Virus record (IMG/VR): IMGVR_UViG_645058793_000001 | Coordinates: 1 to 64,000 of that record | Reading direction: 5' to 3' (one strand) | From: a virus | Length of the DNA: 64,000 nt | Shown here: piece after piece, positions 1 to 64,000 of the stretch | How positions within the stretch are numbered: the stretch's first letter is position 1 | Layout of the letters: each line of letters opens with the position of its first letter | Translations under genes and position numbers: made by a program | The notes under the pieces: model-generated | Told to the model about the DNA's origin: nothing | Seen by the model: only the letters and a program-made list of their open reading frames with translations | Databases searched by the model: none

Positions 1-25
1 ACTAATTAAAGCCGAGTGCTATTTT

Positions 26-232
26 TTATTGTTTAAATGTTATCAGAGTGCTCCAGCCAACCACCAGTAGCATATTGTATATATTTAAATCGTTCACCAA
101 CCAAACAGTAGATACTATCAGCATAAATACCATAAACATTCTCGCTATCCACGATGGTGTGGTTGAATTAAACCAATCATATGCAATCCCGGCTAGCCCA
201 ATCCAACCTATAATAGTTGCTAACGCTGTCAT
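26..232 (-). CDS. hypothetical membrane protein (68 aa)
   Basis: ORF with two hydrophobic segments; distal end of the leftward early operon. Confidence 0.3.
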   Translation of the reverse strand: MTALATIIGWIGLAGIAYDWFNSTTPSWIARMFMVFMLIVSTVWLVNDLNIYNMLLVVGWSTLITFKQ

Positions 233-522
233 AGGTTATTCCAACTGATCACAAGTTCTGACTTACCTTGAAATCCTCGATGAACAATGTACCCACTGTT
301 ACGCAATTTGTCCTCTATTCTATTAACAATGCGTATTCCTAATTGCGTATTTGTACCTGAATCATAAGTAACATTTGAATCACCACGGTTAATGGCCTCA
401 TTGATTGTATCAACGACTTCTGCCCACATGTGGTTATGCAATGACTTATATTCCAAACTATTAACTATCTTTTCATTTGCCTCGGTGGCTGTTAGTAATT
501 CCATTTTATTCACCCCAATCAA
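229..522 (-). CDS. hypothetical protein (97 aa)
   Basis: ORF packed tightly with overlapping neighbours in a co-oriented operon. Confidence 0.35.
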   Translation of the reverse strand: MIGVNKMELLTATEANEKIVNSLEYKSLHNHMWAEVVDTINEAINRGDSNVTYDSGTNTQLGIRIVNRIEDKLRNSGYIVHRGFQGKSELVISWNNL

Positions 523-766
523 TTCTTAATATAAACTCTGCCTGCTTATTGTCGCCATATACTGAACTCAAATCCACCTTATACCCATTGTGAATAAGCA
601 TAGATTTAATTGGATCAATGTCGCCTTCCTCATAATAATTAGTTGGAAACTTAAACACTGTAAAATCATATCCGTGTAACGCAGCCTTTTTAACCTCTTG
701 TTCGATACCAATAAACGGATTTAATTTTCTTGCTTCATCTGCTGTTAACATAGTACTACCCCACAC
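506..766 (-). CDS. hypothetical protein (86 aa)
   Basis: ORF, operon context. Confidence 0.35.
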   Translation of the reverse strand: MWGSTMLTADEARKLNPFIGIEQEVKKAALHGYDFTVFKFPTNYYEEGDIDPIKSMLIHNGYKVDLSSVYGDNKQAEFILRIDWGE

Positions 767-1091
767 TTGATACGATACTGTCAGTGTTAATTCTAACTAC
801 ACCGAACTCTCTATCCATTTCCTTGTCACACGCCTCGCACAAACCACCATTGCCACTCATGCGTTCAAAGAAATCAAACACCTTACCACATCGTTCACAA
901 CGCAGTCCATCAATAACCTGTTGTACCTCTTGTTGGAAACTAGTAACGATCGTTTCGTTGATTGGTGTAATCGTTACCTCACTGACGCCAAATTTCGGTT
1001 GTGGTCTGCTACGGAGATTCGATAACCGCTCATCAAAATATTTAGAAACTGTCCCATGTTCGGTAATATCTGCGTGCTTTATTCCTGCCAT
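756..1091 (-). CDS. zinc-ribbon protein (CxxC...CxxC), 111 aa
   Basis: CERCGK...CEACDK paired Cys motifs. Confidence 0.4.
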   Translation of the reverse strand: MAGIKHADITEHGTVSKYFDERLSNLRSRPQPKFGVSEVTITPINETIVTSFQQEVQQVIDGLRCERCGKVFDFFERMSGNGGLCEACDKEMDREFGVVRINTDSIVSSVG

Positions 1092-1729
1092 GTGTTCGCC
1101 TTGATGTCATACTCAGTCAGCAATTTACCTAACGTTAAGTCAGAATACTCATCAACCCAGTCAGTAATGAATACCAAATCATCAGAAGTAATACCACCAT
1201 TACGAATGCCGCGAATGTTTTCATCGTGTGCATAACGCATAATACCAAATGCAATCGGGTCTTTTTCTTTTTTAATATCGTCAGCAACCTTGCGCTCTGT
1301 TCCTGATTGATCTGTGTAAACGATAATGATGTCGTCGAATAAATCTTTCACATCATTAATCTTTGCCATGTTTTTATCAGGAATTAATCGCGTATACTCA
1401 GCTAACGTTTTCATTAACAACTGTTCAGCTTCGTAGTCATCAGCACTATGGATAGCCTTGTCTAACTGGTCGTAACTGATTGTCGTACGCAATCCAGCTG
1501 GAACAATATCATCTTTCATACGTTGTGCAAATGATTGTTGTGCTTTCAATTGAACAGTCATAGCTGTTTGGCCAATCGCCTCTGCTTGTGGTAACAAATG
1601 ATCAATGTTATCTAGTACCGTATCAATTTCATCATCGCTCACCTTACGCTTGTTGATTGCTTTCTTTAAATCTTTAAACATTTCGCCCACAGTTTTTGCC
1701 ATTGTGGTTACCTCCATAAATATCCACAC
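1079..1729 (-). CDS. hypothetical protein (216 aa)
   Basis: Long ORF, no recognisable motif. Confidence 0.45.
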   Translation of the reverse strand: MWIFMEVTTMAKTVGEMFKDLKKAINKRKVSDDEIDTVLDNIDHLLPQAEAIGQTAMTVQLKAQQSFAQRMKDDIVPAGLRTTISYDQLDKAIHSADDYEAEQLLMKTLAEYTRLIPDKNMAKINDVKDLFDDIIIVYTDQSGTERKVADDIKKEKDPIAFGIMRYAHDENIRGIRNGGITSDDLVFITDWVDEYSDLTLGKLLTEYDIKANTWQE

Positions 1730-1922
1730 GGATAGCTTTGCTTACTTTATACTTGCCGTTATATTTACCTTTAATTTTTGTTTCAACTACATACGGTCCA
1801 GCGACAAGAATTTCGTCACCAACTTCATAGTCATTCTTTAACTGGATACTCCGATTGCCATGCAACAACCTAATGAAATCATCATTGCTAACTTTTTCTA
1901 TGCCACGATAATACTCGTCCAA
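1674..1922 (-). CDS. hypothetical protein (82 aa; true start may be downstream)
   Basis: ORF overlapping the neighbour by about 56 nt. Confidence 0.3.
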   Translation of the reverse strand: MDEYYRGIEKVSNDDFIRLLHGNRSIQLKNDYEVGDEILVAGPYVVETKIKGKYNGKYKVSKAIRVDIYGGNHNGKNCGRNV

Positions 1923-2190
1923 TTATCTATTGCCTCCAAAGTATCTTCATGCAACTTATCAATCACTACTTGTGTATCTAGTACCATAATTTATTCCTTT
2001 ACCATTGCTTGATACACTGCCTGATCATCAGAGAATGGTGAGCCATACAATTTCCAACCGTCTTTGATTAATTCATTGACTTCATCGTTTAATCTACCTA
2101 CCATAGGTGCCCAAAGTAATTCGTATTTCATTAATCAAACTCCTTACTTAGTGATAATAATGCCCAGTTCTCCGTCGTCGTTAATACTCA

Positions 2191-2424
2191 TTATTCTGCC
2201 TCCAAAAATGTCTCAAATCTATCTAATATCTTTTTAGCGTTTTCTAGTTCTTCAATATCTCGTTCTGCATAATCAATACTATCTGACCACTCTTCAGATG
2301 ACGTATCTGGGTTATCATCATTGCATTCTAAATCACCATGTAACCCACGAATACAATAATTGAGTTCGCTGTTGGCATTTTTCAATTGTCTGTTAATATA
2401 ATTACGAAAACCATCAAGTTCCAT
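2191..2424 (-). CDS. hypothetical acidic protein (77 aa)
   Basis: ORF; stop of the upstream gene overlaps its start. Confidence 0.35.
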   Translation of the reverse strand: MELDGFRNYINRQLKNANSELNYCIRGLHGDLECNDDNPDTSSEEWSDSIDYAERDIEELENAKKILDRFETFLEAE

Positions 2425-3083
2425 TATCCTTCTACCTCCACCACTTCTTGATGAGCATTAGCCCAGCTTTCGGCTTCTTCTTTGGTATCAAATTTTGTGG
2501 CGTTTTCTGGAACATCTTGAGCAAGTGTTGGTACATCATATTTTAAAGTTTCATGGTTTTCAATTTCAACATACAAACGGTTATTGTCTAAATCAGTCTC
2601 TTTACTCCGAACCACCCACTTCTTAGGTTTCTCAACTTCGAATATATCTTTGTTGTTTAACCATTGTAGAATGGCGATTAAACGATTTCGGTTATCAAAT
2701 AATGTATTAGTATCTTTTACCCATTCAACTATTTTGTGAGGAAAATGAAACAAATCTGACCCGCTAATAAAAGTTGTTTGCAATTCATGGTTGTCTCGCC
2801 ACTCCACCAACGCATAATATACTTCCTTGCTAATCTTCATCTTGCTTTCCTTTCGTCCGTCATAAACGATTTTTTGATTATCTAATTGCGACATATAACA
2901 CCAACTAAGTTCACCATCATCAAGTAGTGCATACGGAAAAGCGCCTAAGGCCACCTTACTAGTGGGAGTCCATTCAGTTGGTTTTTCACCTCCGCCAAAC
3001 CAAATGTATCCTTGATTTTCAAATTGTTCTAGCACTTCATGTTCTTGCTCTTCATTCACCACGATATATGCTTTATCTGTCAT
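2424..3083 (-). CDS. hypothetical protein (219 aa)
   Basis: ORF, translationally coupled (ATGA overlaps). Confidence 0.45.
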   Translation of the reverse strand: MTDKAYIVVNEEQEHEVLEQFENQGYIWFGGGEKPTEWTPTSKVALGAFPYALLDDGELSWCYMSQLDNQKIVYDGRKESKMKISKEVYYALVEWRDNHELQTTFISGSDLFHFPHKIVEWVKDTNTLFDNRNRLIAILQWLNNKDIFEVEKPKKWVVRSKETDLDNNRLYVEIENHETLKYDVPTLAQDVPENATKFDTKEEAESWANAHQEVVEVEG

Positions 3084-3421
3084 TAACTCATACTCCTAAT
3101 AATTGAATATATTGGATTTAATGCGTCCATAATATTGAATGATGATATAATTATTGTCACAACTGCTACTAGCAGTAACCCCATTGCCACCACATAATGT
3201 GCCTCACCATCGGCATAACTTTCATCACTATCTATTGCCACGCCTCTTTTATATAATGTGTGAGCTACTGAAATTAAGATAACAGTAATTACAGCATAGA
3301 TAATTGCTCCAACATAATGTGCAACTACGTATTGATGCACCATTGTATCAACCATACTTGGCATGTTTTGTGCGCCGCTGTTTATGGTGTCGATTAACTT
3401 AGCGATTGCTTTATCTGTCAT
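3083..3421 (-). CDS. hypothetical membrane protein (112 aa)
   Basis: Three hydrophobic helices. Confidence 0.4.
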   Translation of the reverse strand: MTDKAIAKLIDTINSGAQNMPSMVDTMVHQYVVAHYVGAIIYAVITVILISVAHTLYKRGVAIDSDESYADGEAHYVVAMGLLLVAVVTIIISSFNIMDALNPIYSIIRSMS

Positions 3422-4358
3422 TGATCACACCTCTAATCACTGTGGAAATCTGCTTGTTTAATTCCTTGTTTACTACTGGCTCAACTAATTCTTGTGATAC
3501 ACCTTCATCACGAACATATTCTTTAATAATGTCAGCCTTTACAGCTTTGCTTAATTCACCAAAGTTTTTAAAGTCCAACTCAATACCATGTGATGATACA
3601 TTCATGACACGATTATCAGTTACATAGCGCTCAACATCGATTGCCAACGCTGATAATTCATGAGGTTGACTATGTTTCTTAGGTACGTGTCGCACTTCAA
3701 GATATTTATCAGTCTTGTGTTTAACTACTCGGTAGTGTTCCAGTTCATTGCTATCGTACAGACTAGCTTTAAATGGTTTATATACTAACCCCTCGCTGAT
3801 ACCGCCGTATAATGATTTTTCGCTAGGTGTTTGTTTTAATAACTCTCCCAATGGTTGTGGTTCACTAACCGTTTCAACCATGAAATCATTAACTATTGCT
3901 TGTAAGTCATAAAGGTCAGGTTGCAAAAATTTATCTTCAACAATCAGAATCGCATCATATAACACAACTGCTTTACCTTTTACGTCATAATTTGATCGTT
4001 GAATTTTATCTCCGTATAACTCCCCATAGATATGTGCTTCAACAATCTTACTATCATAGATAAAATCAATTGCTTCACGCATGGTATCAACATCTTCATG
4101 ACTGATTAAATCAGGTAACACATTGAAAGGTTTTTCGTCTGGATCTTTAATAAATCCTGACCGCTTACCAAACTTATACTCACCAGTTGCCATATCGATT
4201 GTGATAGAAACGTTTGATCCGTCTACTTTTTCAGTAGCATACATCAGTTCATTCAATTCAAAATTACGTTCGTCAACTTTATAGTGATTAGTTAATGATG
4301 GATATTTTAGAAATTTCATTACGATTCCTTTCGCCATACGCTGTGACCAGTGAACCAT
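3411..4358 (-). CDS. ATP-dependent RNA/DNA ligase-like nucleotidyltransferase
   Basis: Motif I KVDGSN (KxDG); motif IV-like EGLVYK; motif V-like KHKTDK; 315 aa is in the range of Rnl2-type RNA ligases. Confidence 0.5.
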   Translation of the reverse strand: MVHWSQRMAKGIVMKFLKYPSLTNHYKVDERNFELNELMYATEKVDGSNVSITIDMATGEYKFGKRSGFIKDPDEKPFNVLPDLISHEDVDTMREAIDFIYDSKIVEAHIYGELYGDKIQRSNYDVKGKAVVLYDAILIVEDKFLQPDLYDLQAIVNDFMVETVSEPQPLGELLKQTPSEKSLYGGISEGLVYKPFKASLYDSNELEHYRVVKHKTDKYLEVRHVPKKHSQPHELSALAIDVERYVTDNRVMNVSSHGIELDFKNFGELSKAVKADIIKEYVRDEGVSQELVEPVVNKELNKQISTVIRGVINDR

Positions 4359-4816
4359 ACATCACCAACGCTTGCAGCATCTGGTTCGCAGTTATCGTAT
4401 GAATTGATAGCATGTCCCACTGGAATATCCTTGTTATTTAATTGATTAATAACTGATTGTGGATCTTTCATCGTGTCCCATTCCAAGCGAACGCCATAAC
4501 TGAAATTGCTATCCACATTAGCCATTAACGAAATGTATTTACCTTCAACAACTGTGCAAGACGTTACGCCTTCATACGTGCGTCCACCTGGAAAACCAGT
4601 TTCTGCTACGTAGATGTCATTAGATTTAATAAGTTTTAGTTGGTTCAAAACATCTTGTGGATCAGCCATACGAGACCATGGAATTATTGCGTTATACTCA
4701 TGACCGTTATTGTATTTGCCATAAACATGAATATGAATACTTGGAGTAACTGTGTAATCACAAACTCCTGACCACACATCTACGCCTGATGACTTACATT
4801 TAACTTTTAATTCCAT
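4319..4816 (-). CDS. hypothetical protein (165 aa)
   Basis: ORF. Confidence 0.4.
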   Translation of the reverse strand: MELKVKCKSSGVDVWSGVCDYTVTPSIHIHVYGKYNNGHEYNAIIPWSRMADPQDVLNQLKLIKSNDIYVAETGFPGGRTYEGVTSCTVVEGKYISLMANVDSNFSYGVRLEWDTMKDPQSVINQLNNKDIPVGHAINSYDNCEPDAASVGDVWFTGHSVWRKES

Positions 4817-4818
4817 AA

Positions 4819-5034
4819 TTACTCAGCCTCTTCATCTAACTGCTTAGCAATACCCAACACACGCATTAATGGACCGTATGCCGCACGGCTATCATCTTCA
4901 TCTGGATCATCAAGATTTAATAACATTGTGGACAATTTGATTTTCTTAGCAATTGTTTCGTCATCTTGTAATGACAAGTTAACTAGGTTGTCGAAATCTA
5001 CGACCATATATGCTACGGCTTGTTTATGATTCAT
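4819..5034 (-). CDS. hypothetical acidic protein (71 aa)
   Basis: ORF. Confidence 0.35.
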   Translation of the reverse strand: MNHKQAVAYMVVDFDNLVNLSLQDDETIAKKIKLSTMLLNLDDPDEDDSRAAYGPLMRVLGIAKQLDEEAE

Positions 5035-5285
5035 TAATTGTTCTCCTCATCTAATTCTTGTGCGACATTTAAAAACTTGCGAAATTTATTACCGACTTCT
5101 AACACTTTATCTTCATCAGTGAATTCCTCCATAGCCATGTGGAAACGCTCGACAATAACGTCTTTATCTAAGTCTGCAACTTCCAATGCCCATGCAGTTT
5201 GGTAATACAAAAGGTCTTTATAGGTTAGTTTCATAATAATGTCTCCTACATACTGGTACGTAATCGTCGTCACCGCCAATAACAA
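5034..5285 (-). CDS. hypothetical protein (83 aa)
   Basis: ORF. Confidence 0.35.
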   Translation of the reverse strand: MLLAVTTITYQYVGDIIMKLTYKDLLYYQTAWALEVADLDKDVIVERFHMAMEEFTDEDKVLEVGNKFRKFLNVAQELDEENN

Positions 5286-5763
5286 TCTGTTCTGTACTAT
5301 CTGACAATCGCTTATTCATAGTTGCCTTGTGTCCACAATAGTTACAAATTGTTTTCATCTCTGAAATCTTATCGGCAAATACTAGCAACGCTTCCGAACC
5401 TTCGAACAAACAATTATCGAAATCATTCTTTAACCCGAAACACATCACTGGTATATCATTTGTATCCACAATTTTTGCCAGTGCAACCACCTGCTTACGT
5501 GTCAAAAATTGTGCCTCATCAATTAAGATTGCTGCATAGCCGTCAGTATTTAGCTGGGATAAATCTTCGTCCATGCCAATTGCATAAGCATCGCTTTCCA
5601 TACCGATACGTGACGTGATTTTCCCTATTCCATAACGTGTATCAACGCTACTGGTTGCTAGTAGCACACGTCGATTTTGTTGCTGGTAATTATGTGCAAC
5701 CTTTAATATCTCAATGCTTTTACCGCTCGCCATTGTGCCGTATTTATAAAATAACTGAGCCAT
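5218..5763 (-). CDS. tdk: thymidine kinase
   Basis: P-loop YGTMASGKS and a C-terminal zinc ribbon CNYCG...PVCRRH typical of type II thymidine kinases. Confidence 0.85.
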   Translation of the reverse strand: MAQLFYKYGTMASGKSIEILKVAHNYQQQNRRVLLATSSVDTRYGIGKITSRIGMESDAYAIGMDEDLSQLNTDGYAAILIDEAQFLTRKQVVALAKIVDTNDIPVMCFGLKNDFDNCLFEGSEALLVFADKISEMKTICNYCGHKATMNKRLSDSTEQIVIGGDDDYVPVCRRHYYETNL

Positions 5764-6028
5764 TTAATTTATATTTCCCTTCTGGTACAAGCAATTTATA
5801 TCCAGTGTCCACACCATAATCTCGGTAATCATTAAAATCGATAATGAAATTATTGTGCAGCATACTGATTACCGTTTCTGGAAACAATAGGTTTGCCATA
5901 TCAATTGCCACGTAACCGTAATTTTCAAATAGTGATACCTTCGTATCGTTGATATAAATTTCTTTACTCTCCGTCACGTTTATATTCAACACGTTCCACA
6001 CCACCTCGGAAAAATATTTGTCCTTCAT
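5744..6028 (-). CDS. hypothetical protein (94 aa)
   Basis: ORF. Confidence 0.35.
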   Translation of the reverse strand: MKDKYFSEVVWNVLNINVTESKEIYINDTKVSLFENYGYVAIDMANLLFPETVISMLHNNFIIDFNDYRDYGVDTGYKLLVPEGKYKLNGSVIL

Positions 6029-6161
6029 AATCTGAATAACCTTGTGTTGCTAGTTGATTTAACATTTGTGATATATCACGACCATAAATTTTGTTAATGA
6101 TTTGATATGATCCACTGGTTGTGTAAATCTTTAGGTTATATAACTCTTTAAATTGAATCAT
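5964..6161 (-). CDS. hypothetical protein (65 aa)
   Basis: ORF. Confidence 0.3.
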   Translation of the reverse strand: MIQFKELYNLKIYTTSGSYQIINKIYGRDISQMLNQLATQGYSDYEGQIFFRGGVERVEYKRDGE

Positions 6162-6363
6162 TATTATTTGCCTCTCCAGTTATTTTTAATACACCGCTAT
6201 GCTTATCGAAGTATTCCAATTTATATGCCTTTGGTTTTAGCGTTACAGTGTTAGTGTTCCAATCAATTTTTAAAGTAGCTAATCCTTTGCTGACTTTCTT
6301 GCCGTCTAACCATACTTCTGGAACGTCAGTGATTTTATCGAACTCAATTCGTACTCGTTTCAA
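6148..6363 (-). CDS. hypothetical protein (71 aa)
   Basis: ORF with an AGGAGG RBS immediately upstream (6371-6376 on plus). Confidence 0.4.
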   Translation of the reverse strand: MKRVRIEFDKITDVPEVWLDGKKVSKGLATLKIDWNTNTVTLKPKAYKLEYFDKHSGVLKITGEANNNDSI

Positions 6364-6382
6364 AGTTAACCTCCTGCTACAT

Positions 6383-6406
6383 TAACGTATACGTTAACGT
6401 TAACCT
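6383..6406. repeat. ACGTWW hexamer palindromic array, copy A (TTAACGTATACGTTAACGTTAACC)
   Basis: Seen directly; the same motif family recurs at 18973, 21404, 25048 and 27835. Confidence 0.6.
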
Positions 6407-6422
6407 ACCATTTAATCTCATC

Positions 6423-6662
6423 TTATGTAACGGTGTAACCTTTTGGCTCAAACACTTTACGGATTTCGTCTGTTGTTAAACCACTGTATTTTGTATAGAT
6501 ATGATTACTAACAGAATCCCTAATCTCATGCCACAAACAATCAATGATTTCTTTACGTTTTTTGTCGGCTGTTGGTTTATATGGCATGTCTAAACTAATG
6601 TATATTGCTACTGCTATAACTGTAACTACACTAGCAACTAGCAAACTCATTAATATATCCAC
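6423..6662 (-). CDS. hypothetical membrane protein (79 aa)
   Basis: N-terminal TM helix. Confidence 0.35.
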   Translation of the reverse strand: MDILMSLLVASVVTVIAVAIYISLDMPYKPTADKKRKEIIDCLWHEIRDSVSNHIYTKYSGLTTDEIRKVFEPKGYTVT

Positions 6663-6898
6663 TTCCCTGTCTCCCTCCGGTAACGTCCCTGAAACTCATC
6701 TTCATATAATTTATTCTTGTAATACCAGCCTAGTTCCTTAGCAATCTTGGCGTATAATAACGGTCTGGATAATTCACCGTGGTTGTTATCACAAGCTGCT
6801 TTGAATACTTGGTACTGGTGTTCTGCCTTACCGTTTTTCTTGTTCATAGATACCACCCGATTAACACAACGATCACTAGCAGTATGATTGATAACCAC
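6650..6898 (-). CDS. hypothetical protein (82 aa)
   Basis: ORF. Confidence 0.35.
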   Translation of the reverse strand: MVINHTASDRCVNRVVSMNKKNGKAEHQYQVFKAACDNNHGELSRPLLYAKIAKELGWYYKNKLYEDEFQGRYRRETGKWIY

Positions 6899-6908
6899 AA
6901 TGCTGCTT

Positions 6909-7250
6909 TCATGTGAACAGACCTACGATTGCGATAATCATTGTCAGTCCGAGTAAGATGTTGTTTAGTCGGAACGCTTCATCATGGTCGTTGAGTTTAT
7001 TACTGACCGCCTTGAATGTATCGGTAACGCCGACGAACAATTCAGTGTGTTTACCCACATCATCTTGTAACTTAGTAACCCTGCTGTCAGTTTCATCTAC
7101 ACGACTATGAAGTCGTTGTGTTTCAGTAGTAGCTACCGTTAATTTACCATCGTTCACGTCCAAGCGTTGGCTGAGTTTTTGTGTTTCAGTAGTAGCAGTT
7201 GTTAATTTATCGTCGATACTATTTCTGTAACTATCATTTTCCGTCATCAT
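6909..7250 (-). CDS. coiled-coil repeat protein with C-terminal TM anchor (113 aa)
   Basis: Tandem TVATTETQ(K/R)L repeats; a direct repeat of about 60 bp is visible in the DNA at 7120-7210; hydrophobic C-terminus. Confidence 0.4.
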   Translation of the reverse strand: MMTENDSYRNSIDDKLTTATTETQKLSQRLDVNDGKLTVATTETQRLHSRVDETDSRVTKLQDDVGKHTELFVGVTDTFKAVSNKLNDHDEAFRLNNILLGLTMIIAIVGLFT

Positions 7251-7530
7251 TCACCGCCTCCAGTACAGCCAATGCACCATCAATAAATCCGTTCGCATAT
7301 TCAACCGTTACCTCGCCGGTATTTAAATAGGTAGAAAAGTCTGCGAATATTTGTTGTGTATCTTTAGCGTTCATAACTATCAACCTCAGTAGTTTTAGCT
7401 AGTACTGCTGTCTTGATTGGTTGTATCTTATATCCGTCTTTTAATAGTTCAGCGACTTCTGAATAAAACACTTCATCGTCACCTTCCATAACTAACTTTG
7501 TGTCTAATTTAACAGTTACATGTTCTGCCA

Positions 7531-7761
7531 TTACACTAACCTCACTACATTCGTATCGTGTGCAATCATTTCATGCACTGCATCATCAACTTCCGTAATC
7601 GTGTGCAGACCACCATCATGCAAGCGGTTGTATTCGTCTCGCGGATATTCGTAAACGTAATCGAATAAAATCATATTCATTTCCATATATCCAGCACGAT
7701 CAACAAGTCCTTCTGAATCTCTCCACATATTTCGGAATTCCTCTGTCGTTAGTTTGTACAT
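7531..7761 (-). CDS. hypothetical protein (76 aa)
   Basis: ORF. Confidence 0.35.
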   Translation of the reverse strand: MYKLTTEEFRNMWRDSEGLVDRAGYMEMNMILFDYVYEYPRDEYNRLHDGGLHTITEVDDAVHEMIAHDTNVVRLV

Positions 7762-7763
7762 AT

Positions 7764-7952
7764 CTACAACCCGATTTCTTTCACGGTTTCTTTTAACTCA
7801 CTTGCAGAAATACCTTCGTCATTGTCGATAAATCCTTGAATGACGTCTTCTAACTGAATTAATTTGTTTAAATAATCGTTTGGCACAGTGGCTAAAGTTT
7901 CAATTTTTGCCACACCAAATCCTAATTCGATATCAAGAGTTTCATTTCGCAT
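7764..7952 (-). CDS. hypothetical protein (62 aa)
   Basis: ORF. Confidence 0.3.
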   Translation of the reverse strand: MRNETLDIELGFGVAKIETLATVPNDYLNKLIQLEDVIQGFIDNDEGISASELKETVKEIGL

Positions 7953-7960
7953 ACCATCAC

Positions 7961-8263
7961 CTAAATTTTAATGTCGATTGTTGCTTGCTTAACCTTAGTA
8001 TTAATTTGCTTCAACAGCCTACGATTAATATCCTCGGTATCAATTTCCCAACTCTCGATAGCTTTGTTAATAACCAATTTCACTTGCTTATCAACAATGG
8101 CAAATGCCGAACCATCTTTTCGTTCCCAACGATTTGAATTAAACGCTTGGTTAATTGCATCTTTAATTGCTCGATCAATCTTTTTATTAATGATCGCTTG
8201 GTAGTCTTCCTTATGTGTCTCCAACCAATTGGCAATCATCTCGTTTGTAATTTCAATTTTCAT
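7961..8263 (-). CDS. hypothetical protein (100 aa)
   Basis: ORF. Confidence 0.4.
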   Translation of the reverse strand: MKIEITNEMIANWLETHKEDYQAIINKKIDRAIKDAINQAFNSNRWERKDGSAFAIVDKQVKLVINKAIESWEIDTEDINRRLLKQINTKVKQATIDIKI

Positions 8264-8422
8264 TTACTCGTCACCCTCCACCAACTGACCTTCCACAACG
8301 ATTGATCCATACTCATCGGCATCGGTAATTAAATCTCCATCTTCGTCATACAAAGCAAACTTTTGCATAATCGCAGCTACCATAAACTGTGATAATTCAA
8401 CTTTCACAAATTTATTATCCAT

Positions 8423-8710
8423 TTATTCAACCACCTTTACGCACTCTGGGTGCAACCACGCTTGTGCTAATTCTTCATCAGTTAAATGACCATATAGTTC
8501 ATCTGAATAAAGTATGAAATCAAGAAAACCTGTAAGACTAGAAGTTTCTTTTTGGGTTAATAATAAAGCCTTCTCTTCTTTAGACATCTTGATAGTTGGC
8601 GTATAAGTTAATTTAAAATTGTCAATAACATAGATAGCTAACACTCTTAATTCTGTCTTTCTAGTTGGAATGTTTTCTAGTAATAAATCCATGCCCTCAT
8701 CAAACGTCAT
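8423..8710 (-). CDS. hypothetical protein (95 aa)
   Basis: ORF. Confidence 0.35.
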   Translation of the reverse strand: MTFDEGMDLLLENIPTRKTELRVLAIYVIDNFKLTYTPTIKMSKEEKALLLTQKETSSLTGFLDFILYSDELYGHLTDEELAQAWLHPECVKVVE

Positions 8711-8819
8711 TCCTCAACCTCCCGAATTTCATACCGCTTATCATGGTATCGACTAAGTAGTTCGCTTAAATCAATACCCCAGTCGAACGGAATATTATCT
8801 TCGTAGACAACGTATTTAG

Positions 8820-9056
8820 TCATTCGTACTCCACTCCTGCAATGTTTTCGTTTGGGATAAGCACAAAATTGTGTACAGTAGTTACTCTAAAAGTATCGTC
8901 TAACCAGTTATCAATATCCGTAACAACTGATCCATTAATCCATTCCTTCAATGTGAATTCTTTGAACACCGGTTCGCCAACCGTAAACGTAACTGCTGGA
9001 TATTTACCGTGGACATACACCTGCTCACGTAAACTGATTGTTTTAATCTCTTTCAT
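8820..9056 (-). CDS. hypothetical protein (78 aa)
   Basis: ORF. Confidence 0.35.
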   Translation of the reverse strand: MKEIKTISLREQVYVHGKYPAVTFTVGEPVFKEFTLKEWINGSVVTDIDNWLDDTFRVTTVHNFVLIPNENIAGVEYE

Positions 9057-9262
9057 ATCTTATATACCTTATAATTCCCTCTGACCGATTCACGCTTGCC
9101 TGTCTTGATACGACTAACTGCTGAATCAAAGGAACCTAGTTTAATACCTAACCAATCAGCAACTTCAATTCTGCTACCCACCATAATAGGTAAATCATCA
9201 GTGTCGTATACAATATACAGGCTAGTATTCATACGTATCAGCGTCCTCCAATACGAAACCAA
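9053..9262 (-). CDS. hypothetical protein (69 aa)
   Basis: ORF. Confidence 0.3.
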   Translation of the reverse strand: MVSYWRTLIRMNTSLYIVYDTDDLPIMVGSRIEVADWLGIKLGSFDSAVSRIKTGKRESVRGNYKVYKI

Positions 9263-9590
9263 ACTCGTCTAATTTACCAATCACATAGTGTGCCTCTCGG
9301 TTATCTAACACGCTTTTGCGACGGTCAAATTCATCACTGATAATATATGCCCCATCTAATCGACTAACGTATAGTTCATCGTCACTGGTAATAACATATT
9401 TCTTTTCCGCACCCTCTGGTAAATCAGCAACCTTAACGTTAGTGAACGTACCATTACCATTTGAATATGAAATCGTTTCTACATCGAACGGCACATCAAT
9501 TAATTTCTTCATTTCTAACAACCTCTTTTTTCTTTGAATCATAGATAACAATTCGCTTGTCATTTTTAAACTTGTAGTGTTTATCGCCAT
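9222..9590 (-). CDS. hypothetical protein (122 aa)
   Basis: ORF. Confidence 0.4.
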   Translation of the reverse strand: MAINTTSLKMTSELLSMIQRKKRLLEMKKLIDVPFDVETISYSNGNGTFTNVKVADLPEGAEKKYVITSDDELYVSRLDGAYIISDEFDRRKSVLDNREAHYVIGKLDEFGFVLEDADTYEY

Positions 9591-9822
9591 ACCAGTATCT
9601 GTAATTGGTAGTTACCGTGACCTGATAACGGTCGTTGTTATATTTTTTGCTAGTGTTACCAGCATTAGTTGATGACGCCGTTCCGACCACAATCAACACG
9701 CCAACAATGAATAGCCACACGATTACGCAAAAAATGTAATCTCCAATACCAAAAAATGTTCCCCAGAACAGTGCAATAATTACTATTAATGCCGCGACTG
9801 ATAACCCAAAAAACCAAATCAT
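9496..9822 (-). CDS. hypothetical membrane protein (108 aa)
   Basis: Two long hydrophobic segments. Confidence 0.4.
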   Translation of the reverse strand: MIWFFGLSVAALIVIIALFWGTFFGIGDYIFCVIVWLFIVGVLIVVGTASSTNAGNTSKKYNNDRYQVTVTTNYRYWYGDKHYKFKNDKRIVIYDSKKKEVVRNEEIN

Positions 9823-10004
9823 AAACTGTCCACCAACGCCTTTGCTCGTTTAAAATCACCTGTGTACATCAAACCTTTTAACTTACTAATTTTCGAATAC
9901 ATGTGAACGTAATCTCTATCCACAATGTTTATCACTTCGTCTGCCAACTCATCAGCAGGACGACCGTTGCTTTCAATCTTCACGGTTATATTCATCTGAC
10001 TCAT
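9819..10004 (-). CDS. hypothetical protein (61 aa)
   Basis: ORF. Confidence 0.3.
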   Translation of the reverse strand: MSQMNITVKIESNGRPADELADEVINIVDRDYVHMYSKISKLKGLMYTGDFKRAKALVDSL

Positions 10005-10155
10005 ACTCCTTCATTTGGTTGTATCTGTGTAGGTAGTGATACTTATAAGCGTATTCGCTCACACCTAGCAACCGCATTGCTTCTTCATCGTTCATACCAA
10101 TTGCTTTATACATACGCATCTGGTTGAACAAATCATTCTCTTCTCTACTCCGCAT
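9973..10155 (-). CDS. hypothetical protein (60 aa)
   Basis: ORF. Confidence 0.3.
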   Translation of the reverse strand: MRSREENDLFNQMRMYKAIGMNDEEAMRLLGVSEYAYKYHYLHRYNQMKEYESDEYNRED

Positions 10156-10654
10156 AGCTAGTCAACGCTGTTAGCCCATCTGTATATGCAACGTAATCCG
10201 CCCATACGTTATCCAACATTTCAGTAGTGTCTTTTACATCATCAACCGTTAACTTACCGTAATTTAAATGCGTACCAATAACTTTTGCTTGTTCAAGCAA
10301 ATCTGTGTCAGCTTCTTTATGCAAATCTTCGGCTACACCATCTAAATCTTTACGCAATCTATCAGGAAAATCATTACCAAATACATGCATAACCGTAACG
10401 ATTACTTTTTGTGCTGGGTTAATTACCATACCGACTTCACCACTTGTCCACAATTGGCAGCCGTCTTTTTGATTACGAGTTAATTCTGCATTCTCGTTAA
10501 AGTTAATCAGCCAATTTTTCCAACCGCTTCGTTTCGTCTTGAAACGACTTTCCATTTGTTCCACTGCATGATCAGAAAAATCATACAGTTCAATTCGTTT
10601 AATGCCCATACAACAATACCTCTCCGATACGATTTGCTTGCTCCTCTGTTCCAA
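10145..10654 (-). CDS. hypothetical protein (169 aa)
   Basis: ORF. Confidence 0.4.
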   Translation of the reverse strand: MEQRSKQIVSERYCCMGIKRIELYDFSDHAVEQMESRFKTKRSGWKNWLINFNENAELTRNQKDGCQLWTSGEVGMVINPAQKVIVTVMHVFGNDFPDRLRKDLDGVAEDLHKEADTDLLEQAKVIGTHLNYGKLTVDDVKDTTEMLDNVWADYVAYTDGLTALTSYAE

Positions 10655-10784
10655 AGAATCGAACTAGCTGGTAGATGCCCCAGTAAATCACACGTTTGAT
10701 ATAAGGTAGCAAATACACTAGCAGGAACACTGGAACGAACCAAATCAATATTTCCACAAACATTTTAATTAATAGTTGAACCAT
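10599..10784 (-). CDS. small hydrophobic protein (61 aa; start uncertain)
   Basis: TM-like segment; overlaps the downstream gene, so an internal Met may be the true start. Confidence 0.3.
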   Translation of the reverse strand: MVQLLIKMFVEILIWFVPVFLLVYLLPYIKRVIYWGIYQLVRFFGTEEQANRIGEVLLYGH

Positions 10785-10990
10785 TTTTTTATTTTCCTTC
10801 TATATAAGAACGCTCTGGCTGCCCAGAAAATTGATAGGACAATACTAATGAGTGAAAGGATAATGACGAATACGTTTCCTGTAAACAGTAATACTAGGTT
10901 GATAATCGACAAAACCAGTACATGAACTGAAAGCATATTGCTTAGATAGTTCATGTGATTATTTATTTTTAATCTATCCATGTGCTTCAC
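10769..10990 (-). CDS. small membrane protein (73 aa)
   Basis: Two TM helices. Confidence 0.35.
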   Translation of the reverse strand: MKHMDRLKINNHMNYLSNMLSVHVLVLSIINLVLLFTGNVFVIILSLISIVLSIFWAARAFLYRRKIKKWFNY

Positions 10991-11975
10991 CAGTTAGTTG
11001 TTCGATCGAAACGTCTAGGGCATCTGATAGTTTGAAAATAGTTTCTAATCTAGGAGTTGTACGTCCGTTTTCGTAATTAAAAATATTATTTACATACAGC
11101 CCTGAACGTCTTGCTAATTCATTCATTGAATACCCACGTTCTAAACGATATTTATTAACATTATTTCCAATCGCAACTGCTGGACTAACATATTCAGATT
11201 TCAATTTCTTGGCAAAGTAATTATGACCTTTAGGAGTAATCATAGTTGTACGGCTTACCTTGTTATTGCTAACTATTTGGTAAGTATAAAGTGTCTCTTT
11301 AACTTCCATATATCCAAAATCAAGTGATTTAGATGTAGGTAAGTTATAATTATCACCACGTTTTGTTGTGCATACCCAACCGTTATCACGGAACCATTGG
11401 TATAACTTTTTCTCACCAATCTTAATTCCGTATTCCTTATTCAACACTTTCGCAAATGCTGACACGCCCATGCTTTCCTTGCTGCCTTCCATGATTAAGG
11501 CAACCTTTGCGTCTTCCTGTAACTTCGCAGTCAATGCACGTTCGTTCTTTAAGTCGGTTGCCACACGAATTAATGTTTCAGGACTTAGCAACACTTCCTC
11601 AGTCATGTAAGCACCATGCTTACGAATGTCGGGTAAGACTTCGGTCGTTAGCCAGCGCTTAAATTTCTTGGCTTGCTCTTTCATTTGTGGGTTACGTGAT
11701 TGCTTTGATGCGTCCCAAATCATTGAGTAGATACCTGACTCGTTGATGAAGATTGGATATTGCTCACGGCCAAGGCTGTCTGTTATCGATGGGGCTCCAA
11801 CTTGGGGTCCCATCTTTCTATCTTCATTATCAACATGCTTTACAACAGCATCTTTTGCTTTCGCATATCCCAATACCTCAGCCACATCTTTACCAACGAA
11901 CCATGGTTCATCATCAATCATTACCTGGCGGACGTCTTTACCTTCAAAACCTAGAACTTGTAACTCATTGTTCAT
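10974..11975 (-). CDS. Bro-N family antirepressor-like protein with C-terminal XRE HTH
   Basis: N-terminal Bro-N-like segment (QVLGFEG...DEPWFVGKDVAEVLGY); C-terminal HTH (YSMNELARRSGLYVNNIFNYENG). Confidence 0.6.
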   Translation of the reverse strand: MNNELQVLGFEGKDVRQVMIDDEPWFVGKDVAEVLGYAKAKDAVVKHVDNEDRKMGPQVGAPSITDSLGREQYPIFINESGIYSMIWDASKQSRNPQMKEQAKKFKRWLTTEVLPDIRKHGAYMTEEVLLSPETLIRVATDLKNERALTAKLQEDAKVALIMEGSKESMGVSAFAKVLNKEYGIKIGEKKLYQWFRDNGWVCTTKRGDNYNLPTSKSLDFGYMEVKETLYTYQIVSNNKVSRTTMITPKGHNYFAKKLKSEYVSPAVAIGNNVNKYRLERGYSMNELARRSGLYVNNIFNYENGRTTPRLETIFKLSDALDVSIEQLTGEAHG

Positions 11976-12180
11976 GACGAGCCTCCCATAATTCGTTGAC
12001 GTAACTTTCTGCTTTACTTAGAACTTCATTAGTCTTTTCCTTTGATGCAATTCCTTTTTGAACTCGTGCAAACGTCGTATTGTTCACACCGATGTGATAT
12101 AACAATTCGTCTTGATGCAATTGAACGGAAAACATTTTTCCTTTTAACGTACCAACACGATCCAGAACTTCCTGTTCCAT
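11965..12180 (-). CDS. Cro-like small HTH regulator (71 aa)
   Basis: First gene of the leftward operon at the divergent switch; HTH-like TFARVQKGIAS. Confidence 0.5.
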   Translation of the reverse strand: MEQEVLDRVGTLKGKMFSVQLHQDELLYHIGVNNTTFARVQKGIASKEKTNEVLSKAESYVNELWEARHEQ

Positions 12181-12404
12181 AAAAAACCTCCAATAATGTA
12201 GTCATATTGTTAGCAATCACATAATTATGTGTTATAATATACACATAAAGAACTTTTAATAACGTATCTTGGCGGAAACGGTTGATTAAATAGCAGTTCT
12301 TACTAACAAGTAGCTTTGTACATAAATTAATATAACACACAATAATGTGTCGTGCAATGTTTTTACACTTAATTATGTGTATATTGATTTGAAAGGATTT
12401 TTTT
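12181..12404. promoter_or_regulatory. divergent early promoter / operator region (genetic switch)
   Basis: 14-bp perfect palindrome CACATAATTATGTG at 12218-12231 overlapping a TATAAT at 12233-12238; near-identical copy CACTTAATTATGTG at 12366-12379 followed by TATATT; related ACACACAATAATGTGT at 12335-12350. Confidence 0.55.
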
Positions 12405-12734
12405 ATGTCTTTATACGAACGTGTAGTTGATTTATCTAATAAAAGAAATTTTAAAAGTGTGCGTGATTTATCTATCGCTGCTGGCATGTCTCAGAATGCT
12501 TTATATAGTTGGAAAACGCAGAGTCCTTCTGCCGACAATCTGAATGCTGTGGCAAAAATACTTGGTGTGTCAGCAGATTATCTATTAGGCAATACAGATG
12601 ATATGTATTCAAATCAAAACGATAATCAATTGGACATTAAGAACGCCCCTATACTTGCATACGACGGCAAACCAGTATCAGATGAAACTCGCGACATATT
12701 AGAAAGAATTTTAGAGATGGAAACACATAAATGA
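12405..12734 (+). CDS. XRE-family transcriptional repressor (ImmR/CI-like, no peptidase domain)
   Basis: HTH_XRE signature (SVRDLSIAAGMSQNALYSWKTQ); first gene of the rightward operon at the switch. Confidence 0.7.
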   Translation: MSLYERVVDLSNKRNFKSVRDLSIAAGMSQNALYSWKTQSPSADNLNAVAKILGVSADYLLGNTDDMYSNQNDNQLDIKNAPILAYDGKPVSDETRDILERILEMETHK

Positions 12735-13138
12735 AAAATGTAATGACCTACTTACAATATCTAGCTGACGTGAACGGTATCACTATTATTGTTACTGACC
12801 AGCTAGACGAATATGAAAGCGACAAATGTATTCCAGCAATTAATACAATTATTATTAACGAGAATTATGCTACAAAAGTTGATGTGGCTTTTAGACTTGC
12901 GCATGAGTTATCTCATTTAATATTTGGATCACGTTTTTCAGATGCAATCTATTCATTTTCAATTGGAAGCAATCGTGACGCAGAACGTGAAGCCAATATC
13001 AATGCATTAAAGATGTTGTGCAAGTATCTATACACTGATACACCTTTAGAATATCGTAACTACATTAATTTTATGAATGAATTCGGTTTACCAGCTAGTA
13101 TGGAAAACATGGTGAAGGACGCTATATTAGCTGTTTAA
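12731..13138 (+). CDS. ImmA/IrrE-family zinc metallopeptidase (anti-repressor protease)
   Basis: HEXXH motif (AHELSHLIFG); translationally coupled to the XRE repressor, a classic ImmR/ImmA pair. Confidence 0.7.
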   Translation: MKNVMTYLQYLADVNGITIIVTDQLDEYESDKCIPAINTIIINENYATKVDVAFRLAHELSHLIFGSRFSDAIYSFSIGSNRDAEREANINALKMLCKYLYTDTPLEYRNYINFMNEFGLPASMENMVKDAILAV

Positions 13139-13190
13139 AATACATACGTGCAATAATTGATCCACGATAAAAGCTAAGGAGTAATGGGCA

Positions 13191-13763
13191 ATGAAACACA
13201 AAAAGGTAATCATTTCTAGTATCATCGGGCTAATCGTTATAGTAGCGATCGTATTCACATCAATGTGGGCAGTGAATAACAACCAAACAAAGAAATTTGC
13301 GACGGTAAATGGGCACGATTTGTATAAGGTTAAAATAACTAAAGATGTACCAGCTGCTAATCCGCCCGCATTAAAAGGTGGCTATGCTAAAGGAGTTCGT
13401 GATATTGAAGGGAAAACTAAAGCTCCTGACGGGTCGCTAGTTGTTATTAAACAAGATGTTTCGTCTGGTTATTTTAAAGGAATTGGAATGGGCGCTACAT
13501 ATTCACACAAAGCAGACGGATTAACTTCTCAACAAATGATAAACAAAGTAGACGTAAATCAAAACGCTTTTGCAACTACTGTACATGATGGTAAATTCAA
13601 GACTATGTTTGTCCCAGACATGGACGATAAAAATGGAAAGTATATGATATTTGCTGGGACGGAATTTTTATCAGAGCCCACATCTAAAAAAGTAATTAAA
13701 ACATACAAAGCCAACATGGGTTACTACACCGTCACAAACTCAGGTAAACTAATCGAACCATAA
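13191..13763 (+). CDS. membrane-anchored protein (190 aa), possible prophage-expressed surface protein
   Basis: N-terminal signal-anchor (KKVIISSIIGLIVIVAIVF); GGAG RBS upstream. Confidence 0.5.
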   Translation: MKHKKVIISSIIGLIVIVAIVFTSMWAVNNNQTKKFATVNGHDLYKVKITKDVPAANPPALKGGYAKGVRDIEGKTKAPDGSLVVIKQDVSSGYFKGIGMGATYSHKADGLTSQQMINKVDVNQNAFATTVHDGKFKTMFVPDMDDKNGKYMIFAGTEFLSEPTSKKVIKTYKANMGYYTVTNSGKLIEP

Positions 13764-13765
13764 AA

Positions 13766-13800
13766 AATAACGCACCCGAAATTAATCGAGTGCGTTTTTA
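13766..13800 (+). terminator. rho-independent terminator
   Basis: AACGCAC ... GTGCGTT hairpin followed by TTTTTAATT. Confidence 0.5.
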
Positions 13801-14040
13801 ATTGTAATAAAAAAGAGCTGTCGACCCACGACAACCCAAACAAACAAACCAGCATAGTAGCCAACTACACTAATCCAACTAACATCGAACATACAATATA
13901 TTCTATGAATTTCATTTATCTATACATAAATAATAACACAACTGTTATACCTGTCAACCATCATCAATTATTATGCTATACTAATTAGTACATAGATTAG
14001 CCATCTATGTACTATCTCCAACGAAAGGAGAGCATACGAT

Positions 14041-14205
14041 ATGTCAGGAATTTCATTTATCTTTAGAGAATTCTTGTTCGCTTTTGCTATGTTATTTATA
14101 ACTGGTAGCACTGGTGAATTAATTCTCGCTGCATTGCATTTCGTCGCTGCTTACACGATTTATATCGTTGGTGGTAACGAGCACACCAAGCAAGACAAAC
14201 AATAA
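14041..14205 (+). CDS. small hydrophobic peptide (54 aa), below the ORF-track cutoff
   Basis: AAAGGAGAG RBS 7 nt upstream of the ATG; predicted single/dual TM peptide MSGISFIFREFLFAFAMLFITGSTGELILAALHFVAAYTIYIVGG; followed by hairpin 14221-14250 and a T-rich stretch. Confidence 0.3.
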   Translation: MSGISFIFREFLFAFAMLFITGSTGELILAALHFVAAYTIYIVGGNEHTKQDKQ

Positions 14206-14311
14206 GCGATGCTTTGTATATGGGGCTACACCGATAAGATAAGTGTAGCCTAGCAAGCCAATACATACCTTAAAACACTTGGGGTCACTTTATTGCCACC
14301 CTCGTGTTTTT

Positions 14312-15016
14312 TTATTTTGCATTTTTTCGTGACCAGATAGAGTAAAACTTTCCATACAATGCAGTCACTAAGTAGAATAACATCGTTAGTAACATAGGCA
14401 AGCTAGATGCTGAGTAACCGATAAACAATGCTGATACCCACAGAGCAATATTAACAAAGTCAGACATTAACCACAATGAGTAGCTGTCACCATAACCCTT
14501 GAACACGTACCATGAAGCCATTGCTCCAATAATCAATACGATTGAATCCCATAGTGGGTTTGTATCACCTAACGCTGTGTACGCCATCAGTACTGGGTAC
14601 CATAGTGCTAGAATTAATACGATAGTAAAAATCCAGCCTTTAATAGATAGGAATTTTACACCGTCTTTTACACGGTTGCCCCACTTTTTCCATGTGATGA
14701 TTAATGGCACATCAATCAAGGCAACGAATACCAGTTGATCTAATACACTAGCGAAATGTCCAGCAGACCAGTTAATGTAAATATACCCTAACGCACTGAT
14801 TAATCCAAGCAGCCCATTAATAGGTTTACCAATCATCATGTACACGGTACATGCCGAACCAATAATTGTTGCGAATAATGTAATTGTGGATAGCACTGTA
14901 ATCGGCGCTGTTAGATAAAACGCTAACTGTACCCCCACAATAAACGCTAGCATAATTGCGCCAGCTGCATTCAGAGATTTAATCTCATCTAGTAACCATT
15001 TCCCATAACCTGTCAT
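14312..15016 (-). CDS. pnuC: nicotinamide riboside/NMN transporter PnuC-like
   Basis: 234 aa, about 7 TM helices, W-rich helices typical of the PnuC family. Confidence 0.6.
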   Translation of the reverse strand: MTGYGKWLLDEIKSLNAAGAIMLAFIVGVQLAFYLTAPITVLSTITLFATIIGSACTVYMMIGKPINGLLGLISALGYIYINWSAGHFASVLDQLVFVALIDVPLIITWKKWGNRVKDGVKFLSIKGWIFTIVLILALWYPVLMAYTALGDTNPLWDSIVLIIGAMASWYVFKGYGDSYSLWLMSDFVNIALWVSALFIGYSASSLPMLLTMLFYLVTALYGKFYSIWSRKNAK

Positions 15017-15139
15017 TTAATAACTACCTTTCCATTTTTAACGAACGCGCTCATACCATCAATAGCACCCTGCACATACGAAACGATTTCTCCATCTTTA
15101 TTTTTAATTCCTGCAATATATACGTCAGAATCGTGAACA

Positions 15140-15568
15140 CTAAAGTTCCTCTGTTTTGTCATTACTAACTACCTCCGTAACAACTTTCAATTCCTCAATC
15201 CTTTTACGTTTACCATTCAATTGCTTGTTACCTTTTTCAATGTGCTCACGGTTGTGATTAGCTGGTGAAACAACTTCTAGGTTATCCACATCAGCTCGTC
15301 CTTCCCATGCTTCACGCAAAGGCACAATGTGGTGAACTGTATTCCCATCAATCAACCGACCAAAGTCCACTAATTCCACTTGATCAAAACCATGGTCACG
15401 ATTGATTACTTTACGTCTAACCGATAGCCATTCACGACTACGATAGAACGCTTGTACTTCCTTTTCAGACGGCTGGTAACTATTCGTATGTCGATACTTA
15501 TCAAACGCTTTCTTGCGCCTGTTGATAGCCGTCTGTTGCATGTCACTTATTAATGAGGTAGTTTGCAA
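15140..15568 (-). CDS. HNH endonuclease
   Basis: HNH motif (NTVHHIVPLREAW ... N ... H). Confidence 0.6.
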   Translation of the reverse strand: MQTTSLISDMQQTAINRRKKAFDKYRHTNSYQPSEKEVQAFYRSREWLSVRRKVINRDHGFDQVELVDFGRLIDGNTVHHIVPLREAWEGRADVDNLEVVSPANHNREHIEKGNKQLNGKRKRIEELKVVTEVVSNDKTEEL

Positions 15569-15845
15569 TTAACTCACCTTCATTTCCAACACCAGCTTCA
15601 TACCATTCAACGACTGCATCACTAGGTACTGGCTTACCTTTAACTAAAGAATCTTCCATTAACTTACCCATTGATTTAAGCAATGATCGTGACATAAATC
15701 CTCTGTTAGAATCTTCGCCAGATTCTTTAAACTGGTTTGATAAAACTTTAATACTTAATGCAGTAAATACGTCAGCAATCACATCTGGATTACCAGTGTC
15801 AGTGTGTTTCATACCTTCTAACCAATCGATTACATAATCTGGCAT
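15543..15845 (-). CDS. hypothetical protein (100 aa)
   Basis: ORF. Confidence 0.35.
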   Translation of the reverse strand: MPDYVIDWLEGMKHTDTGNPDVIADVFTALSIKVLSNQFKESGEDSNRGFMSRSLLKSMGKLMEDSLVKGKPVPSDAVVEWYEAGVGNEGELIANYLINK

Positions 15846-15846
15846 A

Positions 15847-16272
15847 TTAGATATACTCCTTTTCCATTGCTGCGAAATTTATCCACGGATATTCCTGTTC
15901 AACTGCTGGGAAATCATCGTCAGTCCAAACCAAATCGATGTCTAACATACCAGCAAGTTCCTCGTTCATATTAATTTCAATACGATCAGTAACTTTATTA
16001 CGACCAATATACTTACCACGTTCTGTACGCAACATAAATGGTTTGTCATCATCGTTACCGTCAATTAGCAAATCAATATACTTACGGGCTTTCTTTAAAT
16101 CTTCCTTGCCGTTTTTCTTATCAGCGCGAGAAACATACTTAATGATATTAGCAACCTTCCATGCCTCGCTGCCGTTCATACCAGCAACAATACTATTGAT
16201 ATGATCCTTCACTTCAGTACCGTCTGATAGTACGTAATGCTCTGGCTTATCTATAATGTCAAATGAACTCAT
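15847..16272 (-). CDS. DUF3310-like phage protein
   Basis: PEHY...KY(V)SRADKKNGKEDLKKARKYIDLLI pattern resembles the DUF3310 family. Confidence 0.4.
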   Translation of the reverse strand: MSSFDIIDKPEHYVLSDGTEVKDHINSIVAGMNGSEAWKVANIIKYVSRADKKNGKEDLKKARKYIDLLIDGNDDDKPFMLRTERGKYIGRNKVTDRIEINMNEELAGMLDIDLVWTDDDFPAVEQEYPWINFAAMEKEYI

Positions 16273-16654
16273 ACACCTTTTCTCTTTCTAAATTAGAATC
16301 TAATACACGCTGGTAAATATCTACTCGTTTAAATCGTTTCAATAAACGGTCTAGGTTGTTCAATCCAAACTCATAAGCACTGCGTTTTGATTCTGATAAC
16401 CATAACGAATAGGTGTCATCACCAATCACTTCCCACACGCTGATAGGATTAGGATCTTGTTCAACTGAGATACTACCTGCGGAAAATAAATCTAATCGGC
16501 TTAACGTTTCAGCTAACTCATCAGCCTTCGTTCGACTAAATAATTTAGCTCCATCAGCCGAATATACCCACTCTAAATTCACTGGGTTCTCACTAGCAAA
16601 ATATGCTTTCATACCAGCTAGTTCGTACACCACAACGTATTTATACATTGGCAA
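16259..16654 (-). CDS. hypothetical protein (131 aa)
   Basis: ORF. Confidence 0.35.
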   Translation of the reverse strand: MPMYKYVVVYELAGMKAYFASENPVNLEWVYSADGAKLFSRTKADELAETLSRLDLFSAGSISVEQDPNPISVWEVIGDDTYSLWLSESKRSAYEFGLNNLDRLLKRFKRVDIYQRVLDSNLEREKVYEFI

Positions 16655-17270
16655 TTTTCCTATCGATAATATCCAATACTCTCAGTGCATCTTCTGGATT
16701 AGATAAATCATTGTGCTCCAAATCAATTCGAATCTTTGGAGATATATCATAATCATCAAACCACTCACGATAACGATTCCACATACGATGATAATATTCT
16801 TCAAGGCTTGGGTCATTTTCAATTTGTTCATAATCACGACCACGTTTCTTAATACGATTTAGAATGGTATCAAAATCTGCATCGATAAATACCAGTAAAT
16901 CTGGACGTTCCTTAGCCGTCGCATTAATTTCGCCCATCATATTATCAAGTAGGTCTAAGTAGATGTTATATTCAACATCGGTGATATTACCTGATTTATG
17001 ATTTTCTGCGGTGAACAAAGCGTCCTCATAAATCGAACGGTCTAAGATATTGTTATCGTCTGCTAGCGCTTGCTTAATCATCGCGAACCGCTTGTTTAAA
17101 AAGTAAATCTGCAACGAGAATGCAAACCGTTCCGGATTCTTATAATAATCAGGTAGCACGGGGTTACCTTCAACTGGTTCGTAGAATGGTCGTGTACCTA
17201 AATGTTCTGCTAATAGTGTGGTCAGTGTTGTTTTCCCTACACCAATCATGCCTGCTGTAATAATCACCAT
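16641..17270 (-). CDS. deoxynucleoside kinase (dAK/dCK/dGK family)
   Basis: P-loop GMIGVGKTT; DRS motif (LDRSIYED); arginine-rich lid (KKRGRDYE). Confidence 0.8.
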   Translation of the reverse strand: MVIITAGMIGVGKTTLTTLLAEHLGTRPFYEPVEGNPVLPDYYKNPERFAFSLQIYFLNKRFAMIKQALADDNNILDRSIYEDALFTAENHKSGNITDVEYNIYLDLLDNMMGEINATAKERPDLLVFIDADFDTILNRIKKRGRDYEQIENDPSLEEYYHRMWNRYREWFDDYDISPKIRIDLEHNDLSNPEDALRVLDIIDRKIANV

Positions 17271-17374
17271 TACTCCTACTTTCGTTTGTTAATCTGATAC
17301 ATCAAGATAATCAGCATTGCTAGTATCGTGACAATAAAAATCTTACCGATGAAAAATGCCATGTTAGTTACCTC

Positions 17375-18223
17375 TTACTTGTTATCGACAATCGTTCCGT
17401 TAGAACCTTGAACGGTAACCCAACCATGTTGCTTACGAGCCTCTGCTTCCATGTATTGGATAGTCTTGTCATTTACAGAATCATTAATTTTCTTATTGGC
17501 TTCTGCTTGTGCGTTAGCCTTTTCAATGGTTGCGTCAGCTTCACCCTTCGCCTTAGTCTTTGCAGCCTTGGCATCAGCTTCTGCCTGCGTGTTCTTTGTT
17601 TCAGCTTCTAATTGGGCTTTCTTATTGTCTTGGCCAGCTTTGATAATATCGTCAATTGACTTTTGTGTTTGTGGATCCAATGTTGGTGTTCCAAATGATA
17701 AATCTTCAATGATAAATCCTTGCTTATCGGCGCGTTCACGGAACATATCCAATAGCTTTGCTTGAACCTTAGTTGAATCAGAACCAACAACATCTAACAA
17801 CGTGTATTGAGATAATACGGTACGTCCAGATGCAGTTAACTGTTGGTTTAACCAACCCTTTTCAATTGTTTCAATATCAACGTTTCCAAATTTCTTATAA
17901 ACAGAAGTTGCCTTTGACGGATCCACATGATACGTAAATGTGATTGCTGTATCTGTTTTCTTACCGTCAGATGTTGCTAACGAAACTGTTTGCTTAACTG
18001 TTTGTGACTTAATTGGATATTGTGTAACCTTATCTAGCCCAACCCAGTGAACACCTTGTGTCAGTGCTTGATTGCGTACACCACCACTCATTGAATACTC
18101 GATACCAACGTTTCCATTGTCAACTTTCTCAAACGTCTTAAAACCTCCAATTGTAACTACTACACCAGCAATAGCGACAATCGCGCCTCCCTTAACCATC
18201 TTCACAAATGTACTCTCTTGCAT
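17375..18223 (-). CDS. SPFH/band-7 (prohibitin/stomatin-like) membrane protein with Ala/Lys-rich coiled-coil tail
   Basis: N-terminal TM anchor, SPFH-like core (VGIEYSMSGGV ... FIIEDLSFGTP), C-terminal AEADAKAAKTKAKGEADA low-complexity coil. Confidence 0.55.
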   Translation of the reverse strand: MQESTFVKMVKGGAIVAIAGVVVTIGGFKTFEKVDNGNVGIEYSMSGGVRNQALTQGVHWVGLDKVTQYPIKSQTVKQTVSLATSDGKKTDTAITFTYHVDPSKATSVYKKFGNVDIETIEKGWLNQQLTASGRTVLSQYTLLDVVGSDSTKVQAKLLDMFRERADKQGFIIEDLSFGTPTLDPQTQKSIDDIIKAGQDNKKAQLEAETKNTQAEADAKAAKTKAKGEADATIEKANAQAEANKKINDSVNDKTIQYMEAEARKQHGWVTVQGSNGTIVDNK

Positions 18224-18226
18224 GTT

Positions 18227-18643
18227 TTATTCCTCCGTAAGTAATCGTTTATATAATCGCTTGAAAAAAGCGTTTCGTTGTCTAAAAAGTAAAGCTCGAC
18301 TAACACCAAACTTTATTGCTAACGAGACCATTGTCTCTTGTGTATGACGTTTGAAATACAATTCATTAATTAGTGTTTGCATTTCATCACTTTCACGACC
18401 AACCATGCGACGAATTGTCTTTTGATTGTGTGTCAGTGTATTTAATTTTTTATCATCAGCAACCTTGATTACTGTGCTTTCGAACGCGTGCGTGTTGTTA
18501 TTCTGCATACGTCCACCACCAATATTTTCATCGGTTTCATTCCGCTTAACCATTAACTCGAATTCGGTACGTTTGATTTCCACATCAAGCTCTGGATAGC
18601 GTCTCAACCAAGCCGCAACTGTTGCTGTTTCTTTACTCGTCAA
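18227..18643 (-). CDS. ArpU-family phage late transcriptional regulator
   Basis: Sigma-like helix pattern (ATVAAWLRRYPELDVEIKRTEFEL ... ALLFRQRNAFFKRL). Confidence 0.6.
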   Translation of the reverse strand: MTSKETATVAAWLRRYPELDVEIKRTEFELMVKRNETDENIGGGRMQNNNTHAFESTVIKVADDKKLNTLTHNQKTIRRMVGRESDEMQTLINELYFKRHTQETMVSLAIKFGVSRALLFRQRNAFFKRLYKRLLTEE

Positions 18644-18971
18644 ATCCGTAACCTACCAATCCTTCATTAATAATTTTCAAGGCATCTTCTGACGAACGTG
18701 CAATACCGTGAATAACTCCACGGTTGCTTAATGCTTGATGGAAAAATATCTGGTCTTTTCGTGGCCGACCAGTGGCAGTTTTAACTTCTATGTAGAACAC
18801 CTGATTATCTGTCTTACGGAACCCATATAAATCAGGGTGTCCATTCGGTACGCCAGTCATGAACCAACGATCATCTTTAGTCAGAACTTTACCAGTGTTA
18901 ATACGGAAAACAACGTGTCCGTCATGTTCAACTGCAGCACGAATAGCGTTTTGAATATCTTGTTCTCTCAT
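18633..18971 (-). CDS. VRR-NUC domain nuclease (start moved to the internal Met)
   Basis: VRR-NUC motifs (GHPDLYGF ... IEVKTATG ... K); the longer ORF to 19031 would translate the hexamer repeat (NVYVNVNVN), so ATG at 18969-18971 is preferred. Confidence 0.65.
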   Translation of the reverse strand: MREQDIQNAIRAAVEHDGHVVFRINTGKVLTKDDRWFMTGVPNGHPDLYGFRKTDNQVFYIEVKTATGRPRKDQIFFHQALSNRGVIHGIARSSEDALKIINEGLVGYGFDE

Positions 18972-18972
18972 G

Positions 18973-19000
18973 TTTACGTTAACGTTAACGTATACGTTAA
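18973..19000. repeat. ACGTWW hexamer array, copy B (TTTACGTTAACGTTAACGTATACGTTAA); extra partial unit 19015-19028 inside the primase 3' end
   Basis: Seen directly. Confidence 0.6.
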
Positions 19001-21387
19001 TGTTCTGGTATCTTAAACGTATACGATACACCCTCCTTCAACATAATTCCTTTGTATCCACGGCCTCTAGCTGTGCGTTTTGTTTTAAAGCGTTTAGCTA
19101 ACTCACTACCTAACATCTTACGAGTTGGATAATCATCAGGTTCCTCACCAACAAATTGACCCCAAGCATTTGTAACGTCTGGACCTTCTACAAAACCAGC
19201 TTCATTTTCAATGAATGTTTCTTTGATAAATTCGCCAATCGGATCACTGCTTGAATGATATTTTTCGTTTGCTTGTTTCACTGCATAAGGAACGGGACCT
19301 AGTCCTTCGTTACGCCACTTAGTAGCAGCTTTAATAAGGTACCATAGAATTGCACCAGCTTCCGTTTCTAACTTATGACCAAGGTTAACGTCAACGTCTT
19401 CCTCTTTGATTGTTAAATTGAATGGTATGACGTTCGTACGACGCCAGATACCTTCGGACGTATCGTTAATTTGTGGTAAGTAGTTTGTATCAAAGAACGG
19501 TACACCAGCTGATTGGAACTCGTATGGACGATTGTATTTTTCATTGGCAACGAACGTGCCACCACCAGTAAGTTTCTTAATGATTGCTGCGTCTAACTTT
19601 TTATTCTGTGCAATCTCAGATACCGATACCAAACGTGCGCCACGCAAACGCGCTAACTCATCGTTATTGCTGGTACTTTTCTTGCCGTCGTCCATGAATG
19701 TATCTGGGTTAACAGCTGTTACGTAATCTCCTAAGGCGTTTTTAATTGCACTCATCAAAACACCTTTACCATTACGACCGTTACCGTATAGCAAGACGTA
19801 TTCTTGTTCCTCACCATTACCGAACATTGAATATCCAACGAATTTCATCAGATAGTCAACCATGTCAGCGTCACCCAACATAACCTGATTTAGAAAAGTT
19901 TTGAATTCCTTAGGTTCAAGGTTTTTATCAGGCGCAATCAGCGTGCTCTTAGTGAAATATCGCTTAGGGTCATTGTCACTACGCTCACCAGTTGCTAAAT
20001 CATAGACACCATCTGGTGTGTTAATAACACCAACTTCCTTATCGAATATATTGATGTCCACATTAACCATCGAGGCTAGTAACTTCTTAGCACTATTCAA
20101 CCCTTTATCAGTACGTACCGACTTGGCAAATTTATGGAACGCATTAATTGCCGATTTTTTATCTTTTGAATAATTCTTCTCAGCAAGTTCTAAATCCTTT
20201 TGGTCTGGATAATTCTCGACGGTTGGTTCTGGTGGCATGATAGGTTCCTCAGTCTCAAGGATAATATCGCTGAGCTTAATAAACAATTTGTGTACCACAC
20301 GCTCAACGTCACGTTTCCATACCGTTCCGTCGAATACCATAAACGTTGTCTCAGACTTTTCCGAATCAACATGTAACACCTTGTCGCCCCAACGTTCATA
20401 GAAACGTTCTGCCATTCCTTGATCAGTGTAATCATGGTGTGGATAAACCTTTTCTTCGTCACCGTTTCCAATCACAACTGAGAAAGCTTCTGTCTTAGGA
20501 CGATACGTTTCAGTCACGTCAGTAATTGCACGATTAATCGTACCTTCACCATACGTTGACTTACCATGTTTCTCGTCCCATTTATCACGCATCAAACCAG
20601 AGTCTCGGAATATTTCGTCCATGAGATAACGGTCACGACCAGTCCAGAATGCTAATAGATTAACGAACGCTAGGTCAGCCTCCGATGCTGAACCATATTC
20701 GTCTTGCCAGTTACCGTCATAAAGCTTTTTAAAATTAGCACCACCATTAGATGCCAAAGCTTTTTCGATAACTTCTTCTTTAGTTAAATCGTTATGTTCA
20801 ATCACAACATCTTCTAATCTAGGGCGTTCCTCTGGACGAATAAGCGTGTTATATACGTGGTCAATCATTTCTTGTCCGGGAGCATTAATAGTATCTTTGT
20901 GACCCATGATGCTCATACCAGTTAAAGCAAAGAAACGACCTGTGCTGTACATCTCAACAACTTTGTCACCGTCTTGGTTTTGACGCGACTTATCACCGGG
21001 CAAGGTACCTTTAGCAATGATATGAATGCCTTCGTGAGATTGTGACAATTCGGTATATGATCCCATTGCTTCAATTGCCATACCAAGTTGCGTAGTATTA
21101 TAACCTTGTTCATACAAGTCAATCTCATCTTGGTAATGATCCATATCAATACCGAAAAACGGTGGCTTCAAAAAGAAAGCCAAACCGTCTGCATCAAAGA
21201 TTTCCATGTTTGCTAAAGCTTCATCAAAAGTTGTCCATGTACGTTCATCAGTAGAACTAGCGTGTCGGCCAGTCATTGCACTGACAGGAATTTTCGTATA
21301 ACGACTGCTCGTATCGTTCCATTCTTTACGATACAAGCCCCATTGATTAACTGACTTTAATTCTTCTGGTAAGTCTTGATAGCTCAT
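18997..21387 (-). CDS. DNA primase / P4-type (D5-like) primase-helicase
   Basis: 796 aa; C-terminal Walker A NGRNGKGVLMSAI; N-terminal primase-like region; position in the replication module. Confidence 0.75.
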   Translation of the reverse strand: MSYQDLPEELKSVNQWGLYRKEWNDTSSRYTKIPVSAMTGRHASSTDERTWTTFDEALANMEIFDADGLAFFLKPPFFGIDMDHYQDEIDLYEQGYNTTQLGMAIEAMGSYTELSQSHEGIHIIAKGTLPGDKSRQNQDGDKVVEMYSTGRFFALTGMSIMGHKDTINAPGQEMIDHVYNTLIRPEERPRLEDVVIEHNDLTKEEVIEKALASNGGANFKKLYDGNWQDEYGSASEADLAFVNLLAFWTGRDRYLMDEIFRDSGLMRDKWDEKHGKSTYGEGTINRAITDVTETYRPKTEAFSVVIGNGDEEKVYPHHDYTDQGMAERFYERWGDKVLHVDSEKSETTFMVFDGTVWKRDVERVVHKLFIKLSDIILETEEPIMPPEPTVENYPDQKDLELAEKNYSKDKKSAINAFHKFAKSVRTDKGLNSAKKLLASMVNVDINIFDKEVGVINTPDGVYDLATGERSDNDPKRYFTKSTLIAPDKNLEPKEFKTFLNQVMLGDADMVDYLMKFVGYSMFGNGEEQEYVLLYGNGRNGKGVLMSAIKNALGDYVTAVNPDTFMDDGKKSTSNNDELARLRGARLVSVSEIAQNKKLDAAIIKKLTGGGTFVANEKYNRPYEFQSAGVPFFDTNYLPQINDTSEGIWRRTNVIPFNLTIKEEDVDVNLGHKLETEAGAILWYLIKAATKWRNEGLGPVPYAVKQANEKYHSSSDPIGEFIKETFIENEAGFVEGPDVTNAWGQFVGEEPDDYPTRKMLGSELAKRFKTKRTARGRGYKGIMLKEGVSYTFKIPEH

Positions 21388-21403
21388 GTAATCCTCTTTC
21401 TAA

Positions 21404-21436
21404 ATTAACGTATACGTATACGTTAACGTTAACTTT
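21404..21436. repeat. ACGTWW hexamer array, copy C (AATTAACGTATACGTATACGTTAACGTTAACTTT)
   Basis: Seen directly. Confidence 0.6.
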
Positions 21437-21440
21437 AAAA

Positions 21441-21941
21441 TTAAAATGGTAGATCGTCAGCAGAAATATTGACCTCTTCACCACCAGCGAATAAATCAAT
21501 GCCATTAGCACGGTAATCTACTTGTGGGAACTTAGATACGTTGCGTGCCTTCACGCGCAAGTTCTCATATTCCTTACCTTGCCATGATGATTTCTCGTTC
21601 TTAACACGAACTCGTAGTGGCTTACCAACAAAGGCATCTAGGAAATCGCCAAAATCTTTAAATTCTTGTCCTTCATTTAATCCAGCAGCCTTAGCAAATC
21701 CCATTAAGATACTGTTGTTATACTTACCATCAACAGCTTGCGGATACATATCGTCGAAGATGTGTGCGCCACCGAAACGTTGATCAGTAATATCCTTACG
21801 AATAACTAAATCAAAATGTAGACGTGACTTGCCATTTGGATTAGTTCCTTCTTCGGCTTTCTTAACAACAACTTCATATTCACCATCAGCGATATTGTAG
21901 TCGTTATCATTTACTTCTGAAAAATCTAGCTTGAAACTCAT
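21441..21941 (-). CDS. DUF669-like protein (putative ssDNA-binding) with SSB-like acidic C-terminal tail
   Basis: GEYEVVVKKAEEG...LHFDLVI pattern; C-terminal ADDLPF resembles the SSB DDDIPF tail. Confidence 0.45.
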   Translation of the reverse strand: MSFKLDFSEVNDNDYNIADGEYEVVVKKAEEGTNPNGKSRLHFDLVIRKDITDQRFGGAHIFDDMYPQAVDGKYNNSILMGFAKAAGLNEGQEFKDFGDFLDAFVGKPLRVRVKNEKSSWQGKEYENLRVKARNVSKFPQVDYRANGIDLFAGGEEVNISADDLPF

Positions 21942-21949
21942 TGTATAAT

Positions 21950-23305
21950 TTACCTCTTTACAAATTTATGAACCCACCAGTTGTATTTCTTTGGGTATGG
22001 AATGTCTCTCATCGCAGCTTCACGCACAGCTTTATAAACTGAATGCTGCTTTGTTTTGGCTATCGCAAGTAAATCATCAAATGTTTTTGCATCTGAATAC
22101 TCGCGATAATCCAAAGTAATTGTTTCTTTAGTAGGGGCTGATATTAATTGTTCCAGTTCCGTTTCTCGTTTAACTTCATATTGTCGTCTTGAGTTCGGTT
22201 CGAGGAACGTGAATTCTTCATTGAATTTTGGAACTGGTAATTTATCAAATCCCGATTGTTTGGTCTCACCATCTAATGACCAGTCGTGGTCAGTATCAGG
22301 AAAACCGTGTATTGCATAATTACCAACGTGATCAATAATCTTAGCGACTTTACCCGGAACGTATCGCATTGAACGCATAGCGAATTGAATGTACATTGAT
22401 AGCGATTTCGTCGGACGTAGCTGAATAACAGTTTCAACATTAGGAACATCAACACCTTCCAAAAACAATTCCGCATTGGATAGTATCTTGATATCTCCGT
22501 CACGGAACGAATTCATTAACGCAGCACGCTCGTCCTTATGCGTTTTACCGTCAACGTGAGCAGCAGGTATGCCAGCATCATTAAACGCCTGTACAACTGC
22601 CTTAGAACTTTCCACATCAACTGCGTAAACAAATGCTTGCGTGTTGTTAGCTATTCTCTGGTAACTTTTAACAACATCACCGAAGATAACTTTCTTAGAT
22701 GCCTCATGCATCGACTTATTCGTGTAATCACCGCGTGACACTTTCAAACTTTCTAAGTCAAACAGGGTAGGGGCATAATATTCAAACGGCGCTAATCGCT
22801 TATGTTCGATTAGCCATGACACTGACTTGCCAATCACCATACCGTCGGCTACATCTCTAAAACCTTCACCAGATAATCTAACGGGTGTCGCAGTAAACAT
22901 TAACTGAACCACATTATCGAATTGTGCCAGCAAACGTTTATACGTAGCAGCTAAACTGTGGTGGGCCTCATCAACGAACACAACGTCAGGGTGGGTGAGC
23001 TTGTCTTTTTTTCGTTCGATTGTTTTAATCATGCCGACGTCCGCCAAGTCCATGTTTACACCATGCTTAGTAAAACTGTTCTTAACCTGATTGACGATTT
23101 CCACACGATGTACCACGAATAATACGCGGTTGCCCTTGTCGGTGGTACGCTTAGCAATTTCTGCCATAGTAACGGTCTTACCTGATCCAGCCGGGCTAAC
23201 AACCATAACGTGTTTATGACCGTTAGTAAGTTCTTTATAAATCCCATCGATTAACTCCAGTTGGTAATCGTATAAACTAAACGTCAAACTTGAACAAGTC
23301 CTCAC
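21950..23305 (-). CDS. DEAD/DEAH-box superfamily-2 DNA helicase
   Basis: Walker A SPAGSGKT; DEAH box VFVDEAHH; helicase C-terminal domain. Confidence 0.75.
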   Translation of the reverse strand: MRTCSSLTFSLYDYQLELIDGIYKELTNGHKHVMVVSPAGSGKTVTMAEIAKRTTDKGNRVLFVVHRVEIVNQVKNSFTKHGVNMDLADVGMIKTIERKKDKLTHPDVVFVDEAHHSLAATYKRLLAQFDNVVQLMFTATPVRLSGEGFRDVADGMVIGKSVSWLIEHKRLAPFEYYAPTLFDLESLKVSRGDYTNKSMHEASKKVIFGDVVKSYQRIANNTQAFVYAVDVESSKAVVQAFNDAGIPAAHVDGKTHKDERAALMNSFRDGDIKILSNAELFLEGVDVPNVETVIQLRPTKSLSMYIQFAMRSMRYVPGKVAKIIDHVGNYAIHGFPDTDHDWSLDGETKQSGFDKLPVPKFNEEFTFLEPNSRRQYEVKRETELEQLISAPTKETITLDYREYSDAKTFDDLLAIAKTKQHSVYKAVREAAMRDIPYPKKYNWWVHKFVKR

Positions 23306-23963
23306 TAGACGACGCTGTTCGATTATCTAAACGATTCTTAGCGGTAACGAAATCATTACCAGAAAGGATAACGCCACGGTTACCAGTATCAGGATTAATC
23401 ATCATACGACCGACCATATCGGTTAACCCAAGTAATCCGTTACGTGAGTTAGCACGAATTTCTGGAACAAACTTTTTAAATGTTTGACCACTTTCATTTG
23501 GTACATCATCATTGACTTCCCATGCGGTTACCAAAATATTGATTGGTAGCTCATAGATAACTGTCATGATACGTGCAAAATAATTCGTCCATTGTGAGTA
23601 GTGTTGCAGCTCATTACTAATACCGTTCTTAGACTCGCGACCTTTTTCAACGAACCAATCTTTCTCAAGGGAAGATACGTTATCAATCACTAATGTATCG
23701 AAATGATTTTCCTCGATAGTAGTGGGTATATCACGCAGCAATTCCTCCATTGATTGCGAGGGGTGTTGCCGATCAAACGGCACGATAAAAATGTTATCTT
23801 CACCAGCCAATACACGACTGGAATTATCTAAATCAACGACCAACGTCTTACCAGGCAAATTACGAATAGCTGACGTTTTACCAACGCCCGGCTTTCCATA
23901 AAGTAAGATGCGCCAATTGTTGATACGCTTAAGTCCCTTAGCAGGGGCGAAATTAATTGTCAT
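23277..23963 (-). CDS. AAA/RecA-like ATPase (Sak4-like)
   Basis: Walker A YGKPGVGKTS; 228 aa; sits between Gp157-like and DUF669 genes, as in the Sak4 module. Confidence 0.6.
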   Translation of the reverse strand: MTINFAPAKGLKRINNWRILLYGKPGVGKTSAIRNLPGKTLVVDLDNSSRVLAGEDNIFIVPFDRQHPSQSMEELLRDIPTTIEENHFDTLVIDNVSSLEKDWFVEKGRESKNGISNELQHYSQWTNYFARIMTVIYELPINILVTAWEVNDDVPNESGQTFKKFVPEIRANSRNGLLGLTDMVGRMMINPDTGNRGVILSGNDFVTAKNRLDNRTASSSEDLFKFDV

Positions 23964-24298
23964 TTAAAATACCTATTCTTAATTTTTGTAAACGCAGGAA
24001 ATAAATCCAAATCCTTGGCGTATTGATCGAGCGTGCTAATACCAACGTTTAACTCATTGTATATCTGTAAGTAATTAGCATTTTGTAATACCAACTCACG
24101 GAAACGTTTCAAACGTCGTTCACGTTCGTTGCGTAGCTTCTCAGCACGTTTCGTAATGTTCCGTTCATCGTTATACCCAGTGCTTTTTCCTTGTGCAGGG
24201 CGCTCAACAACGGCTGTCAGATTAAGTTCACTTGCTTTATAAAACTTACCAGTGTGGATTTTACTTGGACCCATTGTCCCAACATCATAATCTCCCAT
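23960..24298 (-). CDS. hypothetical protein (112 aa)
   Basis: ORF. Confidence 0.35.
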   Translation of the reverse strand: MGDYDVGTMGPSKIHTGKFYKASELNLTAVVERPAQGKSTGYNDERNITKRAEKLRNERERRLKRFRELVLQNANYLQIYNELNVGISTLDQYAKDLDLFPAFTKIKNRYFK

Positions 24299-24777
24299 TA
24301 ACGTAATCCGAGTGTCTGATTATCCACAATGCGTGCTCCTGGCACTTCAATACCAGACTTAATTGCGTCCTTGATGTCAGCACGCTTTAATGAAACCTTG
24401 TATTCAGCATATTGTGGTGGTACAGATTCTTCATCGTCGATAACAACTTTTGAAGATTTACGATACTTGAATTTAAAATTACCGGCATCGACTTCATTCA
24501 TACCAAATGTATACATCGCTTCATCAACAGCTGACATCATACGACTGATTTTATTTTCAATTGTCTTACGCTTTTCACTTAGCTGCTTTTCCTCAGCTTT
24601 CAATGCATCTCGGTCAGCCTCAAGATTACGAATAACATGCCCATAACCAATTAACTTGTCAGAACTTGCGTCACGAATTGCGTCCAAGGTATCTTGTTTT
24701 AACTCATCATCATCAATATCTGAATTATATAGTCGCAAAAAATCACCTTGCATTTCATATAAGTTCAATCTCGACAC
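24298..24777 (-). CDS. Siphovirus Gp157-like protein
   Basis: Size, coiled-coil composition and position upstream of the Sak4-like ATPase. Confidence 0.45.
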   Translation of the reverse strand: MSRLNLYEMQGDFLRLYNSDIDDDELKQDTLDAIRDASSDKLIGYGHVIRNLEADRDALKAEEKQLSEKRKTIENKISRMMSAVDEAMYTFGMNEVDAGNFKFKYRKSSKVVIDDEESVPPQYAEYKVSLKRADIKDAIKSGIEVPGARIVDNQTLGLR

Positions 24778-24785
24778 ACTCCTTT

Positions 24786-25013
24786 CTAGAAAAAATCTTC
24801 CTCAGTTACTCGTTTAACGGTGACGATATTATCTTCTGTAAAATCCTCTACATCAGCTAAATCGTTCGATAGGGTACTGTATGAACCAACGGTTATCCAA
24901 TACCAAATATCATCACTATTAATGAATTCTGATAAGGTCATGACGTTCTCCACATTGTCGTAAATGGTTGGTTCCTCTTTAGATAACCAATCCATATATT
25001 CATCTAGGGACAT
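24786..25013 (-). CDS. hypothetical acidic protein (75 aa)
   Basis: First ORF of the leftward replication operon. Confidence 0.3.
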   Translation of the reverse strand: MSLDEYMDWLSKEEPTIYDNVENVMTLSEFINSDDIWYWITVGSYSTLSNDLADVEDFTEDNIVTVKRVTEEDFF

Positions 25014-25047
25014 TTGTCACTCCTTGTGTTATAATTTATTAAGTTAT

Positions 25048-25078
25048 CGTAAACGTATACGTGAACGTTAACGTCAAC
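25048..25078. repeat. ACGTWW hexamer array, copy D (CGTAAACGTATACGTGAACGTTAACGTCAAC) in the divergent promoter region
   Basis: Seen directly. Confidence 0.6.
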
Positions 25079-25172
25079 TTACAAGTAATAATATAAATCC
25101 AAACAGGTCAGGGAACTATCAAATATAAAGAATGCCAATAAAACAATTAATTTTATAAGAAAGGTCAATATT

Positions 25173-25517
25173 ATGAACTCGGTAAAAGACTTCGACTTAA
25201 AAGAACGAATAAAAATTTTAGCTGAGCAGCAAGGAAAATCATTAGCGGACATCACAAAAGAATCTGGATATACGTCTGGACGTATTGGTAATTGGTCACA
25301 ATTTTTTCCTGGCATGGCTCAGGTTGAACACATCGCAAGTTTGCTGGACGTATCGATATTAGATTTGTTGCCATACACGGCAGAAGATTTAGGAATTGAT
25401 ACAATACCAGAAACAACACCAAAAGGCGTGTTAATGACGACAGTAAACAAATCAAACTTAACGGACAGCCAGTACATCATATTAGTCGATTTAATTAAAT
25501 CAATGGAGGAAGGTTAA
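25173..25517 (+). CDS. XRE-family HTH regulator (114 aa)
   Basis: HTH (SLADITKESGYTSGRIGNWSQ); first gene of the par operon. Confidence 0.55.
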   Translation: MNSVKDFDLKERIKILAEQQGKSLADITKESGYTSGRIGNWSQFFPGMAQVEHIASLLDVSILDLLPYTAEDLGIDTIPETTPKGVLMTTVNKSNLTDSQYIILVDLIKSMEEG

Positions 25518-26272
25518 TGTCAGCAACCATAACAGCGTTTTATAACAACAAGGGTGGGGTAGCTAAGACGACATCAACAATTAATATTGCTGGGGAATTG
25601 TCTAAGCAACAAAAAAAGACCCTGATAATCGACGCGGATCCACAGGGGCATTCAACATTAAGTTTTGGATATGATGCAGACTCAATTGATGTTGAACTAG
25701 GTACAATGTTGTACAACAAGTTAGAAGGTTCACAAGCAAAAGAATACTTTATTCACATAAACGACTATCTCGATGTTGTACCAGCAAATCAAACGTTAGC
25801 CGATTTCATCGCCTCAAACCCAGAAGGGAACAATTACCTTAATGACTTCCTAAAAGGGCTGAGAGACGAATATGATTACATATTTATCGATATGGCACCG
25901 GCAGTCGACGTTATCCTAGCCAATGTGTTGAATGTAGTTGACGACTTAGTGGTATTATCTAGTCCACAACCATACGCAGTTCGTAATACCGAACGTACTT
26001 TAAACACAACTGACAGCTACAATGTACCAATTCGACGGATAGTTGCAACCATGGTGGATAAGCGTGTCAATACAGATAAAGAATTTCTAGAGCAGTTAAA
26101 GGAAATTGCAACAGAACATAACGTAAAGTTAGCTGATACGTATATTCCAATGCGTGCTGCATTCCGCGACAGTATGGGTAGGTATCAAATGCCGTTATCG
26201 CTAGTTGATGAACCTAGCTATAAAGAGGCACAACAGTATTATCATAAATTAACGAAAGAGTTGGGATATTAA
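25517..26272 (+). CDS. parA: ParA/Soj-family partition ATPase
   Basis: Deviant Walker A NNKGGVAKTT; ParA-like length and motifs (IIDADPQG). Confidence 0.8.
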   Translation: MSATITAFYNNKGGVAKTTSTINIAGELSKQQKKTLIIDADPQGHSTLSFGYDADSIDVELGTMLYNKLEGSQAKEYFIHINDYLDVVPANQTLADFIASNPEGNNYLNDFLKGLRDEYDYIFIDMAPAVDVILANVLNVVDDLVVLSSPQPYAVRNTERTLNTTDSYNVPIRRIVATMVDKRVNTDKEFLEQLKEIATEHNVKLADTYIPMRAAFRDSMGRYQMPLSLVDEPSYKEAQQYYHKLTKELGY

Positions 26273-26273
26273 T

Positions 26274-26522
26274 ATGGCTAAACCACAATTTCTAAGGAGA
26301 CCAACAAACGTATTAAAGCAGGATCCACAACCTGAAAAAGAAGTGGATCTAAGAACTAAAAGCAGTGAGGAAACAGCAACCGAATTATTAGCTGTTAGAG
26401 CAACACCAACAGTTAAGAAATTATTAGATGATTTAGGTAGTGAACTTGGTGTTAGGCAGGGTGGTAGAAGAAAAATTATCGAAGACGCCTTGTTTGATTA
26501 CTATGAAAAACAAAAAGATTAA
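26274..26522 (+). CDS. ParG/ParB-like small centromere-binding protein (putative RHH fold)
   Basis: 82 aa, basic N-terminal tail, C-terminal RHH-like (RRKIIEDALFDYYE); translationally coupled to parA. Confidence 0.45.
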   Translation: MAKPQFLRRPTNVLKQDPQPEKEVDLRTKSSEETATELLAVRATPTVKKLLDDLGSELGVRQGGRRKIIEDALFDYYEKQKD

Positions 26523-26529
26523 GTTTAAC

Positions 26530-26568
26530 GACTGGCTATCGCGTATGTGCAACTGCTAGTCGTTTTTT
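26530..26568 (+). terminator. rho-independent terminator of the par operon
   Basis: ACGACTGG...CTAGTCGT hairpin followed by TTTTTT. Confidence 0.5.
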
Positions 26569-26569
26569 A

Positions 26570-27456
26570 ACGCTATCCAAAACGCTCGCTGTACAAGTGA
26601 ACTTAATGTACGACTAAATTATATCCAGAACCGATTGTTAGTATCCTGCAGTCACTTAGTAGCCTCAAGCCGGCAGGCATTTATCACTTACGTTCTTTTA
26701 AAAATCTTCTAAAACCTTTGACAAGTAACCAAGATTAACGCTTTGAGCGCTAGGAGTGAGTTGAAGATACAGTTCACCCATAAGTCGTAGTATGAACCGT
26801 AACTGAATTGATTAACGCTTCTCGCGAAGTCGGTCGTCTCATCACATCTATCGCTCACTCATAACATTACTTTACCATGTGTCGGATTCCGTATACCTGC
26901 ATGTTTTGATTTCTCAATTTGTAACGTCCATTCGTTTGTCTTACCAAACGAGGAATCGTAGATCAACCTAGTTACCGTTCATAGCGTATAACCACGTCAA
27001 TGTTTTGCCACCCACAAGCCCAGTTAATCATGCGTTAATATTAATATTTAACGTTTAGAAATTTTCCCATTACTGAGTTGGAAGCCAGAGGCAGTGTCCT
27101 TAGATGCGCTCCCCACACCCCGATACACCTGATAGAAAGTAGCATATCGGGAAGCCCTTTGAATAACCGCGGTAACCTCTCCGCGCCACAATGTGGATAA
27201 CCAATGACGAAGGTTTCTCACGCAAAAAAAGAGACTCCAGTTACAATCCATCTGTTGTAATCGAAGTCTCTACTTGCTTGAAATTCTATCTGAAATAGGT
27301 TATAATTATCCTATTAAATAAAGATAGTAATTCTTTGTGAGTCGTTATCAAGGTCTGCCAACCAAGATAACATTTCGATACTCGCAACGTGTGAATGAGA
27401 TTGCTAATATCTGGAACACTTCAAAGCCTGCCAGCTGAGAAGTGTTCTTTTTTTGT
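26570..27456 (+). ncRNA. candidate large structured ncRNA (ORF-free, terminator-bounded)
   Basis: About 900 nt without a credible ORF, GC content visibly above the flanking genes, many local hairpins (e.g. CCGATA...TATCGG, CGCGG...CCGCG), ends at a strong plus-strand terminator at 27414-27456. Confidence 0.25.
27414..27456 (+). terminator. rho-independent terminator
   Basis: GAACACTTC ... GAAGTGTTC 9-bp stem followed by TTTTTTTG. Confidence 0.55.
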
Positions 27457-27559
27457 ATTAAGTTATTTGATGTCTCAATCATAACCTATCGGTGGGCTAG
27501 AAGTCAACAACCAAATTGTAAGAATTGCTAAAGACGTATTAAAGTTTACATAATCTATA

Positions 27560-27754
27560 TTATCGTAAGTTGTTTTTCTTTTCTAATTCCGCTAATTTTT
27601 GACGCAACAACTCGTTTTCAAGCCGTGCGTTCTGCTCGTTAATCTTATTCATTTTATATTGCTGACCTTGATTAGATCCCTCTATAAACGAATTAAATAT
27701 ATACCCGATTGAACCAATAACAAACAATACTAATGCTAATACAAATGGCCACAT
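27560..27754 (-). CDS. small membrane/coiled-coil protein (64 aa), possible lysis accessory
   Basis: N-terminal TM helix then coiled coil. Confidence 0.4.
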   Translation of the reverse strand: MWPFVLALVLFVIGSIGYIFNSFIEGSNQGQQYKMNKINEQNARLENELLRQKLAELEKKNNLR

Positions 27755-27789
27755 AACAATTACCCTCCGTTTTAAATATATTTATTATA

Positions 27790-27832
27790 CACAAAAAGCC
27801 CCACCAGTACCATCAGATACCAGTGGGGCAAT
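27790..27832 (-). terminator. rho-independent terminator (minus strand)
   Basis: GCCCCACCAGTA...TACCAGTGGGGC hairpin followed by T-run on the minus strand. Confidence 0.5.
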
Positions 27833-27834
27833 GG

Positions 27835-27870
27835 GTTAACGTAAATGTATACGTTAACGTTAACGTTATT
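27835..27870. repeat. ACGTWW hexamer array, copy E (GTTAACGTAAATGTATACGTTAACGTTAACGTTATT)
   Basis: Seen directly; lies between the endolysin stop and its terminator. Confidence 0.6.
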
Positions 27871-28796
27871 TATTTAACTTCGGTAAGACTAGCAGCATTC
27901 ACCCATACGTTGCCATATCGGGTACTGAATGCAATACCATTAGAGGCTTCATCAACATCTTCCACACGAATGCGGTCAGAGTGTAGACGGAAATAGTCGC
28001 CAACCTTAAGCGTTTGGTTAGCAGTCTTATTTCCTTTGCTATCAACCTTATCGACTGATTCAACACCTAATCCATTAAGTGTCCAATTGATTGGTTTACC
28101 GCCAGCAAAAGCATAGTTGACAACTTGCCAGATGCCATTAACTTGCTTTAGTTCGTCCACACGATATGCAGGTTTAGCTTTGAAATACTCGCCAACGTTT
28201 AATACTTGGTCGACTTTTGCAGTTGACTTAGCAGAAGTGGCGGGAGTGGTGACTGCACCACCGACACCGTATTTAATATCATGCTTTAGCTTATCGTATG
28301 ATACACCCCACTTTTGTAGAAATGGTAGTGGGTCGACATGGTCAGAACCATGACCAGTACGTGAAGCATAGTTGTGAGTTTTAACTCCAACAGTACCCGG
28401 TGTGTCTAACGTGAAATCAGTAATGCCAGCTTCCTTTGCTAGTTGCCGTGCAAGTTCAATATAAATTTTATAGTCACGATTGAACTCAGCTTGGTTAGCT
28501 ACATGTTCATTGAACTCGATTGCTGCATATCCTTCCCAGTTCCAATCTCCGCCAACATCATACGCACCACCATTAGTAGCAGCTACTTGAATAGCTTGTC
28601 CTTCACCAACGATGTGTGTGTAATAGGCGTTACCATACGAACGTGATAGGTATGAAATTGAGTTAGCATTAGTTGCATTAGGATTACCAGTTGAGTGCAA
28701 ATGAACTTGTCGGAAAGGCGCACGCGCCAATCCAGCTGCAACTGCAGGCTTACCTGGAACCACAATATTTTTAATTACGTTAACCATTATTACCAC
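27870..28796 (-). CDS. endolysin: N-acetylmuramoyl-L-alanine amidase-type catalytic domain with two C-terminal SH3b-like repeats
   Basis: N-terminal amidase-like motifs (VHLHSTGNP, GYAAIEFN, HGSDHVDP); two repeated C-terminal VG(E/D)YF...V modules. Confidence 0.7.
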   Translation of the reverse strand: MVIMVNVIKNIVVPGKPAVAAGLARAPFRQVHLHSTGNPNATNANSISYLSRSYGNAYYTHIVGEGQAIQVAATNGGAYDVGGDWNWEGYAAIEFNEHVANQAEFNRDYKIYIELARQLAKEAGITDFTLDTPGTVGVKTHNYASRTGHGSDHVDPLPFLQKWGVSYDKLKHDIKYGVGGAVTTPATSAKSTAKVDQVLNVGEYFKAKPAYRVDELKQVNGIWQVVNYAFAGGKPINWTLNGLGVESVDKVDSKGNKTANQTLKVGDYFRLHSDRIRVEDVDEASNGIAFSTRYGNVWVNAASLTEVK

Positions 28797-29097
28797 CTTT
28801 CATAAATTGCTTGACTATCTGATCCAACCAAGTGGAATTTGCACCAGCAAACCCACCAAGGGCGACATCAGTCCACACTGGTGTGCCGGTTGTCATGCCA
28901 AACAAAAAACCAATTAACAATCCGACAACCACCGATAATGCTGGTAGCCACTTTGGATTGATAACTGGTATCTTCTCTACTAATTCAATTACAGCGTAGG
29001 TTACAAGCAGCATTACAATTCCACCACCTGCTAACCACGCAGATATATCATTCATTATTTTTCCTTTTGTCCCTTTCTTCATGAATACGTTGGGCAT
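28780..29097 (-). CDS. holin
   Basis: 105 aa, two or three TM helices, charged C-terminus, immediately upstream of the endolysin. Confidence 0.55.
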   Translation of the reverse strand: MPNVFMKKGTKGKIMNDISAWLAGGGIVMLLVTYAVIELVEKIPVINPKWLPALSVVVGLLIGFLFGMTTGTPVWTDVALGGFAGANSTWLDQIVKQFMKGGNNG

Positions 29098-29518
29098 CTT
29101 GAATTAACGTATCAGTTCCCTCACTCACTGGTAAGTCTAGAACCTTATGCCCCATCGCTTCACCAGTACCATTACCACCTAAATCAAGATATGGTTGATA
29201 CATATTTAGAAAATTGTCAATGTCGTCCATTGTTGCCCAACCTTGTTTCAACAACCGTCGTCCTTCCTGATACACACGGTCGTGTAATACTGATATTGAT
29301 GCTTTCTTCTGCTTGTCCAATTCTTCTACTAACTTTTTATGCTCACGTTCGTAAGCTTCAATTAGTGGTTGCGTGGCTTGTTCTACTGCTTTAGTTAGCC
29401 TTTCTGACTTTTTCAGTTGTCTCTGCTGAAACCAACGAGTAATCGGCTTAAATATTGACCACGCAGAGACAGTTCCGACGATTCCGACAATCGTTGCTAT
29501 CTCATTCAACTTATCCAT
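29048..29518 (-). CDS. membrane-anchored coiled-coil protein (156 aa)
   Basis: N-terminal TM helix. Confidence 0.4.
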   Translation of the reverse strand: MDKLNEIATIVGIVGTVSAWSIFKPITRWFQQRQLKKSERLTKAVEQATQPLIEAYEREHKKLVEELDKQKKASISVLHDRVYQEGRRLLKQGWATMDDIDNFLNMYQPYLDLGGNGTGEAMGHKVLDLPVSEGTDTLIQDAQRIHEERDKRKNNE

Positions 29519-29520
29519 AA

Positions 29521-29799
29521 TTACTTTGCGTCAACCTCAGCATCATCTGATCCGGTAGTTACAGTTGTGTCAGGCGTTTCAACGGCTACTGTATCAGCTA
29601 ATTTTTTACGTCCTAATGATTCGATTTGCTTACGACTTAAATCATCTAGAGTTACGCCATCTTCTAAATCTGCTGGACGTAGTGCCATATTTGCATTGAC
29701 ACTATCATTGTCCACATAGCCAGAAAAGGCTGTGCCAATTTCTGACGTGTTTCCAGTTGAATCAATACGGTAGTTGATGTTAGTTAGTTTGATATCCAT
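29521..29799 (-). CDS. hypothetical protein (92 aa)
   Basis: ORF. Confidence 0.35.
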   Translation of the reverse strand: MDIKLTNINYRIDSTGNTSEIGTAFSGYVDNDSVNANMALRPADLEDGVTLDDLSRKQIESLGRKKLADTVAVETPDTTVTTGSDDAEVDAK

Positions 29800-29892
29800 A
29801 GTTAGTTCTCCTTTTGTACTTCGGCAAGTTGTGCCTTAAGCTGTGTGTTTTCTGCTTGCAATTGAGCGTTCTTGATATTTAGATTAGCAATC

Positions 29893-32800
29893 TCAATCGC
29901 TAGGTTGTTGACTATTTGATCGTTCATTTTTTAATGCCTCTATTTCTGCTGATAATTCTTGGACCGCTTTGTACAATACTGACGTGTAATCGTAAATCGA
30001 AACAAACTTCTTATCATCGGTTAATAAACGCTCATCGGTTTCATCAGCAATCACACCAATTTCCGTTTGACCATTTTTGGTGTATCGGTGAATCTTTGTG
30101 TTATTAACAATGTCCAAAGCATTATCTTCTAAATCAGTAATGTTTGTTTTGAATTTACGTTGTGACGAAACATTGAAATGTGCTGCTGCAATATCATAGT
30201 ATGTTGACAAATCACGGCTAACAATACGAACCTGACCACCAGAATAAGGTGAAAGATAAAGGTTCTTTGACCCACCATCTTCGTCGATTGCTAGAATTTG
30301 GTTAGCTTTGAAACGTATTCCCAAACCATGTCCTGAGTTAGTTGGATTAGAATAGTAATTCAACGTACCCTTCATGCTATCGTCAACATCGCTAGTGTTA
30401 GCTAGTAATTCTAGTTGCGCACGATTAGTTGAATTGTTGTACATGCTTTTGGCAGCTAACTGTAAGTGGTTATCCTGCTTGTTAATAATACGTCCGGTAT
30501 CAGTCGTGCCTAAGTGACCTGTATCACCAGTCAACACTTTGGCATTTAACTGTCCAGTAGTAATTAGACTTGCGTTGAAATTACCAGTATTAATATTTGA
30601 AGCATTGATGTTGGTGATATTGGCTTTGGCACCATTTAACGTACCTGTGGAAATTGAACCTGCATCTAAGTTAATAATATTTAAGTTCGCACCATTTAAC
30701 GTACCAACCGTTATGTTGGAGGCGTTAAGGTTTTTGAAGTTTCCACCGAGTGCATAGAAATCACCGGTAACTGAGACGTTACCATCAAGCGTAATTTGCT
30801 TACCAACAATACGAGTGTTAGATGTATCACCATTGATACCGGTTATTAACTTACCAGAGTTATCTTGAATACCAATTGCCCAATTATCTTTGAATAGTTG
30901 TAGGACAGTATCAGTAGCCATATAAGAACCTGGCATATACGGTTGAGCAGCTTTCGTAAACGTTAGCATTGGTCTTTTTAAATAAGCATTCGTTCCTTCT
31001 CTGCACTGGAATGAAACACGAATATATTTCGCATCTGTTGGTACAGAAATGTTTTCAACTTTTTTACTGTACCAAGTTCCATCATCAGTACCGTTCCAGT
31101 ACTTTAATACATTCAAGTCACTATTTACGTTTTTATGATTGGAATCTAAAAAACTAAACCATAACGACGTGTAATTTGTATTGGTAATAGTTCTAACGTC
31201 CCATGACAACGAGAATACTGTATTCCCGTTATTTCCAGGTACTGCAACATCTTGTTCGAAGTATGAATACCATTTAGTGGTATCGTTACCCGCGTCTGTT
31301 GGAACATTAATACCGACAGTTGTTTCTCCATCAACAACGTAGCTACGATAAAAATTATAATTCTTACCATTCGCTCCGTTGTTAGCAACATTCCACCCTT
31401 GCAAATCAGGGGTGAATTGCGTGTTAAATAAGCGATTTACTTGCGATACACTGGCCATAATTCCATCAGCACTCTGGCTAATTTCTGATTCCAATCCGGA
31501 CTTAGCACTTGCAATCTGACTAGTTGTATAACTTTTAGATTGCGATAATGTATTAGTATCGCCGTTCTTACGGTCTTGAATTTCAGTAGTAAACTGACCA
31601 GCCGTCTGTGTGCTAAGTGATTTAATTTGTCCACCAACATCATCGACTTTATCTTGAATCATGCCAGCTAATTGTGTTCTGGTAGACTCAACTAAGTTAT
31701 TGTTGTTATATGGCCCTGGTGTGTATGACCCAATTGTCGCACCGAGGACTAGCATCGGGTGTCCTAGATAAGCGTTTGTCCCTTCACGCGCTTCGAACGA
31801 AACATTAAGTTGAGTTGCTCCGTCCGGTACAGCAATGCCTTCCCACTTATTTTGAACATTCCAACTATTCTGACCACTGGGACTATGGCCATTCAAGTCA
31901 GCCCAATTTACATAAACAGTTGAAATTTTAACGCCATTTGAATCTTGGAACTCTAACCATAAGTTGTTATAGAACGCTGTCGTTCTAGCGTTTGCGTACC
32001 ATGACATCGAAATGTATTGTCCTGATAAAGGCGTACTAGCCAATTGCACTTGTTGTCTCAATCGTGCATAAGATGAGTCAGTACCGGCAGAAGTTTCCCA
32101 GCCCACAACAGTTGCATTTATATTTCCTTGTGTGTATGAGCGATATGGTTTCCTTATACCATTGGTTCCTTCTGTATACCACCCTTCTAAGTCTGGGTTG
32201 AACTCCGAATTAATTAATAGGTTTGATTGCCCCATAGAATTAACTTGATCAGCAACGTTTTTAATTTTTGTTTCGAACAACTGCGATGTTTGCGTATTTA
32301 ACGAGGTGTACCCTTGAGTTATATCAATAACCTTTTGATTAATCACCCCAGTCAATTGTGTGACCGTTGACTTGTCACCAGTCTTTCTGTCTTCAACTTC
32401 GTCAGTAATCTGATCAGCTAGCTGCGTGCGAATTGACTGCATTGAGGAATTATTGTTATAACTACCAGAAACATATACGTCACCAATAGTTTTTCCCAAT
32501 ACAATCATAGGCTGACTCAAATAAGCACTAACACCTTCTCTAGCTTCAAATGAAATACGTACAGTCTTAGCATTATCTGGAACGGAAATCCCTTCCCATT
32601 TTTGCAGTAACCATTTTTTTGAACCGCTTTTGTCGTCCCAATTGTTCATTGGTCTATCGTTGCCGGTGATTATATCATTGTGGTTAGAGTCATAGAAATT
32701 AATCCATATATGTTGATACATGCCATCAGTTTTTGAACGAGTCCACGAACGCCATGACATTGAAATATACTTGCCCGATTGTGGCGTTCCATACAAATTA

Positions 32801-35800
32801 ACCTCTTGTCTAAAGGTTGCAAAGTAAGCACCGTTTGATGTATCAGCGCTAGTAGTATCAATACCAACGGCAACCCCATTAAATTCATTTGTCGAAAACG
32901 AACGATAAAAATTGTGCTTATTGTCATTAGAACTCGTACCCCAACCTTCAATGTCAGGATTGAAATCTGAATTATTGAACAAATTAATTGATTGCATACT
33001 TTCCACTGTGGTCTGTATGCCGTCAGCTTTTTGAATAGCCGTTGATGCAGCAGATTGTGCATTGGTAGCAACTGTCATACCGTTAGCTGCAAGTGTAGCT
33101 GTGGCAGATAAGCCGTTATTGGGGTCTTTAACTAAGCCAGTGATACCATCGAGACTGACTTCTAATTCGGCGACACGGGCATTGTTGTTGTAGTTACCCG
33201 GAACGTAGTCACCAATAGTTGAACCTAGAACCAACATAGGTTGTGATAGATAGGCTAACGTACCTTCACGGGCTTGAAACCATACAGTTAATTTAACTGC
33301 TGTTTCAGGAACATCAATACCTTCCCACTTTTTACGTTTCGTCCATGAATTGTCTGTGTCTGTTTGGCTCCATTGTTTATAACTCTCACCAACCTTCATA
33401 CCAGACTTATCATAAAACCTTACCCACAAGCCATTATAGTTATCTACTCGACTAGCCCACGAAGCCCATGACATTGATATTTGATGTCCGGAACCAGGTG
33501 TAGATGCAAGCATAAAATCTTGTTTAAATGATACCCATGTATTTGCAGGAGCATTCTGTGTATCAAACCCAACGACATTTGCTTGAATAACACCTTGCCA
33601 GTATGAGCGATAGGGAAATTTACTTCCCGTATCAGCTTCGGTATACCACCCTTCCAAATCAGGATTAAACTCCGTATTCATCAACTGATTAACTTGACCT
33701 TGCGCATTTGCTTTCGCCTGCAACTCGGTAACGATATTAGATATGCTATCAACAGTTTGCTTGGTTTCGGAATACTTACCTTCCAAATCTTTTGTTTCTT
33801 TATCGTAATCAGTCTGACTTACCTTAGAAGTTATCTGGTTATTTAATACATTAATACTTGCGGTATTAGCGTTAACTTTCTTATCATTAGTAGATTTATA
33901 ACTAGCAACATCAGCCGTCACTGCATCAGCCGTTGTTTTAACCTGACCATATTTAGTATCTAGATCTTTAGTTTTCTTATCGTAATCTGATTGGCTGACT
34001 TTAGTTGTAATCGCTTTACTATTCGCATCAATCGCAGCAGTATTAGACGAGACCTTGCCGTCATTAGTCTTTTGGTATGCTTCTACATCAGCACGAACAC
34101 CATCAGCTTTTTGACTAACCGTGGAAATCGAATTATTTAACGTTTGATTGTTCTTGTCATAATCTGACTTAGCAACTTTTGTTTTAACTTCGTCTGCTAG
34201 TTGAGTAATTGAAGATGTATTGGTTTCAATGCCTGACTGAACATCTTCAGGAGCTGGTGTCCAATCTGTTGCAATAGTACCAATTTCTAACTTAGGTCTT
34301 GAAGCTTCGATATAATCTGCTTTAATTCCTTGAATATATATACCAACACTAACCCCTTTATTTGGGTCAATATCGACATTTGTTAGGTTTTTGAATGCTG
34401 TTATTCTACCTGAAAATGAGTCGCCAACTTTAAGATAGCTTTGGGTGATACTCGTACTTGGTGACACATATAATTTATTCCCGTCTACATCAAAGAAAAT
34501 AAGTTCCATTAATACACGATTGAAGCCATTACTAAATGATGTAATGTTTTTAATATCAACATACAATGATGTTGTTACCATCTTGTGCGAAAATTCAGAA
34601 CCATTAACTGTTGTTCCCAAATTTGATTTGTATGGATAAGGAACACCATCAGATTGTACAATTTTTAAGTCTGAGTTAGGAATGTAGTTCCTACCACCAA
34701 CCGCTAAGTTATTAATCTTGGTAACGGTGCTTTCAAACCCATCTGCTCGTTGCTTTAATTGTGATACACTCTCGTCAATTTGACCTGTTTTCTGATTATA
34801 TTCAGTTTGAGAAACCTTACTTGAAACCTCATCAGAAACAACTTTAAGTTGTGCTGTATTTGCAGAAACTTTTTTATCATTATCCAATTTATAACTAGCA
34901 ACGTCAGTTGTTACACCATCAGCTGTTTGCTTAATTTGTGCATACTTAGTATCTAAATCTTTTGTTTTTGTATCATAGTCTGACTGTGAGACTTTACTTG
35001 ATAATTCTTCTTGGGTTGCTACAATATCAGCATGATTCTTTTGAATATCATCTCCCAAGTCTTTCTTTGCATCTGCAAGGGCCTGGTTTGCTGATTGAGC
35101 AACTTGTTGAGCTTCTGAATGAGCTGTTGCTGTTGCTGTATCTACCATTGACTTAGCAGCACTACCAGCCGTTGTGTTAATACGCGTTTCCGCTTCGGAG
35201 AGTGCCACGTTTGCACTACTCAATGCACTGGAAGCTTGTGCTTTACCGTATGCAGCAGCCGAACTCGCCATACTATTTGCACGGCTTGCAGCACTGTTGG
35301 CCATACTGGTGGCAGCACTAGAAAACGCCGTTCGCTCCGAAGTTGCTAGTTGTAATTGATGTGCTGCACTACTTGCGATTGAGTCAGCTTCGGCAGCTAA
35401 ACTCTCGCGTTCACTTGCCGCACTACTCAATGCTGTGTTAGCCTCTGATTGGAACTCGGCTGCTTCACTAGCACGGACTGCGTCCATAGCAGCTGCTTGT
35501 GACTTAGCAGTTTCGATAGCTTCATCAACTTTGTTAGCAATGTATTCACCAGTTTTAGTAGAAACTAACTCAACCCACGTTGTACCGTCCCACATGAAAA
35601 TGTACTCATCGTCACCATCTTTAACGAAATACTTGTCACCAACTTTTGGGTTAGCAGGAAATGGATCATTGATTGAATTTCCGTAGTAGTCAGTATTCTT
35701 ACCATCAGCAGATGCAATAGCTGCACCTTGTGCAATATGTAAAGCTTTATCAGCAGTCTCTTTCGCACTGGCAACATTGTTAATAAACTGTTGTGTCAGC

Positions 35801-36867
35801 GTACGTTTCTTAGCACCAATTGTATAACTGTCGTACTGATCTAATAACACGTTCCATGTAATTGCGCTAACTTGTGCTAACGTATTGATACGTAATGCTT
35901 GGAAATAAACCTTAATCGTGTCACCTAAGTCGAGTGACTCCACATTCTCGCCTAAGGCTTTATTCATATCAACCGTGGATAGGTCAATTGAAACTTCTGG
36001 AATACCAACTTTATTATTGGTTATATATTGCTTGGCAAACGCACGCAACTTGTCATCAGTGTAACTCTTGATTGCGTTATCACCAGTAAACTTATCCGAG
36101 AAGTCAACCACTTGTATAACAGGCGCATTGAAGTTGTCAAAATATTTTGATTCAACAATTGTCTCAGGTAACGTCTTAACAATTGTTTTTTTGCTATCAC
36201 TATCGTCAGTGAACTGCGCGTATGGATAAATTGCATTATACGTTGAGGTGATATTTTCCTCTTGCGTTAATGTGGTAATGTTTTTCCCATACACCAACAT
36301 GTCGTGTGATTCTTTACCACGCTGATTTAGTAGTGAAACTTCAAAGTTATCGAACTTGTATTGTCCACCAACTAAATCTAGTATCGAACCTTCCTGACCA
36401 CCTAATACCGTACGTGCGTTACCGAACGTTTGCGGTGTGAATGTTCCAGTAGATTGTGTCATGACATCAGACTTAACTGTGAATAAATCGCTGCCGTATA
36501 ATAACTGAGCTTTCCACGCAGTTAACATTTGTAGGCCATTGCCAGTAGCGGTATAGGCTTTTGTTGGAATACCGTTCAATCGATAACTAATATGCTCGGC
36601 GTAAACGCTACGGTTATAAGTCGTATCACTGGTAATTTTTTTAATTTCGAATATTTGCCCCTTAAGCACATTGCCAGCATCAACCTTAACAAACGCCTGT
36701 TCCTCGATTGCGCTATCTAATGCACCGCCAACTGGATAAGTAAATTCAAAAATAAATTGTCCGTTGAGTTCCTCAGTGACAATCGCTTTCTCGGTATCAG
36801 TTAACAATCCTAGACCTAAGTTATCGAAGTCAGTCGTACCCGGTTTGTAAATAATTGGATAACTCAT
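29893..36867 (-). CDS. tail-associated lysin / receptor-binding tail fibre protein (Tal), 2324 aa, with C-terminal S74-type intramolecular chaperone
   Basis: N-terminus matches the siphovirus Tal (prophage tail endopeptidase) fold; long Ala/Ser coiled-coil; four tandem ~280-aa repeats each starting (N)xFNPDLEGW; C-terminal IGVIADET motif typical of peptidase S74 chaperone domains. Confidence 0.75.
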   Translation of the reverse strand: MSYPIIYKPGTTDFDNLGLGLLTDTEKAIVTEELNGQFIFEFTYPVGGALDSAIEEQAFVKVDAGNVLKGQIFEIKKITSDTTYNRSVYAEHISYRLNGIPTKAYTATGNGLQMLTAWKAQLLYGSDLFTVKSDVMTQSTGTFTPQTFGNARTVLGGQEGSILDLVGGQYKFDNFEVSLLNQRGKESHDMLVYGKNITTLTQEENITSTYNAIYPYAQFTDDSDSKKTIVKTLPETIVESKYFDNFNAPVIQVVDFSDKFTGDNAIKSYTDDKLRAFAKQYITNNKVGIPEVSIDLSTVDMNKALGENVESLDLGDTIKVYFQALRINTLAQVSAITWNVLLDQYDSYTIGAKKRTLTQQFINNVASAKETADKALHIAQGAAIASADGKNTDYYGNSINDPFPANPKVGDKYFVKDGDDEYIFMWDGTTWVELVSTKTGEYIANKVDEAIETAKSQAAAMDAVRASEAAEFQSEANTALSSAASERESLAAEADSIASSAAHQLQLATSERTAFSSAATSMANSAASRANSMASSAAAYGKAQASSALSSANVALSEAETRINTTAGSAAKSMVDTATATAHSEAQQVAQSANQALADAKKDLGDDIQKNHADIVATQEELSSKVSQSDYDTKTKDLDTKYAQIKQTADGVTTDVASYKLDNDKKVSANTAQLKVVSDEVSSKVSQTEYNQKTGQIDESVSQLKQRADGFESTVTKINNLAVGGRNYIPNSDLKIVQSDGVPYPYKSNLGTTVNGSEFSHKMVTTSLYVDIKNITSFSNGFNRVLMELIFFDVDGNKLYVSPSTSITQSYLKVGDSFSGRITAFKNLTNVDIDPNKGVSVGIYIQGIKADYIEASRPKLEIGTIATDWTPAPEDVQSGIETNTSSITQLADEVKTKVAKSDYDKNNQTLNNSISTVSQKADGVRADVEAYQKTNDGKVSSNTAAIDANSKAITTKVSQSDYDKKTKDLDTKYGQVKTTADAVTADVASYKSTNDKKVNANTASINVLNNQITSKVSQTDYDKETKDLEGKYSETKQTVDSISNIVTELQAKANAQGQVNQLMNTEFNPDLEGWYTEADTGSKFPYRSYWQGVIQANVVGFDTQNAPANTWVSFKQDFMLASTPGSGHQISMSWASWASRVDNYNGLWVRFYDKSGMKVGESYKQWSQTDTDNSWTKRKKWEGIDVPETAVKLTVWFQAREGTLAYLSQPMLVLGSTIGDYVPGNYNNNARVAELEVSLDGITGLVKDPNNGLSATATLAANGMTVATNAQSAASTAIQKADGIQTTVESMQSINLFNNSDFNPDIEGWGTSSNDNKHNFYRSFSTNEFNGVAVGIDTTSADTSNGAYFATFRQEVNLYGTPQSGKYISMSWRSWTRSKTDGMYQHIWINFYDSNHNDIITGNDRPMNNWDDKSGSKKWLLQKWEGISVPDNAKTVRISFEAREGVSAYLSQPMIVLGKTIGDVYVSGSYNNNSSMQSIRTQLADQITDEVEDRKTGDKSTVTQLTGVINQKVIDITQGYTSLNTQTSQLFETKIKNVADQVNSMGQSNLLINSEFNPDLEGWYTEGTNGIRKPYRSYTQGNINATVVGWETSAGTDSSYARLRQQVQLASTPLSGQYISMSWYANARTTAFYNNLWLEFQDSNGVKISTVYVNWADLNGHSPSGQNSWNVQNKWEGIAVPDGATQLNVSFEAREGTNAYLGHPMLVLGATIGSYTPGPYNNNNLVESTRTQLAGMIQDKVDDVGGQIKSLSTQTAGQFTTEIQDRKNGDTNTLSQSKSYTTSQIASAKSGLESEISQSADGIMASVSQVNRLFNTQFTPDLQGWNVANNGANGKNYNFYRSYVVDGETTVGINVPTDAGNDTTKWYSYFEQDVAVPGNNGNTVFSLSWDVRTITNTNYTSLWFSFLDSNHKNVNSDLNVLKYWNGTDDGTWYSKKVENISVPTDAKYIRVSFQCREGTNAYLKRPMLTFTKAAQPYMPGSYMATDTVLQLFKDNWAIGIQDNSGKLITGINGDTSNTRIVGKQITLDGNVSVTGDFYALGGNFKNLNASNITVGTLNGANLNIINLDAGSISTGTLNGAKANITNINASNINTGNFNASLITTGQLNAKVLTGDTGHLGTTDTGRIINKQDNHLQLAAKSMYNNSTNRAQLELLANTSDVDDSMKGTLNYYSNPTNSGHGLGIRFKANQILAIDEDGGSKNLYLSPYSGGQVRIVSRDLSTYYDIAAAHFNVSSQRKFKTNITDLEDNALDIVNNTKIHRYTKNGQTEIGVIADETDERLLTDDKKFVSIYDYTSVLYKAVQELSAEIEALKNERSNSQQPSD

Positions 36868-36870
36868 GTC

Positions 36871-37668
36871 CTATATCAGCTCCTCCCATTTTGGAATAAT
36901 TGTCATTGTTGTATCACCGGTTGTGGTCCATGAAATGGTATTATTACCGGGCAATAGTTTTAGGAACGGTAGACTGTTGATACGAAACATTGAGTTGTCA
37001 TTTGTTTTCGTACTGATTGCTGTCATAGCTTTCGAGTCCAAAATAATACCACCATCTAAATTAAGTAGCTTCATTGTTTGGCTACCAATTGTAATGGTGG
37101 TATCTCCGCTTCCGGTTAATTTAATTGTTGGATATGCATCTGACTTCGTTGGGTTATTGATTGTGCCACCGCTTTTAATTGTTGTCTCCGTTAAACCAGA
37201 AAGTAAGAACCGCTTGGGTTCAAAACGGAATTGTACATCAGCGGTTGCAGCATATTGATTAATACGCGTGAATGTATATTCAGCACTAATGTAAACGTTA
37301 TAGTAAACATCAGGTTCGGCTGACCACATGAAGGCACCACCAGCGTAAGTCCCTTTGAACCACTCGTCAACTTCCTGAATTGCCGTTTCAATTGAACGGT
37401 TACCAGCAGTGACAATAGCAATAGGTAGTGTACGCACGACTGTTTTATAACGATTGTTTGAAATAGCAACCGACCCATCACGACCAGGTACCTCAACGTA
37501 TGTAATATCTGTTTCTGGTGAGACAAACGTAAAACTGTGTTGCAGATAAACACCAAAGTCTGACGAGTATTTACCGCCATAAAAAAAGTGTCGATCGTCG
37601 CTCGGTAATGCTTTGAATTTTGTTTGTGCATCTAGCAACGTCTGAGTTGCTGGTTTATAAAACTTCAT
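36871..37668 (-). CDS. distal tail protein (Dit)
   Basis: 265 aa; position between tape measure and Tal. Confidence 0.6.
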   Translation of the reverse strand: MKFYKPATQTLLDAQTKFKALPSDDRHFFYGGKYSSDFGVYLQHSFTFVSPETDITYVEVPGRDGSVAISNNRYKTVVRTLPIAIVTAGNRSIETAIQEVDEWFKGTYAGGAFMWSAEPDVYYNVYISAEYTFTRINQYAATADVQFRFEPKRFLLSGLTETTIKSGGTINNPTKSDAYPTIKLTGSGDTTITIGSQTMKLLNLDGGIILDSKAMTAISTKTNDNSMFRINSLPFLKLLPGNNTISWTTTGDTTMTIIPKWEELI

Positions 37669-37708
37669 GAATAATTACCTCGTATCATATATGTATGGTA
37701 GGAAAATC

Positions 37709-40700
37709 CTACCCCATAGAACCACGTTGTTCCTTCATCGCTTCGAAAGCTAAACGCTCACTCATTGATTTAGCTGATTCTACGTATGTGTTAGACCTAT
37801 TGTTTTTATTAATCTGATTACCCTCGGTCAATAAGGAAACCATTTTTTGTAGTACCTGAATAACGTCTTGGTTATCGACATTAACTACGGTAGATTGTGG
37901 AGCAGGCTGTTGTTGCTGTGTGCGGAACGTGTCGTTAGCATTAACGATACCCTGCATCTGTCCAGCAACTGGAACCGTACCACCAGTCGCAAACTTAGGA
38001 ATCATACTTGGATCAATTGTCCGTCCAGTATCAGCAGAGAATGCAGACATTGACGACCAAACTTTCGTTCCAGCAGGCAATGGTGTTAGCGTCCAATCAG
38101 CAGGTGAAACGCCTAAGCGTCCTTCAGGTGTTAGGTATGGCTCATTCTTACCACCGTCACCTAGCCAATAGTTACCGTCAGTTGATGCGCCAGAAGTTCC
38201 AGTAGCGAAACCTTCTTTAATCTTTTTATAGATACTTTTGAAAACAGAAGTAATGGTAACTGTTTTACCGTGAACGCTATCAATGCTTGATTTAGCAGAA
38301 CTGACACCACCGTGAGTTTGATTACTTGCATGTAAGTTGGCAGTTTTACCTTGCAAGGAATTGATTGTTCTTTGAGCGCTACCCTTACCTTGTCCAGCTT
38401 GGTTGCTTGCTTGCAATGGTGAGGTTTTACCATGTAAACTATCAATCGTTCCTTGAGCAGATGCTTTACCGGGACCAGCTTGATTAGAACCCTTCAATGG
38501 TGAAGTCTTTCCGTGTAAACTATCTATGGTACCTTGAGCGCCCATAACACCAGGGTGAGTTCTATTCAAAGCCTCAAGTTTTTTCTGAGCAGCTTTCTGC
38601 TTGTTCCAACTTTCGATTTGTTTTCTGGCGGTTGTTGACTTACCACTAGCTAAGTCGTTAGCAATCAACTTCTTCTGAGATGGTGTCAGCTTATTCCAAT
38701 CTTTAAGCTTAATACCAGCACTAGAAAGTAACTTACTTGCACTATCTTTAGCAGTAAGGTTTTTGGCATTTGGCTTAGCAGCATTCCACAAAGCAATTTT
38801 TTGCTTAGCTTTATCAGTTTTTCCAGAAGCCATATCGTTAACAAGAATCTTTTGTTGTTTGGGAGTTAACTTATTCCAATTTTTAACAGAACCAACAGCT
38901 AATTGTGCTTCCTTAGTAGCCATATTTTTTGCAATAATTTTTGCTTGCTTAGGACTAATCTTGTTCCAATCAGCGACTTGTTTCTTAGCACCCTTAACGT
39001 TTCCGCTAGCTAAGTCGTCCGCTAACAACTTTTTCTTTCGTGGTGATAATTTATTATATTGATCAACGCTGACGCCAGCAGTCTTAAGCAACTTAGTAGC
39101 CGCATCAGTTGCTTCAAGTTTTTTCTTACCTGGCTTTAAAGTATTCCAAACGTTAATTCGATTTTTAGCACTATCAACTTTTCCGCTAGATAAATCTTCG
39201 GCAACTAATCGCTTTTCTTTTGGCGACAGTTTATTCCAGTCTTGGAATTTAATACCAGCTTGTGCCAACACCTTACTTGCAGCATCGTTAGCTTTAAGAT
39301 TCTTTGAATCAGCTTTAGATGCGTTCCACAAAGCTACCTTTGCTTTAGCTCGATCGGTGTTTCCTGATGCAAGGTCTTTAACTATCAGGTTCTTAATCTT
39401 AGGATCCATCTTGTCCCATTCGCCTGATTTTTCAAGTGGTTTTATAAGTGCTTCACTAGCTTTATCTTCTGCAATAAAAGCCTTTTCTTCAACACTTAAA
39501 CCATTCCACGAATCCAAACCTTCCATCGCATTTAACAGAACAGCATGACCTTCGTCGTTCTTAAGCATTATTTCTTTTTGTTCTGGTGTCGTATGATTCC
39601 AATTCTCAACATCTTCAACACCTTGCTTGCTTGCAATGTGGAATTGCTTTTGGAATTGTCCCCAGTCGATACCAGCTGCTTGAACAGATGCTTTCAGATT
39701 ATCGTAAGATTTACCATAGTCCTTAACGGATTGTGCTTGGTTGTCCCAATCAATTTTCTTAAGTTGGGTATTGAAATCGCTAACTAACGGCTTGATTGAT
39801 TCAGCATTCTGTTCAAAAAAGTCTTTCCACGCTAAACGTTTTCCTTCTTTACCGCCGATAGCTTTAGCTTGTTCCTTAGCTTGTGTGATTGCATCACCAA
39901 GACTTTGTCCCAGAACTTCACCGTAGTTTTTCATCGATGTACGCAATTGCTTTAATGACAAATCAGATAAGTCAGCGTTATTAATCATGTCTGTCAAAGC
40001 ATCACGTTGTGACTGACTAAATTTTGTGTTGGTTTGAATCTGCTCAGCTAAAATGGCTTTGCGATCCTCTTCCATTTTTGCCATTTCATCTTTGGTTAAT
40101 GAACGATGCTCGTTAGCAGCCTTAGTCAAAATGTCAGTAACTTCTTGCTGTGCATTTGTGACCGTTTGCTTTGAATATTCGTATGATTGATTCTTTTCGT
40201 TCAATGTATCAATCTCTGATTTAGCAGCGGATTTCATTGCAGCCGATGCCGATGGATCGTCTAAGATAGCTTGCAACTTTTTGATACGTGCAGACGTTTT
40301 ATCAATATCACCTTGTACTTGTGAATTAACGACTTGCGCCCATGAACCAAATGCACCAGCAGCGTCTTTAATATTTTCTGGATTGAGCTTAACATTAGAT
40401 AACTTACGCAAAGATATTTCAGCAACATCAGCTTCTTTCTGCATCTTGCTAAATTCTTTAGCTTGCGATTGAGTCATTTTAATGTTGTACTTACCAGTTT
40501 CCTGACGTTCTTTTTCAGCCTTCTTAACCTTGTCCACATGGTCTTTATAAACTTTCCAACCAACGACACCTACCGCAGCGGCAGCAGCTAATCCAAGCAT
40601 TACTGGAACACCAACGCCCATAGTACCGAATAATGCAGCTCCAGCAGTTTTAAGTAACCCAGCTGACTTACCAGCAGTCGCTACTTCCTTGCCAGCTTTA

Positions 40701-43700
40701 CCAGCTGCACCACCAAATTTACCAAGTCCAGCCGCACCAACACCAGTTTGTGCGGCAATTTCTGCAAACGTTAATCCTTTGTTTGCTTCACTTAATAGCT
40801 TAGCCTCTTTACCGGCTTTGCCGGCAGCCGAACCGTAACGTCCGAAGCCCGTAACCGCACCAGCTAACTCAGCCATAGTGGTTACATCTTTAATTCGACC
40901 GGCAATCTTAATGAAACCACTGACGGTTTTAGTAGCAATACCAACACTAGAAACCAATGGTCCAAACACAAGCGCCATCGCCCCTAGTCCAGCACTAGCC
41001 AATGCGGTATTAGCAATTAATGATTTTGTGCCATCAGACAAACCACTAAACCAGTGTATTAATCGTTCAATACCCTGCATCGTTTTGTTGATTGTCGGCA
41101 TCATTGAATCGCCCAGCTGCATGACCACATCATCTAATGTTGCTTTGAATATCTTCATTTGTGACGCAGGGTCTTTCATATTCGCATGAGCCAATTTCTG
41201 AATATATGACCCAGCTTCAGTTGCGTTTGCCCCAACGTCTTTCATTGTTTCACTTAATTGCTTAGTGTTATTCAAAAAGATACCAGCAGCTTGCATACCT
41301 GTTTGGCCAAAGACGGCCTTTAAAATACCCAACTGTTGGTCTTGTGGCAAATCTTTAATAGCACCATTTAATTGTCCAAATATATCAGGCAACGAACGCA
41401 ACTTTGTCTTACCAGTTTTTGCATCAACCTCAGTCAACTTAACACCGAATGAATCCAGTGTATCTTTAGCTGTTGCAGTTGGCGCAGATAGAGATGTCAA
41501 AACTTTACGGAAACCAGTTCCTGCTTTTTCCGCTTCGACACCGTTGTTGCTAAGGACTCCGATTGCACTAGCTGTATCACTAACCGAATAACCAACCGTA
41601 TGAGCTGCTTGTGATACATACGTCATAGCAACTCCCATACCGTGGAAATCGGTAGCCGTAGTATCGGCAGCGTATGCTAACGTATTAGCAACCATACGTG
41701 TGTTTTTCATCTGAGTTGAAGCATCAGTAGAACGTAGGCCAAATCCTTCAAGGGTTGATGTAGTTGTTCTCAACGTATCACTCAAAGAATCTCCAGATGC
41801 CTTTGAAGCGTACATGATGTCTTTTAATGAAGCTAACGCTGACTCACCATCGTAACCACGACGGATCAATTCCTCATAACCCTTAGCAATCGTCTTTTGT
41901 GAATCACCATATTCAAGTGATAACTTACGTCCTTCAACACGCATTTTATTAACCGTGCGTTGTGATTCAGCAGCACCCTCACCAGACGTTTTCAACAAGT
42001 TGTAATTAATGTTGTAAGCGTGAGATAATTCAGCTGCATCTTTGGCGCCTTTAGCAAACGCTCCACCAATCATAGTAGTGTTCATAACGGCATTCATACC
42101 AAAACTCGTCATGGTGCGTCCGGTGTTTCTTAATGAGTTACCAATCTTATTACTACCATCAACGACACGGGCAAATCCTGTGGACATACCCGGTAACGTT
42201 TTAGCAGTCTTGGTAATCTCACCAGCCATACTTGCCATATTAGCTTTGGTGTTAGCAATAGCCACACGTTGTTCACTAATTGCAGATGCATTCTGACGCT
42301 CAGCACTGGTTAATTCATTTAACTTATTAACCTGAGCAGTTAACGTACTACCAAGAATTTTATATTGCTGCGATAGTCCAATGACATGCTCACGATTAGC
42401 TAGCAACGTTTGATTGTTTGCTCGGAACACCGCTTCACTCTCGCGTGTCTTAGCTTGCATCAGTGCTAATTCACGATCCAATGATTTAACTGATTCCTCA
42501 GCTTGCTTAACACTGTTATCGTCAATGCGAATTTTATTTTGTGCTGAATCTTCTTTTAATTGTTGTAAATCTCGACGTAACTCTTTAGCTTTCGTAGACG
42601 ACGAACCAAACTCTTGACTAGCAGACGCCAATGCCGTTTTCAATTGCTTTTGTTTGTCAGCAAGTAACGTCGTTTCAGTTTTTAATCCTGTTTCCTCGGT
42701 ACGTAAAGCATTAGCTTCGTCACCAACCATACGAAAAGTTTCAGCAGAAGCTTTAACACTAGCACGCAATTGTTTAAGATTTTCGTTAACTAATTCTAGA
42801 CCAGTCGACTTCAATGCATAAGCAGCTTGTTTTTCTTCTGATATTAATGAAGTGTACGAAGATTTTAAATCTCGAATAACAGCAATTTGCTCACGATACT
42901 CGTCTGAATTGCGTCCAAATTGATGACCTACTTCTTTCAGAACTGATTGCTCGGCTTTAATCTGTTGTTCGTAAGCTTTAACTGATTCGCCGAGCATTCG
43001 ATAGTTCTTAACTTGGGCACCCTCTTTATCACCCTGTAACTCTAATGCCTGAATATCAGCTCGACGAGTAGCTTCAAGTTCTTTAGTACTAGATGCCAGT
43101 TCTTTTGTGCCAGCTGTCTCTTGTGCTAATGCGACCTTAGCTTCTTTGTATTCACGAGTTAAGTTAGCTTCTTGTAAAGCTAAGTCTTTAACTTGCAACT
43201 CTTGTTTTTCGATTGCATCAGTGTCTTTATCTTTGGCAGATTTCAATTCATTAAGTACAGATTTTTCTGCTAATAATTTTTCTGATAGCTTACTATGTTG
43301 AGCAGTTAAACCAGCAACATTCTTAGCAGCAGCTGTCATTGACTGACCTTGTGCATCAGCTAATTTAATATCAGCTTGCCGAGTTTTATCTAGCAACTCA
43401 TACTCGTGCGAAAGTTTTTGTACTTGATTCTGAGCAGCAATATATCCACTGTTGGTTTTCTTAATCTGCTCATTGGTCTGAGACATTTTCTCGTTAGTGG
43501 TGGCTAACTTACTGGCCAACTTGTCATACTCTGGATTAGTACGTTCGACTGTTTCAGCTGTCTTAGCTAACTGAGCTTGTAGCTTAGCCATTTTTTCAGT
43601 AGCACCTTGACCACCTTGTTTAGCTAATGCCTCAATCTTTTCTTTTAACTGATCATAAACAGGATTAGCTTCACGAGTAACTCTCGCGGTAGCTTCCATT

Positions 43701-43927
43701 TGCCTTGCTAAGTCTTTTGACTCCTGTTCATACAGCTTACTTGTTCGTTGTAATCCTTCAAGTTTTGCCTGATAAGCTTTAACCCAGTTGCCCGAACTCG
43801 ATAATTCACGGAACTGTGTTTTCCACAATGCCGTATTTGTTTTTATCTCTCTTGCTAGGTTCGCCCATTTTCTTACGAAACCAGAATCATCAAGCAACGC
43901 ACGGACAACAATATCGTTTCCTGCCAT
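37709..43927 (-). CDS. tail tape measure protein (2072 aa)
   Basis: Very long coiled-coil protein with a Gly-rich hydrophobic segment, about ten tandem ~40-aa repeats (WNKLSPKEKRL...) and GTIDSLHGKTSPL repeats; position downstream of G/GT. Confidence 0.85.
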   Translation of the reverse strand: MAGNDIVVRALLDDSGFVRKWANLAREIKTNTALWKTQFRELSSSGNWVKAYQAKLEGLQRTSKLYEQESKDLARQMEATARVTREANPVYDQLKEKIEALAKQGGQGATEKMAKLQAQLAKTAETVERTNPEYDKLASKLATTNEKMSQTNEQIKKTNSGYIAAQNQVQKLSHEYELLDKTRQADIKLADAQGQSMTAAAKNVAGLTAQHSKLSEKLLAEKSVLNELKSAKDKDTDAIEKQELQVKDLALQEANLTREYKEAKVALAQETAGTKELASSTKELEATRRADIQALELQGDKEGAQVKNYRMLGESVKAYEQQIKAEQSVLKEVGHQFGRNSDEYREQIAVIRDLKSSYTSLISEEKQAAYALKSTGLELVNENLKQLRASVKASAETFRMVGDEANALRTEETGLKTETTLLADKQKQLKTALASASQEFGSSSTKAKELRRDLQQLKEDSAQNKIRIDDNSVKQAEESVKSLDRELALMQAKTRESEAVFRANNQTLLANREHVIGLSQQYKILGSTLTAQVNKLNELTSAERQNASAISEQRVAIANTKANMASMAGEITKTAKTLPGMSTGFARVVDGSNKIGNSLRNTGRTMTSFGMNAVMNTTMIGGAFAKGAKDAAELSHAYNINYNLLKTSGEGAAESQRTVNKMRVEGRKLSLEYGDSQKTIAKGYEELIRRGYDGESALASLKDIMYASKASGDSLSDTLRTTTSTLEGFGLRSTDASTQMKNTRMVANTLAYAADTTATDFHGMGVAMTYVSQAAHTVGYSVSDTASAIGVLSNNGVEAEKAGTGFRKVLTSLSAPTATAKDTLDSFGVKLTEVDAKTGKTKLRSLPDIFGQLNGAIKDLPQDQQLGILKAVFGQTGMQAAGIFLNNTKQLSETMKDVGANATEAGSYIQKLAHANMKDPASQMKIFKATLDDVVMQLGDSMMPTINKTMQGIERLIHWFSGLSDGTKSLIANTALASAGLGAMALVFGPLVSSVGIATKTVSGFIKIAGRIKDVTTMAELAGAVTGFGRYGSAAGKAGKEAKLLSEANKGLTFAEIAAQTGVGAAGLGKFGGAAGKAGKEVATAGKSAGLLKTAGAALFGTMGVGVPVMLGLAAAAAVGVVGWKVYKDHVDKVKKAEKERQETGKYNIKMTQSQAKEFSKMQKEADVAEISLRKLSNVKLNPENIKDAAGAFGSWAQVVNSQVQGDIDKTSARIKKLQAILDDPSASAAMKSAAKSEIDTLNEKNQSYEYSKQTVTNAQQEVTDILTKAANEHRSLTKDEMAKMEEDRKAILAEQIQTNTKFSQSQRDALTDMINNADLSDLSLKQLRTSMKNYGEVLGQSLGDAITQAKEQAKAIGGKEGKRLAWKDFFEQNAESIKPLVSDFNTQLKKIDWDNQAQSVKDYGKSYDNLKASVQAAGIDWGQFQKQFHIASKQGVEDVENWNHTTPEQKEIMLKNDEGHAVLLNAMEGLDSWNGLSVEEKAFIAEDKASEALIKPLEKSGEWDKMDPKIKNLIVKDLASGNTDRAKAKVALWNASKADSKNLKANDAASKVLAQAGIKFQDWNKLSPKEKRLVAEDLSSGKVDSAKNRINVWNTLKPGKKKLEATDAATKLLKTAGVSVDQYNKLSPRKKKLLADDLASGNVKGAKKQVADWNKISPKQAKIIAKNMATKEAQLAVGSVKNWNKLTPKQQKILVNDMASGKTDKAKQKIALWNAAKPNAKNLTAKDSASKLLSSAGIKLKDWNKLTPSQKKLIANDLASGKSTTARKQIESWNKQKAAQKKLEALNRTHPGVMGAQGTIDSLHGKTSPLKGSNQAGPGKASAQGTIDSLHGKTSPLQASNQAGQGKGSAQRTINSLQGKTANLHASNQTHGGVSSAKSSIDSVHGKTVTITSVFKSIYKKIKEGFATGTSGASTDGNYWLGDGGKNEPYLTPEGRLGVSPADWTLTPLPAGTKVWSSMSAFSADTGRTIDPSMIPKFATGGTVPVAGQMQGIVNANDTFRTQQQQPAPQSTVVNVDNQDVIQVLQKMVSLLTEGNQINKNNRSNTYVESAKSMSERLAFEAMKEQRGSMG

Positions 43928-44498
43928 TATCCAATTCCTTCCTTGGCTGCCTGATTAGAACTAACATAATCAAACAAGCTCATCGTTTGTTCGCCTTGCG
44001 AGTCGCCTGCCTGCTCAGAACCATTTTCAACAAATCGGATAACATCGTCTAAGTCTTGATTCCACGCAGTGTTGACGTCCCACTGATAATTTTGAATCAA
44101 TGAAGTGACGAACCCATCTACTTGTTTGATTGCGTCATCGATTCCAATATTTTTGACGCTTCATCTGATTCAGACAAAGTATCTTCACGAGTTGATTCCC
44201 ATAGGTACACGTCATTGTACAAGTCTGAGATTGCCTTTGGATCAAACTCCTCAAAGTTATCAGCTGGTGTCTCAAACAGTTCTGCTAAGTAATCAATTCG
44301 CAATTCTAGCAATTTAATTTCAGTGTCCAATAGAGCAACACCGTCAAATTCAATATCTTCCTCTAACAACTCGTTGAACTTCTGTCGTTCCTTTTCGAGT
44401 TTTTGTTCTGCAACCAATGCCTTGCGGAATGACCCAACTGTACGTGTCAACGTCTTAACTGAACCATCTACAAACTTAAATGTTTTCGTTACTGCCAT
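43927..44498 (-). CDS. tail assembly chaperone GT fusion via programmed -1 frameshift
   Basis: The -1 frame is open from the A-run TCAAAAATA (about 44150) through the whole 190-nt gap and stops at TAA overlapping the tape-measure ATG (ggaTAATGg). Confidence 0.45.
44118..44498 (-). CDS. tail assembly chaperone (gpG-like)
   Basis: 126-aa acidic protein immediately upstream of the tape measure. Confidence 0.6.
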   Translation of the reverse strand: MAVTKTFKFVDGSVKTLTRTVGSFRKALVAEQKLEKERQKFNELLEEDIEFDGVALLDTEIKLLELRIDYLAELFETPADNFEEFDPKAISDLYNDVYLWESTREDTLSESDEASKILESMTQSNK

Positions 44499-44660
44499 GA
44501 TTTAATTACCTCTTTTATTTAAAATATGTATGCCAGAGTTATCGCACCCTGACTGAGCGACAATGCCTTTTTATTTTAGGAGGCAAGGTCTTATATGTAT
44601 GGTAGCAATTAAGCTACCGTAATTTTTGCAGTGGTCGTACCTACTATGGTGTTACTCACC

Positions 44661-45242
44661 TTAGGCGTTACTCGCTGTACCGAAAGCCAATGCTTCGAAC
44701 TTTGCACGCGTAACTTCATTTTCACCAACCACACCTTCTGCATAAGTAAATCCTTGCTTGTTGCTAACAGCATGGAATACCAATGAGTCGGTTGTGTTTT
44801 GAACTGAGGCGTTGTTTGTTTGTGGATTAACATCACCACGAGTGAATGTTCCACGGAACAATGCCATCAATGCTTCGTTGTTGTCTTTGTCATGTGACAC
44901 AGCCATGATGGTTGCGTATGCAGGATTAGAATCCTTACCGTGCAACCATGCACCTGAGGCCTCGTCTTGTTGGTAACCTAGCAAACGTGCAGTCAAGTCA
45001 CCTGGAATATCCAAGGCGTTGAATGTTGCTTGCACATCACCAGTACCAGCTGACAATGTTAGGAAAGCACCGTCACCAGCATAAAGAGTAGTTGGTGACT
45101 TTGAAAGGTTTTGCAAGTTAAATCCAGTTGGACCACCATTTGAATTGTCCAGCGTATAGATGTCAGCAGCTGCAATAGTTGGGTCAGTTGAAGACTTGTG
45201 AATACCAATCTTCACTTCTGACAAACCTTGTAGTAATGTCAT
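44661..45242 (-). CDS. major tail protein
   Basis: 193 aa, composition and position typical of a TP901-1-like major tail protein. Confidence 0.7.
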   Translation of the reverse strand: MTLLQGLSEVKIGIHKSSTDPTIAAADIYTLDNSNGGPTGFNLQNLSKSPTTLYAGDGAFLTLSAGTGDVQATFNALDIPGDLTARLLGYQQDEASGAWLHGKDSNPAYATIMAVSHDKDNNEALMALFRGTFTRGDVNPQTNNASVQNTTDSLVFHAVSNKQGFTYAEGVVGENEVTRAKFEALAFGTASNA

Positions 45243-45257
45243 GTTTATTTTCTCCTT

Positions 45258-45665
45258 CTATATAAAAGAGCTGCCATCAGACAGCCCTTCGTAACGCAAT
45301 GTTATTTTTAATTGACTTGTTTCCTCGTCTAAATCGTGTCCTAAGTTATCGATTGGAAACCAATGATTTTCTTCCATTAATCGATTAAGTTGCCATTCAA
45401 ACTTATCCACATCAACTCCTTTTTTGTACCAGACCTGAATCTGAAACCGTTGTCTAAGTTTTCTGGCATGGTCGCCAGCATACTCATCGGGTGTGTTTCT
45501 GATTTCATCTAATAGGAGCAATGTGAAGTCATCTCGTTTAACAAACTCACTAGGAATGCGATACGAAAAAACGCCCCGTGTATCTAAGTCACCAACCAGA
45601 ACTTTATCTAGTGGCAAGTCAGACGCACGGAGCAAGTCTTTTAATTTATTTATAATCATTATCAA
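45258..45665 (-). CDS. tail completion/terminator protein
   Basis: Position between neck proteins and major tail. Confidence 0.4.
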   Translation of the reverse strand: MIMIINKLKDLLRASDLPLDKVLVGDLDTRGVFSYRIPSEFVKRDDFTLLLLDEIRNTPDEYAGDHARKLRQRFQIQVWYKKGVDVDKFEWQLNRLMEENHWFPIDNLGHDLDEETSQLKITLRYEGLSDGSSFI

Positions 45666-46261
45666 AGTCCTTTGGCGTGTAACTTAGCGATGAATGCTTT
45701 ACGCATATCCTCAACCGCAGCCGCACGTTTTTCTTCGACACCTTGATCAACGAAATGAAGACCTTGAAAGCTTCGACTACCTGAATCAACGGTTTTTAAC
45801 TTGTAGCGATAATTACGTCCAGTACTATTAACAAAGTGTGGACGATTATCAACCACGAAGTGTCCCTCATCAACAAATTTCCAGTAGTAACCTTCGGACG
45901 GGAACTCGACATCAGTTGCAGCCATATTTTCAGGGCTATGCAATTTAATAACGTTTTCCAACCCAAGAAAGTGTTGTTGACGATTAGTGAAGGTTGTACC
46001 GTCTGGTGTAGTATGAGGCTTAGAACCACCAGTATTATCAGTCTTACTCTTAAGTGAATCCTGAATTCCTAATTGTGCTTGCCTTGCACCTTGTTCAGTA
46101 ATCTGTTGTTTCTCTGCAATTGATAGATTAATCTGGTCAGCAATTTTATTTAACCCTGATAGGTCAATGTCTAAATCCATTTCCATATTAAGTACCTCCT
46201 GCATTGCGGTATGTACGATTAACACCATTACCACGTTGTAATGTGAGCAAGTCGTAACCAC
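45662..46261 (-). CDS. HK97 gp10-like neck protein
   Basis: Position and size. Confidence 0.45.
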   Translation of the reverse strand: MVTTCSHYNVVMVLIVHTAMQEVLNMEMDLDIDLSGLNKIADQINLSIAEKQQITEQGARQAQLGIQDSLKSKTDNTGGSKPHTTPDGTTFTNRQQHFLGLENVIKLHSPENMAATDVEFPSEGYYWKFVDEGHFVVDNRPHFVNSTGRNYRYKLKTVDSGSRSFQGLHFVDQGVEEKRAAAVEDMRKAFIAKLHAKGL

Positions 46262-46571
46262 GTGGATCTCTTAAGTCTCCCCATGGTGATACACGAACCA
46301 CGACATACTCAATATCATCGATATGCGCTAACATATTGATGTGAACTTTGCCCTGATCTTTAATTGCGTACACCTGATCTTCTTGCTGGTTTGGGCCTTC
46401 GTTTCCAACTTGTTCGTGATAAAGAATGCGGTATGGTGAAGTCCATAAAAAGAAATCTTTCACGAATTCTTGTCGTACAATACCGTCTTGGTCTTCGTGG
46501 GATTGATAATGACCGAATGTTATTTTTTGATTGAATCTAGGTAACTCAACGTACTTCTGTAATCGTGCCAT
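46188..46571 (-). CDS. head-tail joining (head closure) protein
   Basis: Position and size. Confidence 0.4.
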   Translation of the reverse strand: MARLQKYVELPRFNQKITFGHYQSHEDQDGIVRQEFVKDFFLWTSPYRILYHEQVGNEGPNQQEDQVYAIKDQGKVHINMLAHIDDIEYVVVRVSPWGDLRDPRGYDLLTLQRGNGVNRTYRNAGGT

Positions 46572-46881
46572 TGTTTTGCTCCCACACCATGTAATCAGCT
46601 TTCATTTCTAAGATTAAATCATTGTACCCAGTCGGTGTTTTATACAAGTTAACATCAGTCGTAGCAGAACGATTTAAGTAGTCATTTGCAGTTAGTTTCA
46701 AAATCGCTAACACATAACTTGGATTGTCCACAAAGAAACTTTCTTGTGTGCCAACAGCATGACGTACGGTTCTGTCAGCTGATTGAATCATGGTTTTTAA
46801 AATATCATCTTCATCGTTGAATACGATACGTAAATTTTGTTTTACTAATTTCAAGATATCGGAGTATACTTCATCAGTCAT
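46546..46881 (-). CDS. gp6-like head-tail connector protein
   Basis: Position and size. Confidence 0.45.
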   Translation of the reverse strand: MTDEVYSDILKLVKQNLRIVFNDEDDILKTMIQSADRTVRHAVGTQESFFVDNPSYVLAILKLTANDYLNRSATTDVNLYKTPTGYNDLILEMKADYMVWEQNNGTITEVR

Positions 46882-46925
46882 AAAAAGTTATCTCCTTAAT
46901 AACGGGCGTCCCACCCGCTCGGTAG

Positions 46926-47837
46926 TTAAATATGCTTACTGGCGGTAATTGCCTGTACGTATTTGTACGAGGCTTTCTGTTTATTAACAAACGATAAATC
47001 ATCATCGAACGGTTCATGATCAATATAGTTACCTTTAAAAAAAAGATCGTTCATATCACTTATGACACCAGCATTATGAAATAATTTATGTTCATAATAT
47101 TTTTCAATATCATCGACTGCCCAACTAAATGACAGTTCGTCGGTGACCGTTGGAACAATATTGAATGCAGCTAAAGTCCAAACTTGCGCATACATCTCGG
47201 CCGTCCACGATTGGATATACCCTCCTGTTGATTGGCCAATGTCTGTTTTGTTTGGAATTGATTGAAAGTAGTTATAGATGTCGATACAGTTATGATAAAC
47301 CTGAAACCAGTAATCTGATTTTGGTTTATCAATAAACCATTGTGCACCACCCATACCTCTATCGATTTCTTTTAATTGATTAGTTGTTACACCAACAATA
47401 TCATTCATCTTTGCAACTATTTCGTCACCACATGGACGTGTACTAACGTATGTATAATTTGTATATCCTAGCGTATCGGCACAATACCATCTATTAGTTG
47501 ATAAATTATCAGGAGTAACAGGCAACTCTCGAAAGATAATATCACTATCTATATATAGGTAGGAACTTGTTTCTCGTTGACTATCCTCTGATAAAAATTG
47601 CCACCAAAGATATGGTCGAATACTAGGAATATACTTTTTATCCACACGATTATCAGTGTACGTATGTGTCTCAACACCAAACTTGCTACGGAAGTAATCA
47701 GCATAATCGTTACTATCACTAGCAAACAAAAGCACTACGTCATTTAATGGAAAATGTAAGTTATCTAAATTATTTAGAAGGACTTTCAATTCCCACTTAA
47801 AGCGCAATACTGTTGGTTGTGCTAATAGTATTTTCAT
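46926..47837 (-). CDS. GT8-family (LgtC-like) glycosyltransferase
   Basis: N-terminal VVLLFASDSNDYADYF matches the GT8 IVFAADDNYAAYL box; DXD motif in YLYIDSDIIF matches LgtC LYLDIDVLV. Confidence 0.55.
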   Translation of the reverse strand: MKILLAQPTVLRFKWELKVLLNNLDNLHFPLNDVVLLFASDSNDYADYFRSKFGVETHTYTDNRVDKKYIPSIRPYLWWQFLSEDSQRETSSYLYIDSDIIFRELPVTPDNLSTNRWYCADTLGYTNYTYVSTRPCGDEIVAKMNDIVGVTTNQLKEIDRGMGGAQWFIDKPKSDYWFQVYHNCIDIYNYFQSIPNKTDIGQSTGGYIQSWTAEMYAQVWTLAAFNIVPTVTDELSFSWAVDDIEKYYEHKLFHNAGVISDMNDLFFKGNYIDHEPFDDDLSFVNKQKASYKYVQAITASKHI

Positions 47838-48190
47838 TAAGCCTTAGGAGCCTCCGTGGTTGTAGTTGTGGTTGGGGCTACCGTAGTCGTCGTTGTCGTA
47901 GTAGGCTTTGACGTAGTAGTGGTAGTTGTTGTCGGAGCCACTGTTGTGGTTGTCGTTGTTGTAGTTGGTTTAGCTGTCGTTGTAGTTGTTGTCGGCTTTG
48001 GAGTGGTTGTCGTCGTTGTTGTAGGCTCTGCCTGTGTCTTAAACGACAATTCAGTCTTCGCTGATTGGCCAGCATAGGCAACCGCATAGTTGTCATATTG
48101 TGTCGCTGGCTTTAATCCAGTAATTTCGATAGGTGACTCAACGCCAGCTTGGTCGACCTTACCGTCTTTGTATAAATCGAATTTAGCCAT
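47837..48190 (-). CDS. Ig-like head decoration-type protein with long poly-threonine tail
   Basis: N-terminal Ig/FN3-like domain of about 50 aa followed by (T7-8 X P/K) repeats. Confidence 0.5.
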   Translation of the reverse strand: MAKFDLYKDGKVDQAGVESPIEITGLKPATQYDNYAVAYAGQSAKTELSFKTQAEPTTTTTTTPKPTTTTTTAKPTTTTTTTTVAPTTTTTTTSKPTTTTTTTVAPTTTTTTEAPKA

Positions 48191-48236
48191 TAGTTAATTC
48201 ACCTCAATTTCTGCACTATTAGCGGTGGTAGTTATC

Positions 48237-49424
48237 TTACTCGCCTTTGGCGCTACTCGCTGCTACGTCAACAATACGGAATGCAGATGGGCGCTTGATA
48301 GCTGCGTCGTACCATAATGTGTATTGAGCGTAAGTAACACCAGTTTCTGGCTTACGGTATTGTTCAATCAATGAACCTTGTGGATCGTAGTTTTGGTGGT
48401 ACATTGCGAAGTTACCAACGACTGGCTTTACAGCGTATGACGTAAAGTAAACTGGCACACCAATAACTGATTCAGGTTGTGCAGCATATAGTGTTGCAGA
48501 ACCGTTAGCTAATACCTTGATAATCTTGTTGTAATCAGCACGCTTCATAAATACAGCTGCTTGATCAACATCAGCATCTGACAAGTCAGCCAAAGCATCA
48601 AGAATAGCAGTGAACAAATCGTCACCAGCAATGTGCTTGATGCCATTTGATGCGTCATACAATGACATGTGTTCCTCACCAACAACTGGCGTTGAGGCAA
48701 AGGCACGTGCTAATTCAAGCATTGAAGCTCCGTTAGCTAACTTTTGTTGTGCATATTGTAGCAATGCCAATGACGTACCAGCTACCAACGTATCAGTAAA
48801 TCCGATACGAACCTTTGACTCGAAACGTCCGAAAGTAATTTGCTTTCCTGACACTTCGGCTTCGTTAGCTTCGGCACCTTCACCAATAGTCTTGAATGCG
48901 TCACCGAACTCAACGTCCAAAGCTGGAATACGCAAGTTGACCATTGATGATGTTGAGATAACACCACGTAATGGGTTTGGCATATCAGGCTCTGAGATTA
49001 CTTCGTTTGACAAAGTAATTGGTAGGAAGTTGTCACCAACAACCGGACCATCTTCACCGTTAACTGATACGCCAGCAGCTTGCTTAAATCCGTTTAAGTC
49101 AATTGATTGACCTGACTTGATTACGCCACGTAGACGTTCTGCAAATGCATTAACATCTTTTTCAGCTGGTGTATCAGTAGCCTTCTTCTTCTTTGGATCC
49201 TCTGCATCAGCAGCAGCGGCTTCATCTTCTGCTTTCTTTGCTTCGTTATATTGCTCACGCATACCTTCGTAACGTTGCTTAGAATCAGCAGCAATTTTTT
49301 GCTTTTCAGAAATTTCTTCTGACGTAGCCTTAGGATTCAATAAAACTTCTTGGTACTTTTCGTTGTCAGCCTTAGCGACTTCACCTAGGTTTTGTACCGC
49401 ACCACGCATTTGATATAAATTCAT
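48237..49424 (-). CDS. major capsid protein (HK97 fold) with N-terminal scaffolding/delta domain
   Basis: 395 aa; N-terminal charged coiled coil; position after the prohead protease. Confidence 0.8.
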   Translation of the reverse strand: MNLYQMRGAVQNLGEVAKADNEKYQEVLLNPKATSEEISEKQKIAADSKQRYEGMREQYNEAKKAEDEAAAADAEDPKKKKATDTPAEKDVNAFAERLRGVIKSGQSIDLNGFKQAAGVSVNGEDGPVVGDNFLPITLSNEVISEPDMPNPLRGVISTSSMVNLRIPALDVEFGDAFKTIGEGAEANEAEVSGKQITFGRFESKVRIGFTDTLVAGTSLALLQYAQQKLANGASMLELARAFASTPVVGEEHMSLYDASNGIKHIAGDDLFTAILDALADLSDADVDQAAVFMKRADYNKIIKVLANGSATLYAAQPESVIGVPVYFTSYAVKPVVGNFAMYHQNYDPQGSLIEQYRKPETGVTYAQYTLWYDAAIKRPSAFRIVDVAASSAKGE

Positions 49425-50197
49425 TACTTGATCTCCTTTAGATAAGCTTCGGCACTATCGATATAATCTTGAATTGCCTCAGCACGTTGTTTGCGTTCTT
49501 CCATGCTCATTCCCTCGGATTGTTCCTTGTCAGGTTTTTCTTGAGCATTCAAAAACTCCGGCACGTGTTCATACATGTCGGAGTATCGTTGTGATATTGA
49601 TTGCATTACAGCTGGACGTTCATTCTTTTGATCAGCCCAACCAGCAGTGATTGCTTCATCAGCAGTTAGCCATGTTTCATTATCCATGACTGACTTGATT
49701 GCTTCTTTGTCGATACCAGTTTTCTCGTGGTAAATATTCACAGAGCTTTCACGAATTTGGTCTAACGTATCGGCCATCTCGCGTAACTCACTAGCATTAC
49801 CAACTGCCATTGTGAATGGGTTGTGAATCATCAACATTGAACCAGTGTCCATCGTCAATGTATCACCAGCCATTGCAATAACCGAAGCAATTGAAGCAGC
49901 TAATCCCTCAACCGTTACATTAACCGTTGCAGGATTTTTCTTTAGCATATTGTAAATGGCAATTCCGTCGAACACGGAACCACCGGGTGAATTGATGGAC
50001 ATGTTGATTGTTTTAACTGGCCCAAGTTCTTTTAATGAATCTCGGAAATCAGTTGCTGAGACATCGCTATCCCATAACTTCTCAGAAACAATCTCACCAT
50101 CAATATGAATTTCAGCAACTTCGTTATCCGTCGCTTTCATCTGAAAGTACATCGTTGTCTTCTGTCTCCTTTCCAGTTCGTTCTTCCATCGTGGCAT
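49424..50197 (-). CDS. prohead maturation protease (ClpP/S14 family); real start probably an internal Met
   Basis: ClpP-like core (INSPGGSVFDGIAIYN ... IASVIAMAGD); the 5' end overlaps the portal gene. Confidence 0.7.
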   Translation of the reverse strand: MPRWKNELERRQKTTMYFQMKATDNEVAEIHIDGEIVSEKLWDSDVSATDFRDSLKELGPVKTINMSINSPGGSVFDGIAIYNMLKKNPATVNVTVEGLAASIASVIAMAGDTLTMDTGSMLMIHNPFTMAVGNASELREMADTLDQIRESSVNIYHEKTGIDKEAIKSVMDNETWLTADEAITAGWADQKNERPAVMQSISQRYSDMYEHVPEFLNAQEKPDKEQSEGMSMEERKQRAEAIQDYIDSAEAYLKEIK

Positions 50198-51365
50198 CAG
50201 TTGGATATAAGTCTCCTGATATCCATAACTTGTTAGCGCCAGCTTGGTTGTTGATTGGAATACCTTCTAATTCTTGAATGTATTCTGGTGAAGCAATACC
50301 ATTACGAATTAACATCTGGTAGTATGCGGTACGTGCAGCAGTATTTCCACGAAGCAACACGTTGGTATCGAACTTAAAATAAAAACCGGCTGCCTTTTGG
50401 CTGTCGGTTAATAGTTTCATATTCAATTCTGATTCATACTGTCGAACAATTGGTAAGATAGTTCCTTCAACGAACGTGATGAAATGTTCTTCGGAATCAC
50501 GATAACCAGAACCCTGATCACCAGAGTTCAAGAATATCAGTGGGACGTTGAACACGTTGGCCACACGTCTGATATAAGTATCATCATTACGTGCAACATC
50601 AGCAGTCGCAATCTTACGGTCAATCGTATCAACTTCCATGCCCGGTTCGCTGAACAGCACACCAGAGTTATCTTTGATAAATGCTTGAACGTTTAATGCA
50701 ACAGCTTTCTTACGAGTGTCATCAATGTTCTTATCAAACTTAATGGTAAATCCATCACGCTTAGACATTTCATTCAGCGAGAATTTATTGAAGGCCTCGT
50801 TATAATCTGCGGAACCTTGTAATACATCAATCGGACTAATTCCAACAACACGTGACGAACCAGTCAAATGTTTCAAGTGAATCATCTGATACGCTGGTAC
50901 ATACATCGCGCCATTTTGTCCTTGAACTTTATACCACACGGTAGAGTCGTCCGAATTAATAAATGGCATTACTAACCCATGGTCTAAATTCCAAAGTGCT
51001 TTCGGTTGTAGGTACTCATCGTATTGGATAAACACATAGGCGTTGCCAAATTCATTCCGGTCAACTTCCGCTTTGTGCCAAACATCATAAGACGAAAAAA
51101 CCGGATTAGCTTGTTGAGAAACTAACCGATCAATTGAATCTGTTCTAATGTGTTTACGATCGGCATCATACAAGTCGACATTCATAGAAGCGATGATACC
51201 AGCAAGTCGAGTAATGACAGAAAAGATTACTGGGTCTTTCTGTAACTCGACCTTACCAGTTCCGAAAAGGTTATTCGTCATGATGAGAGGAGCAGAAGAT
51301 GTACCGCTTGATTTTGGCGACGCGTTCAAACGTTCCCAAACATTATGTAGGATTCCCACAGGCAC
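50124..51365 (-). CDS. portal protein
   Basis: 413 aa; position between TerL and prohead protease. Confidence 0.8.
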   Translation of the reverse strand: MPVGILHNVWERLNASPKSSGTSSAPLIMTNNLFGTGKVELQKDPVIFSVITRLAGIIASMNVDLYDADRKHIRTDSIDRLVSQQANPVFSSYDVWHKAEVDRNEFGNAYVFIQYDEYLQPKALWNLDHGLVMPFINSDDSTVWYKVQGQNGAMYVPAYQMIHLKHLTGSSRVVGISPIDVLQGSADYNEAFNKFSLNEMSKRDGFTIKFDKNIDDTRKKAVALNVQAFIKDNSGVLFSEPGMEVDTIDRKIATADVARNDDTYIRRVANVFNVPLIFLNSGDQGSGYRDSEEHFITFVEGTILPIVRQYESELNMKLLTDSQKAAGFYFKFDTNVLLRGNTAARTAYYQMLIRNGIASPEYIQELEGIPINNQAGANKLWISGDLYPTDATMEERTGKETEDNDVLSDESDG

Positions 51366-51922
51366 ACTTCCTTTTTGATAATTTCTCTATACTACCATTA
51401 TATAGCTGTATTGAACTATGGAATCTACAATTAGTCTACAATTAGTCTACACTTATTTTAACTAGTTATTTCCACACGAAATATGCCTCCGATTTCCACA
51501 GTGTGTAGCACCTCTGAAAATTCCAAAAATGACTCATTGGCGGATATTTCGGTATCGTCTTTCTATATATAGATTATTTCTTTTTATTTTTTTCTTTTAT
51601 ACTTTTTCTAAAAAAAGAGTAAATGAATCATTCTTAAAAAATGTAAGCGCTAACAACCTTATTATATAAACGTTTGTAGCTAGTGACTCATTTTTAAGGT
51701 AGAGTCAAAATGCGTCAAAATGAATCATTCATAGTTCGGTTATCACGAACATTGGTCTCATAATTCTCTCACCATTGTGGATATTTGTTCAACAATTAGT
51801 ACAACCAATTTTATAGCTTAAACATAACTTAAATTAAACATAAAACAACCTTAAAACAATGACTCATTAGTGACGCATTTGTGACTCATTTCAAAAATGA
51901 ATCATTCAAAAAAAGACGCCCA
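51366..51922. repeat. repeat-rich non-coding region between terminase and portal
   Basis: Seven copies of the 11-bp palindrome AATGA(A/C)TCATT (51528, 51622, 51682, 51719, 51859, 51880, 51896); tandem TCTACAATTAGTCTACAATTAGTCTACAC at 51424-51452; AT-rich stretch 51560-51615; TerL terminator hairpin at 51908-51935. Confidence 0.55.
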
Positions 51923-53818
51923 TTAAGCGTCTAAATTCATCAGTTCTTCAAACGACATATACGTCAAATTTGGTTCACTATTATTTATATTTGATACCAA
52001 CATTGGAGCAATTGTCACGTGGCAATTTAATGCTGCGGCAAATCCATCTATCTTTCGATAGCGACTAGTTTTCGTCGGCATCCAATTATTGTTACGGTCA
52101 GTTACTAATGCAACGTTTGATAGATACCATTTAAATAATCTACTATTGTTAAATACTACCTTGTGGTCAAGCATTAGTTCTTTGAAATTTTGTAATGGGC
52201 CACCTAGTGTGGTAAACCCTTGTCGAGTAACCTCAGTGTGGAAACCTTGGTTCTCTAACATCGCATTCAAAGTAATTGCTTTAGCTGGGTCATAGTTAAT
52301 TTGTCTGATTGTATACTGCTTATCCATTTCGATTAACCAATCATAGACAGCACCATGGTCAACATGTTCGCCTGGCAATACGGTCATTTCATCTGCTTCT
52401 ATCCATTCATTGAAACGTTCCTTATATTGTTCCTCACGATCATAACGTGCTTGTGGAATCCAAGTATGCTGCTTAATAAATATCCGACCATCTGGTAACG
52501 GGAATTCTAATGCAGCTGCCGTAAAATCTTCCGTATCAGAAAGGTCAAATCCGGCAACTGGGTGAATACCAGCTAATTCTGATTCATCTATTTCATCGTT
52601 ATTAGCTAAAATGGTTTCCGCATCTAGCAAACTTTGTTCACCACTCTCACTGAACAGATTGAATTGCTTAGTTATCCAATCACGACGTTGCTGTGGTGTA
52701 CGCATATCTTTTTTATAATTAGATAGTAAACTAAGTCCGTCCATCATTGGTAAGTTTGGATTAGCCTTGATCCACATTTCTGGGTTGTCAGCTTCCTTAA
52801 CATCATCTATCTTAGCTAAGTAGTAAAATGAACGTTCATTTAAATTCTCGTCGTACTGTTCCAAAGTTTCTTTACCGCTTCGAAAGAAATCGGTCATTGG
52901 TCCGTCTAATACTGTACCAGCTGTACTGATATAAACAGTTAATGGTTGCATACGTTGTCCCATTGAACGACGCATAACCTCAATTAACTCATAATCTTTA
53001 TACTCGTGGATTTCATCAAACACGGCAAAGCTAGTATTGAAACCATCTTTACTATGTTTCTCAGCAGACAATGATAATATTGTGGAGTGTGTTCTTTGAT
53101 GCTCCACCTTGTGCATTGACTTAGTTGTCTTAAATCTTTTCTTTAGGAATTCCGATGCGTCAATCATCGCAATAGTTTCATCAACCAGTCGACCAGCTTG
53201 CGCTTTCATGTTGGCTAGTGCATAGACTTCGGCACCGTTTTCCCCGTCAAAACCTGCCATATATATAGCAAGTCCTGACTGGATTGTCGTTTTTCCGTTT
53301 TTACGTCCCACGAATATCAAACCTTCGTTGAATCTTCGCAGCCCTGTTTCCTTATCAACCCAGCCAAATATATTTCCTAACACGAAATGTTGCCATGGTT
53401 GTAGAACCAATCGTTTAATCGTACCTTTTGACGGCTTAGTGTTTTCCTCGATGAACCTGATTGGTCGCCATGCCTTTTCTTCATCGAACACCCATGGATA
53501 ATCTGGATCGTTCTTACTTCGTTCCAAATCATTTAGATGTCGTTGTGCTGCCATAATATTTTCTTTCGATGCTGGCACCGTGCCATCAACTAATAATTGA
53601 GCATAGTATGTGGTAAGTAGTGTAGCAGAAGGTTCTGTTAGGTAATACCAGCCGTGATAATACTCGACTAACTCTTTCCACCACTTCTTTTGACCACTGA
53701 AATCCATCTTTAATGGATTAGTCTCAGTCCCACTCACTCTTTGTATCTTCCTTCTTTTCAGAACCAAATTGCTTGTTGGCCAGCGATGCACGGCTGCTTG
53801 GTGTAAAGCCAATTTCAT
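51923..53818 (-). CDS. terL: terminase large subunit
   Basis: 631 aa; ATPase Walker A (VGRKNGKTT); C-terminal nuclease region. Confidence 0.85.
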   Translation of the reverse strand: MKLALHQAAVHRWPTSNLVLKRRKIQRVSGTETNPLKMDFSGQKKWWKELVEYYHGWYYLTEPSATLLTTYYAQLLVDGTVPASKENIMAAQRHLNDLERSKNDPDYPWVFDEEKAWRPIRFIEENTKPSKGTIKRLVLQPWQHFVLGNIFGWVDKETGLRRFNEGLIFVGRKNGKTTIQSGLAIYMAGFDGENGAEVYALANMKAQAGRLVDETIAMIDASEFLKKRFKTTKSMHKVEHQRTHSTILSLSAEKHSKDGFNTSFAVFDEIHEYKDYELIEVMRRSMGQRMQPLTVYISTAGTVLDGPMTDFFRSGKETLEQYDENLNERSFYYLAKIDDVKEADNPEMWIKANPNLPMMDGLSLLSNYKKDMRTPQQRRDWITKQFNLFSESGEQSLLDAETILANNDEIDESELAGIHPVAGFDLSDTEDFTAAALEFPLPDGRIFIKQHTWIPQARYDREEQYKERFNEWIEADEMTVLPGEHVDHGAVYDWLIEMDKQYTIRQINYDPAKAITLNAMLENQGFHTEVTRQGFTTLGGPLQNFKELMLDHKVVFNNSRLFKWYLSNVALVTDRNNNWMPTKTSRYRKIDGFAAALNCHVTIAPMLVSNINNSEPNLTYMSFEELMNLDA

Positions 53819-54209
53819 TTCCTAATTTAACTAACTGTTGTGTTGTACGACGCCACTCGTTAATAGTTGGGTTATTTCTTACCACACCTTTTTCGTCAAC
53901 ATACGTCAATCCCATTGTGTCTATTTCAGCCCACAACTCATCGACCATTACGGCCGTTCGTGCGTAACTTGCAACTAATCTAACGTCTGCGTTGTGTAGT
54001 AGGGACATTTTCTTTAACATATTCTTTGTTTCATAGAACACATCACGCTCTTTTCCCTGCATATCATCAGGCGCAACAAACTTATCTGGTTGCACAACGT
54101 TCATTGCTTCCTCACGTTTCGTACGCCCTTCAATTTCTACTTTCGATTTTCTAAGTGCGTTTCCTTCCATAGTAATAACGTTGGCTGGCTTTGCTTTTCT
54201 TCCTGGCAT
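53724..54209 (-). CDS. terS: terminase small subunit (P27 family-like)
   Basis: 161 aa immediately upstream of TerL. Confidence 0.6.
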   Translation of the reverse strand: MPGRKAKPANVITMEGNALRKSKVEIEGRTKREEAMNVVQPDKFVAPDDMQGKERDVFYETKNMLKKMSLLHNADVRLVASYARTAVMVDELWAEIDTMGLTYVDEKGVVRNNPTINEWRRTTQQLVKLGNEIGFTPSSRASLANKQFGSEKKEDTKSEWD

Positions 54210-54212
54210 TAT

Positions 54213-54695
54213 TTACCCCACTTTCAATTGCTCGTTTGCTAAGACACTTGCTGCTGCGGCAATGATTGCACCTGCTAAATCATCAGCAAATGTGTTGATG
54301 TGTTCCTTATCTTGGTCTAATTCACCGATAATGCCACGCTTCATACGGTCTTCATATCCATAATTTGTTGTGGCAATCGTTCCATACAGACTAGCGATGC
54401 CGAATGCAAGGTGTTCGTCTACCCCAAACATTGGATCATCATTTGCAATCTTGCTGGCTAGTGACTGGTACTTGCTATCCACATGATTATTTTCGACTAG
54501 CTCATCAAGTAGCAACATTGTAAAAATGTAATCTTGGACGATTGGGTTGGCCATGACTTCGCCCACTGCCATGTACGCATCAGTTTGTACTAGCTCTGGA
54601 TTATGCGTGATTTGATTCTCATATACGATGTTAGCCAGACTTTCTGACGTGATTCCACGACTTTCCAACATCTTTTCTACCTTATATAACTCCAT
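54213..54695 (-). CDS. hypothetical protein (160 aa), first gene of the packaging operon
   Basis: ORF. Confidence 0.4.
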   Translation of the reverse strand: MELYKVEKMLESRGITSESLANIVYENQITHNPELVQTDAYMAVGEVMANPIVQDYIFTMLLLDELVENNHVDSKYQSLASKIANDDPMFGVDEHLAFGIASLYGTIATTNYGYEDRMKRGIIGELDQDKEHINTFADDLAGAIIAAAASVLANEQLKVG

Positions 54696-54754
54696 TATTG
54701 TTCTCGTTTCATATTGTTTTACTTTAATATTACTTTATAAAACAGTGTATAAAA

Positions 54755-54771
54755 TCTACAATTAGTCTACA
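54755..54771. repeat. TCTACAATTAGTCTACA element, same as the tandem copies at 51424-51452
   Basis: Exact sequence identity with the copies upstream of the portal gene. Confidence 0.55.
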
Positions 54772-55475
54772 TTTGCAATTAGCCCTATCCCTTTGTACTA
54801 CTGGTTTTTTCGTGAAGTTTATATTTATTAGGCAACATGTTGAACAATAAAATGAAGATGAAAAAATGAAGTTTTTGCACACGAAGGGCAATCCCGTTCA
54901 ATAGTTATATTTTTAATCCATATACCTTTGGTAGGGGGGTACTTATAAACATTGATATACCAAGGGTTACAGCTATTTAAAGCAGGTAGACCAATCAAAT
55001 TATTTGGTTTCAAAAAGTTATACTATTTTAAATCTGTTCGGTGTTTCTGATCGTGTTTGATCGACCGCTCGATGTATATTTATGCAAGGTTATGTATAAA
55101 TATAAATGTTAGTCACGGTTAAATAATAAGTATGTCATTGTGTATGTAGTCTATTCTGATTGTTGTAAAAAACGAATAGAACATAGTATGTATATCTAGA
55201 TGTAGTAGTATATATGTATAGATAGTTGTTAGATACGTTAGTACATGTATCTATACAACCTAGTACGCAATACTAGATACATTCTTATTTGTTTCTATGG
55301 TAGAAAAGTAGTAATAAAAAGAATTTTAAAAGTCATGTAACCGTTGTGGCCGTAAGATCCGTGACGTGTTTGTACATGTGCATTTGCAAATTAGTTGTTG
55401 ACAGTTAATACATACCGTGAGATTATAGTTATGTCGAAAGGCAACAACGACAAAAAATAAAAGTTCCAAAAATGC

Positions 55476-55505
55476 CTTGACAAGTTGAAACATACTTGAT
55501 AACAT
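55476..55505 (+). promoter_or_regulatory. sigma70-like promoter P1 (TTGACA-18-TAACAT)
   Basis: Consensus -35 plus a GTTGAAAC element; first of three copies of a ~30-bp repeat. Confidence 0.45.
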
Positions 55506-55651
55506 GGTGTTGTTGAGTTGGTCACTAAGGTTTGCGGGTACGTCCCCTTACTTCGGTAATTGTTAACAGTGATGTATCGCTTGTTACATATCAGTTAGTA
55601 CCGTTACGCGGTCGCTGGTAACACCCAATACAGTGATGTTAAAAATTAAAC

Positions 55652-55681
55652 TTGACATGTTGAAACTAACCATGTTACAAT
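55652..55681 (+). promoter_or_regulatory. sigma70-like promoter P2 (TTGACA-18-TACAAT)
   Basis: Second copy of the repeat. Confidence 0.45.
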
Positions 55682-55731
55682 GGTTTTGTTGATTGATAAC
55701 CACAACGTTAAAAAAGTTTATCAATTAAATG

Positions 55732-55760
55732 TTGACAAGTTGAAACTAACCTGATAGCAT
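55732..55760 (+). promoter_or_regulatory. sigma70-like promoter P3 (TTGACA-17-TAGCAT)
   Basis: Third copy of the repeat. Confidence 0.45.
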
Positions 55761-56016
55761 TTAAGTCGTTGGCAAAGGTTGAAACTTACCAACCCAATCA
55801 CAATAGTTTTAGTTCATTGACAATTAAATAGCGCGCTAGATTGATAGGGTCGCTGGGGTCTGCGGATACGTACGACAGTACAGGATAACCAGAATGTATG
55901 CGGTGGTAAGCCGTATATAGAAGTGATGTATAAAATGAGCGCGAATGATTGGTAATAGTACGCCAATAATACATATACGATTTGGATATATGAAACGAAA
56001 GGAAAAGGTGAAATTT

Positions 56017-56292
56017 ATGACGACATACATGACAGGAATAGTAGCGGCATTATACCGTGATCTAGAAACTCGTTACAACGAAACAGGTTCAACTTGGAAT
56101 TATACGTATGAGTTGGGGCAAATAAAATATATTGAGCAGTACGTGGATAATGATGATTTTAACCACTTCTTCTATAACCGCTTACAGCAAGTGCTGCCTA
56201 CTCTTACGGCAGAAGAAAAAGCTGATAGTGAAGCAGGTTTGGAAATTGCAGTTATCATTACCGGCGAATGGGAATATGGAGTAAATAAATGA
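56017..56292 (+). CDS. hypothetical protein (start at MTTYMTG; the ORF track begins at 55945)
   Basis: AAAGGTGAAA RBS precedes the ATG at 56017. Confidence 0.35.
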   Translation: MTTYMTGIVAALYRDLETRYNETGSTWNYTYELGQIKYIEQYVDNDDFNHFFYNRLQQVLPTLTAEEKADSEAGLEIAVIITGEWEYGVNK

Positions 56293-56549
56293 AAGCCCAA
56301 GCAATCGTACTACTAGCAATGACGGCACTGGGTCTCACTCATACGGGAACAGTCCACGCCCCTAAACGGGTGAATTGGTATGACCACGACAAGGAAATAA
56401 TCGTGTATAACGGTAGTTCTGAAATAGTTGCGGACTTGGTTAAATATGACGGCGCATTTTATGACTACTCAAAAGCCGGTGTGACGTTGAGTAAACCAGT
56501 TAGTCCGGAAAAATATAACAATTCAGAATATAAGTTACAGGAATTTTAG
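56289..56549 (+). CDS. small secreted protein (86 aa)
   Basis: Signal peptide MKAQAIVLLAMTALGLTHTGTVHA. Confidence 0.4.
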   Translation: MKAQAIVLLAMTALGLTHTGTVHAPKRVNWYDHDKEIIVYNGSSEIVADLVKYDGAFYDYSKAGVTLSKPVSPEKYNNSEYKLQEF

Positions 56550-56594
56550 TTCCTTGTATTGAGCTATTAAGTAATTCTTGATAGTTGAATACTG

Positions 56595-57227
56595 GTGATT
56601 AAACCGGTAGAAAGAAAGGTATTTATTATGCACAAAACAGTAGAAACAATTGCAAAAAGCAAGACAACTAACGGACAACCAAGTTTACATAGTGTTCACA
56701 TTTCGTCTGAACAATTGGTAACAACGGACAGGCACGTACTAATTCGTGAACAATTCAAAACACCGATTGATAATCTAAATGGGGAACTGACGATTGATCC
56801 AAACGGTGTACCACTGAATGTGAACTATCCCGACACGGATAGATTGATACCAACGGACGATAACATTCGATACCACTTGAATATTGAAGCAGGCAAATGG
56901 GTAGATATTATTCAGGTGTATAAGAAAAACATGTATGCAGCAATCAATATCACGGACGGAATTGTGACGATTGCATTTGGCGAATCGTCTGACGATTTGA
57001 GTGGTGAATTTGAAATTGGTAAATCGGATAATGAAGATTTGACAATCTACTTTCAACCCAAGTTTTTGAAAATGATCGGAGACTACGGCAAGGAAGTAAT
57101 CGGGCGCAACTTTAAAGATTCGTATTTTGAATTGGAAGTTGTAAGTCGGTACGAACCAGCAAAAGTAATTTTTGAGAATGACGATATTACAGGAACATTT
57201 TTGGTAACACCATTGCACGTTAATTAA
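56595..57227 (+). CDS. hypothetical protein (210 aa; start may be the Met at 56628)
   Basis: ORF. Confidence 0.4.
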   Translation: MIKPVERKVFIMHKTVETIAKSKTTNGQPSLHSVHISSEQLVTTDRHVLIREQFKTPIDNLNGELTIDPNGVPLNVNYPDTDRLIPTDDNIRYHLNIEAGKWVDIIQVYKKNMYAAINITDGIVTIAFGESSDDLSGEFEIGKSDNEDLTIYFQPKFLKMIGDYGKEVIGRNFKDSYFELEVVSRYEPAKVIFENDDITGTFLVTPLHVN

Positions 57228-57229
57228 GA

Positions 57230-57637
57230 TTGGAGAATAAAATTATGTTTAAAAAATTAGCAGTTTCAACCGCAGTATTGGCAACAGTAATTCTTGGTGG
57301 TACGGTCACAGCGCACGCTGACGAATTCGGTAGTGATAACCCAAACGGACAACGTACGGAATACATCGTACAATCTGGCGACACGTTACAAACAATTGCA
57401 TGGAAAGAAGGTTTTTCACTTGGTAGCCTAGCATTGGTAAATGGCATTGAAAATTGGAATCACATCGAAGTTGGCCAGAAGTTGGTGTTAGATTATACCC
57501 CCACTATTTATGATGAAATTGCAATCAATAAAGAAAATGAGCTGACAGAACAATATGGCGGATTCGATGAAATTGACGACGACACATACAATTACATTTT
57601 ATGGACAGCAGACGAAGAAATGATCAAGATTGATTAG
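57230..57637 (+). CDS. secreted LysM-domain protein
   Basis: Signal peptide; LysM motif YIVQSGDTLQTIAWKEG...VGQKLVL. Confidence 0.55.
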   Translation: MENKIMFKKLAVSTAVLATVILGGTVTAHADEFGSDNPNGQRTEYIVQSGDTLQTIAWKEGFSLGSLALVNGIENWNHIEVGQKLVLDYTPTIYDEIAINKENELTEQYGGFDEIDDDTYNYILWTADEEMIKID

Positions 57638-57649
57638 GAGAATTGACAA

Positions 57650-57976
57650 ATGAAAACATACGCAGACCAAATAAACGCAACCGTATCGTCAATTGAATGG
57701 TTCGACGAATACTCTGATATTGCAGTTGAGAATTGGCGAGAATTATCAGGAGTACCTGACGCAATCAGAAATAGTGAAACGTTGGTGTACGAATTGTATG
57801 AAGTGAAAATTAAGGACGACAGCGAATTAAGCCGATTAGGAATTTGGTTTGATCCACAGATGAAAACTTATATCATGCCAGTATTGCCTGGAGATTTGGA
57901 AACAGCAGATTCGTGCAGCGAAATGAACTGGGAAAATGTAAAACAAGACGCACGATACTGGGCGTTTAATAACTAG
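57650..57976 (+). CDS. hypothetical protein (108 aa)
   Basis: ORF with RBS GGAG. Confidence 0.4.
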   Translation: MKTYADQINATVSSIEWFDEYSDIAVENWRELSGVPDAIRNSETLVYELYEVKIKDDSELSRLGIWFDPQMKTYIMPVLPGDLETADSCSEMNWENVKQDARYWAFNN

Positions 57977-57991
57977 AATTGGAGTAGAGAA

Positions 57992-58276
57992 ATGAAAAGA
58001 ATTTTAACGACTAACACCGGTACAGAATACGTTACCACTGGTAAAGACGTATATGAGATATTTGACAAACTGCTTGAAGATTATGACGAAGATATTTTAT
58101 ATTACCTGAAAAATTTATATTACGATTGGTGGGTAGAAGCTGACAATTGGTATGAGGAATTGAATTTAAATAAAGATACCCTCAAGAAATTTAAGGACAA
58201 CGCTACTGTGGAATCAATGGAACGTGCGATTACAGACACTGATAAAAATTATGGACATGTAGAATTGGAGAAATAA
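57992..58276 (+). CDS. hypothetical protein (94 aa)
   Basis: ORF with RBS. Confidence 0.4.
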   Translation: MKRILTTNTGTEYVTTGKDVYEIFDKLLEDYDEDILYYLKNLYYDWWVEADNWYEELNLNKDTLKKFKDNATVESMERAITDTDKNYGHVELEK

Positions 58277-58277
58277 A

Positions 58278-58526
58278 ATGATTAAATATAACGTACTACC
58301 ACCAAAGACACAAATTAAATTCATGCAGAAACTAGAAGACGCTTTACCACAAGGCGTTTATGAATTTGCTAGTTACCCTGCACGTGACGGTAAGATGTAT
58401 TTCGTATCGGGAAATGATATTACAATTACATGGTATGCACGCGCACCAAAGATGAAGTCGCTCAATGAATTGATGTTCAATAATCAATCAGAATTACTTA
58501 CGTATATTACAAAGGAGCTAGCATAA
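58278..58526 (+). CDS. hypothetical protein (82 aa)
   Basis: ORF. Confidence 0.4.
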   Translation: MIKYNVLPPKTQIKFMQKLEDALPQGVYEFASYPARDGKMYFVSGNDITITWYARAPKMKSLNELMFNNQSELLTYITKELA

Positions 58527-58711
58527 TGACTTATAACGAACTATGGAATTTAATAGATTTGACAGCGCTGATTGACGATGTGGACACAGACGACATCAAC
58601 CGTATGTTATCGGTGATTAACGCACACCCTGCCCTAACCACAGAGTTACGCAGTATGAATGCAGATGATTTAGAATCGGCACTACTAGAATTGATGGAGA
58701 GAATTGGATAG
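58526..58711 (+). CDS. hypothetical protein (61 aa)
   Basis: ORF. Confidence 0.35.
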   Translation: MTYNELWNLIDLTALIDDVDTDDINRMLSVINAHPALTTELRSMNADDLESALLELMERIG

Positions 58712-58758
58712 TATAAATTCCCTACTACACGTGGTATAATCGATTTTGAGGTAGCGGA

Positions 58759-59088
58759 ATGAATACGGAAAATCAATACACACCCGCACGGCAACGGGCA
58801 CAAAAGAAATATTATGACGAGAATAAATCGGTACGCGAACACGCAAATAATCTAGCTGGTGCAAAGTATTTCGTGAAGTGGTTGGCCAGCGAAAGTGACA
58901 TGATTGATTTGCAACATTACTTTACTGACCCGAATTATAAAGCGCCACACGAACACGGTAATACACGTCAGTTTACTAAGCAACGTAGCAAGGCACGCAA
59001 ATATGTCAGGTTTGAGGACGCGGATTGGCTAATGTTGTACGAGTTATACATGGAATATAAGGATCATCGGGACGAGTGGGCAGAATAA
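58759..59088 (+). CDS. hypothetical basic protein (109 aa)
   Basis: ORF. Confidence 0.4.
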   Translation: MNTENQYTPARQRAQKKYYDENKSVREHANNLAGAKYFVKWLASESDMIDLQHYFTDPNYKAPHEHGNTRQFTKQRSKARKYVRFEDADWLMLYELYMEYKDHRDEWAE

Positions 59089-59138
59089 ATCGCTCATAGA
59101 ATACGTTTATATGACGTCGAAAATGGAGAAATCACACA

Positions 59139-59291
59139 ATGAATGCAGAAGAAGAACAGAAATGGAAGAATCGTAAGAAGGTTGCGAAGTCAAAAGGGAA
59201 AAAATTTATTCGAGAATACGCAACTGAAGAAGAACTAGATTGGGCAGCAGAATTGATAAATAAAAAATGGAACGGTGAGGAGATTAAATAA
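59139..59291 (+). CDS. small Lys-rich protein (50 aa), below the ORF-track cutoff
   Basis: GGAG RBS; stop overlaps the next ATG (TAATG). Confidence 0.3.
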   Translation: MNAEEEQKWKNRKKVAKSKGKKFIREYATEEELDWAAELINKKWNGEEIK

Positions 59292-59479
59292 TGCCTTACA
59301 AAGACAATGAGAAACAAGTTAAGTACACCACTGCTTATAACTTGGTACACAAGCAACAAGCAAAACGTAATCAAGCTAAAGCATTATATAAAACATACGT
59401 CCGAGATTTCGCAGATGATATTGATTTAGAAGAATTGCGTGATATGATACGAGCAAGACGACAGGAACTAAAAGGTTGA
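59291..59479 (+). CDS. hypothetical protein (62 aa)
   Basis: ORF. Confidence 0.35.
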   Translation: MPYKDNEKQVKYTTAYNLVHKQQAKRNQAKALYKTYVRDFADDIDLEELRDMIRARRQELKG

Positions 59480-59502
59480 TAGTTATGAATAGCAATACTA
59501 AA

Positions 59503-59537
59503 AGACGCCCACCGATAATTCAGTGAGCGTTTTGTTA
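59503..59537 (+). terminator. probable rho-independent terminator of the rightward cluster
   Basis: ACGCCCAC ... GTGAGCGT imperfect hairpin followed by TTTGTT. Confidence 0.35.
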
Positions 59538-59670
59538 TATATAAATAAGTTCGGCTAGTATGTAGCTTTCACCAAGTCCACAACTTCTGACACATCAATT
59601 TCGTATGTCGTATTGAGTAAGTCAAATGTAGATTCCATCGCAACTGGCAAGCTTGGCATTGTGGTTAGTT

Positions 59671-59811
59671 TTAATAATGCAAAATCGATATGCCGTCTTG
59701 ATTCAACTCTTCTAGTTCATCAGCAATACGACTCAACTGTTCAATCTTTGCAAATTCTAATCGTTGATCAATCGTACTTACTCTATGGCTTAAATCTTTA
59801 ATATCTTCCAT
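59671..59811 (-). CDS. small ORF (46 aa), below cutoff
   Basis: Translationally coupled (TAATG) to the upstream small ORF. Confidence 0.3.
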   Translation of the reverse strand: MEDIKDLSHRVSTIDQRLEFAKIEQLSRIADELEELNQDGISILHY

Positions 59812-59939
59812 TACATAATCTTCCTTTCAGGATTGGCAGTTGGAATTGGCTCAACTAATCCGAAACCGCTTAGGATATTAATTAACTCTTCGGAATTGAT
59901 TGATTTTTCAAAATCAGATACCGAAATTACTCCGTCCAT
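59811..59939 (-). CDS. small ORF (42 aa), below cutoff
   Basis: Start 1 nt downstream of the NDT stop. Confidence 0.3.
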   Translation of the reverse strand: MDGVISVSDFEKSINSEELINILSGFGLVEPIPTANPERKIM

Positions 59940-60470
59940 TTATACAATCTTCCCCTTGTAATCACGAGTTTCAATGCTGCGGAAATCAAATGTTTGTAAT
60001 TCGTCCAGCGAATTGACATAACTATCTGGTCCAATAGCCGTCATTAAGTTGATTGGATTAGCATTCCAGTCACCAACATAGTACGTTACCGTAGGTTTAC
60101 CAGTAGCTTTTGCATATCCTAATTCGTATGCAGTTCCGCTATCCTCATTGCCTGCTTCGAGTACACCTAGTGTGAAGTCTGAGTTTCGGATAGCGGTTTC
60201 GTCTGCGTTATACGTATTCACACCCCACTTGAAGTCAGGGTTGAAGTCGCCGTTCTCATCGTACACATTACCTTCCGACTGATTCAAAAGTGGCAAATGT
60301 ACGTATGCAACTGTTGGATTATTTAATAATGCTCGATACCCAGTGACTAACGTTTTAATCTGCACATCTGAAAACCAACCGGCCCCAAAATATCCGGTCT
60401 TTGCACCCGGTAACTTGTCATTTGGTGCTTGCGATTGAATCTCTAGTAATTGTTTAATTAGTTCGTCCAT
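59940..60470 (-). CDS. nucleoside 2-deoxyribosyltransferase (NDT family)
   Basis: YFGAGWFSD and SGTAYELGYA motifs characteristic of Lactobacillus NDT. Confidence 0.75.
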   Translation of the reverse strand: MDELIKQLLEIQSQAPNDKLPGAKTGYFGAGWFSDVQIKTLVTGYRALLNNPTVAYVHLPLLNQSEGNVYDENGDFNPDFKWGVNTYNADETAIRNSDFTLGVLEAGNEDSGTAYELGYAKATGKPTVTYYVGDWNANPINLMTAIGPDSYVNSLDELQTFDFRSIETRDYKGKIV

Positions 60471-60646
60471 TTATTTTCCCTCCGATTGTAAATTCTTTAG
60501 CATATCTTGTAAGCCTAGATAATAACCAAATGAAAATTCAGTTGCAGCCGTTTCTGAATAGCTACCATAGTCATGCTTTCTGTTATATTCGTAGCTGGCT
60601 TTGGCTTTGCGTAATAGCTCGAACGTTTGTTGGTTAAATTTTAGTT

Positions 60647-60916
60647 TCAATACATCACCATTGGCCGTGTAAGACCGTCCTTAATTGTGCCAACACTAAT
60701 GTTTTCCGTACGACTATCTATTTCCACACGTTCACTATGGTCAATCACACTAGCAAACGCACGTTCCTTAATCATTCCTTCTGCTATCACAATTAAATCA
60801 TCATAGTAAGTTAGATCAGATACCATATCAATTGCCGTATTATATGTAGCACTTTTATTCATTGCCTCATCAGCTAATGCCGTCGCTAGTTTCTCTATTT
60901 CATTATCGTAATTCAT
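60647..60916 (-). CDS. hypothetical protein (89 aa)
   Basis: ORF. Confidence 0.35.
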   Translation of the reverse strand: MNYDNEIEKLATALADEAMNKSATYNTAIDMVSDLTYYDDLIVIAEGMIKERAFASVIDHSERVEIDSRTENISVGTIKDGLTRPMVMY

Positions 60917-61088
60917 TTAACGCGTCCTCCAATGCTTTACGGTATCCGACATCATAACCACCGTACCAGTCATTATCGGTCAGAGTTTGTGACCGATTAA
61001 CAGCCGTCTTCATTTTATTAAGCTTATATATGAATTGATTTTTCTGATCATGAAGCGCTTCTTCTGCTGGTAGATTATTTAAGTTCAT
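60903..61088 (-). CDS. hypothetical protein (61 aa)
   Basis: ORF. Confidence 0.3.
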   Translation of the reverse strand: MNLNNLPAEEALHDQKNQFIYKLNKMKTAVNRSQTLTDNDWYGGYDVGYRKALEDALNELR

Positions 61089-61294
61089 CTAATACGTGCC
61101 TCCAATGCTTGTTGATTGATTACATTTACAACCAATCTAAGCAATGCTTTTTCTGCATCAGTTCTATATCTAGCACTCTTGCTTTCGTAGACATACGTGA
61201 TTGCTTCACTATATGTTTCCGTATTGTTGATTGCACTTTCTGCTACTGCCATCGCTAACTTATCTAATTCTTTTGCTGCCTCTTGTAATTCCAT
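61085..61294 (-). CDS. hypothetical protein (69 aa)
   Basis: ORF. Confidence 0.3.
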   Translation of the reverse strand: MELQEAAKELDKLAMAVAESAINNTETYSEAITYVYESKSARYRTDAEKALLRLVVNVINQQALEARIR

Positions 61295-61427
61295 TGTTTT
61301 ACCTCACTGTTTTCTACATGCCGTTCAATTCGATTGGCTGCTTGCTTGTAATACTTCTGTGTATGTTTGCTGTCGGGTTCATCGTACTCATCTAGACGAG
61401 TGAACTTATTTAATGCTTGTAGTCGAT

Positions 61428-61649
61428 TCATTTACCCTTCCATTTCCACAACGGTGTGTCACCACGGTTACGACTTCTAAAATCAACAATTTCCCATGAC
61501 TCAAACTGCTTACGATAACCCTTGTTAGGTAGAATAAACTCCGCTCGTCTCACCCGACGATTAGCTATTTTCTTATATGTAATATGTTTTGTATGATTAC
61601 GAAACGACTTGTCTGGCCGCCACATGCTGTGTCTGTAACTTCTTGACAT
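61428..61649 (-). CDS. small basic protein (73 aa)
   Basis: Arg/Lys-rich, possibly nucleic-acid binding. Confidence 0.35.
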   Translation of the reverse strand: MSRSYRHSMWRPDKSFRNHTKHITYKKIANRRVRRAEFILPNKGYRKQFESWEIVDFRSRNRGDTPLWKWKGK

Positions 61650-61938
61650 AACCTTTAACCTCCAACATCAAACGAAAGTCATTGCTATTATTTAATTGAT
61701 TGACAATGCTATCTAGGAACCGTTTCATATTCGGCATCGGATTAACAGTAATGTCAGGTAACACATCTAGATCACTATCGTATACACCATAATCAGTAGT
61801 CGTAAAATGGTGTTCGAACAATGGTCTGCCGTATGTTACAAATGAACTATTCCAAACCATGAACATCACGTTGTGGACATCATGCAAGTCGCAATTGTCT
61901 TTCATATATTTAGCTATTGTTAGTTTATCCACAATCAT
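61597..61938 (-). CDS. hypothetical protein (113 aa)
   Basis: ORF. Confidence 0.4.
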   Translation of the reverse strand: MIVDKLTIAKYMKDNCDLHDVHNVMFMVWNSSFVTYGRPLFEHHFTTTDYGVYDSDLDVLPDITVNPMPNMKRFLDSIVNQLNNSNDFRLMLEVKGYVKKLQTQHVAARQVVS

Positions 61939-62785
61939 TCCTCCTACTAAAAAGGAACGCCTTTAAACGTTCCCTAATTATATGTATTGCACGACTACTA
62001 GCTAGTACCGCTGTTCCTCACCGTATCTTCGTGGCGAAACAACGCTAGTCGTACAAGTACACTGCAACTTTATCTAGAATGGGTGTTGCGAACCCACAGT
62101 TCATCTGTTCATCGTGTCTATTGTAAAGACGTAAGTAACTCAACCCTTCCGACCAGTTACCATTGGTTTTGTGCGTGTCACACAGGATATTATATGTATG
62201 CCGGCTTGAGAATATAGCCACAGCTCGAACGCCTTTAATTGCATTATGATTTCGCAACGTTTCCACGCTATCCCTAACGTATCGTTCATGTTCATATTAT
62301 TACTTCATAAGTATCTCGGCACGTTTCACTTAGGTAAGATGCAGCTAACATCTAACTTGCGCTACTAGTTACTGAACCGTTTCGTCTTGCGAACAGCCAC
62401 GGCACTCACTTCGTTATTGTAACGGTGAGTATTAGAACACATCACTCATGAAGGCAAAGCACTTTTGCTTGTAAGTATAATGTTTAATAGATTGTATTAT
62501 TTACCGGTCAATTCAACGATGTGGCCTTGCAGGAGTTCCGTTACCTTTTGAGTAACAGAATGCTCCACACCGCCTATTGTGTTTTGTTTGTAGGACGCAA
62601 CACTTGAAGTAGTGATCACTGGTTGTCAGTCAGCAATATAATTCATTCGTATCGCATGCGATTTACGGTCGCATACTGTTTAGTAGTCCTTTGGAATGAC
62701 CGTTGACATGGTGTCTCATCATTTGACATCAACCAAGCGTTCCTTAGGACTACATTACGTGCATAGATTGACCATTACTGGCACG

Positions 62786-62820
62786 ACTACGAATTCCGAG
62801 TAGTCTTTTTCGCTAACGTC
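62786..62820 (+). terminator. plus-strand rho-independent terminator inside the ORF-free region
   Basis: GACTAC-GAATTCCGA-GTAGTC hairpin followed by TTTTTCG. Confidence 0.45.
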
Positions 62821-62921
62821 ACCGCTAGTTATCAGGGCTATGCCCCCTATGAATACCCCGCTTTGCCAAACATCAACTAGGAGGATTTTAATTAAGTTTA
62901 TCGCCTGCACTTAATCTTTAA

Positions 62922-62964
62922 TATCCGTAACCGGAATCGAACCGATTATTACTACCATACGGAC
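62922..62964 (-). other. tRNA-like minihelix (acceptor stem + T-arm only)
   Basis: GTCCGTA/TACGGAT acceptor pairing and GGTTCGATTCC T-loop, but only 11 nt between them. Confidence 0.3.
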
Positions 62965-63013
62965 ACCACATTTAAATAGAAATATCAGAATAGCCACAAG
63001 AAAATGTAGCTAA

Positions 63014-63086
63014 CGAGAACTACTGGATTCGAACCAGTGACATCATGATTAACGATCATACGCTCTACCAACTGAGCTAAGTTCCC
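63014..63086 (-). tRNA. tRNA, Asn-like (anticodon GTT)
   Basis: Hand-folded canonical cloverleaf: acceptor GGGAACT/AGTTCTC, D-stem GCTC/GAGC, anticodon stem TATGA/TCATG with loop TCGTTAA, variable loop ATGTC, T-arm ACTGG-TTCGAAT-CCAGT; position 33 is C rather than U. Confidence 0.65.
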
Positions 63087-63158
63087 ATAAATGGTAGCAA
63101 GCCGGGAAACTATGCTACCTATAAGGATAATGTTTTGCTAATCCAAAGGATAAGCAAT

Positions 63159-63220
63159 GCAATAGCCGAAGATTCGAACTCCGCATAGTTACAATTAAGA
63201 ACTACGACCACCTACTATTG
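63159..63220 (-). other. non-canonical tRNA-like element lacking a D-arm
   Basis: Acceptor CAATAGT/GCTATTG; T-arm CGGAG-TTCGAAT-CTTCG; anticodon-like stem TAGTT/AACTA; only 30 nt between acceptor and T-stem. Confidence 0.3.
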
Positions 63221-63358
63221 TCAACGATAGTAAGGCACCCAGTGCTGACAATTAAATTGCTTTCTACCGTTTATTCACAACCAGTAATATGTGATACCTA
63301 GGGTTCTGTCCTACCATAATAATGTGTGAGACAGTCACGCATACTTTAGTTTGTGATA

Positions 63359-63429
63359 TGCCACGGTCGGGATTCGAACCCAACACTCACTATCGGATGA
63401 AATAGCAAGTTGACCTCATACTCCGTGGC
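63359..63429 (-). tRNA. tRNA-like element with non-canonical D/anticodon region
   Basis: Perfect 7-bp acceptor GCCACGG/CCGTGGC and T-arm TTGGG-TTCGAAT-CCCGA; possible anticodon loop containing CAT; D-arm not foldable by eye. Confidence 0.35.
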
Positions 63430-63906
63430 TGTTATGTCAGACTTCCGACTATCGGTGAGACATAACAATCACCGTAGGACACTAACGATATATGTGCCAA
63501 GTGTTACCGTTACCAAGTCTTGAAAGATATTAACCACCGCATCACCAGTCGGTTAATAGTTTCTCATTGATAATCCAATTAATGAACAGAATCTTATTAG
63601 GCGCGACCTAAATGGCTGTCAACTGTTCAAGAGGATCGTCCTAAATCGAACGGGAATCTTGGCTGTTCCTACCATGCAATTACCATTATTGCTACGATCC
63701 TGTTCGGAATGTGTGAGGCACGATCTCACAACTGATATATACCAGCAACGGTTTAGCGAACCGCCTGCTAACCAACTTCGCTTACATTCCATATATGCCA
63801 GGAGCTACCCTGGACTTTCGTAGACACACAATGCCTAGCTAGTTAAGCCTCCTCATCACGGACGTTCTCGGTGTGACCTATTCCGTACATTTACAGTGTC
63901 CTACTA

Positions 63907-63986
63907 CGTGAGCGGCAGGAATCGAACCTACGATGCATGAGAGGTTTTCAAGACCTCATGCAATCTTTCAAGTATATGGTACTCAC
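63907..63986 (-). other. tRNA-like element with elongated anticodon-type hairpin (loop CTTGAAA, TGA)
   Basis: T-arm GTAGG-TTCGATT-CCTGC; acceptor 6/7 bp; hairpin GCATGAGGT...ACCTCTCATGC of about 10 bp instead of a 5-bp anticodon stem; no recognisable D-arm. Confidence 0.3.
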
Positions 63987-64000
63987 ACATTATGCAAGTA

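Follow-up and report, generated by a model that had tools for sequence, protein, structure and literature searches.

Dispersed hexamer arrays in a Weissella phage as candidate sites of its own type Ib-like partition module

The window analysed here is the whole 64,000-nucleotide (64-kb) stretch of viral DNA, which is a phage of Weissella paramesenteroides with a genome of ~64 kb. Judged from its sequence, this phage probably persists as a plasmid prophage. Independent assemblies gave separate 63-66-kb contigs for it, and no integrase was found among the scanned ORFs of at least 170 aa in the window. The phage carries an operon encoding a helix-turn-helix (HTH) protein, ParA and a small protein, referred to below as the partner. 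The 64 kb contain exactly five arrays, each with 4-6 contiguous CGTWWA hexamers, and these span 21.5 kb of the early half. The features are as follows.

6382-6406, minus-strand units: array 1, four units (GGTTAA, CGTTAA, CGTATA, CGTTAA), between the stop of ORF 6423-6662 (minus strand) and the SD and TTG start of ORF 6148-6363 (minus strand)
18971-19000, plus strand: array 2, five units (TGTTTA, CGTTAA, CGTTAA, CGTATA, CGTTAA)
19015-19028: satellite of array 2, two units (AACGTATACGATAC), within the final codons of primase and 15 bp away from array 2
21405-21434: array 3, five units, bounded by the stop of the DUF669 gene (21441) and the SD and ATG of primase (21387)
25007-25012 and 25027-25035, plus strand: putative par promoter, with -35 GGGACA and extended -10 TGtTATAAT
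25048-25077, plus strand: array 4, five units (CGTAAA, CGTATA, CGTGAA, CGTTAA, CGTCAA), in a divergent control region
25173-25517, plus strand: HTH protein of the Cro/CI type, 114 aa, first gene of the par operon
25517-26272, plus strand: ParA, a small Walker-type partition ATPase of 251 aa without an N-terminal DNA-binding domain
26274-26522, plus strand: partner, 82 aa, the proposed centromere-binding protein, starting 2 bp after parA
27834-27869: array 5, six units, flanked by the lysin stop (27870) and a terminator (27798-27829)

The period within the arrays is 6 bp without spacers, and G and T at unit positions 2-3 are invariant in 23 of 23 units. A 20-mer is common to arrays 1, 2 and 3, with the copy in array 2 in the opposite orientation to the other two. 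Array 2 includes the stop codon of primase (18997-18999) and adjoins the SD-less ATG of VRR-NUC (18970-18972). Array 1 lies 12.6 kb past the primase gene, on the opposite side from the par operon. Array 4 separates the early operon (ATG 25013, minus strand) from the HTH-parA operon (ATG 25173). It starts 13 bp downstream of the extended -10 of the par operon and 95 bp upstream of the first gene of that operon; array 5 follows 1.3 kb downstream. If the leftward early operon is expressed from a candidate promoter at 25177-25150, array 4 lies in its leader. No sigma-70-like promoter was found adjacent to arrays 1-3. A first-pass annotation of this DNA had reported ACGTWW-type hexamer arrays at five or more sites, intergenic or at gene ends, one of them running into the last primase codons and a spurious 5' extension of the VRR-NUC ORF and one in the divergent region. 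The sequence is as described there, and all five arrays lie between ORFs.

The same annotation had proposed a genome-wide motif count against a shuffled expectation. The pattern ACGTWWACGTWWACGT, with at most one mismatch, gave 16 matches against 0.03 expected from 100 dinucleotide-preserving shuffles. All 16 fall within the five sites and none in the structural half, as had been claimed. A spacing of 6 bp from one ACGT to the next occurs 15 times, and every other short spacing at most 4 times. A motif-free scan of the 64 kb for lag-6 periodicity recovered four of the five sites and no other tract, with no matches in 20 shuffles; array 1, the shortest, was under the scan threshold. The only other match of three units (37290-37307) is at chance level, given a shuffle mean of 0.94 arrays of at least three units. 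Across seven near-identical relatives the cores of the arrays do not vary; the substitutions and one 8-bp indel are located in flanks or terminal units. Viral contigs commonly contain hexamer microsatellites, for example (ACGTTT)n and (TGTATA)n, and the arrays could in principle be functionless tracts of this kind, arising by chance or slippage. Against this, the units are heterogeneous within each array, and array positions are kept in a relative at 57% protein identity (described below) while the unit sequence has turned over. The shuffle count, this conservation of position and the invariant cores effectively refute the explanation.

ParA matches the Pfam families AAA_31 (7.9e-33), CbiA and ParA, and its NCBIfam ParA_partition score of 83 bits is under the equivalog cut-off of 180. 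In the partner, an M-KP-F peptide is conserved at the N-terminus, and the C-terminal part follows a strand-helix-GG-helix pattern (LLAVRATP...GGRRKIIEDALFDYY). The protein was assigned to no family in Pfam, NCBIfam or PHROG and has no ParB/SopB domains; a weak match to an Arc-like PHROG was found (E 0.05). A PDB profile search matched a single chain, 2k6l_A, over the whole domain (E=0.018), in a region that corresponds to Pfam RHH_6. With reference sequences confirmed as 1irq for omega and 1p94 for ParG, hhalign aligned the partner to omega residues 29-66, from the strand through helix B, with an E of 8.5e-4 and a probability of only 24%; BLASTP gave no alignment to omega. AF2 single-sequence models show a helix-loop-helix with the strand absent, at low confidence (pLDDT 68-72), and a Foldseek search found nothing. 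The partner is a probable ribbon-helix-helix (RHH) centromere-binding protein with a weakly supported fold. The first-pass annotation had called it ParG-like, a description that is an analogy and does not extend to homology: hhalign of the partner profile against ParG gave no alignment.

A related prophage in W. confusa (L047) has a primase 57% and a ParA 70% identical to those of the window phage. It has at least eight arrays, located before primase, in the gap between primase and VRR-NUC, after lysin, beside parA and at four further early-gene boundaries. The array at L047 9936-9977 occupies the same DUF669/primase boundary as array 3, and the position of array 5 also holds hexamer units in the W. 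confusa relatives (L047 2173-2190, three units; L168 11759-11809). L168 shows the same pattern as L047. In L047, L168 and L169, a hexamer array stands directly before the TGnTATAAT -10 upstream of parA. The unit itself differs, being YGTAWA in L047 and CGTWWA in the window phage. Could the arrays instead be operators of the 114-aa HTH protein, bound by its dimers as 16-bp palindromes (TTAACGTATACGTTAA) and repressing early genes without any partition protein? The HTH gene heads the par operon beside array 4, the arrays of the window hold perfect palindromes typical of HTH dimer sites, and the divergence of the HTH protein between the two phages (27% identity) matches that of the array units. 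However, the overlapping palindromes noted in the first-pass annotation, are specific to the window phage and not a conserved feature. The relatives keep the 6-bp period and not the dyad symmetry, and the YGTAWA repeats of W. confusa are directional, unlike palindromic operators. The HTH gene of L047 has an array-free promoter region of its own, and a terminator separates this gene from the array-parA promoter. Moreover, hexamer arrays accompany plasmid par operons that have no HTH gene. Operators of the HTH protein are thus an unlikely explanation.

These plasmids encode ParA homologues 49-54% identical to that of the phage, each followed by a homologous partner of 99-102 aa, on RepA_N, Rep_3 and other replicons of Lactobacillales. 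Counting both phages and plasmids, homologous genes of 99-108 aa lie directly after parA in L047, L168, L164, L167 and L174-L176. Hexamer arrays of the TAGTTA/TAATTA type were found directly upstream of a TGnTATAAT -10 in five of the six plasmid lineages examined, and three lineages (L164/L166, L167 and L175) have extra arrays just after the partner gene. The lag-6 scan of the plasmid loci (about 7.7-21 kb each) detected a single tract, upstream of parA. In the five array-bearing lineages, the only 6-bp-period arrays detected or read flank the par operon directly; no HTH gene was found in their par operons, and no phage genes on the plasmids. Against the partition reading, one plasmid lineage, L170 (ParA 50-51% identical), has a long palindrome in place of hexamer arrays. 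The predicted strand of the partner varies among groups with different units (LLAVRATP, RLTTVISP and LYSVAVEP). No Pfam or NCBIfam family was found for the plasmid partner of ~100 aa, and no paper was found that describes these loci (L164-L167, L174-L176), which are apparently uncharacterised so far.

In related Firmicutes phages, the origin is often formed by non-coding repeats close to the gene for primase. The primase gene of the window phage is flanked by two arrays, and a role as replication elements, either origin iterons or recognition sites of the primase-helicase, was considered. Arrays of this kind were absent from 31 phage loci (about 530 kb) that have a homologous primase module and no ParA. 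Similar arrays flank par operons on RepA_N and Rep_3 plasmids, which replicate differently, and the phage arrays are found as well after lysin and at the distant site 1. A replication element is therefore a very improbable reading.

The positional match in W. confusa, the arrays flanking par operons on plasmids and the 31 array-less phages without ParA indicate that the arrays are best read as sites of the partner. We propose, with a probability of about 0.7, that the phage's own type Ib-like partition module, composed of ParA and the 82-aa partner, has the five arrays as its cognate DNA sites. This agrees with the suggestion in the first-pass annotation of a dispersed site family for a multimerising protein such as the small ParG/omega-like protein of the par operon, with centromere-like or repressor sites, for which the comparison of plasmids, promoter junctions, unit turnover and ParA-less phages provides support at the level of sequence. 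Dimers of the partner, probably ribbon-helix-helix, would bind cooperatively to runs of 4-6 contiguous CGTWWA units. The resulting nucleoprotein arrays would form centromere-like partition complexes and activate ParA bound to the nucleoid, allowing the integrase-less ~64-kb prophage to segregate as a plasmid. The arrays may double as operators. Since array 4 lies just past the par -10 and in the presumed leader of the divergent early operon, binding of the partner there would regulate both, autoregulating par and damping early transcription. Arrays 1-3, within the early replication operon, could serve as extra centromere copies, transcriptional roadblocks or both; as they have no sigma-70-like promoter beside them, an operator role at these arrays is speculative. 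The W. confusa relative sits inside a 2.03-Mb contig and may be integrated, in which case a centromere role there would be unnecessary.

The arrays could also work as RNA, forming hairpins between genes or repeated-triplet sites in the polycistronic early transcript that control processing, stability or translation, for example of VRR-NUC, which lacks an SD in both phages. Predicted array hairpins reach -8 to -17 kcal/mol with z-scores down to -4.2 in both phages, and the distance from an array to the start codon downstream ranges from a few to about 35 nt. In L047 the six early-operon arrays all share the orientation of transcription, and their C/T variation would preserve G-U pairing on the sense strand only. 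This orientation, combined with hairpin-forming arrays, makes an RNA-level role conceivable. Such potential is, however, automatic with self-complementary units such as GTATAC and GTTAAC, and the plasmid units (AGTTAT) are not self-complementary. The parA arrays of the plasmids and of W. confusa lie upstream of the -10 and so are untranscribed from that promoter, and arrays A and B of L047 run antisense to the local genes. Overall, a function of the arrays as RNA appears improbable. Transcription attenuation, an alternative raised in the first-pass annotation, found no support in a terminator scan. No U-tract or terminator was detected at any array, the nearest being the terminator beside array 5, and the array hairpins are AU-rich and without a U-tract, unlike GC-rich intrinsic terminators.

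A more tentative extension of the partition reading is that the partition protein doubles as a genome-wide silencer, with polar arrays at gene boundaries of the lytic operon acting as stoperator-like roadblocks; we regard this as possible but doubtful. The stoperators of mycobacteriophage L5 are many short sites in intergenic operon gaps, oriented with transcription, that silence prophage genes. They would match arrays 1-3 and the uniform orientation in L047. Each L5 stoperator is a single asymmetric 13-bp site to which the immunity repressor binds; unlike the present sites, stoperators do not form arrays and have no link to a partition system. If the silencer were real, one small, previously undescribed family of centromere-binding proteins would run both segregation and the repression of replication genes, and array transcripts might add a second, RNA-level role.

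Several features of type Ib partition systems are present in the phage: a small ParA without an N-terminal DNA-binding domain, a small partner gene directly downstream of parA and conserved together with it, and contiguous short repeats adjoining the operon (array 4, and direct flanking in the plasmid operons). Among described systems, a close likeness is to delta/omega of pSM19035 from Streptococcus pyogenes, which pairs a type Ib ParA with the RHH protein omega. Omega binds arrays of 7-bp repeats at three parS sites that overlap promoters (PMC5016525), and at least four contiguous repeats are needed for ParA activation (PMC9499535); every phage array has 4-6 contiguous units. Both systems are from Firmicutes and combine a small Walker ParA with a small partner whose N-terminus is flexible and whose C-terminus follows a strand-helix-GG-helix pattern. 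Each also has several separate contiguous arrays of short repeats on one replicon, proposed here as centromere and operator. The repeats in pSM19035 are WATCACW heptads and those of the phage are 6-bp CGTWWA units, which places the phage arrays outside the omega repeat type. In addition, the partner resembles omega only marginally in sequence, the phage par genes form one operon, and the replicon is a tailed phage with three of the five arrays inside a phage operon and not at promoters.

In TP228 (ParF/ParG-parH) and pCXC100 (ParA/ParB), which share the type Ib logic, an RHH protein binds cooperatively to short degenerate repeats beside the operon and also autoregulates (PMC3130281, PMC3074162). 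The ParB of pCXC100 binds nine contiguous 9-bp repeats, compared with 6-bp units here, and its RHH fold was not predictable from sequence (PMC3074162). The parH site consists of tetramer boxes with AT spacers, and the spacer-free 6-bp period, along with the partner's lack of sequence similarity to ParG, excludes membership of the TP228 ParG family. Both plasmids have a single site per replicon, against five in the phage. Several cognate partition-protein sites scattered over a replicon are described for N15 (sopC-like), RK2 (KorB OB) and R388 (StbA) in PMC5016525, with reference to Ravin and Lane (1999) and to Balzer (1992). Phage N15 is also a plasmid prophage with dispersed sites, comparable with the five sites over 21.5 kb in the phage studied here, whose plasmid state is presumed. 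Some of the N15 sites lie in regulatory regions. N15 and RK2 use a large HTH ParB (type Ia) and inverted-repeat sites; with an 82-aa partner and tandem hexamers, the phage module is not an N15-type Ia SopA/SopB system with sopC-like inverted repeats. The Lactobacillales plasmid loci share with the phage a homologous ParA and partner, arrays with a 6-bp period and the array-TGnTATAAT junction. They differ in their TAGTTA/TAATTA-like unit and in having arrays solely at the flanks of the operon. The phage arrays would thus represent a dispersed version of a type of site found beside the same partition genes on plasmids of lactic acid bacteria.

Five runs of a 6-bp unit are found in the early half of the window, and the coordinates given for them in the first-pass annotation match the sequence exactly. 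The arrays are as follows:

6382-6405: array 1, 4 units of 6 bp
18971-19000: array 2, 5 units, with a 2-unit satellite at 19015-19028
21405-21434: array 3, 5 units
25048-25077: array 4, 5 units
27834-27869: array 5, 6 units

The pooled unit is C-G-T-(T/A)-(A/T)-A: all 23 units have G2 and T3, and 22 of them have A6. AYGTATACGTKAACGTTAAC is present at all five sites, on the opposite strand at site 2. The genome-wide count proposed earlier as a check was made against shuffled sequence: ACGTWWACGTWWACGT (at most one mismatch) occurs 16 times in the window, 16/16 within the five sites, versus 0.03 after shuffling. A lag-6 periodicity scan that uses no motif recovered four of the five sites and no other tract in 64 kb, with none in 20 shuffles. 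The array cores do not vary among seven near-identical relatives, in which substitutions and an 8-bp indel are confined to the flanks or terminal units. This invariance and the excess over shuffled sequence exclude chance as the origin of the arrays. The structural half of the window holds none, as first described. Exact-motif scans of IMG/VR returned simple microsatellites or no match, the same type of scan of GTDB genomes gave four single matches, all unrelated, and no Rfam family matched at the arrays.

The source of the window is a Weissella paramesenteroides phage of siphovirus-like type. A Logan protein matches its primase at 100% identity, and the members of the primase cluster carry W. 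paramesenteroides names and lie on 57-66 kb contigs from independent assemblies. W. paramesenteroides ATCC 33313 has a primase at least 90% identical and probably contains this phage. The early genes start at 25013 and the late genes at about 62 kb, both reading leftward, the latter as far as the lysin at 27870. A rightward operon (25173-26522) encodes a helix-turn-helix (HTH) protein, ParA and a small partner protein. The genes that bear on control and lifestyle are:

25173-25517 (+): Cro/CI-type HTH protein, 114 aa
25517-26272 (+): ParA
26274-26522 (+): partner, 82 aa
12405-13138 (+): ImmR-like HTH (109 aa) and ImmA/M78 metalloprotease pair
10974-11975 (-): Bro-N/ANT antirepressor
18227-18643 (-): Alt-like late transcription activator (DUF722)

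An integrase was absent from the 18 scanned or annotated of 26 ORFs of at least 170 aa, the other eight lying in the tail/capsid region (29893-49424). Because of this result, the ImmR/ImmA-like pair and the Bro/ANT antirepressor, a temperate phage kept as a plasmid is plausible. Curated phage and plasmid collections held no close relative, megablast of the region gave no match, and an IMG/VR scan with ParA likewise found no close relative. IMG/VR loci found via the primase are at most 37% identical and were used solely as negative controls. A GOLLD RNA lies at 62203-62575 (-) (Rfam RF02032, matched over the full model length at 173 bits, gathering score 150), adjoined by a tRNA-Asn(GTT) at 63013-63087 (-); in a W. 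confusa relative, four tRNAs stand at the corresponding end of the early region.

All five arrays are intergenic, in agreement with the earlier description. Array 3 lies between the DUF669 and primase genes, and array 5 between the lysin stop (27870) and a strong terminator. The primase stop codon lies within array 2, which the VRR-NUC ATG touches, and array 4 occupies the divergent control region, as first annotated. Array 4 begins 13 bp past the par -10 (TGtTATAAT, 25027-25035, homologous to the -10 of relatives), roughly at +6, and separates the first early gene from the best candidate for a leftward promoter (25177-25150, 9/12 match). The HTH gene is placed between the par promoter and parA. 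For arrays 1-3, no good sigma-70 promoter reading was obtained.

The positions of the arrays are kept in W. confusa-type relatives, with a changed unit. One of these, L047, is syntenic with the window (primase 57%, ParA 70%, partner 32% and HTH 27% identical). Its arrays lie at boundaries matching those of the window (between DUF669 and primase, between primase and VRR-NUC, and after the lysin), as well as immediately before parA and at four more early-gene boundaries. A second contig of this type, L168, has the same pattern. The W. confusa unit is Y-G-T-A-(T/A)-A (43 units). Since this unit is directional and mostly non-palindromic, the feature conserved between the phages is the 6-bp period with its GT core. 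The ACGTWW palindromes stressed by the first-pass annotation are present in the window but are not what the relatives have kept; they are a property of the window phage's self-complementary units, GTTAAC and GTATAC. In array B of L047, TGTATA alternates with YGTAGA. Upstream of parA, the W. confusa array is followed by TGTGTTATAAT, the same junction as on the plasmids described below.

Several other features were observed in the two phage types. The conserved ATG of VRR-NUC (MREQ...) has no Shine-Dalgarno sequence in either (window 18970-18972; L047 12502); the hexamer array extends up to this start codon, and the window has a GGAGGG motif some 60 nt before it, within the primase C-terminal codons. 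The non-coding stretch from the partner gene to the lysin-proximal array (window 26523-27830; L047 2526-4143; L168 10068-11700) holds strongly conserved blocks across these 57%-identity relatives, e.g., CGGGAAGCCCTTTGAATAACCGCGGT...CCGCGCC...AATGTGGATAAC. Small mechanical ORFs (27048-27251 and 27560-27754) overlap this stretch, which matches no Rfam family and could be a structured RNA of a new type or a plasmid-mode origin. In L047, the RNA ligase gene and an 84-aa ORF share an identical terminal 16 nt (AGCTTCAATTGGTTAG) right before arrays G and H (15315-15335 and 16065-16085), which suggests duplication or recombination at arrays, i.e., module shuffling. Although L047 carries the ParA/partner operon, it occupies 1917554-1939998 of RIFN01000016.1 (2,030,478 bp), through either integration or an assembly mis-join, and which of the two applies bears on whether its arrays act as centromeres.

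Lactobacillales plasmids that replicate in several ways (RepA_N, Rep_3) carry ParA homologues (48-54% identical). Except at L172 and L173, parA is followed there by a gene of 99-102 aa, and the six plasmid partners compared are all homologous to the window's 82-aa protein. In five of six plasmid lineages, 4-10 hexamers stand in a run immediately upstream of an extended -10, as in AGTTAC AGTTTT AATTAT AGCTTT AGTTGT AGTTAT AGTTGC AATTAT AATTAC followed by gcTTGTTATAAT; the units are of the TAGTTA/TAATTA type. The exception, L170, has a long palindrome in place of the upstream array. The lag-6 scan gave one tract, upstream of parA, in each plasmid locus scanned, and three lineages (L164/L166, L167 and L175) have a second hexamer run directly 3' of the partner gene. 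The plasmids carry no HTH gene in the par operon and no phage genes. The module of ParA and a partner of about 100 aa, with hexamer arrays abutting the extended -10, is widespread (L164-L167, L174-L176), and the ParA cluster P0141 has 381 contigs listed and 756 blocks in the contig index. No paper describing these ParA/partner loci was found in full-text literature searching, and they appear to be undescribed.

The opposite case is given by 31 phage loci (about 530 kb) that share the primase-type replication module and have no ParA, in which no arrays of this kind were found. The arrays thus travel with ParA and the partner, which supports the partition-linked site family first proposed. A role as replication elements is disfavoured by the same 31 loci and by the presence of arrays at plasmid par loci. 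Binding by the HTH protein is also disfavoured, because arrays occur at plasmid loci that have no HTH gene and because the W. confusa arrays are directional.

Other repeat regions were encountered in the scans. An IMG/VR contig with two CGTATA arrays (L105) was rejected as a related case, being an unrelated repeat-rich region with no ParA. Its dense repeats at 7250-7920 (GC 47%) comprise CTATACGTATAC-type arrays, three copies of CCACCATTCTC, four of CAGTTTTC(T/C)A and four of CACTATA(A/G)T, and the region resembles an origin of replication that combines several families of iterons. A 20-mer scan found a conserved TTCACGTATACGTGAACGTTAACGA with a 16-bp palindrome in unrelated high-GC Actinomycetota MAGs (L012 2215-2250 and L014 3640-3675), probably the operator of some regulator unrelated to the phage.

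A function of the arrays as RNA is possible as a secondary role. Predicted array hairpins have z-scores down to -4.2, yet plasmid units are not self-complementary and the arrays upstream of a par -10 are not transcribed from the par promoter. All six early-operon arrays of L047 are sense-oriented, with C/T variation that would keep G-U pairs, but two other arrays of L047 are antisense to local genes. The missing Shine-Dalgarno sequence of VRR-NUC in both phages fits an RNA role. The lack of terminator features at the arrays counts against it, and also against the transcription attenuators once offered as an alternative.

From these comparisons, the 82-aa partner is the likely binder of the arrays. 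Two features are common to the partners, an M-(A/S)-KP-(x)-F peptide at the N-terminus and a C-terminal pattern, which in the window reads LLAVRATP-TVKKLLDDLGSELG-VRQGG-RRKIIEDALFDYYEK and fits strand, helix, GG turn and helix. A five-sequence partner profile matched a single PDB chain, 2k6l_A (E=0.018, whole domain spanned), whose matched segment is Pfam RHH_6 (E=1.9e-21). Against omega of pSM19035 (query confirmed as 1irq), the profile aligned from the strand through helix B (E=8.5e-4) with a probability of just 24%, and one plasmid partner weakly matched an Arc-like repressor PHROG. The earlier label 'ParG-like' stands for an analogy rather than homology, as profile comparison with ParG (query confirmed as 1p94) gave no similarity. 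No Pfam or NCBIfam model matched the partner, and Foldseek against PDB found nothing. A word-index search for homologues of the window partner returned only itself, and an exhaustive HMMER search added only P0133, a spurious repeat-protein match. AF2 without an alignment (two single-sequence runs) gave a helix-loop-helix with the expected boundaries; the inter-subunit ribbon cannot form in such runs. On this evidence, a ribbon-helix-helix (RHH) fold is probable. The sequences of type Ib centromere-binding proteins diverge to the point that an RHH fold can often not be predicted from them (PMC3074162). The predicted recognition strand varies with the unit: LLAVRATP goes with CGTWWA, RLTTVISP and RFTIVMSP with YGTAWA, and (L/I)(Y/F)SVA(V/I/M)EP with TAGTTA-like units. 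Such pairing, in three groups only, is what protein-site co-evolution would give.

On the analogy of omega, partner dimers may coat runs of at least four contiguous units. Omega forms a left-handed protein helix on arrays of 7-bp repeats, at three parS sites that overlap promoters (PMC5016525), and at least four contiguous repeats are required in that system to activate ParA (PMC9499535). ParB of pCXC100 binds nine contiguous 9-bp repeats (PMC3074162). With 6 bp per unit, adjacent dimers would be turned by about 205 degrees and would lie on alternate faces; alternatively, a single dimer might span two units, for which the alternating L047 array B may be compared. Because array 4 lies just past the par -10 and between the leftward promoter candidate and the first early gene, binding of the partner there would place par under autoregulation and could reduce expression of the early operon. 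Arrays 4 and 5 are the counterparts of the two flanking arrays on plasmids, with 1.3 kb of conserved non-coding DNA separating the partner gene from array 5. Arrays 1-3 have no plasmid counterpart. They could be extra centromere copies, like the scattered sites of N15 (PMC5016525), roadblocks in the lytic replication operon, or both.

The plasmid prophages of lactic acid bacteria are little studied, including the way in which they link plasmid maintenance to the control of lytic genes. If the partner reading is true, the window offers a testable case of a minimal ParA/partner system whose centromere repeats have spread into a phage replication operon. It would also define a small centromere-binding protein family that is widespread on Lactobacillales plasmids and for which no Pfam or NCBIfam model was found. 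The natural specificity variants CGTWWA, YGTAWA and TAGTTA, each paired with a variant recognition strand, would help to decipher how such proteins read DNA and could provide orthogonal stabilisation parts for food-grade vectors. No current concept is overturned; the system is clean, testable and useful.

By analogy, the module would be a type Ib partition system in which centromere repeats double as operators. The closest known system is delta/omega of pSM19035, and the dispersal of sites recalls the plasmid prophage N15. The partner falls outside the omega and ParG families, since its unit has another length and motif and homology to them is at best marginal. Its proposed 6-bp unit is shorter than those of omega (7 bp) and pCXC100 (9 bp). 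Repeats of 6 bp are reportedly used by par2 of pB171, and RepC of pAD1 is said to bind 8-bp iterons flanking repBC. The partition and operator logic is familiar, and the protein family and the 6-bp unit are new. The chief novelty, as read from the sequence comparisons, would be the spread of centromere arrays into the gene boundaries of a phage replication operon.

Follow-up and report, generated by a model that had tools for sequence, protein, structure and literature searches.

A recombinase-free temperate phage of Weissella paramesenteroides with a plasmid-type partition cassette is probably maintained as a phage-plasmid

Analysis of a 64,000-nucleotide stretch of viral DNA (termed the window) revealed a temperate siphovirus whose host is the lactic acid bacterium Weissella paramesenteroides and for which inheritance as a low-copy circular plasmid prophage, i.e., as a phage-plasmid, is the most likely mode; we assign this reading a probability of about 0.7. 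The window covers 64,000 of the 65,011 bp of a circular genome. A phage-plasmid lifestyle had already been put forward in the original prediction, and it is supported by a partition cassette homologous to those of plasmids, by the location of this cassette at the int-cI position and by a stand-alone circle without a host junction. From these features, we infer episomal maintenance of the phage.

Contig JBSMQF010000013.1 from W. paramesenteroides (65,138 nt) was found to be 100% identical to the window and to bridge the window ends via 1,011 bp. The ends of this contig map to window positions 33564 and 33438, and its length exceeds that of the circle by 127 nt (65,138 − 65,011); these coordinates imply that the contig repeats its first 127 bases at its end, as a circular assembly does. 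In two more assemblies, the phage is present as phage-only contigs of 63–66 kb that are broken within the tail-fibre gene. The 1,011 bp outside the window contain one HTH_3 gene (172 aa), a hexamer array and non-coding DNA.

No integrase, resolvase, rve or protelomerase was present among the precomputed Pfam matches for all called genes of the circle, with unassigned ORFs of at least 170 aa being scanned for recombinases at E ≤ 10. In tblastn searches of the full circle, none of the queries (two tyrosine integrases, a resolvase, an rve transposase and RepA_N) produced a match below E = 1, by which a RepA_N remnant, an integrase pseudogene or a transposase in the non-coding stretches was ruled out; there is no transposase anywhere in the 65,011-bp circle. 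The earlier claim that the window lacks a recombinase was, thus, borne out and could be widened to the whole genome. An ordinary integrating prophage, with integrase and attP outside the window, had only the fragmentary nature of the window in its favour. Both were looked for there and found absent, and this explanation is refuted by the 1,011 bp read from the identical contig; it would hold only if that contig were misassembled, which leaves it a barely credible option.

The element is represented in genome data of the long-held type strain and of at least two other isolates, and relatives are present in two W. confusa isolates. Annotations of W. paramesenteroides ATCC 33313 and other strains include an identical ParA, and the contigs of SRR089528, which are isolate-derived, carry the ParA that NCBI annotates in ATCC 33313. 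All 13 contigs with parA run from phage to phage, and no host junction was seen in any public contig (13 with parA and 12 with the gene beside the dif-like site described below). Spontaneous induction or a carrier state could also account for a phage-only contig in the assembly of an isolate. The seemingly chromosomal position of the relatives in two W. confusa records of 2 Mb was not accepted as a sign of integration, with the phage–host junction being a scaffold gap of 10 N; the gaps lie within a tail gene and at host loci that differ between the two strains. A gap of this kind inside a tail gene is no att junction, and it is no proof of episomality either.

Megablast of regions 24800–27900 and 29000–53900 against GenBank phages returned no match. 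At the DNA level, comparison of 14000–38900 (24.9 kb) with PLSDB revealed only a 600-bp match to a prohibitin gene in a Pediococcus record, and this supposed plasmid is in fact a different, linear phage that bears an integrase. A scan of IMG/VR with Gp157 for closer, integrase-bearing relatives yielded one distant locus.

The phage functions are complete, comprising TerS/TerL, portal, ClpP-type protease, capsid, connector, tail tube, tape measure and Dit, with further genes for a tail/host-recognition protein, a holin, an amidase lysin and XRE/ImmA/Ant. The previously noted lysogeny-type switch (XRE, ImmA, Cro-like protein and antirepressor) was confirmed at 10974..13138. This CI/Cro-type switch includes, on the minus strand, a Bro-N/ANT/HTH protein as antirepressor (10974–11975) and a cro-like gene of 71 aa (11965–12180) and, on the plus strand, an XRE repressor (12405–12734) and an ImmA-like metalloprotease (12731–13138); three CACATAATTATGTG operators at 12218, 12336 and 12366 lie between the cro-like and XRE genes. 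The early/replication operon (14312..25013, minus strand) is divergent from par and encodes Gp157, AAA_24 (Sak4-like), a helicase, DUF669 and VRR-NUC proteins, a D5-type primase-helicase (18997–21387) and others; it is presumed to be the replicon in the lytic and plasmid states. A plasmid-type replicase was absent from the circle (tblastn with RepA_N being negative), which has only the phage D5-type primase-helicase, so that replication in plasmid mode from the phage module is an assumption.

The switch bears on the question of whether the phage could instead exist in a carrier state, as a pseudolysogen or as an effectively lytic phage, with ParA and the small protein organising infecting phage DNA or acting on the host. 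Replicating or packaged phage DNA would yield circular phage-only contigs just as well, which is a point against the episome reading, and ParA homologues occur in phages without a reported plasmid state; a census of phage-plasmids casts doubt on the SPO1-like 'BigBertha' group for this very combination (PMC7969092). We consider a carrier state improbable in view of the full CI/Cro-type switch with its three operators, ImmA protease and antirepressor, the occurrence in the type strain and the other isolates named above, the closest relatives of the cassette being plasmid cassettes rather than phage ParAs, and a dif-like site that is of use only to an inherited replicon.

The partition operon was located at 25173–26522 on the plus strand, with its three ORFs delimited exactly as predicted and every element originally listed being present. 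The first gene encodes an XRE-like HTH protein of 114 aa (25173–25517), which is the proposed regulator; it is followed by parA (251 aa, 25517–26272, type Ib-like), the start of which overlaps the preceding stop by 1 nt, and, after a 1-nt spacer, by the gene for an 82-aa partner protein (26274–26522), the proposed centromere-binding protein. The three genes are translationally coupled. ParA matched AAA_31 (E = 7.9e-33), CbiA (2.5e-15) and ParA (2.8e-15) in Pfam and 'ParA-like partition protein' in PHROG (4.6e-49). The deviant Walker A motif KGGVAKTT (residues 12–19) is intact, and K12, G13, G14, K17, T18, D39, D41 and D125 are invariant among 12 homologues. ParA is without the N-terminal HTH extension of type Ia, aligns end to end with plasmid ParAs of 251–259 aa and is nearer to Soj-type ParAs (5.5e-21) than to ParF (1.8e-7). 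A role of the cassette as a defence system was rejected, as PADLOC gave only a trivial P-loop match.

The 114-aa HTH protein had no Pfam match at E ≤ 0.01. Against PHROG families of transcriptional regulators, residues 4–76 gave E-values of 4.7e-7 (phrog_8) and 7.5e-4, and an identical protein carries the NCBI name 'XRE family transcriptional regulator'. Of the proposed complete type-Ib-like cassette with an XRE HTH, the cassette itself was upheld, but the HTH protein is not a canonical type Ib component, since it is absent from the plasmid homologues and its homologue in related phages forms a separate transcription unit with its own terminator.

For the 82-aa protein, neither a Pfam match, even at E ≤ 10, nor a PHROG match was obtained, and by sequence it falls outside the ParG (Pfam ParG) and omega families. 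A phmmer search against 1.84 billion representatives recovered only the protein itself and one unrelated repeat protein. In the AlphaFold model (mean pLDDT 63.5, medium confidence), residues 1–34 are disordered and are followed by an extended segment and helices at 45–58 and 64–80, with the pLDDT reaching 73–82 in the segment-plus-helices part. The top PDB matches in Foldseek were all ribbon-helix-helix (RHH) proteins (CopG, CopA_SO, TacA and Arc), with a TM of about 0.7 on the target and an rmsd of 1.2–1.9 Å; E-values were 0.6 or higher because the domain is tiny. The best match of a profile search against the PDB was an RHH protein as well (E = 1.5). The 82-aa protein is predicted to consist of a disordered basic N-terminal tail and a C-terminal RHH domain.

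A promoter-like site of the par operon, TGTGTTATAAT, was recognised at 25007..25035 on the plus strand (GGGACA-17-TATAAT with a TG-extended −10; 10 of 12 matches). Beginning 4 nt past this −10, an array of eight hexamer units NN-ACGT (GTTAAC/GTATAC type) occupies 25039..25086 within the 160-bp divergent control region and is proposed, on the basis of its sequence, to be the centromere/operator. The hexamer motif was found 17 times in the window, with 0.54 occurrences expected. A weak promoter-like site on the minus strand (25150..25177; 9 of 12 matches) may serve the divergent early/replication operon; the transcript predicted from it would cross the array. A second array at 27837..27866 shows 91% identity to 25043–25074 (repeat family D1), and the two arrays bracket the block of par, non-coding DNA and dif-like site. 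Further arrays were located at 21406..21435 between the DUF669 and primase genes, with a syntenic array in the related loci L108, L113 and L114; at 18968..19003 at the 3' end of the primase gene, the equivalent place being that of the annotated replication origin in phage A2; and at 6377..6406 between two genes of the second early operon. The sixth array belongs to the 1,011 bp not covered by the window, where it falls within the gene for the 172-aa HTH_3 protein. Interpretation of the hexamer array as an RNA hairpin was discarded, with the fold being no better than that of shuffles (z −1.8).

Period-6 arrays are present at the equivalent place in the related loci L108, L113 and L114 and in the plasmid loci L103–L106 and L111, and the array sequence differs between groups whose small-protein β-strand differs, with only three groups being compared. 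Position and this co-variation across only three groups suggest that the 82-aa protein may bind the arrays. As arrays are also found in intergenic DNA far from par, they may serve another protein or purpose.

Over its full length, ParA shares 48–54% identity with ParA of plasmids from Pediococcus, Enterococcus, Tetragenococcus and Lactococcus, and its identity to ParAs of GenBank phages does not exceed 33%; a ParA scan of species-representative genomes gave only relatives at ≤33% identity. The plasmid gene order is Resolvase – ParA – 99-aa gene – RepA_N, and the 82-aa protein aligns with the 99-aa proteins encoded downstream of plasmid parA. The small-protein family comprises 55 members, none of which (0 of 55) has a Pfam domain; the plasmid proteins of about 99 aa are unnamed, and a literature search found no characterisation of the family. 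Judged by these sequence relationships, a clear plasmid origin is indicated, with the par cassette being homologous to, and apparently acquired from, Lactobacillales plasmids.

The cassette is like those of RepA_N-type plasmids of Lactobacillales (Pediococcus claussenii NC_017017.1, Tetragenococcus halophilus NC_010523.1 and Lactococcus lactis pK214 NC_009751.1, with the metagenomic loci L103–L106 and L111 included in the plasmid-type comparison set) in combining ParA with a homologous small protein. The small proteins of phage and plasmids share an MxKPxF N-terminus followed by a strand, a helix, a GG-K loop and a helix, and both types of cassette are directly preceded by a period-6 array adjoining a TGTTATAAT promoter and are followed by a second array; the same TGTTATAAT −10 adjoins the repeat array upstream of parA in the related phages. 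The serine resolvase upstream and the RepA_N downstream that flank the plasmid cassettes are both missing from the phage. Unlike the plasmids, it has the XRE HTH gene, the dif-like site, four extra arrays elsewhere and 1.3 kb of non-coding DNA separating the small gene from the second array, and the repeats are NN-ACGT in the phage versus TAGTTA/TAATTA in the plasmid cassettes.

Phages of the W. confusa type keep the arrangement, with ParA being 70–73% identical and the small protein about 33%. The temperate Lactobacillus phage A2 has a primase of 37% identity and a replication module in the same order; HTH-ParA-RHH occupies the place of its int, xis and cI, on the opposite strand, between the lysin and early genes. 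These comparisons are also relevant to the possibility that the par cassette is a non-functional, plasmid-derived passenger and that lysogeny is achieved by some other means. The plasmid architecture is rearranged, as seen from the inserted HTH gene and the wide spacing of small gene and second array, which would suit a passenger; however, all ParA catalytic residues are invariant, and the three genes have retained translational coupling. Moreover, cassette, arrays and position are kept even though ParA has diverged to 70% and the small protein to about 33%, which indicates purifying selection across phage lineages. We regard a passenger role as highly improbable.

Downstream of par, a terminator and a long non-coding region had been predicted. 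The terminator and the ORF-less stretch were verified, but the stretch is not empty, as it holds the dif-like Xer site. The intrinsic terminator of the par operon (26527..26568, plus strand) is composed of a hairpin at 26527–26564 followed by UUUUUU (ΔG −16.6 kcal/mol, z −2.6), and no credible ORF was found in 26523–27560. A candidate structured RNA of about 650 nt (or structured DNA) with conserved blocks and compensatory changes spans 26570..27225, tentatively on the minus strand. In a comparison of two lineages only, i.e., the window and the W. confusa-type phages, alifold gave −79.8 against −45.3 ± 6.4 for column shuffles (z −5.4 for the minus strand and z −2.8 for the plus strand), and 36 of 105 pairs were changed on both sides versus 2–3 for slid partners. 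No Rfam 15 family was detected in 26400–27900 at E ≤ 1, and scanning IMG/VR for the conserved RNA block pattern gave nothing; a single match in a high-GC metagenome contig was dismissed as due to chance. GEBRO RNA (RF02988) was rejected on a 48-nt partial match of 22 bits (gathering score 284.7) in the relative L113, with none in the window. The phage also carries a GOLLD RNA. An origin with DnaA boxes was likewise rejected; the perfect box at 27192–27200 lies in a helix that co-varies in the relatives, and boxes are scattered genome-wide without clustering.

A strong terminator hairpin at 27224..27271 on the minus strand (ΔG −22.3, z −4.6) is conserved in position in the relatives. Next to it, a small-RNA-like unit of about 140 nt was recognised at 27278..27455 on the plus strand, with a near-consensus promoter (TTGAAA-17-TATAAT) and a terminator (ΔG −17.5); the relatives keep the arrangement of this unit and not its sequence. 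It contains no convincing peptide ORF, and a type I toxin–antitoxin system in 27226–27560 was discarded, as no hydrophobic peptide ORF was present.

The dif-like XerC/XerD site, ACTTACGATAATATAGATTATGTAAACT, is located at 27543..27570 on the minus strand and is proposed to be a multimer-resolution site. It occurs once in the 65,011-bp circle and in none of 200 shuffles, and it matches B. subtilis dif (PMC3025954) and E. mundtii dif (PMC4131831) alike at 24 of 28 positions, with its XerD arm matching at 11 of 11. The arms are conserved in all variants and the central 6 bp vary (TATAGA, CGTAGA and CATAGA), which is the pattern expected if identical copies are resolved and not if the site recombines with an invariant host dif. 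Sites resembling it are also present between the genes of Firmicutes plasmids.

A dif-like site implies an integrase-independent integration route that is overlooked by the argument 'no integrase, therefore plasmid'. In the manner of integrative mobile elements exploiting Xer (IMEX), host XerC/D could integrate the phage at the chromosomal dif, with par serving a transient episomal phase or another role. As in IMEX, a dif-like site is combined with the absence of an own recombinase, and this unique, conserved site with its perfect XerD arm comes right after the lysis module, where attP normally sits. Host-Xer integration is established for filamentous phages, such as CTXφ; to our knowledge, no tailed phage uses it. 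IMEX are integrated at the host dif between dif-like sites, whereas each circle has a single site here, and all 12 contigs with the gene beside the site cross it from phage to phage, including the isolate-derived SRR089528 and GCA_053758625.1. Furthermore, a variable centre with fixed arms would hardly be expected if the site paired with a single host dif, FtsK-activated Xer would be able to excise a site with good arms on both sides when the cell divides, and a complete, conserved, plasmid-derived par cassette would be purposeless in an integrated element. There is, in our view, only a small chance of such integration, and the evidence favours dimer resolution over integration as the role of the dif-like site.

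For a phage inherited as a plasmid prophage, we propose that the DNA circularises after infection and that the CI/Cro-type switch at 12.2–12.4 kb (XRE and ImmA) would set lysogeny. The circle would be replicated by the phage's own primase-helicase module, and its copies would be segregated by the par operon derived from Lactobacillales plasmids. The 82-aa protein with its predicted RHH domain would coat the 6-bp repeat arrays, the main one being at the par/early control region, another 2.8 kb from it and four more in the early region, while its disordered basic N-terminal tail would stimulate the ParA ATPase, and ParA would separate the copies over the nucleoid. Since the main array lies between par and the divergent early promoters, the 82-aa protein probably regulates its own operon from there and also dampens the replication operon, as omega does on pSM19035. 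Host XerC/D would resolve dimers at 27543–27570, replacing the serine resolvase of the homologous plasmid cassettes, and the 114-aa HTH protein may act as a phage-specific regulator at the cI position.

A more far-reaching interpretation, which appears unlikely to us, regards the block 25039–27866 as a self-contained plasmid-maintenance island that unites partition, Xer dimer resolution and the ~650-nt RNA, with the RHH protein as an omega-like master regulator. If so, the RNA would have a role in plasmid-state replication or copy control and would represent a new large RNA class in a GOLLD-carrying phage, and the RHH protein would couple phage replication to partition via six arrays across the early region.

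There is ample documentation of phage-plasmids from enterobacteria, Bacillus, Clostridium and mycobacteria, and those of lactic acid bacteria have only been predicted so far (PMC7969092). No Weissella phage-plasmid was described in the literature searched, nor was a paper on the element itself found; most likely, the element is a new but unsurprising example of a phage-plasmid. With a plasmid-derived partition cassette exactly at the usual integrase position, it provides a compact, testable case, in which the partner protein belongs to a family that is widespread on food-fermentation plasmids and without a Pfam domain, and in which host Xer, not a phage recombinase, is apparently relied upon. 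Prophage-finding tools that depend on integrases and host flanks will overlook these elements in Weissella genomes or put them in the wrong place, and two W. confusa assemblies already bury a related phage within 2-Mb scaffolds. Plasmid-borne prophages can move genes among starter and probiotic strains. For research on large RNAs, the candidate structured RNA of this GOLLD-carrying phage offers a lead.

The cassette resembles the type Ib systems TP228 ParF-ParG-parH and pSM19035 delta-omega in its small Walker ParA without an N-terminal DNA-binding domain, in its small centromere binder of RHH type (here predicted) with a flexible N-terminal tail, which is dimeric in the known systems, and in short tandem repeats upstream of the operon as a centromere doubling as operator (here proposed from sequence). 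From repeat arrays at several promoters, omega additionally controls genes for replication. Unlike in type Ib systems, the 82-aa protein is without detectable sequence similarity to ParG or omega, and the repeats are 6 bp long here versus the 7-bp heptads or 4-bp boxes of the TP228/pSM19035 systems.

With regard to the 28-bp XerC-central-XerD site and the lack of an own recombinase, the phage is like ColE1 cer, pSC101 psi and the IMEX CTXφ/VGJφ. Differences are that cer and psi depend on accessory sequences and proteins and that IMEX elements occur integrated at dif, whereas the phage described here is integrated in no contig.

The same swap of partition for integration is seen in the cluster A mycobacteriophages, which have hosts of a different phylum and an HTH ParB with parS sites as centromere binder. 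They are temperate siphoviruses with a partition system, no integrase cassette and extrachromosomal prophages (PMC7969092), and their episomal maintenance is experimental, whereas it is deduced from the genome here. The members of the pLP39 community in lactobacilli (Pfeifer et al. 2021, PMC7969092) are phage-plasmids by prediction rather than by experiment, and the phage of the present study is, similarly, a predicted phage-plasmid of Lactobacillaceae. With P1 (ParA-ParB-parS and Cre/lox) and N15 (SopAB and protelomerase), it shares the combination of a phage replicon, a partition system and a solution for dimers. While P1 relies on its own recombinase and on a type Ia ParA that includes an HTH, and N15 is linear, the Weissella phage has neither recombinase nor protelomerase and combines a type Ib-like cassette with the apparent use of host Xer.

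The 65,138-nt NCBI contig JBSMQF010000013.1 was found to be 100% identical to the window and to link its position 1 to position 64000 via 1,011 extra bases; the genome is therefore a 65,011-bp circle. The ends of this contig map to window positions 33564 and 33438, so that its first and last 127 bases coincide, and this overlap, deduced from the coordinates, fits a circular contig from an assembler run at k = 127. Two other assemblies yielded phage-only contigs of 63,280 and 66,014 nt, broken within the repetitive tail-fibre gene. Exact-protein look-ups placed the par operon on 13 public contigs, all phage-like.

The original prediction had seen no recombinase in 64 kb and had named an integrase beyond the window as evidence against a phage-plasmid. 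The missing 1,011 bp revealed only a 172-aa HTH_3 gene (Pfam, 1.3e-13) and non-coding DNA, and the absence extends to the whole circle: recorded Pfam matches for every called gene included no integrase, resolvase, recombinase, rve or protelomerase, unassigned ORFs of at least 170 aa gave no recombinase-like Pfam match at E ≤ 10, and tblastn with two tyrosine integrases, a serine resolvase, an rve transposase and two RepA_N proteins returned nothing below E = 1 on the circle. Two W. confusa records contain a related phage within 2.0- and 2.4-Mb sequences (GCA_025127155.1 and GCA_025127175.1). Phage and host are separated in each case by 10 consecutive N within the tail gene (17241-17250 of L113 and 17559-17568 of L114, the two W. 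confusa loci), with different host genes adjacent. These records were rejected as evidence of chromosomal integration, the boundaries being scaffold joins where other assemblies break and not att junctions; the related phage is probably an independent replicon that was wrongly scaffolded into the chromosome. That the window belongs to an ordinary integrating phage is regarded as highly improbable.

Weissella paramesenteroides ATCC 33313 and other W. paramesenteroides strains have annotated proteins identical to ParA, the HTH protein and the 82-aa protein. Among GenBank phages, no DNA-level relative was found for 24800-27900 and 29000-53900; the large terminase shares 55% identity with its counterpart in Lactobacillus phage JCL1032, and the primase-helicase 37% with the one in Lactobacillus phage A2, which is temperate. 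A CI/Cro-type switch lies at 12.2-12.4 kb, with three CACATAATTATGTG operators between a cro-like 71-aa gene and the XRE repressor, which is followed by an ImmA-type metalloprotease; a Bro-N/ANT/HTH protein is encoded downstream of cro. The lysogeny switch of the original prediction was thus recovered, and its premise of a temperate phage is sound.

The auxiliary gene set is unusually rich for a 65-kb siphovirus (3411-4358, 5218-5763, 14312-15016, 16641-17270, 17375-18223, 54213-54695 and 59940-60470), comprising an Rnl2-type RNA ligase, thymidine kinase (TK), a PnuC-type nicotinamide riboside transporter, deoxynucleoside kinase (dNK), Band_7/prohibitin, a PgpA-like protein encoded immediately upstream of TerS and nucleoside 2-deoxyribosyltransferase. 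The PLSDB entry NZ_CP118742.1 (Pediococcus pentosaceus 'plasmid unnamed3', 61.9 kb, linear) is a phage genome with a tyrosine integrase, having PnuC, dNK, TK, prohibitin and DUF1642 among many auxiliary genes in common with the window phage; compared with the window, only the prohibitin gene is shared, at 75% identity. The head module contains a 303-aa ORF (46926-47837, minus strand) with no Pfam match even at E ≤ 10, beside a 117-aa protein of mostly Thr/Pro repeats (47837-48190, minus strand). The large-terminase gene of the ERR15951202 relative (L011 16839-19631, corresponding to window 51923-53818) is interrupted by a GIY-YIG endonuclease gene resembling a homing-endonuclease/intron insertion, which is absent from the window.

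The par operon consists of three plus-strand ORFs, located as predicted: the 114-aa HTH gene (25173-25517), the 251-aa ParA gene (25517-26272) and the 82-aa gene (26274-26522). Since HTH gene and parA overlap by 1 nt and parA and the 82-aa gene are separated by a 1-nt spacer, the three are translationally coupled, and the expected terminator, a predicted hairpin with U-run at 26527-26568 (plus strand), closes the operon. Judged by its sequence, the 251-aa protein is unambiguously a ParA-type ATPase: it matches Pfam AAA_31 (7.9e-33), CbiA and ParA (both about 1e-15) and the PHROG 'ParA-like partition protein' (4.6e-49), and Soj/ParA proteins are its closest solved structures. The claimed Walker A motif KGGVAKTT occupies residues 12-19, and signature lysine, P-loop, Walker A' and Walker B residues do not vary in an alignment of 12 homologues. 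Because it has no N-terminal extension, the protein is type Ib-like. The 114-aa protein has no Pfam match at E ≤ 0.01; its residues 4-76 match PHROG transcriptional-regulator/repressor families (4.7e-7 and 7.5e-4) and NCBI names it an XRE-family regulator, in agreement with the small XRE HTH proposed.

For the 82-aa protein, neither Pfam nor PHROG gave a match, and single-sequence HMMER against 1.84 billion representatives revealed essentially no relatives. The sole non-self phmmer match in the representative library was P0079, a 1,111-aa protein with six stretches like residues 41-77, which would be odd tandem RHH-like units. The protein was alignable with 99-aa plasmid proteins and 107-113-aa proteins of related phages, all of which follow one plan: MxKPxF at the N-terminus, an acidic/basic linker that varies, and then strand, helix, G-x-x-K-G-G-x-K loop and second helix. 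A profile search retrieved 55 family members, none with a Pfam domain. AlphaFold, with the family alignment as input, left the N-terminal 34 residues disordered and modelled an extended segment and two helices (pLDDT 73-82). The best PDB matches of this model were all ribbon-helix-helix (CopG, CopA_SO, TacA and Arc; rmsd 1.2-1.9 Å), with E-values that are non-significant for so tiny a domain, and a PDB-sequence profile search yielded a single RHH protein (E = 1.5). The RHH-like character proposed originally is thus retained at the level of the model, and tests placed the protein in neither the ParG nor the omega family; it probably binds the centromere as an RHH protein and represents an uncharacterised family.

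A tandem hexamer motif with an ACGT core (GTTAAC/GTATAC) occurs 17 times versus 0.54 expected, forming five clusters in the window, at 6377-6406 (early intergenic gap), 18968-19003 and 21406-21435 (flanking the primase gene), 25039-25086 (par/early control region; the largest, 8 units) and 27837-27866, and a sixth in the 1,011-bp gap beyond 64000, where it lies in the 172-aa HTH_3 gene and codes for LTLTLT. The arrays comprise 4-8 hexamers; five are intergenic, in the early/lysogeny half, and none lies in structural genes. The 25039-25086 array begins 4 nt past a TG-extended -10 (TGTGTTATAAT) directed into the par operon and is situated between this promoter and the weaker one of the divergent early operon. 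Related phages have a separate terminator for the HTH gene, and their array lies between that gene and parA, immediately 5' of the TGTTATAAT element that the window also has; plasmid homologues have a period-6 array (TAGTTA/TAATTA) at the equivalent position and a second one just past the small gene. It is thus ParA and the small protein, and not the HTH, that the arrays accompany. Array sequences differ among the three groups, as do their predicted beta-strands (AVRAT, TIVMS and SVAVE). This layout is, by sequence, a type Ib architecture in which the centromere would double as operator. Two of the arrays, 25043-25074 and 27835-27866, share 91% identity and enclose the par/non-coding block; the others, around the primase gene and in early intergenic gaps, have syntenic places in relatives. 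Such dispersal suggests a possible omega-like regulatory reach. Persistence in a carrier state, with ParA in another role, is considered unlikely.

ParA is 70-73% identical to its counterparts in related phages (the metagenomic contig L108 and the two W. confusa assemblies), 48-54% identical to members of a large family carried by genuine plasmids of Pediococcus, Secundilactobacillus, Enterococcus, Tetragenococcus and Lactococcus, and at most 33% identical to any ParA of GenBank phages. On the plasmids, ParA is preceded by Resolvase and followed by the 99-aa gene and, some 650 nt further on, RepA_N. We conclude that the cassette is plasmid-derived and type Ib-like, with an undescribed partner-protein family. 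That it is an inert passenger is rated somewhat less likely still than a carrier state.

The long non-coding region claimed downstream was partly borne out: the 1 kb past the terminator has no credible ORF, and it is not empty, holding candidate RNAs and a dif-like site. Between par operon and lysis genes, a candidate structured RNA of ~650 nt (26570-27225, minus strand) shows blocks that are conserved in W. confusa-type phages, the second of the two lineages compared; the stretches in between have diverged, with compensatory changes (CCCGAT/ATCGGG versus CCCGG/CCGGG; CCAC/GTGG versus CCTC/GAGG). RNAalifold gave -79.8 kcal/mol for the minus strand versus -45.3 ± 6.4 for column shuffles (z -5.4), which is favoured over the plus strand (z -2.8). 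Both sides changed in 36 of 105 predicted pairs versus 2-3 with slid partners, in a test covering only two lineages with a structure derived from those same two; the RNA is therefore a candidate, not a demonstrated structure. It matches no Rfam family; GEBRO was rejected as its identity, there being only a 48-nt partial match in a relative, far below threshold. A strong minus-strand terminator hairpin follows at 27224-27271, and a plus-strand unit at 27278-27455 combines a near-consensus promoter (11/12) with a strong terminator and would give a ~140-nt RNA without a peptide ORF; both arrangements are conserved. This unit is possibly a small RNA convergent with minus-strand transcription ending at 27224-27271. 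Elsewhere, a GOLLD RNA (RF02032, 173 bits, E 5e-47; 62203-62575, minus strand) adjoins a tRNA-Asn gene (63013-63087, minus strand) within a ~2.4-kb gene-free stretch that extends beyond the window end as far as the 172-aa HTH_3 gene. A second tRNA-model match there (142 nt, 34 bits, gathering score 29, without an ARAGORN call), at 6423-6564 (plus strand) of locus L012, equals window 63907-64000 plus 48 nt beyond on the minus strand and could represent a tRNA-like element that carries a long insert.

The dif-like XerC/XerD site ACTTACGATAATATAGATTATGTAAACT (27543-27570, minus strand) matches both B. subtilis dif (PMC3025954) and E. mundtii dif (PMC4131831) at 24 of 28 positions, with 11/11 in the XerD arm. 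It is unique in the circle, with no other site within 7 mismatches (shuffles, 0/200), and is kept in all variants and the W. confusa-type phages, the arms being fixed and the central region TATAGA, CGTAGA or CATAGA. Hundreds of Enterococcus, Staphylococcus and Bacillus plasmids have similar sites between their genes. The stop of a 64-aa membrane-anchored coiled-coil ORF past the late-operon terminator (27560-27754, minus strand), with weak PHROG similarity to Rz-like spanins, overlaps the site. Multimer resolution by host XerC/D would be its most economical role; plasmid homologues obtain this function from their own resolvase, whereas the window phage has the dif-like site instead. The site also provides a possible route for Xer-mediated, integrase-independent integration at host dif, a rival overlooked originally. 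However, all 12 contigs with the adjacent 64-aa gene and all 13 with parA run from phage to phage across it, and the drift of the central region is hard to square with pairing to a fixed host site; such integration is judged about as improbable as a carrier state.

Maintenance as a circular plasmid prophage is favoured, with a probability of about 0.7. We infer the episomal state from what was observed directly: the anatomy with the par cassette in the int slot, the homologies, a closed circle free of recombinases and the lack of any host junction. The prophage would replicate by the phage's own replicon, be segregated by an autoregulating ParA/RHH/hexamer-array system through presumed DNA binding, and have dimers resolved by host Xer at the dif-like site.

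Phage A2 served as the reference for genome layout. There, tail fibre, holin and lysin precede int, xis and cI, which are encoded on the opposite strand; divergent operators follow, with cro, ant, Sak4, helicase, DUF669-type SSB, primase and origin after them. In the window, tail, holin and lysin are succeeded by the oppositely oriented 82-aa gene, ParA and HTH and by a divergent control region, beyond which lie Gp157, a Sak4-like AAA_24 protein, helicase, DUF669 and primase. The int-xis-cI slot is thus taken by the par operon, with the HTH at the place of cI. Phage-plasmids are an already known kind of element, and putative ones have been predicted in lactobacilli (pLP39 community, PMC7969092); our literature search found no report of this element or of any Weissella phage-plasmid. 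The element is instructive in several respects: a type Ib-like cassette of plasmid origin, whose partner family is undescribed, occupies the integrase slot; a dif-like site stands in place of a recombinase; the arrays are dispersed; and a candidate large RNA lies nearby. The same int-to-par swap is seen in cluster A mycobacteriophages, which are without integration cassettes, carry partition systems and are extrachromosomal (PMC7969092).

Follow-up and report, generated by a model that had tools for sequence, protein, structure and literature searches.

What does a phage gain from about 1 kb of DNA without genes that lies directly downstream of its partition genes? In the window, the stretch of 64,000 nucleotides analysed here, this gap occupies positions 26523-27559, and the upstream operon, HTH-parA-parG, is ended by a hairpin and T-run on the plus strand (26530-26568). 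An earlier note on this DNA proposed a plus-strand structured RNA of the GOLLD/ROOL type of about 900 nt, with a plasmid-type origin or a parS site as the alternative. The comparative evidence described below favours the origin, and it is reasonably probable that the gap is a non-coding plasmid replication region of about 1 kb, lacking a Rep gene, in a Weissella phage-plasmid, a function which we infer from the distribution of its homologues. The window phage carries ParA and a repressor/antirepressor switch and additionally has a full phage replication module, while no integrase was found among the ORFs scanned.

Coding content, composition and repeats of the gap

No open reading frame longer than 67 aa was present in 26523-27559, in agreement with the earlier statement that the region has no credible ORF, and this 67-aa frame on the minus strand had no family match in Pfam or PHROG. 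Gene callers found no gene in the gap in 18 of 18 close metagenomic relatives, nor in L019, a phage at greater distance with a ParA 70% identical to that of the window. The claimed enrichment in GC over all flanking genes was marginal. The gap has a GC fraction of 0.40-0.43, compared with 0.38-0.40 for the par genes, and the lysin gene and many others of the phage reach 0.42-0.45.

The gap might also be the remnant of a coding sequence such as a lost rep or integrase gene. Stop-free runs of 95-138 codons do occur in some plasmid homologues, and the minus-frame translations of M2pp and the window align (47% over 81 aa). However, these open runs have no start codon, are present on the two strands of a given stretch alike, and are frame-shifted or interrupted between members. 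Amino-acid identity was below nucleotide identity (77% vs 83%), indels were not multiples of three, helices in the region covary, and there was neither similarity to the RepA_N of related par plasmids nor a Pfam or PHROG match. The homologues therefore did not reveal a degenerated gene, and this reading was rejected as exceedingly improbable.

The position directly 3' of parG would suit a centromere (parS or parC) of the ParA/ParG system, since type Ib centromeres adjoin the par operon. This part of the alternative offered by the earlier note did not stand, as there are no direct repeats inside the gap and no repeat family within 26570-27220, while the ACGT arrays with a 6-bp period that look like centromere or operator sites, and would be expected of them, are located outside it (25043-25086, 27835-27866 and three other intergenic sites). 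The element was also found in small plasmids without par genes, and a centromere function is highly improbable. A block of 36 nt at the edge of the gap (27537-27572) was 89% identical to L019 by blastn and includes the imperfect palindrome TTACATAAT..ATTATCGTAA, and from its sequence may be an operator at the right edge of the module.

The Rfam covariance models GOLLD, ROOL, HEARO, raiA and OLE, to which the earlier note had pointed, did not match the gap. A cmscan of 26300-27800, reporting at E≤10, returned three chance matches only (bglG-cis-reg, mir-7927 and GIR1), all far below gathering scores. The GOLLD RNA of the window (RF02032) is located at 62203-62575 (173 bits), 35 kb from the gap.

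Homologues in plasmids and phage-plasmids

The homologues identified by a blastn search in distant mode against 72,556 PLSDB plasmids all lay in gaps of at least 1 kb that contain no genes, in plasmids of Weissella, in one Leuconostoc record and in two Weissella phage-plasmids. The class I homologues were from Weissella MOBQ plasmids, in which the element is downstream of mobQ, conjugative plasmids and phage-plasmids, and several hosts were MOBQ/MOBV mobilizable or conjugative. Two circular 31-kb Weissella "plasmids" encode capsid, tail and lysin genes with the element adjoining the lysin in the same place, and such phages therefore live as plasmids. Strains with a phage-plasmid that bears the element include W. 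cibaria M2 and W. confusa N17. A sister element sharing the conserved block termed module A below was present in the small plasmids pKLCB, N17 p3, pWconfE392-2 and pNH9449-5, which have no rolling-circle Rep, relaxase or par genes.

Several carriers of 3.3-5.6 kb lacked both a Rep gene and a replicon type in MOB-suite, including the 3.35-kb pKLCB in which cadD and a GNAT gene were the only genes and the ORF listing contained no Rep. Cargo genes differed between the small Rep-less plasmids and the common part found was a conserved non-coding stretch of 0.9-1.1 kb. Full reading of class I plasmids (pWcMBF8-1, pCBA3612-02 and W. hellenica unnamed2) and of further carriers (M2 phage-plasmid, N17 p3, pWconfE392-2 and pNH9449-5) showed no annotated Rep, with the qualification that PLSDB gene tables omit pseudogenes, which makes this statement less than airtight for the larger plasmids, while that for pKLCB was verified by the ORF listing. 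In strains with several plasmids, a Rep protein might be provided in trans. A RepB initiator is encoded by three of the plasmids that carry module A, and the element therefore need not be the sole replicon.

Among 50,697 phage records no blastn match was obtained to the region, the surrounding 20 kb or the L019 gap, and IMG/VR gave nothing by ParA or by three DNA patterns. A pattern scan of JGI metagenomes returned 45 matches, all by chance, and of the scans of genome collections the first was empty while the second contained one real match in sixteen, W. confusa FS54. ParA homologues at 48-54% identity belonged to ordinary plasmids, some with a RepA_N gene after par, and their gaps were dissimilar with the exception of L031, which was found later by covariance model.

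Conserved modules and strand-specific structure

The order module A, spacer, body, minus-strand terminator, plus-strand promoter and plus-strand terminator recurred across lineages that could not otherwise be aligned, and a facing minus-strand promoter was also present in several of these divergent lineages. Cassette order in the window and L019 phage gaps matched that of the divergent plasmid members (module A, spacer, body, terminators and promoter).

Module A (26530-26720, minus strand) is a conserved non-coding block of approximately 190 nt that was detected by nhmmer and blastn in all 19 of the 19 collected gaps, four only partially, and in both element classes. Plus-strand motifs in this block were TGGCTATCGC, AACGCTATCC and CGCTGTACA and the minus-strand motif was GGATAGCGTT. 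The hairpin and T-run of the par operon (26530-26568, plus strand) overlap the first of these motifs, which is kept in plasmids whose par genes sit elsewhere or in the opposite orientation. Primary sequence was conserved in module A and the consensus fold was weak, and the idea of a single conserved hairpin was dropped on this ground. From the pattern of conservation module A is a candidate origin or single-strand initiation site. An AT-rich spacer (26690-26718) of variable length in the alignment lies between module A and the body, is far longer in L019 where it includes a T-rich TTTGTT repeat, and is a possible unwinding element.

The body (26720-27222, minus strand) consists of about 500 nt of non-coding sequence with more C than G on the plus strand, and 19 of 19 bodies were G-rich on the minus strand. 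Its conserved blocks and hairpins alternate with lineage-specific sequence, conservation is poor in the middle, and no ORF is conserved. A conserved hairpin at 26769-26800 (plus-strand ACAGTTCA...TGAACCGT) was predicted by RNAalifold of the minus strand and has U·G pairs on that strand. Four covarying hairpins with minus-strand G-runs (GGGGUGUGGGG) are located at 27080-27113, 27118-27152, 27168-27185 and 27186-27196 of the minus strand. These include the inverted repeats CCGATA/TATCGG (27118-27152) and CGCGG/CCGCG (27168-27185) that had been noticed in the sequence before and that proved to be real, covarying across relatives.

Covariation was calculated from nine sequences, a set of limited statistical power, for all five helices of the block 26984-27292, one of which is left of 27080. 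Across these helices 91.8% of cells were paired vs 74% in shuffles and about 44% with partners slid, there were 22 compensatory pairs vs 11.8 in shuffles, and none of 500 shuffles reached the observed values. The conserved structure was assigned to the minus strand because G·U pairs in the covarying helices numbered 45 on this strand vs 5 on the plus strand. Of the large structured RNA that the earlier note had proposed, a non-coding, conserved region with covarying secondary structure is what stood, while its strand, extent and family were wrong; the wobble pairs placed the structure on the other strand. A covariance model (R1) of three of the four clustered hairpins (27080-27196) recovered all class I members together with L031 and L103, neither of which was used in building it. 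This class I model had no match in class II bodies, and the classes therefore share module A and the layout, not the hairpin cluster.

A DnaA-box-like 9-mer TGTGGATAA (complement of TTATCCACA) at 27192-27200 on the plus strand was perfect in the window and the W. hellenica plasmid and differed at one base in six other class I members, with position and orientation kept. The single site is not significant alone, since a 9-mer of this kind turns up about every 1.3 kb.

A strand with this kind of structure could also work as single-stranded DNA, either as an sso/ssi-like lagging-strand or single-strand origin or as an oriT, and would then be used following conjugation, replication by rolling circle or the entry of phage DNA. 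Strand-specific non-coding structure that is common to otherwise unrelated plasmids is a hallmark of sso elements, several hosts are mobilizable or conjugative as described above, and DNA hairpins tolerate G·T wobble too. The minus-strand GGATAGCGTT of module A includes TAGCGT, presumably the CS-6 motif of ssoA, but the weak consensus fold of module A and the small carriers without rolling-circle Rep or relaxase count against such an origin. Known sso elements are 150-300 nt rather than approximately 700 nt with a promoter and terminator cassette, those of the ssoA type being strand-specific hairpins with RSB and CS-6 in rolling-circle plasmids, and oriT is usually upstream of mobQ, whereas the element is downstream. 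We regard single-stranded DNA as having a small chance of being the functional form. A single-strand role for module A would still leave the plasmids in need of a replicon and is in this respect partly compatible with a plasmid replication region, the explanation that we prefer.

The right-hand part of the element comprises predicted transcription signals on both strands. An intrinsic terminator on the minus strand (27223-27271), has a 17-bp stem followed by U7. L019, the MOBQ plasmids, M2pp and class II have a minus-strand terminator in the same place, with stems unrelated in sequence. Among close relatives of the window, a stem pair changes from A-T to G-C in a compensatory manner, through an intermediate that is G·U on the minus strand. 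A strong sigma-70-type promoter (TTGAAA, 17 nt, TATAAT; 11/12) was identified at 27278-27306 on the plus strand, and equivalent promoters were present in pNH9449-1 (11/12), L019 (10/12) and the class II M2 unnamed2 (11/12). The plus-strand terminator at 27414-27456 with its T7, reported in the earlier note, is present and folds as predicted. From this promoter and terminator a small RNA of about 150 nt is predicted (27313-27462, plus strand), and because the terminator belongs to this predicted RNA with its own promoter, a plus-strand RNA of about 900 nt is unsupported. The plus-strand hairpins at 26530-26568 and 27414-27456 that had been taken to bound the region thus exist, but they do not delimit one plus-strand unit.

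Small RNAs of approximately 90-150 nt were predicted across members, and that of the window folds at -37 kcal/mol with stem-loops. This part was more variable than the body among close relatives, and an A-to-G change in the terminator stem results in a U·G pair on the plus strand. Neither the window region nor the homologous cassettes of L085 and L095 matched the ctRNA, RNAI or CopA models, and the only Rfam matches were sub-threshold and terminator-driven. A promoter facing the small RNA was located at 27478-27507 on the minus strand (TTGACT, 18 nt, TATGAT; 10/12). The transcript predicted from it would be antisense to the whole small RNA, starting about 10 nt past that RNA's 3' end. Similar facing promoters were found in the W. 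hellenica plasmid (11/12), M2pp (10/12) and L019 (10/12), and as an extended -10 in pNH9449-1, while none was found in the class II M2 unnamed2. From this modelled arrangement the plus-strand small RNA is a candidate countertranscript.

An attenuator model was considered, for which leader folds and a search for a preemptor gave no consistent support. The minus-strand terminator formed in every fold of the window leader whether or not the antisense region was masked, and a preemptor-like duplex was above shuffles in two of four members (L019 and M2 unnamed2, z about 3.6-3.9) and not in the window and pNH9449-1.

The same structure could belong to a trans-acting large RNA, such as a GOLLD/ROOL-like particle, a regulator or an anti-defence RNA, that is unrelated to replication and merely beside par. 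Covarying hairpins over at least 120 nt together with other conserved helices, and a G·U bias that points to a single-stranded functional molecule, would agree with such an RNA, as would the restriction of the family to mobile elements and the presence in the window phage of one giant RNA, GOLLD. We nevertheless consider it unlikely. The region has no Rfam match, conservation in the middle of the body is poor, and no promoter was found between the minus-strand terminator and the body, while the terminator separates the only upstream promoter from it. Moreover, the convergent small-RNA cassette is an arrangement typical of replication control, and the small Rep-less plasmids would be left with no replicon at all.

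Proposed mechanism and relation to known replicons

The mechanism proposed here is for a non-coding family with conserved architecture and a covarying, strand-specific structure that is present in Rep-less plasmids. If the gap is a plasmid replication region, the minus strand would be read from the promoter at 27507-27478 through a leader of about 200 nt, overlapped fully by the convergent small RNA (27313-27462), to the terminator at 27271-27223, followed by the G-rich and hairpin-rich body of about 500 nt with the DnaA-box-like site, the AT-rich spacer and the approximately 190 nt of module A (26720-26530). Transcripts extending past the terminator would fold and then act on the origin in cis, by forming a pre-primer or an R-loop like RNA II of ColE1 or by opening the origin, and the structured strand would act as RNA rather than as DNA. 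The putative role of the plus-strand small RNA would be that of an antisense regulator of copy number and incompatibility, like RNA I of ColE1, and module A would be the start or single-strand initiation site. Host factors (RNA polymerase, DnaA, and Pol I/RNase H or a PriA primosome) would do the rest, and the adjacent parA/parG would partition the prophage as a plasmid.

The layout resembles the class B theta replicon ColE1, which likewise dispenses with an initiator gene, occupies roughly 0.6-1 kb, and has a DnaA box near the origin and a long structured transcript with G-runs directed toward it. A convergent antisense RNA of about 100-150 nt starts within the 5' part of that long RNA and ends beside its start. 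Here the long transcript and its antisense RNA are predicted from promoters and terminators, as a convergent pair in the window and several members and a plus-strand cassette also in class II. By contrast, neither sequence nor Rfam comparison relates the element to RNAI and similar families, its host is a Gram-positive member of the Lactobacillaceae, and the antisense target is separated from the body by an intrinsic terminator that has no counterpart in ColE1. Priming by RNase H and Pol I as in ColE1 is proposed by analogy.

Both pLS20 and pTE15 are reported to have theta minireplicons of 1.1-1.3 kb that contain no ORF, and replicons of the ColE1 type do without a Rep (PMC9743546, which is also the source cited here for pLS20). 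According to that source, the minimal replicons of pLS20 (class E) and pTE15 are dyad-rich, about 1.1-1.3 kb in size, without a Rep gene and adjoined by partition-type genes in Bacillus or Limosilactobacillus plasmids. By comparative evidence, the gap of about 1 kb may likewise suffice for replication. There was no sequence similarity, however, as PLSDB blastn gave only Weissella and one Leuconostoc, and here the element is in a phage. The iterons and multiple DnaA boxes reported for pTE15 were not seen here, and PMC9743546 was not found to describe a countertranscript cassette or helices that covary on one strand. A literature search identified no paper on a Rep-less Weissella replicon. The small Leuconostoc theta replicon pTXL1 (Biet et al. 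2002) is reportedly without a typical rep gene.

In pT181 and pIP501/pAMbeta1, too, an intrinsic terminator comes immediately after a leader that is overlapped by a countertranscript, and the replication function lies beyond it. Inc18 plasmids have their origin and a primosome site downstream, and the transcript serves to prime replication. The terminators of pT181 and pIP501 control a rep gene, whereas the downstream payload here is non-coding, anti-terminator pairing was supported in only two of four members, and there was no match to an Rfam ctRNA. As is proposed here for the window phage, P1 is a temperate phage with a dedicated plasmid replicon beside a ParA-type operon and apart from the lytic replication genes, but the P1 replicon has the RepA initiator and iterons while here there is no initiator gene and the element is common to plasmids of the host genus. 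GOLLD and ROOL are similarly large, conserved, non-coding and structured RNAs of Lactobacillales phages, and the element differs from these in having no covariance-model match, in being structured on the strand opposite to that proposed, and in its composite nature with internal promoters and terminators.

A more specific proposal, which we advance tentatively and regard as doubtful in its entirety, is an RNA-driven and initiator-free family of Gram-positive replicons in which a G-rich minus-strand RNA of about 0.5-0.7 kb would establish replication by ColE1-like R-loop priming, would be checked by the antisense small RNA, and would be exchanged among Weissella plasmids and tailed phages, making plasmid prophages of the latter.

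If the element is a replicon, it would explain how Weissella plasmids without a recognisable Rep or replicon type are replicated, plasmids that escape Rep-based typing schemes, and it would provide vectors for Weissella and Leuconostoc, genera of food and probiotic bacteria, with a compact origin that encodes no protein. The covarying strand-specific structure points to initiation or control at the level of RNA or single-stranded DNA outside the enterobacterial ColE1 family, where such mechanisms are to our knowledge hardly documented. In genome scans, a long ORF-free and hairpin-rich gap beside phage par genes would more probably represent a plasmid origin than a trans-acting RNA of the "ornate" kind. 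What the phage would gain is a plasmid lifestyle, based on a par operon and a non-coding replicon that were both obtained from plasmids of its host genus, which would be a concrete case of module exchange between phages and plasmids in the Lactobacillaceae.

Gene-free region beside the par operon

The region that the earlier note described as ORF-free was real. Between the stop of the small gene following parA (26522) and a 64-aa ORF (27560-27754) the longest ORF was 67 aa, and the 67-aa and 49-aa minus-strand ORFs of this gap matched no Pfam or PHROG family. The neighbouring genes were those supposed there, including on the left an HTH regulator (25173-25517), a ParA ATPase (25517-26272; PF13614, phrog_164) and, after parA, an 82-aa candidate ParG-like partner without family match that was assigned by position and size alone. 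A small membrane protein and an amidase endolysin were located on the right on the minus strand. The hairpins described at 26530-26568, with a T-run, and at 27414-27456, with T7, were present in the sequence. The GC enrichment attributed to the gap was slight (0.40-0.43 vs 0.38-0.40 in par and 0.42-0.45 in the lysin); the gap was distinctive for a negative GC skew, with more C than G on the plus strand.

No close relatives of the phage were found among deposited phages or in IMG/VR. Exact-protein look-ups identified 18 metagenome loci with 94-100% identity over the gap region, all without called genes in the gap. Among close relatives, 26523-27250 was as little variable as the ParA coding sequence and 27251-27560 was several-fold more variable. 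A more distant phage, L019 (ParA 70% identical, coding DNA 66-72% identical), had the same synteny and a gene-free gap of 1.7 kb with collinear islands of similarity.

The 64-aa membrane/coiled-coil ORF (27560-27754, minus strand) was an accessory insertion where the module ends on the right, kept in some close relatives and precisely missing in others (indel 27581-27783), and its one similarity, to Rz-like spanins, was weak (E about 0.02). A 36-nt block (27537-27572), 89% identical to L019 10529-10564 amid otherwise unalignable flanks, is a possible operator with the imperfect palindrome TTACATAAT..ATTATCGTAA in it. Arrays of an ACGT(A/T)(A/T) repeat with a 6-bp period were located at 25043-25086, 27835-27866, 21408-21429, 18976-18997 and 6385-6400 (ACGTWWACGT, 12 matches vs 0.5 expected). 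At least four of these five sites were intergenic and two bracketed the par-plus-replicon module, while L019 had analogous TATACA/TTTACG arrays at the par promoter and beside the lysin; the ACGT arrays are candidate ParG centromere/operator sites, or HTH-regulator sites. Five metagenome contigs (L012-L015, L017) ended near 27920-27935, within the 3' end of the endolysin gene and immediately right of the 27835-27866 array, and lysis cassettes differed there among relatives (lysins of 305, 338 and 298 aa), which suggests a recombination boundary between early/maintenance and late genes.

The whole window was scanned at Rfam gathering thresholds, at which no family was found in the gap region, and a permissive scan of 26300-27800 returned chance matches only. 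The phage does have a genuine GOLLD, 35 kb away, where this giant ornate RNA (RF02032; 62203-62575, minus strand; 173 bits with the gathering cutoff at 150, E 5e-47) adjoined a tRNA gene (63014-63086, minus strand).

Homologues in plasmids and phage-plasmids

A blastn search of PLSDB (72,556 plasmids) with the gap as query matched Weissella plasmids only, always in unannotated stretches, and a plasmid copy as query retrieved 24 records, twenty-three from Weissella and one from Leuconostoc. The element occurred in two contexts. Class I members, with a body homologous to window 26720-27215, were MOBQ and conjugative plasmids (pWcMBF8-1, pNH9449-1, pCBA3612-02, pCBA3636-02), one W. hellenica plasmid and the circular 31-kb "plasmids" W. 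cibaria M2 unnamed1 and W. confusa N17 p1. Structural and lysis genes of a phage are present on the latter two, where the gap adjoins the lysin as it does in the window. Class II members matched the window in module A alone (its first ~190 nt), followed by their own body of ~600 nt, 85-95% conserved within the class, and included pKLCB (3.35 kb), N17 p3 (3.7 kb), pWconfE392-2 (4.6 kb) and pNH9449-5 (5.6 kb) as well as several larger plasmids.

No Rep gene, relaxase or MOB-suite replicon type was found in the small class II plasmids, and no initiator was listed for the class I plasmids whose full gene lists were examined; the PLSDB gene tables leave out pseudogenes. The two credible ORFs of pKLCB were cadD and a GNAT gene; cargo varied among the small plasmids and the common part found was a conserved non-coding stretch of 0.9-1.1 kb. 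In three larger carriers, which had a RepB gene, the element is not the sole candidate replicon. Several small Weissella plasmids (L090, L091, L093, L095), though not pKLCB, encode beside their class II element a protein of 157-160 aa that has a weak HTH signal at its N terminus and might serve in copy control or as an accessory protein of replication.

Outside phages, the closest ParA homologues (52% identity) were from Ligilactobacillus salivarius plasmids (L023-L027) ordered resolvase-parA-parB-gap-repA (RepA_N), an arrangement indicating that the phage par genes are of plasmid type; the RepA_N gene had no counterpart in the window phage. A decayed coding gene was rejected. The stop-free stretches of some plasmid copies lacked start codons, occurred on both strands over the same DNA, were frame-shifted from member to member and showed lower conservation at the protein than at the DNA level. 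Nor was there any similarity to the RepA_N initiators encoded after the related par operon of Ligilactobacillus plasmids.

Layout and strand of the element

In plus-strand order, module A (26530-26720; motifs TGGCTATCGC, AACGCTATCC, CGCTGTACA), conserved in sequence and not in fold, was followed by an AT-rich spacer and the body, with a DnaA-box-like site TGTGGATAA (27192-27200) that was conserved in position and alone not significant. Then came a terminator on the minus strand (27271-27223), a strong promoter on the plus strand (27278-27306), ~150 nt of sequence ending in the plus-strand terminator (27414-27456), giving a predicted small RNA (27313-27462), and a facing minus-strand promoter (27507-27478). 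The order minus terminator, plus promoter, plus terminator was found again in L019, pNH9449-1 and the class II plasmid M2 unnamed2, with stems and spacers that differed in sequence among them. The facing promoter was also present in L019, the W. cibaria M2 phage-plasmid, the W. hellenica plasmid and pNH9449-1; a promoter scan of M2 unnamed2 found none. The predicted strand of each terminator agrees with small changes among close relatives, namely, for the first, a compensatory replacement of A-T by G-C with G·U as the minus-strand intermediate and, for the second, an A-to-G change yielding U·G on the plus strand.

RNAalifold analysis of nine class I sequences (window 26984-27292) predicted the same hairpins on both strands, with a far more stable fold on the minus strand (-38.8 vs -19.1 kcal/mol). 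Over the 34 pairs counted, 91.8% of cells were paired vs 74.0% in shuffles and 42-48% with slid partners, a percentage biased by derivation of the structure on the minus strand. Covariation among homologues, proposed in the earlier note as a check, was evident in 22 pairs changed on both sides (11.8 ± 2.0 in shuffles), and none of 500 shuffles matched the observed pairing and covariation values. G·U cells numbered 45 on the minus strand and five on the plus, an asymmetry free of that bias since Watson-Crick cells are identical on both strands. The hairpin at 26769-26800 behaved likewise, the mid-body was too divergent for alignment, and the minus strand was G-rich in all nineteen bodies of both classes. 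The plus-strand ornate RNA proposed in the earlier note was wrong in strand, extent and family.

A covariance model built from three body hairpins found all class I members and none of class II, and added two loci outside its training set, W. confusa FS54 and L031, a conjugative-plasmid contig matched in the gap that precedes a ParA with 48% identity to that of the window.

A probable replicon without an initiator gene

The region is most likely a plasmid replicon working without a plasmid-encoded initiator, as indicated alike by where the element occurs, its position beside par, the lack of initiator genes and the convergent cassette of the small RNA. The plasmid-type origin raised as an alternative in the earlier note is the best-supported explanation, and in the window the element would serve as the plasmid-prophage replicon of a phage-plasmid. 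That lifestyle is indicated by ParA together with a repressor/ImmA-like protease/antirepressor set, by the lack of an integrase among the window ORFs scanned and by the same element in two circular Weissella phage-plasmids (M2 unnamed1, N17 p1). The HTH repressor with ImmA/IrrE-like metalloprotease (12405-13138, plus strand) and the Ant-type antirepressor (10974-11975, minus strand) are a temperate-type switch in a phage without an integrase among the ORFs scanned. The phage also encodes an RNA ligase, thymidine kinase, PnuC-like transporter, deoxynucleoside kinase and nucleoside deoxyribosyltransferase, and its nucleotide-salvage set (3411-4358, 5218-5763, 14312-15016, 16641-17270, 59940-60470) was unusually rich.

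The body may act as a read-through RNA, as single-stranded DNA that is displaced (sso/ssi-like) or, in part, as double-stranded binding sites. All three options are retained because the minus-strand terminator formed in every fold predicted for the window leader, a termination-preventing alternative pairing was supported in two of four members only, and no promoter was found between this terminator and the body. The layout resembles ColE1 in that a long RNA would be transcribed towards the origin and an antisense RNA would begin within its 5' part and terminate beside its start. It also recalls the countertranscript and attenuator cassettes of pT181 and pIP501, although here the DNA downstream of the terminator is non-coding. 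ORF-free theta minireplicons of 1.1-1.3 kb are described for pLS20 and pTE15 (PMC9743546).

No description of the element family was found in Rfam or the searchable literature, and it is best classed within the known kind of initiator-gene-less theta replicons. With its conserved layout, strand-specific covarying helices and antisense cassette, the family is common to plasmids and phages of one genus.
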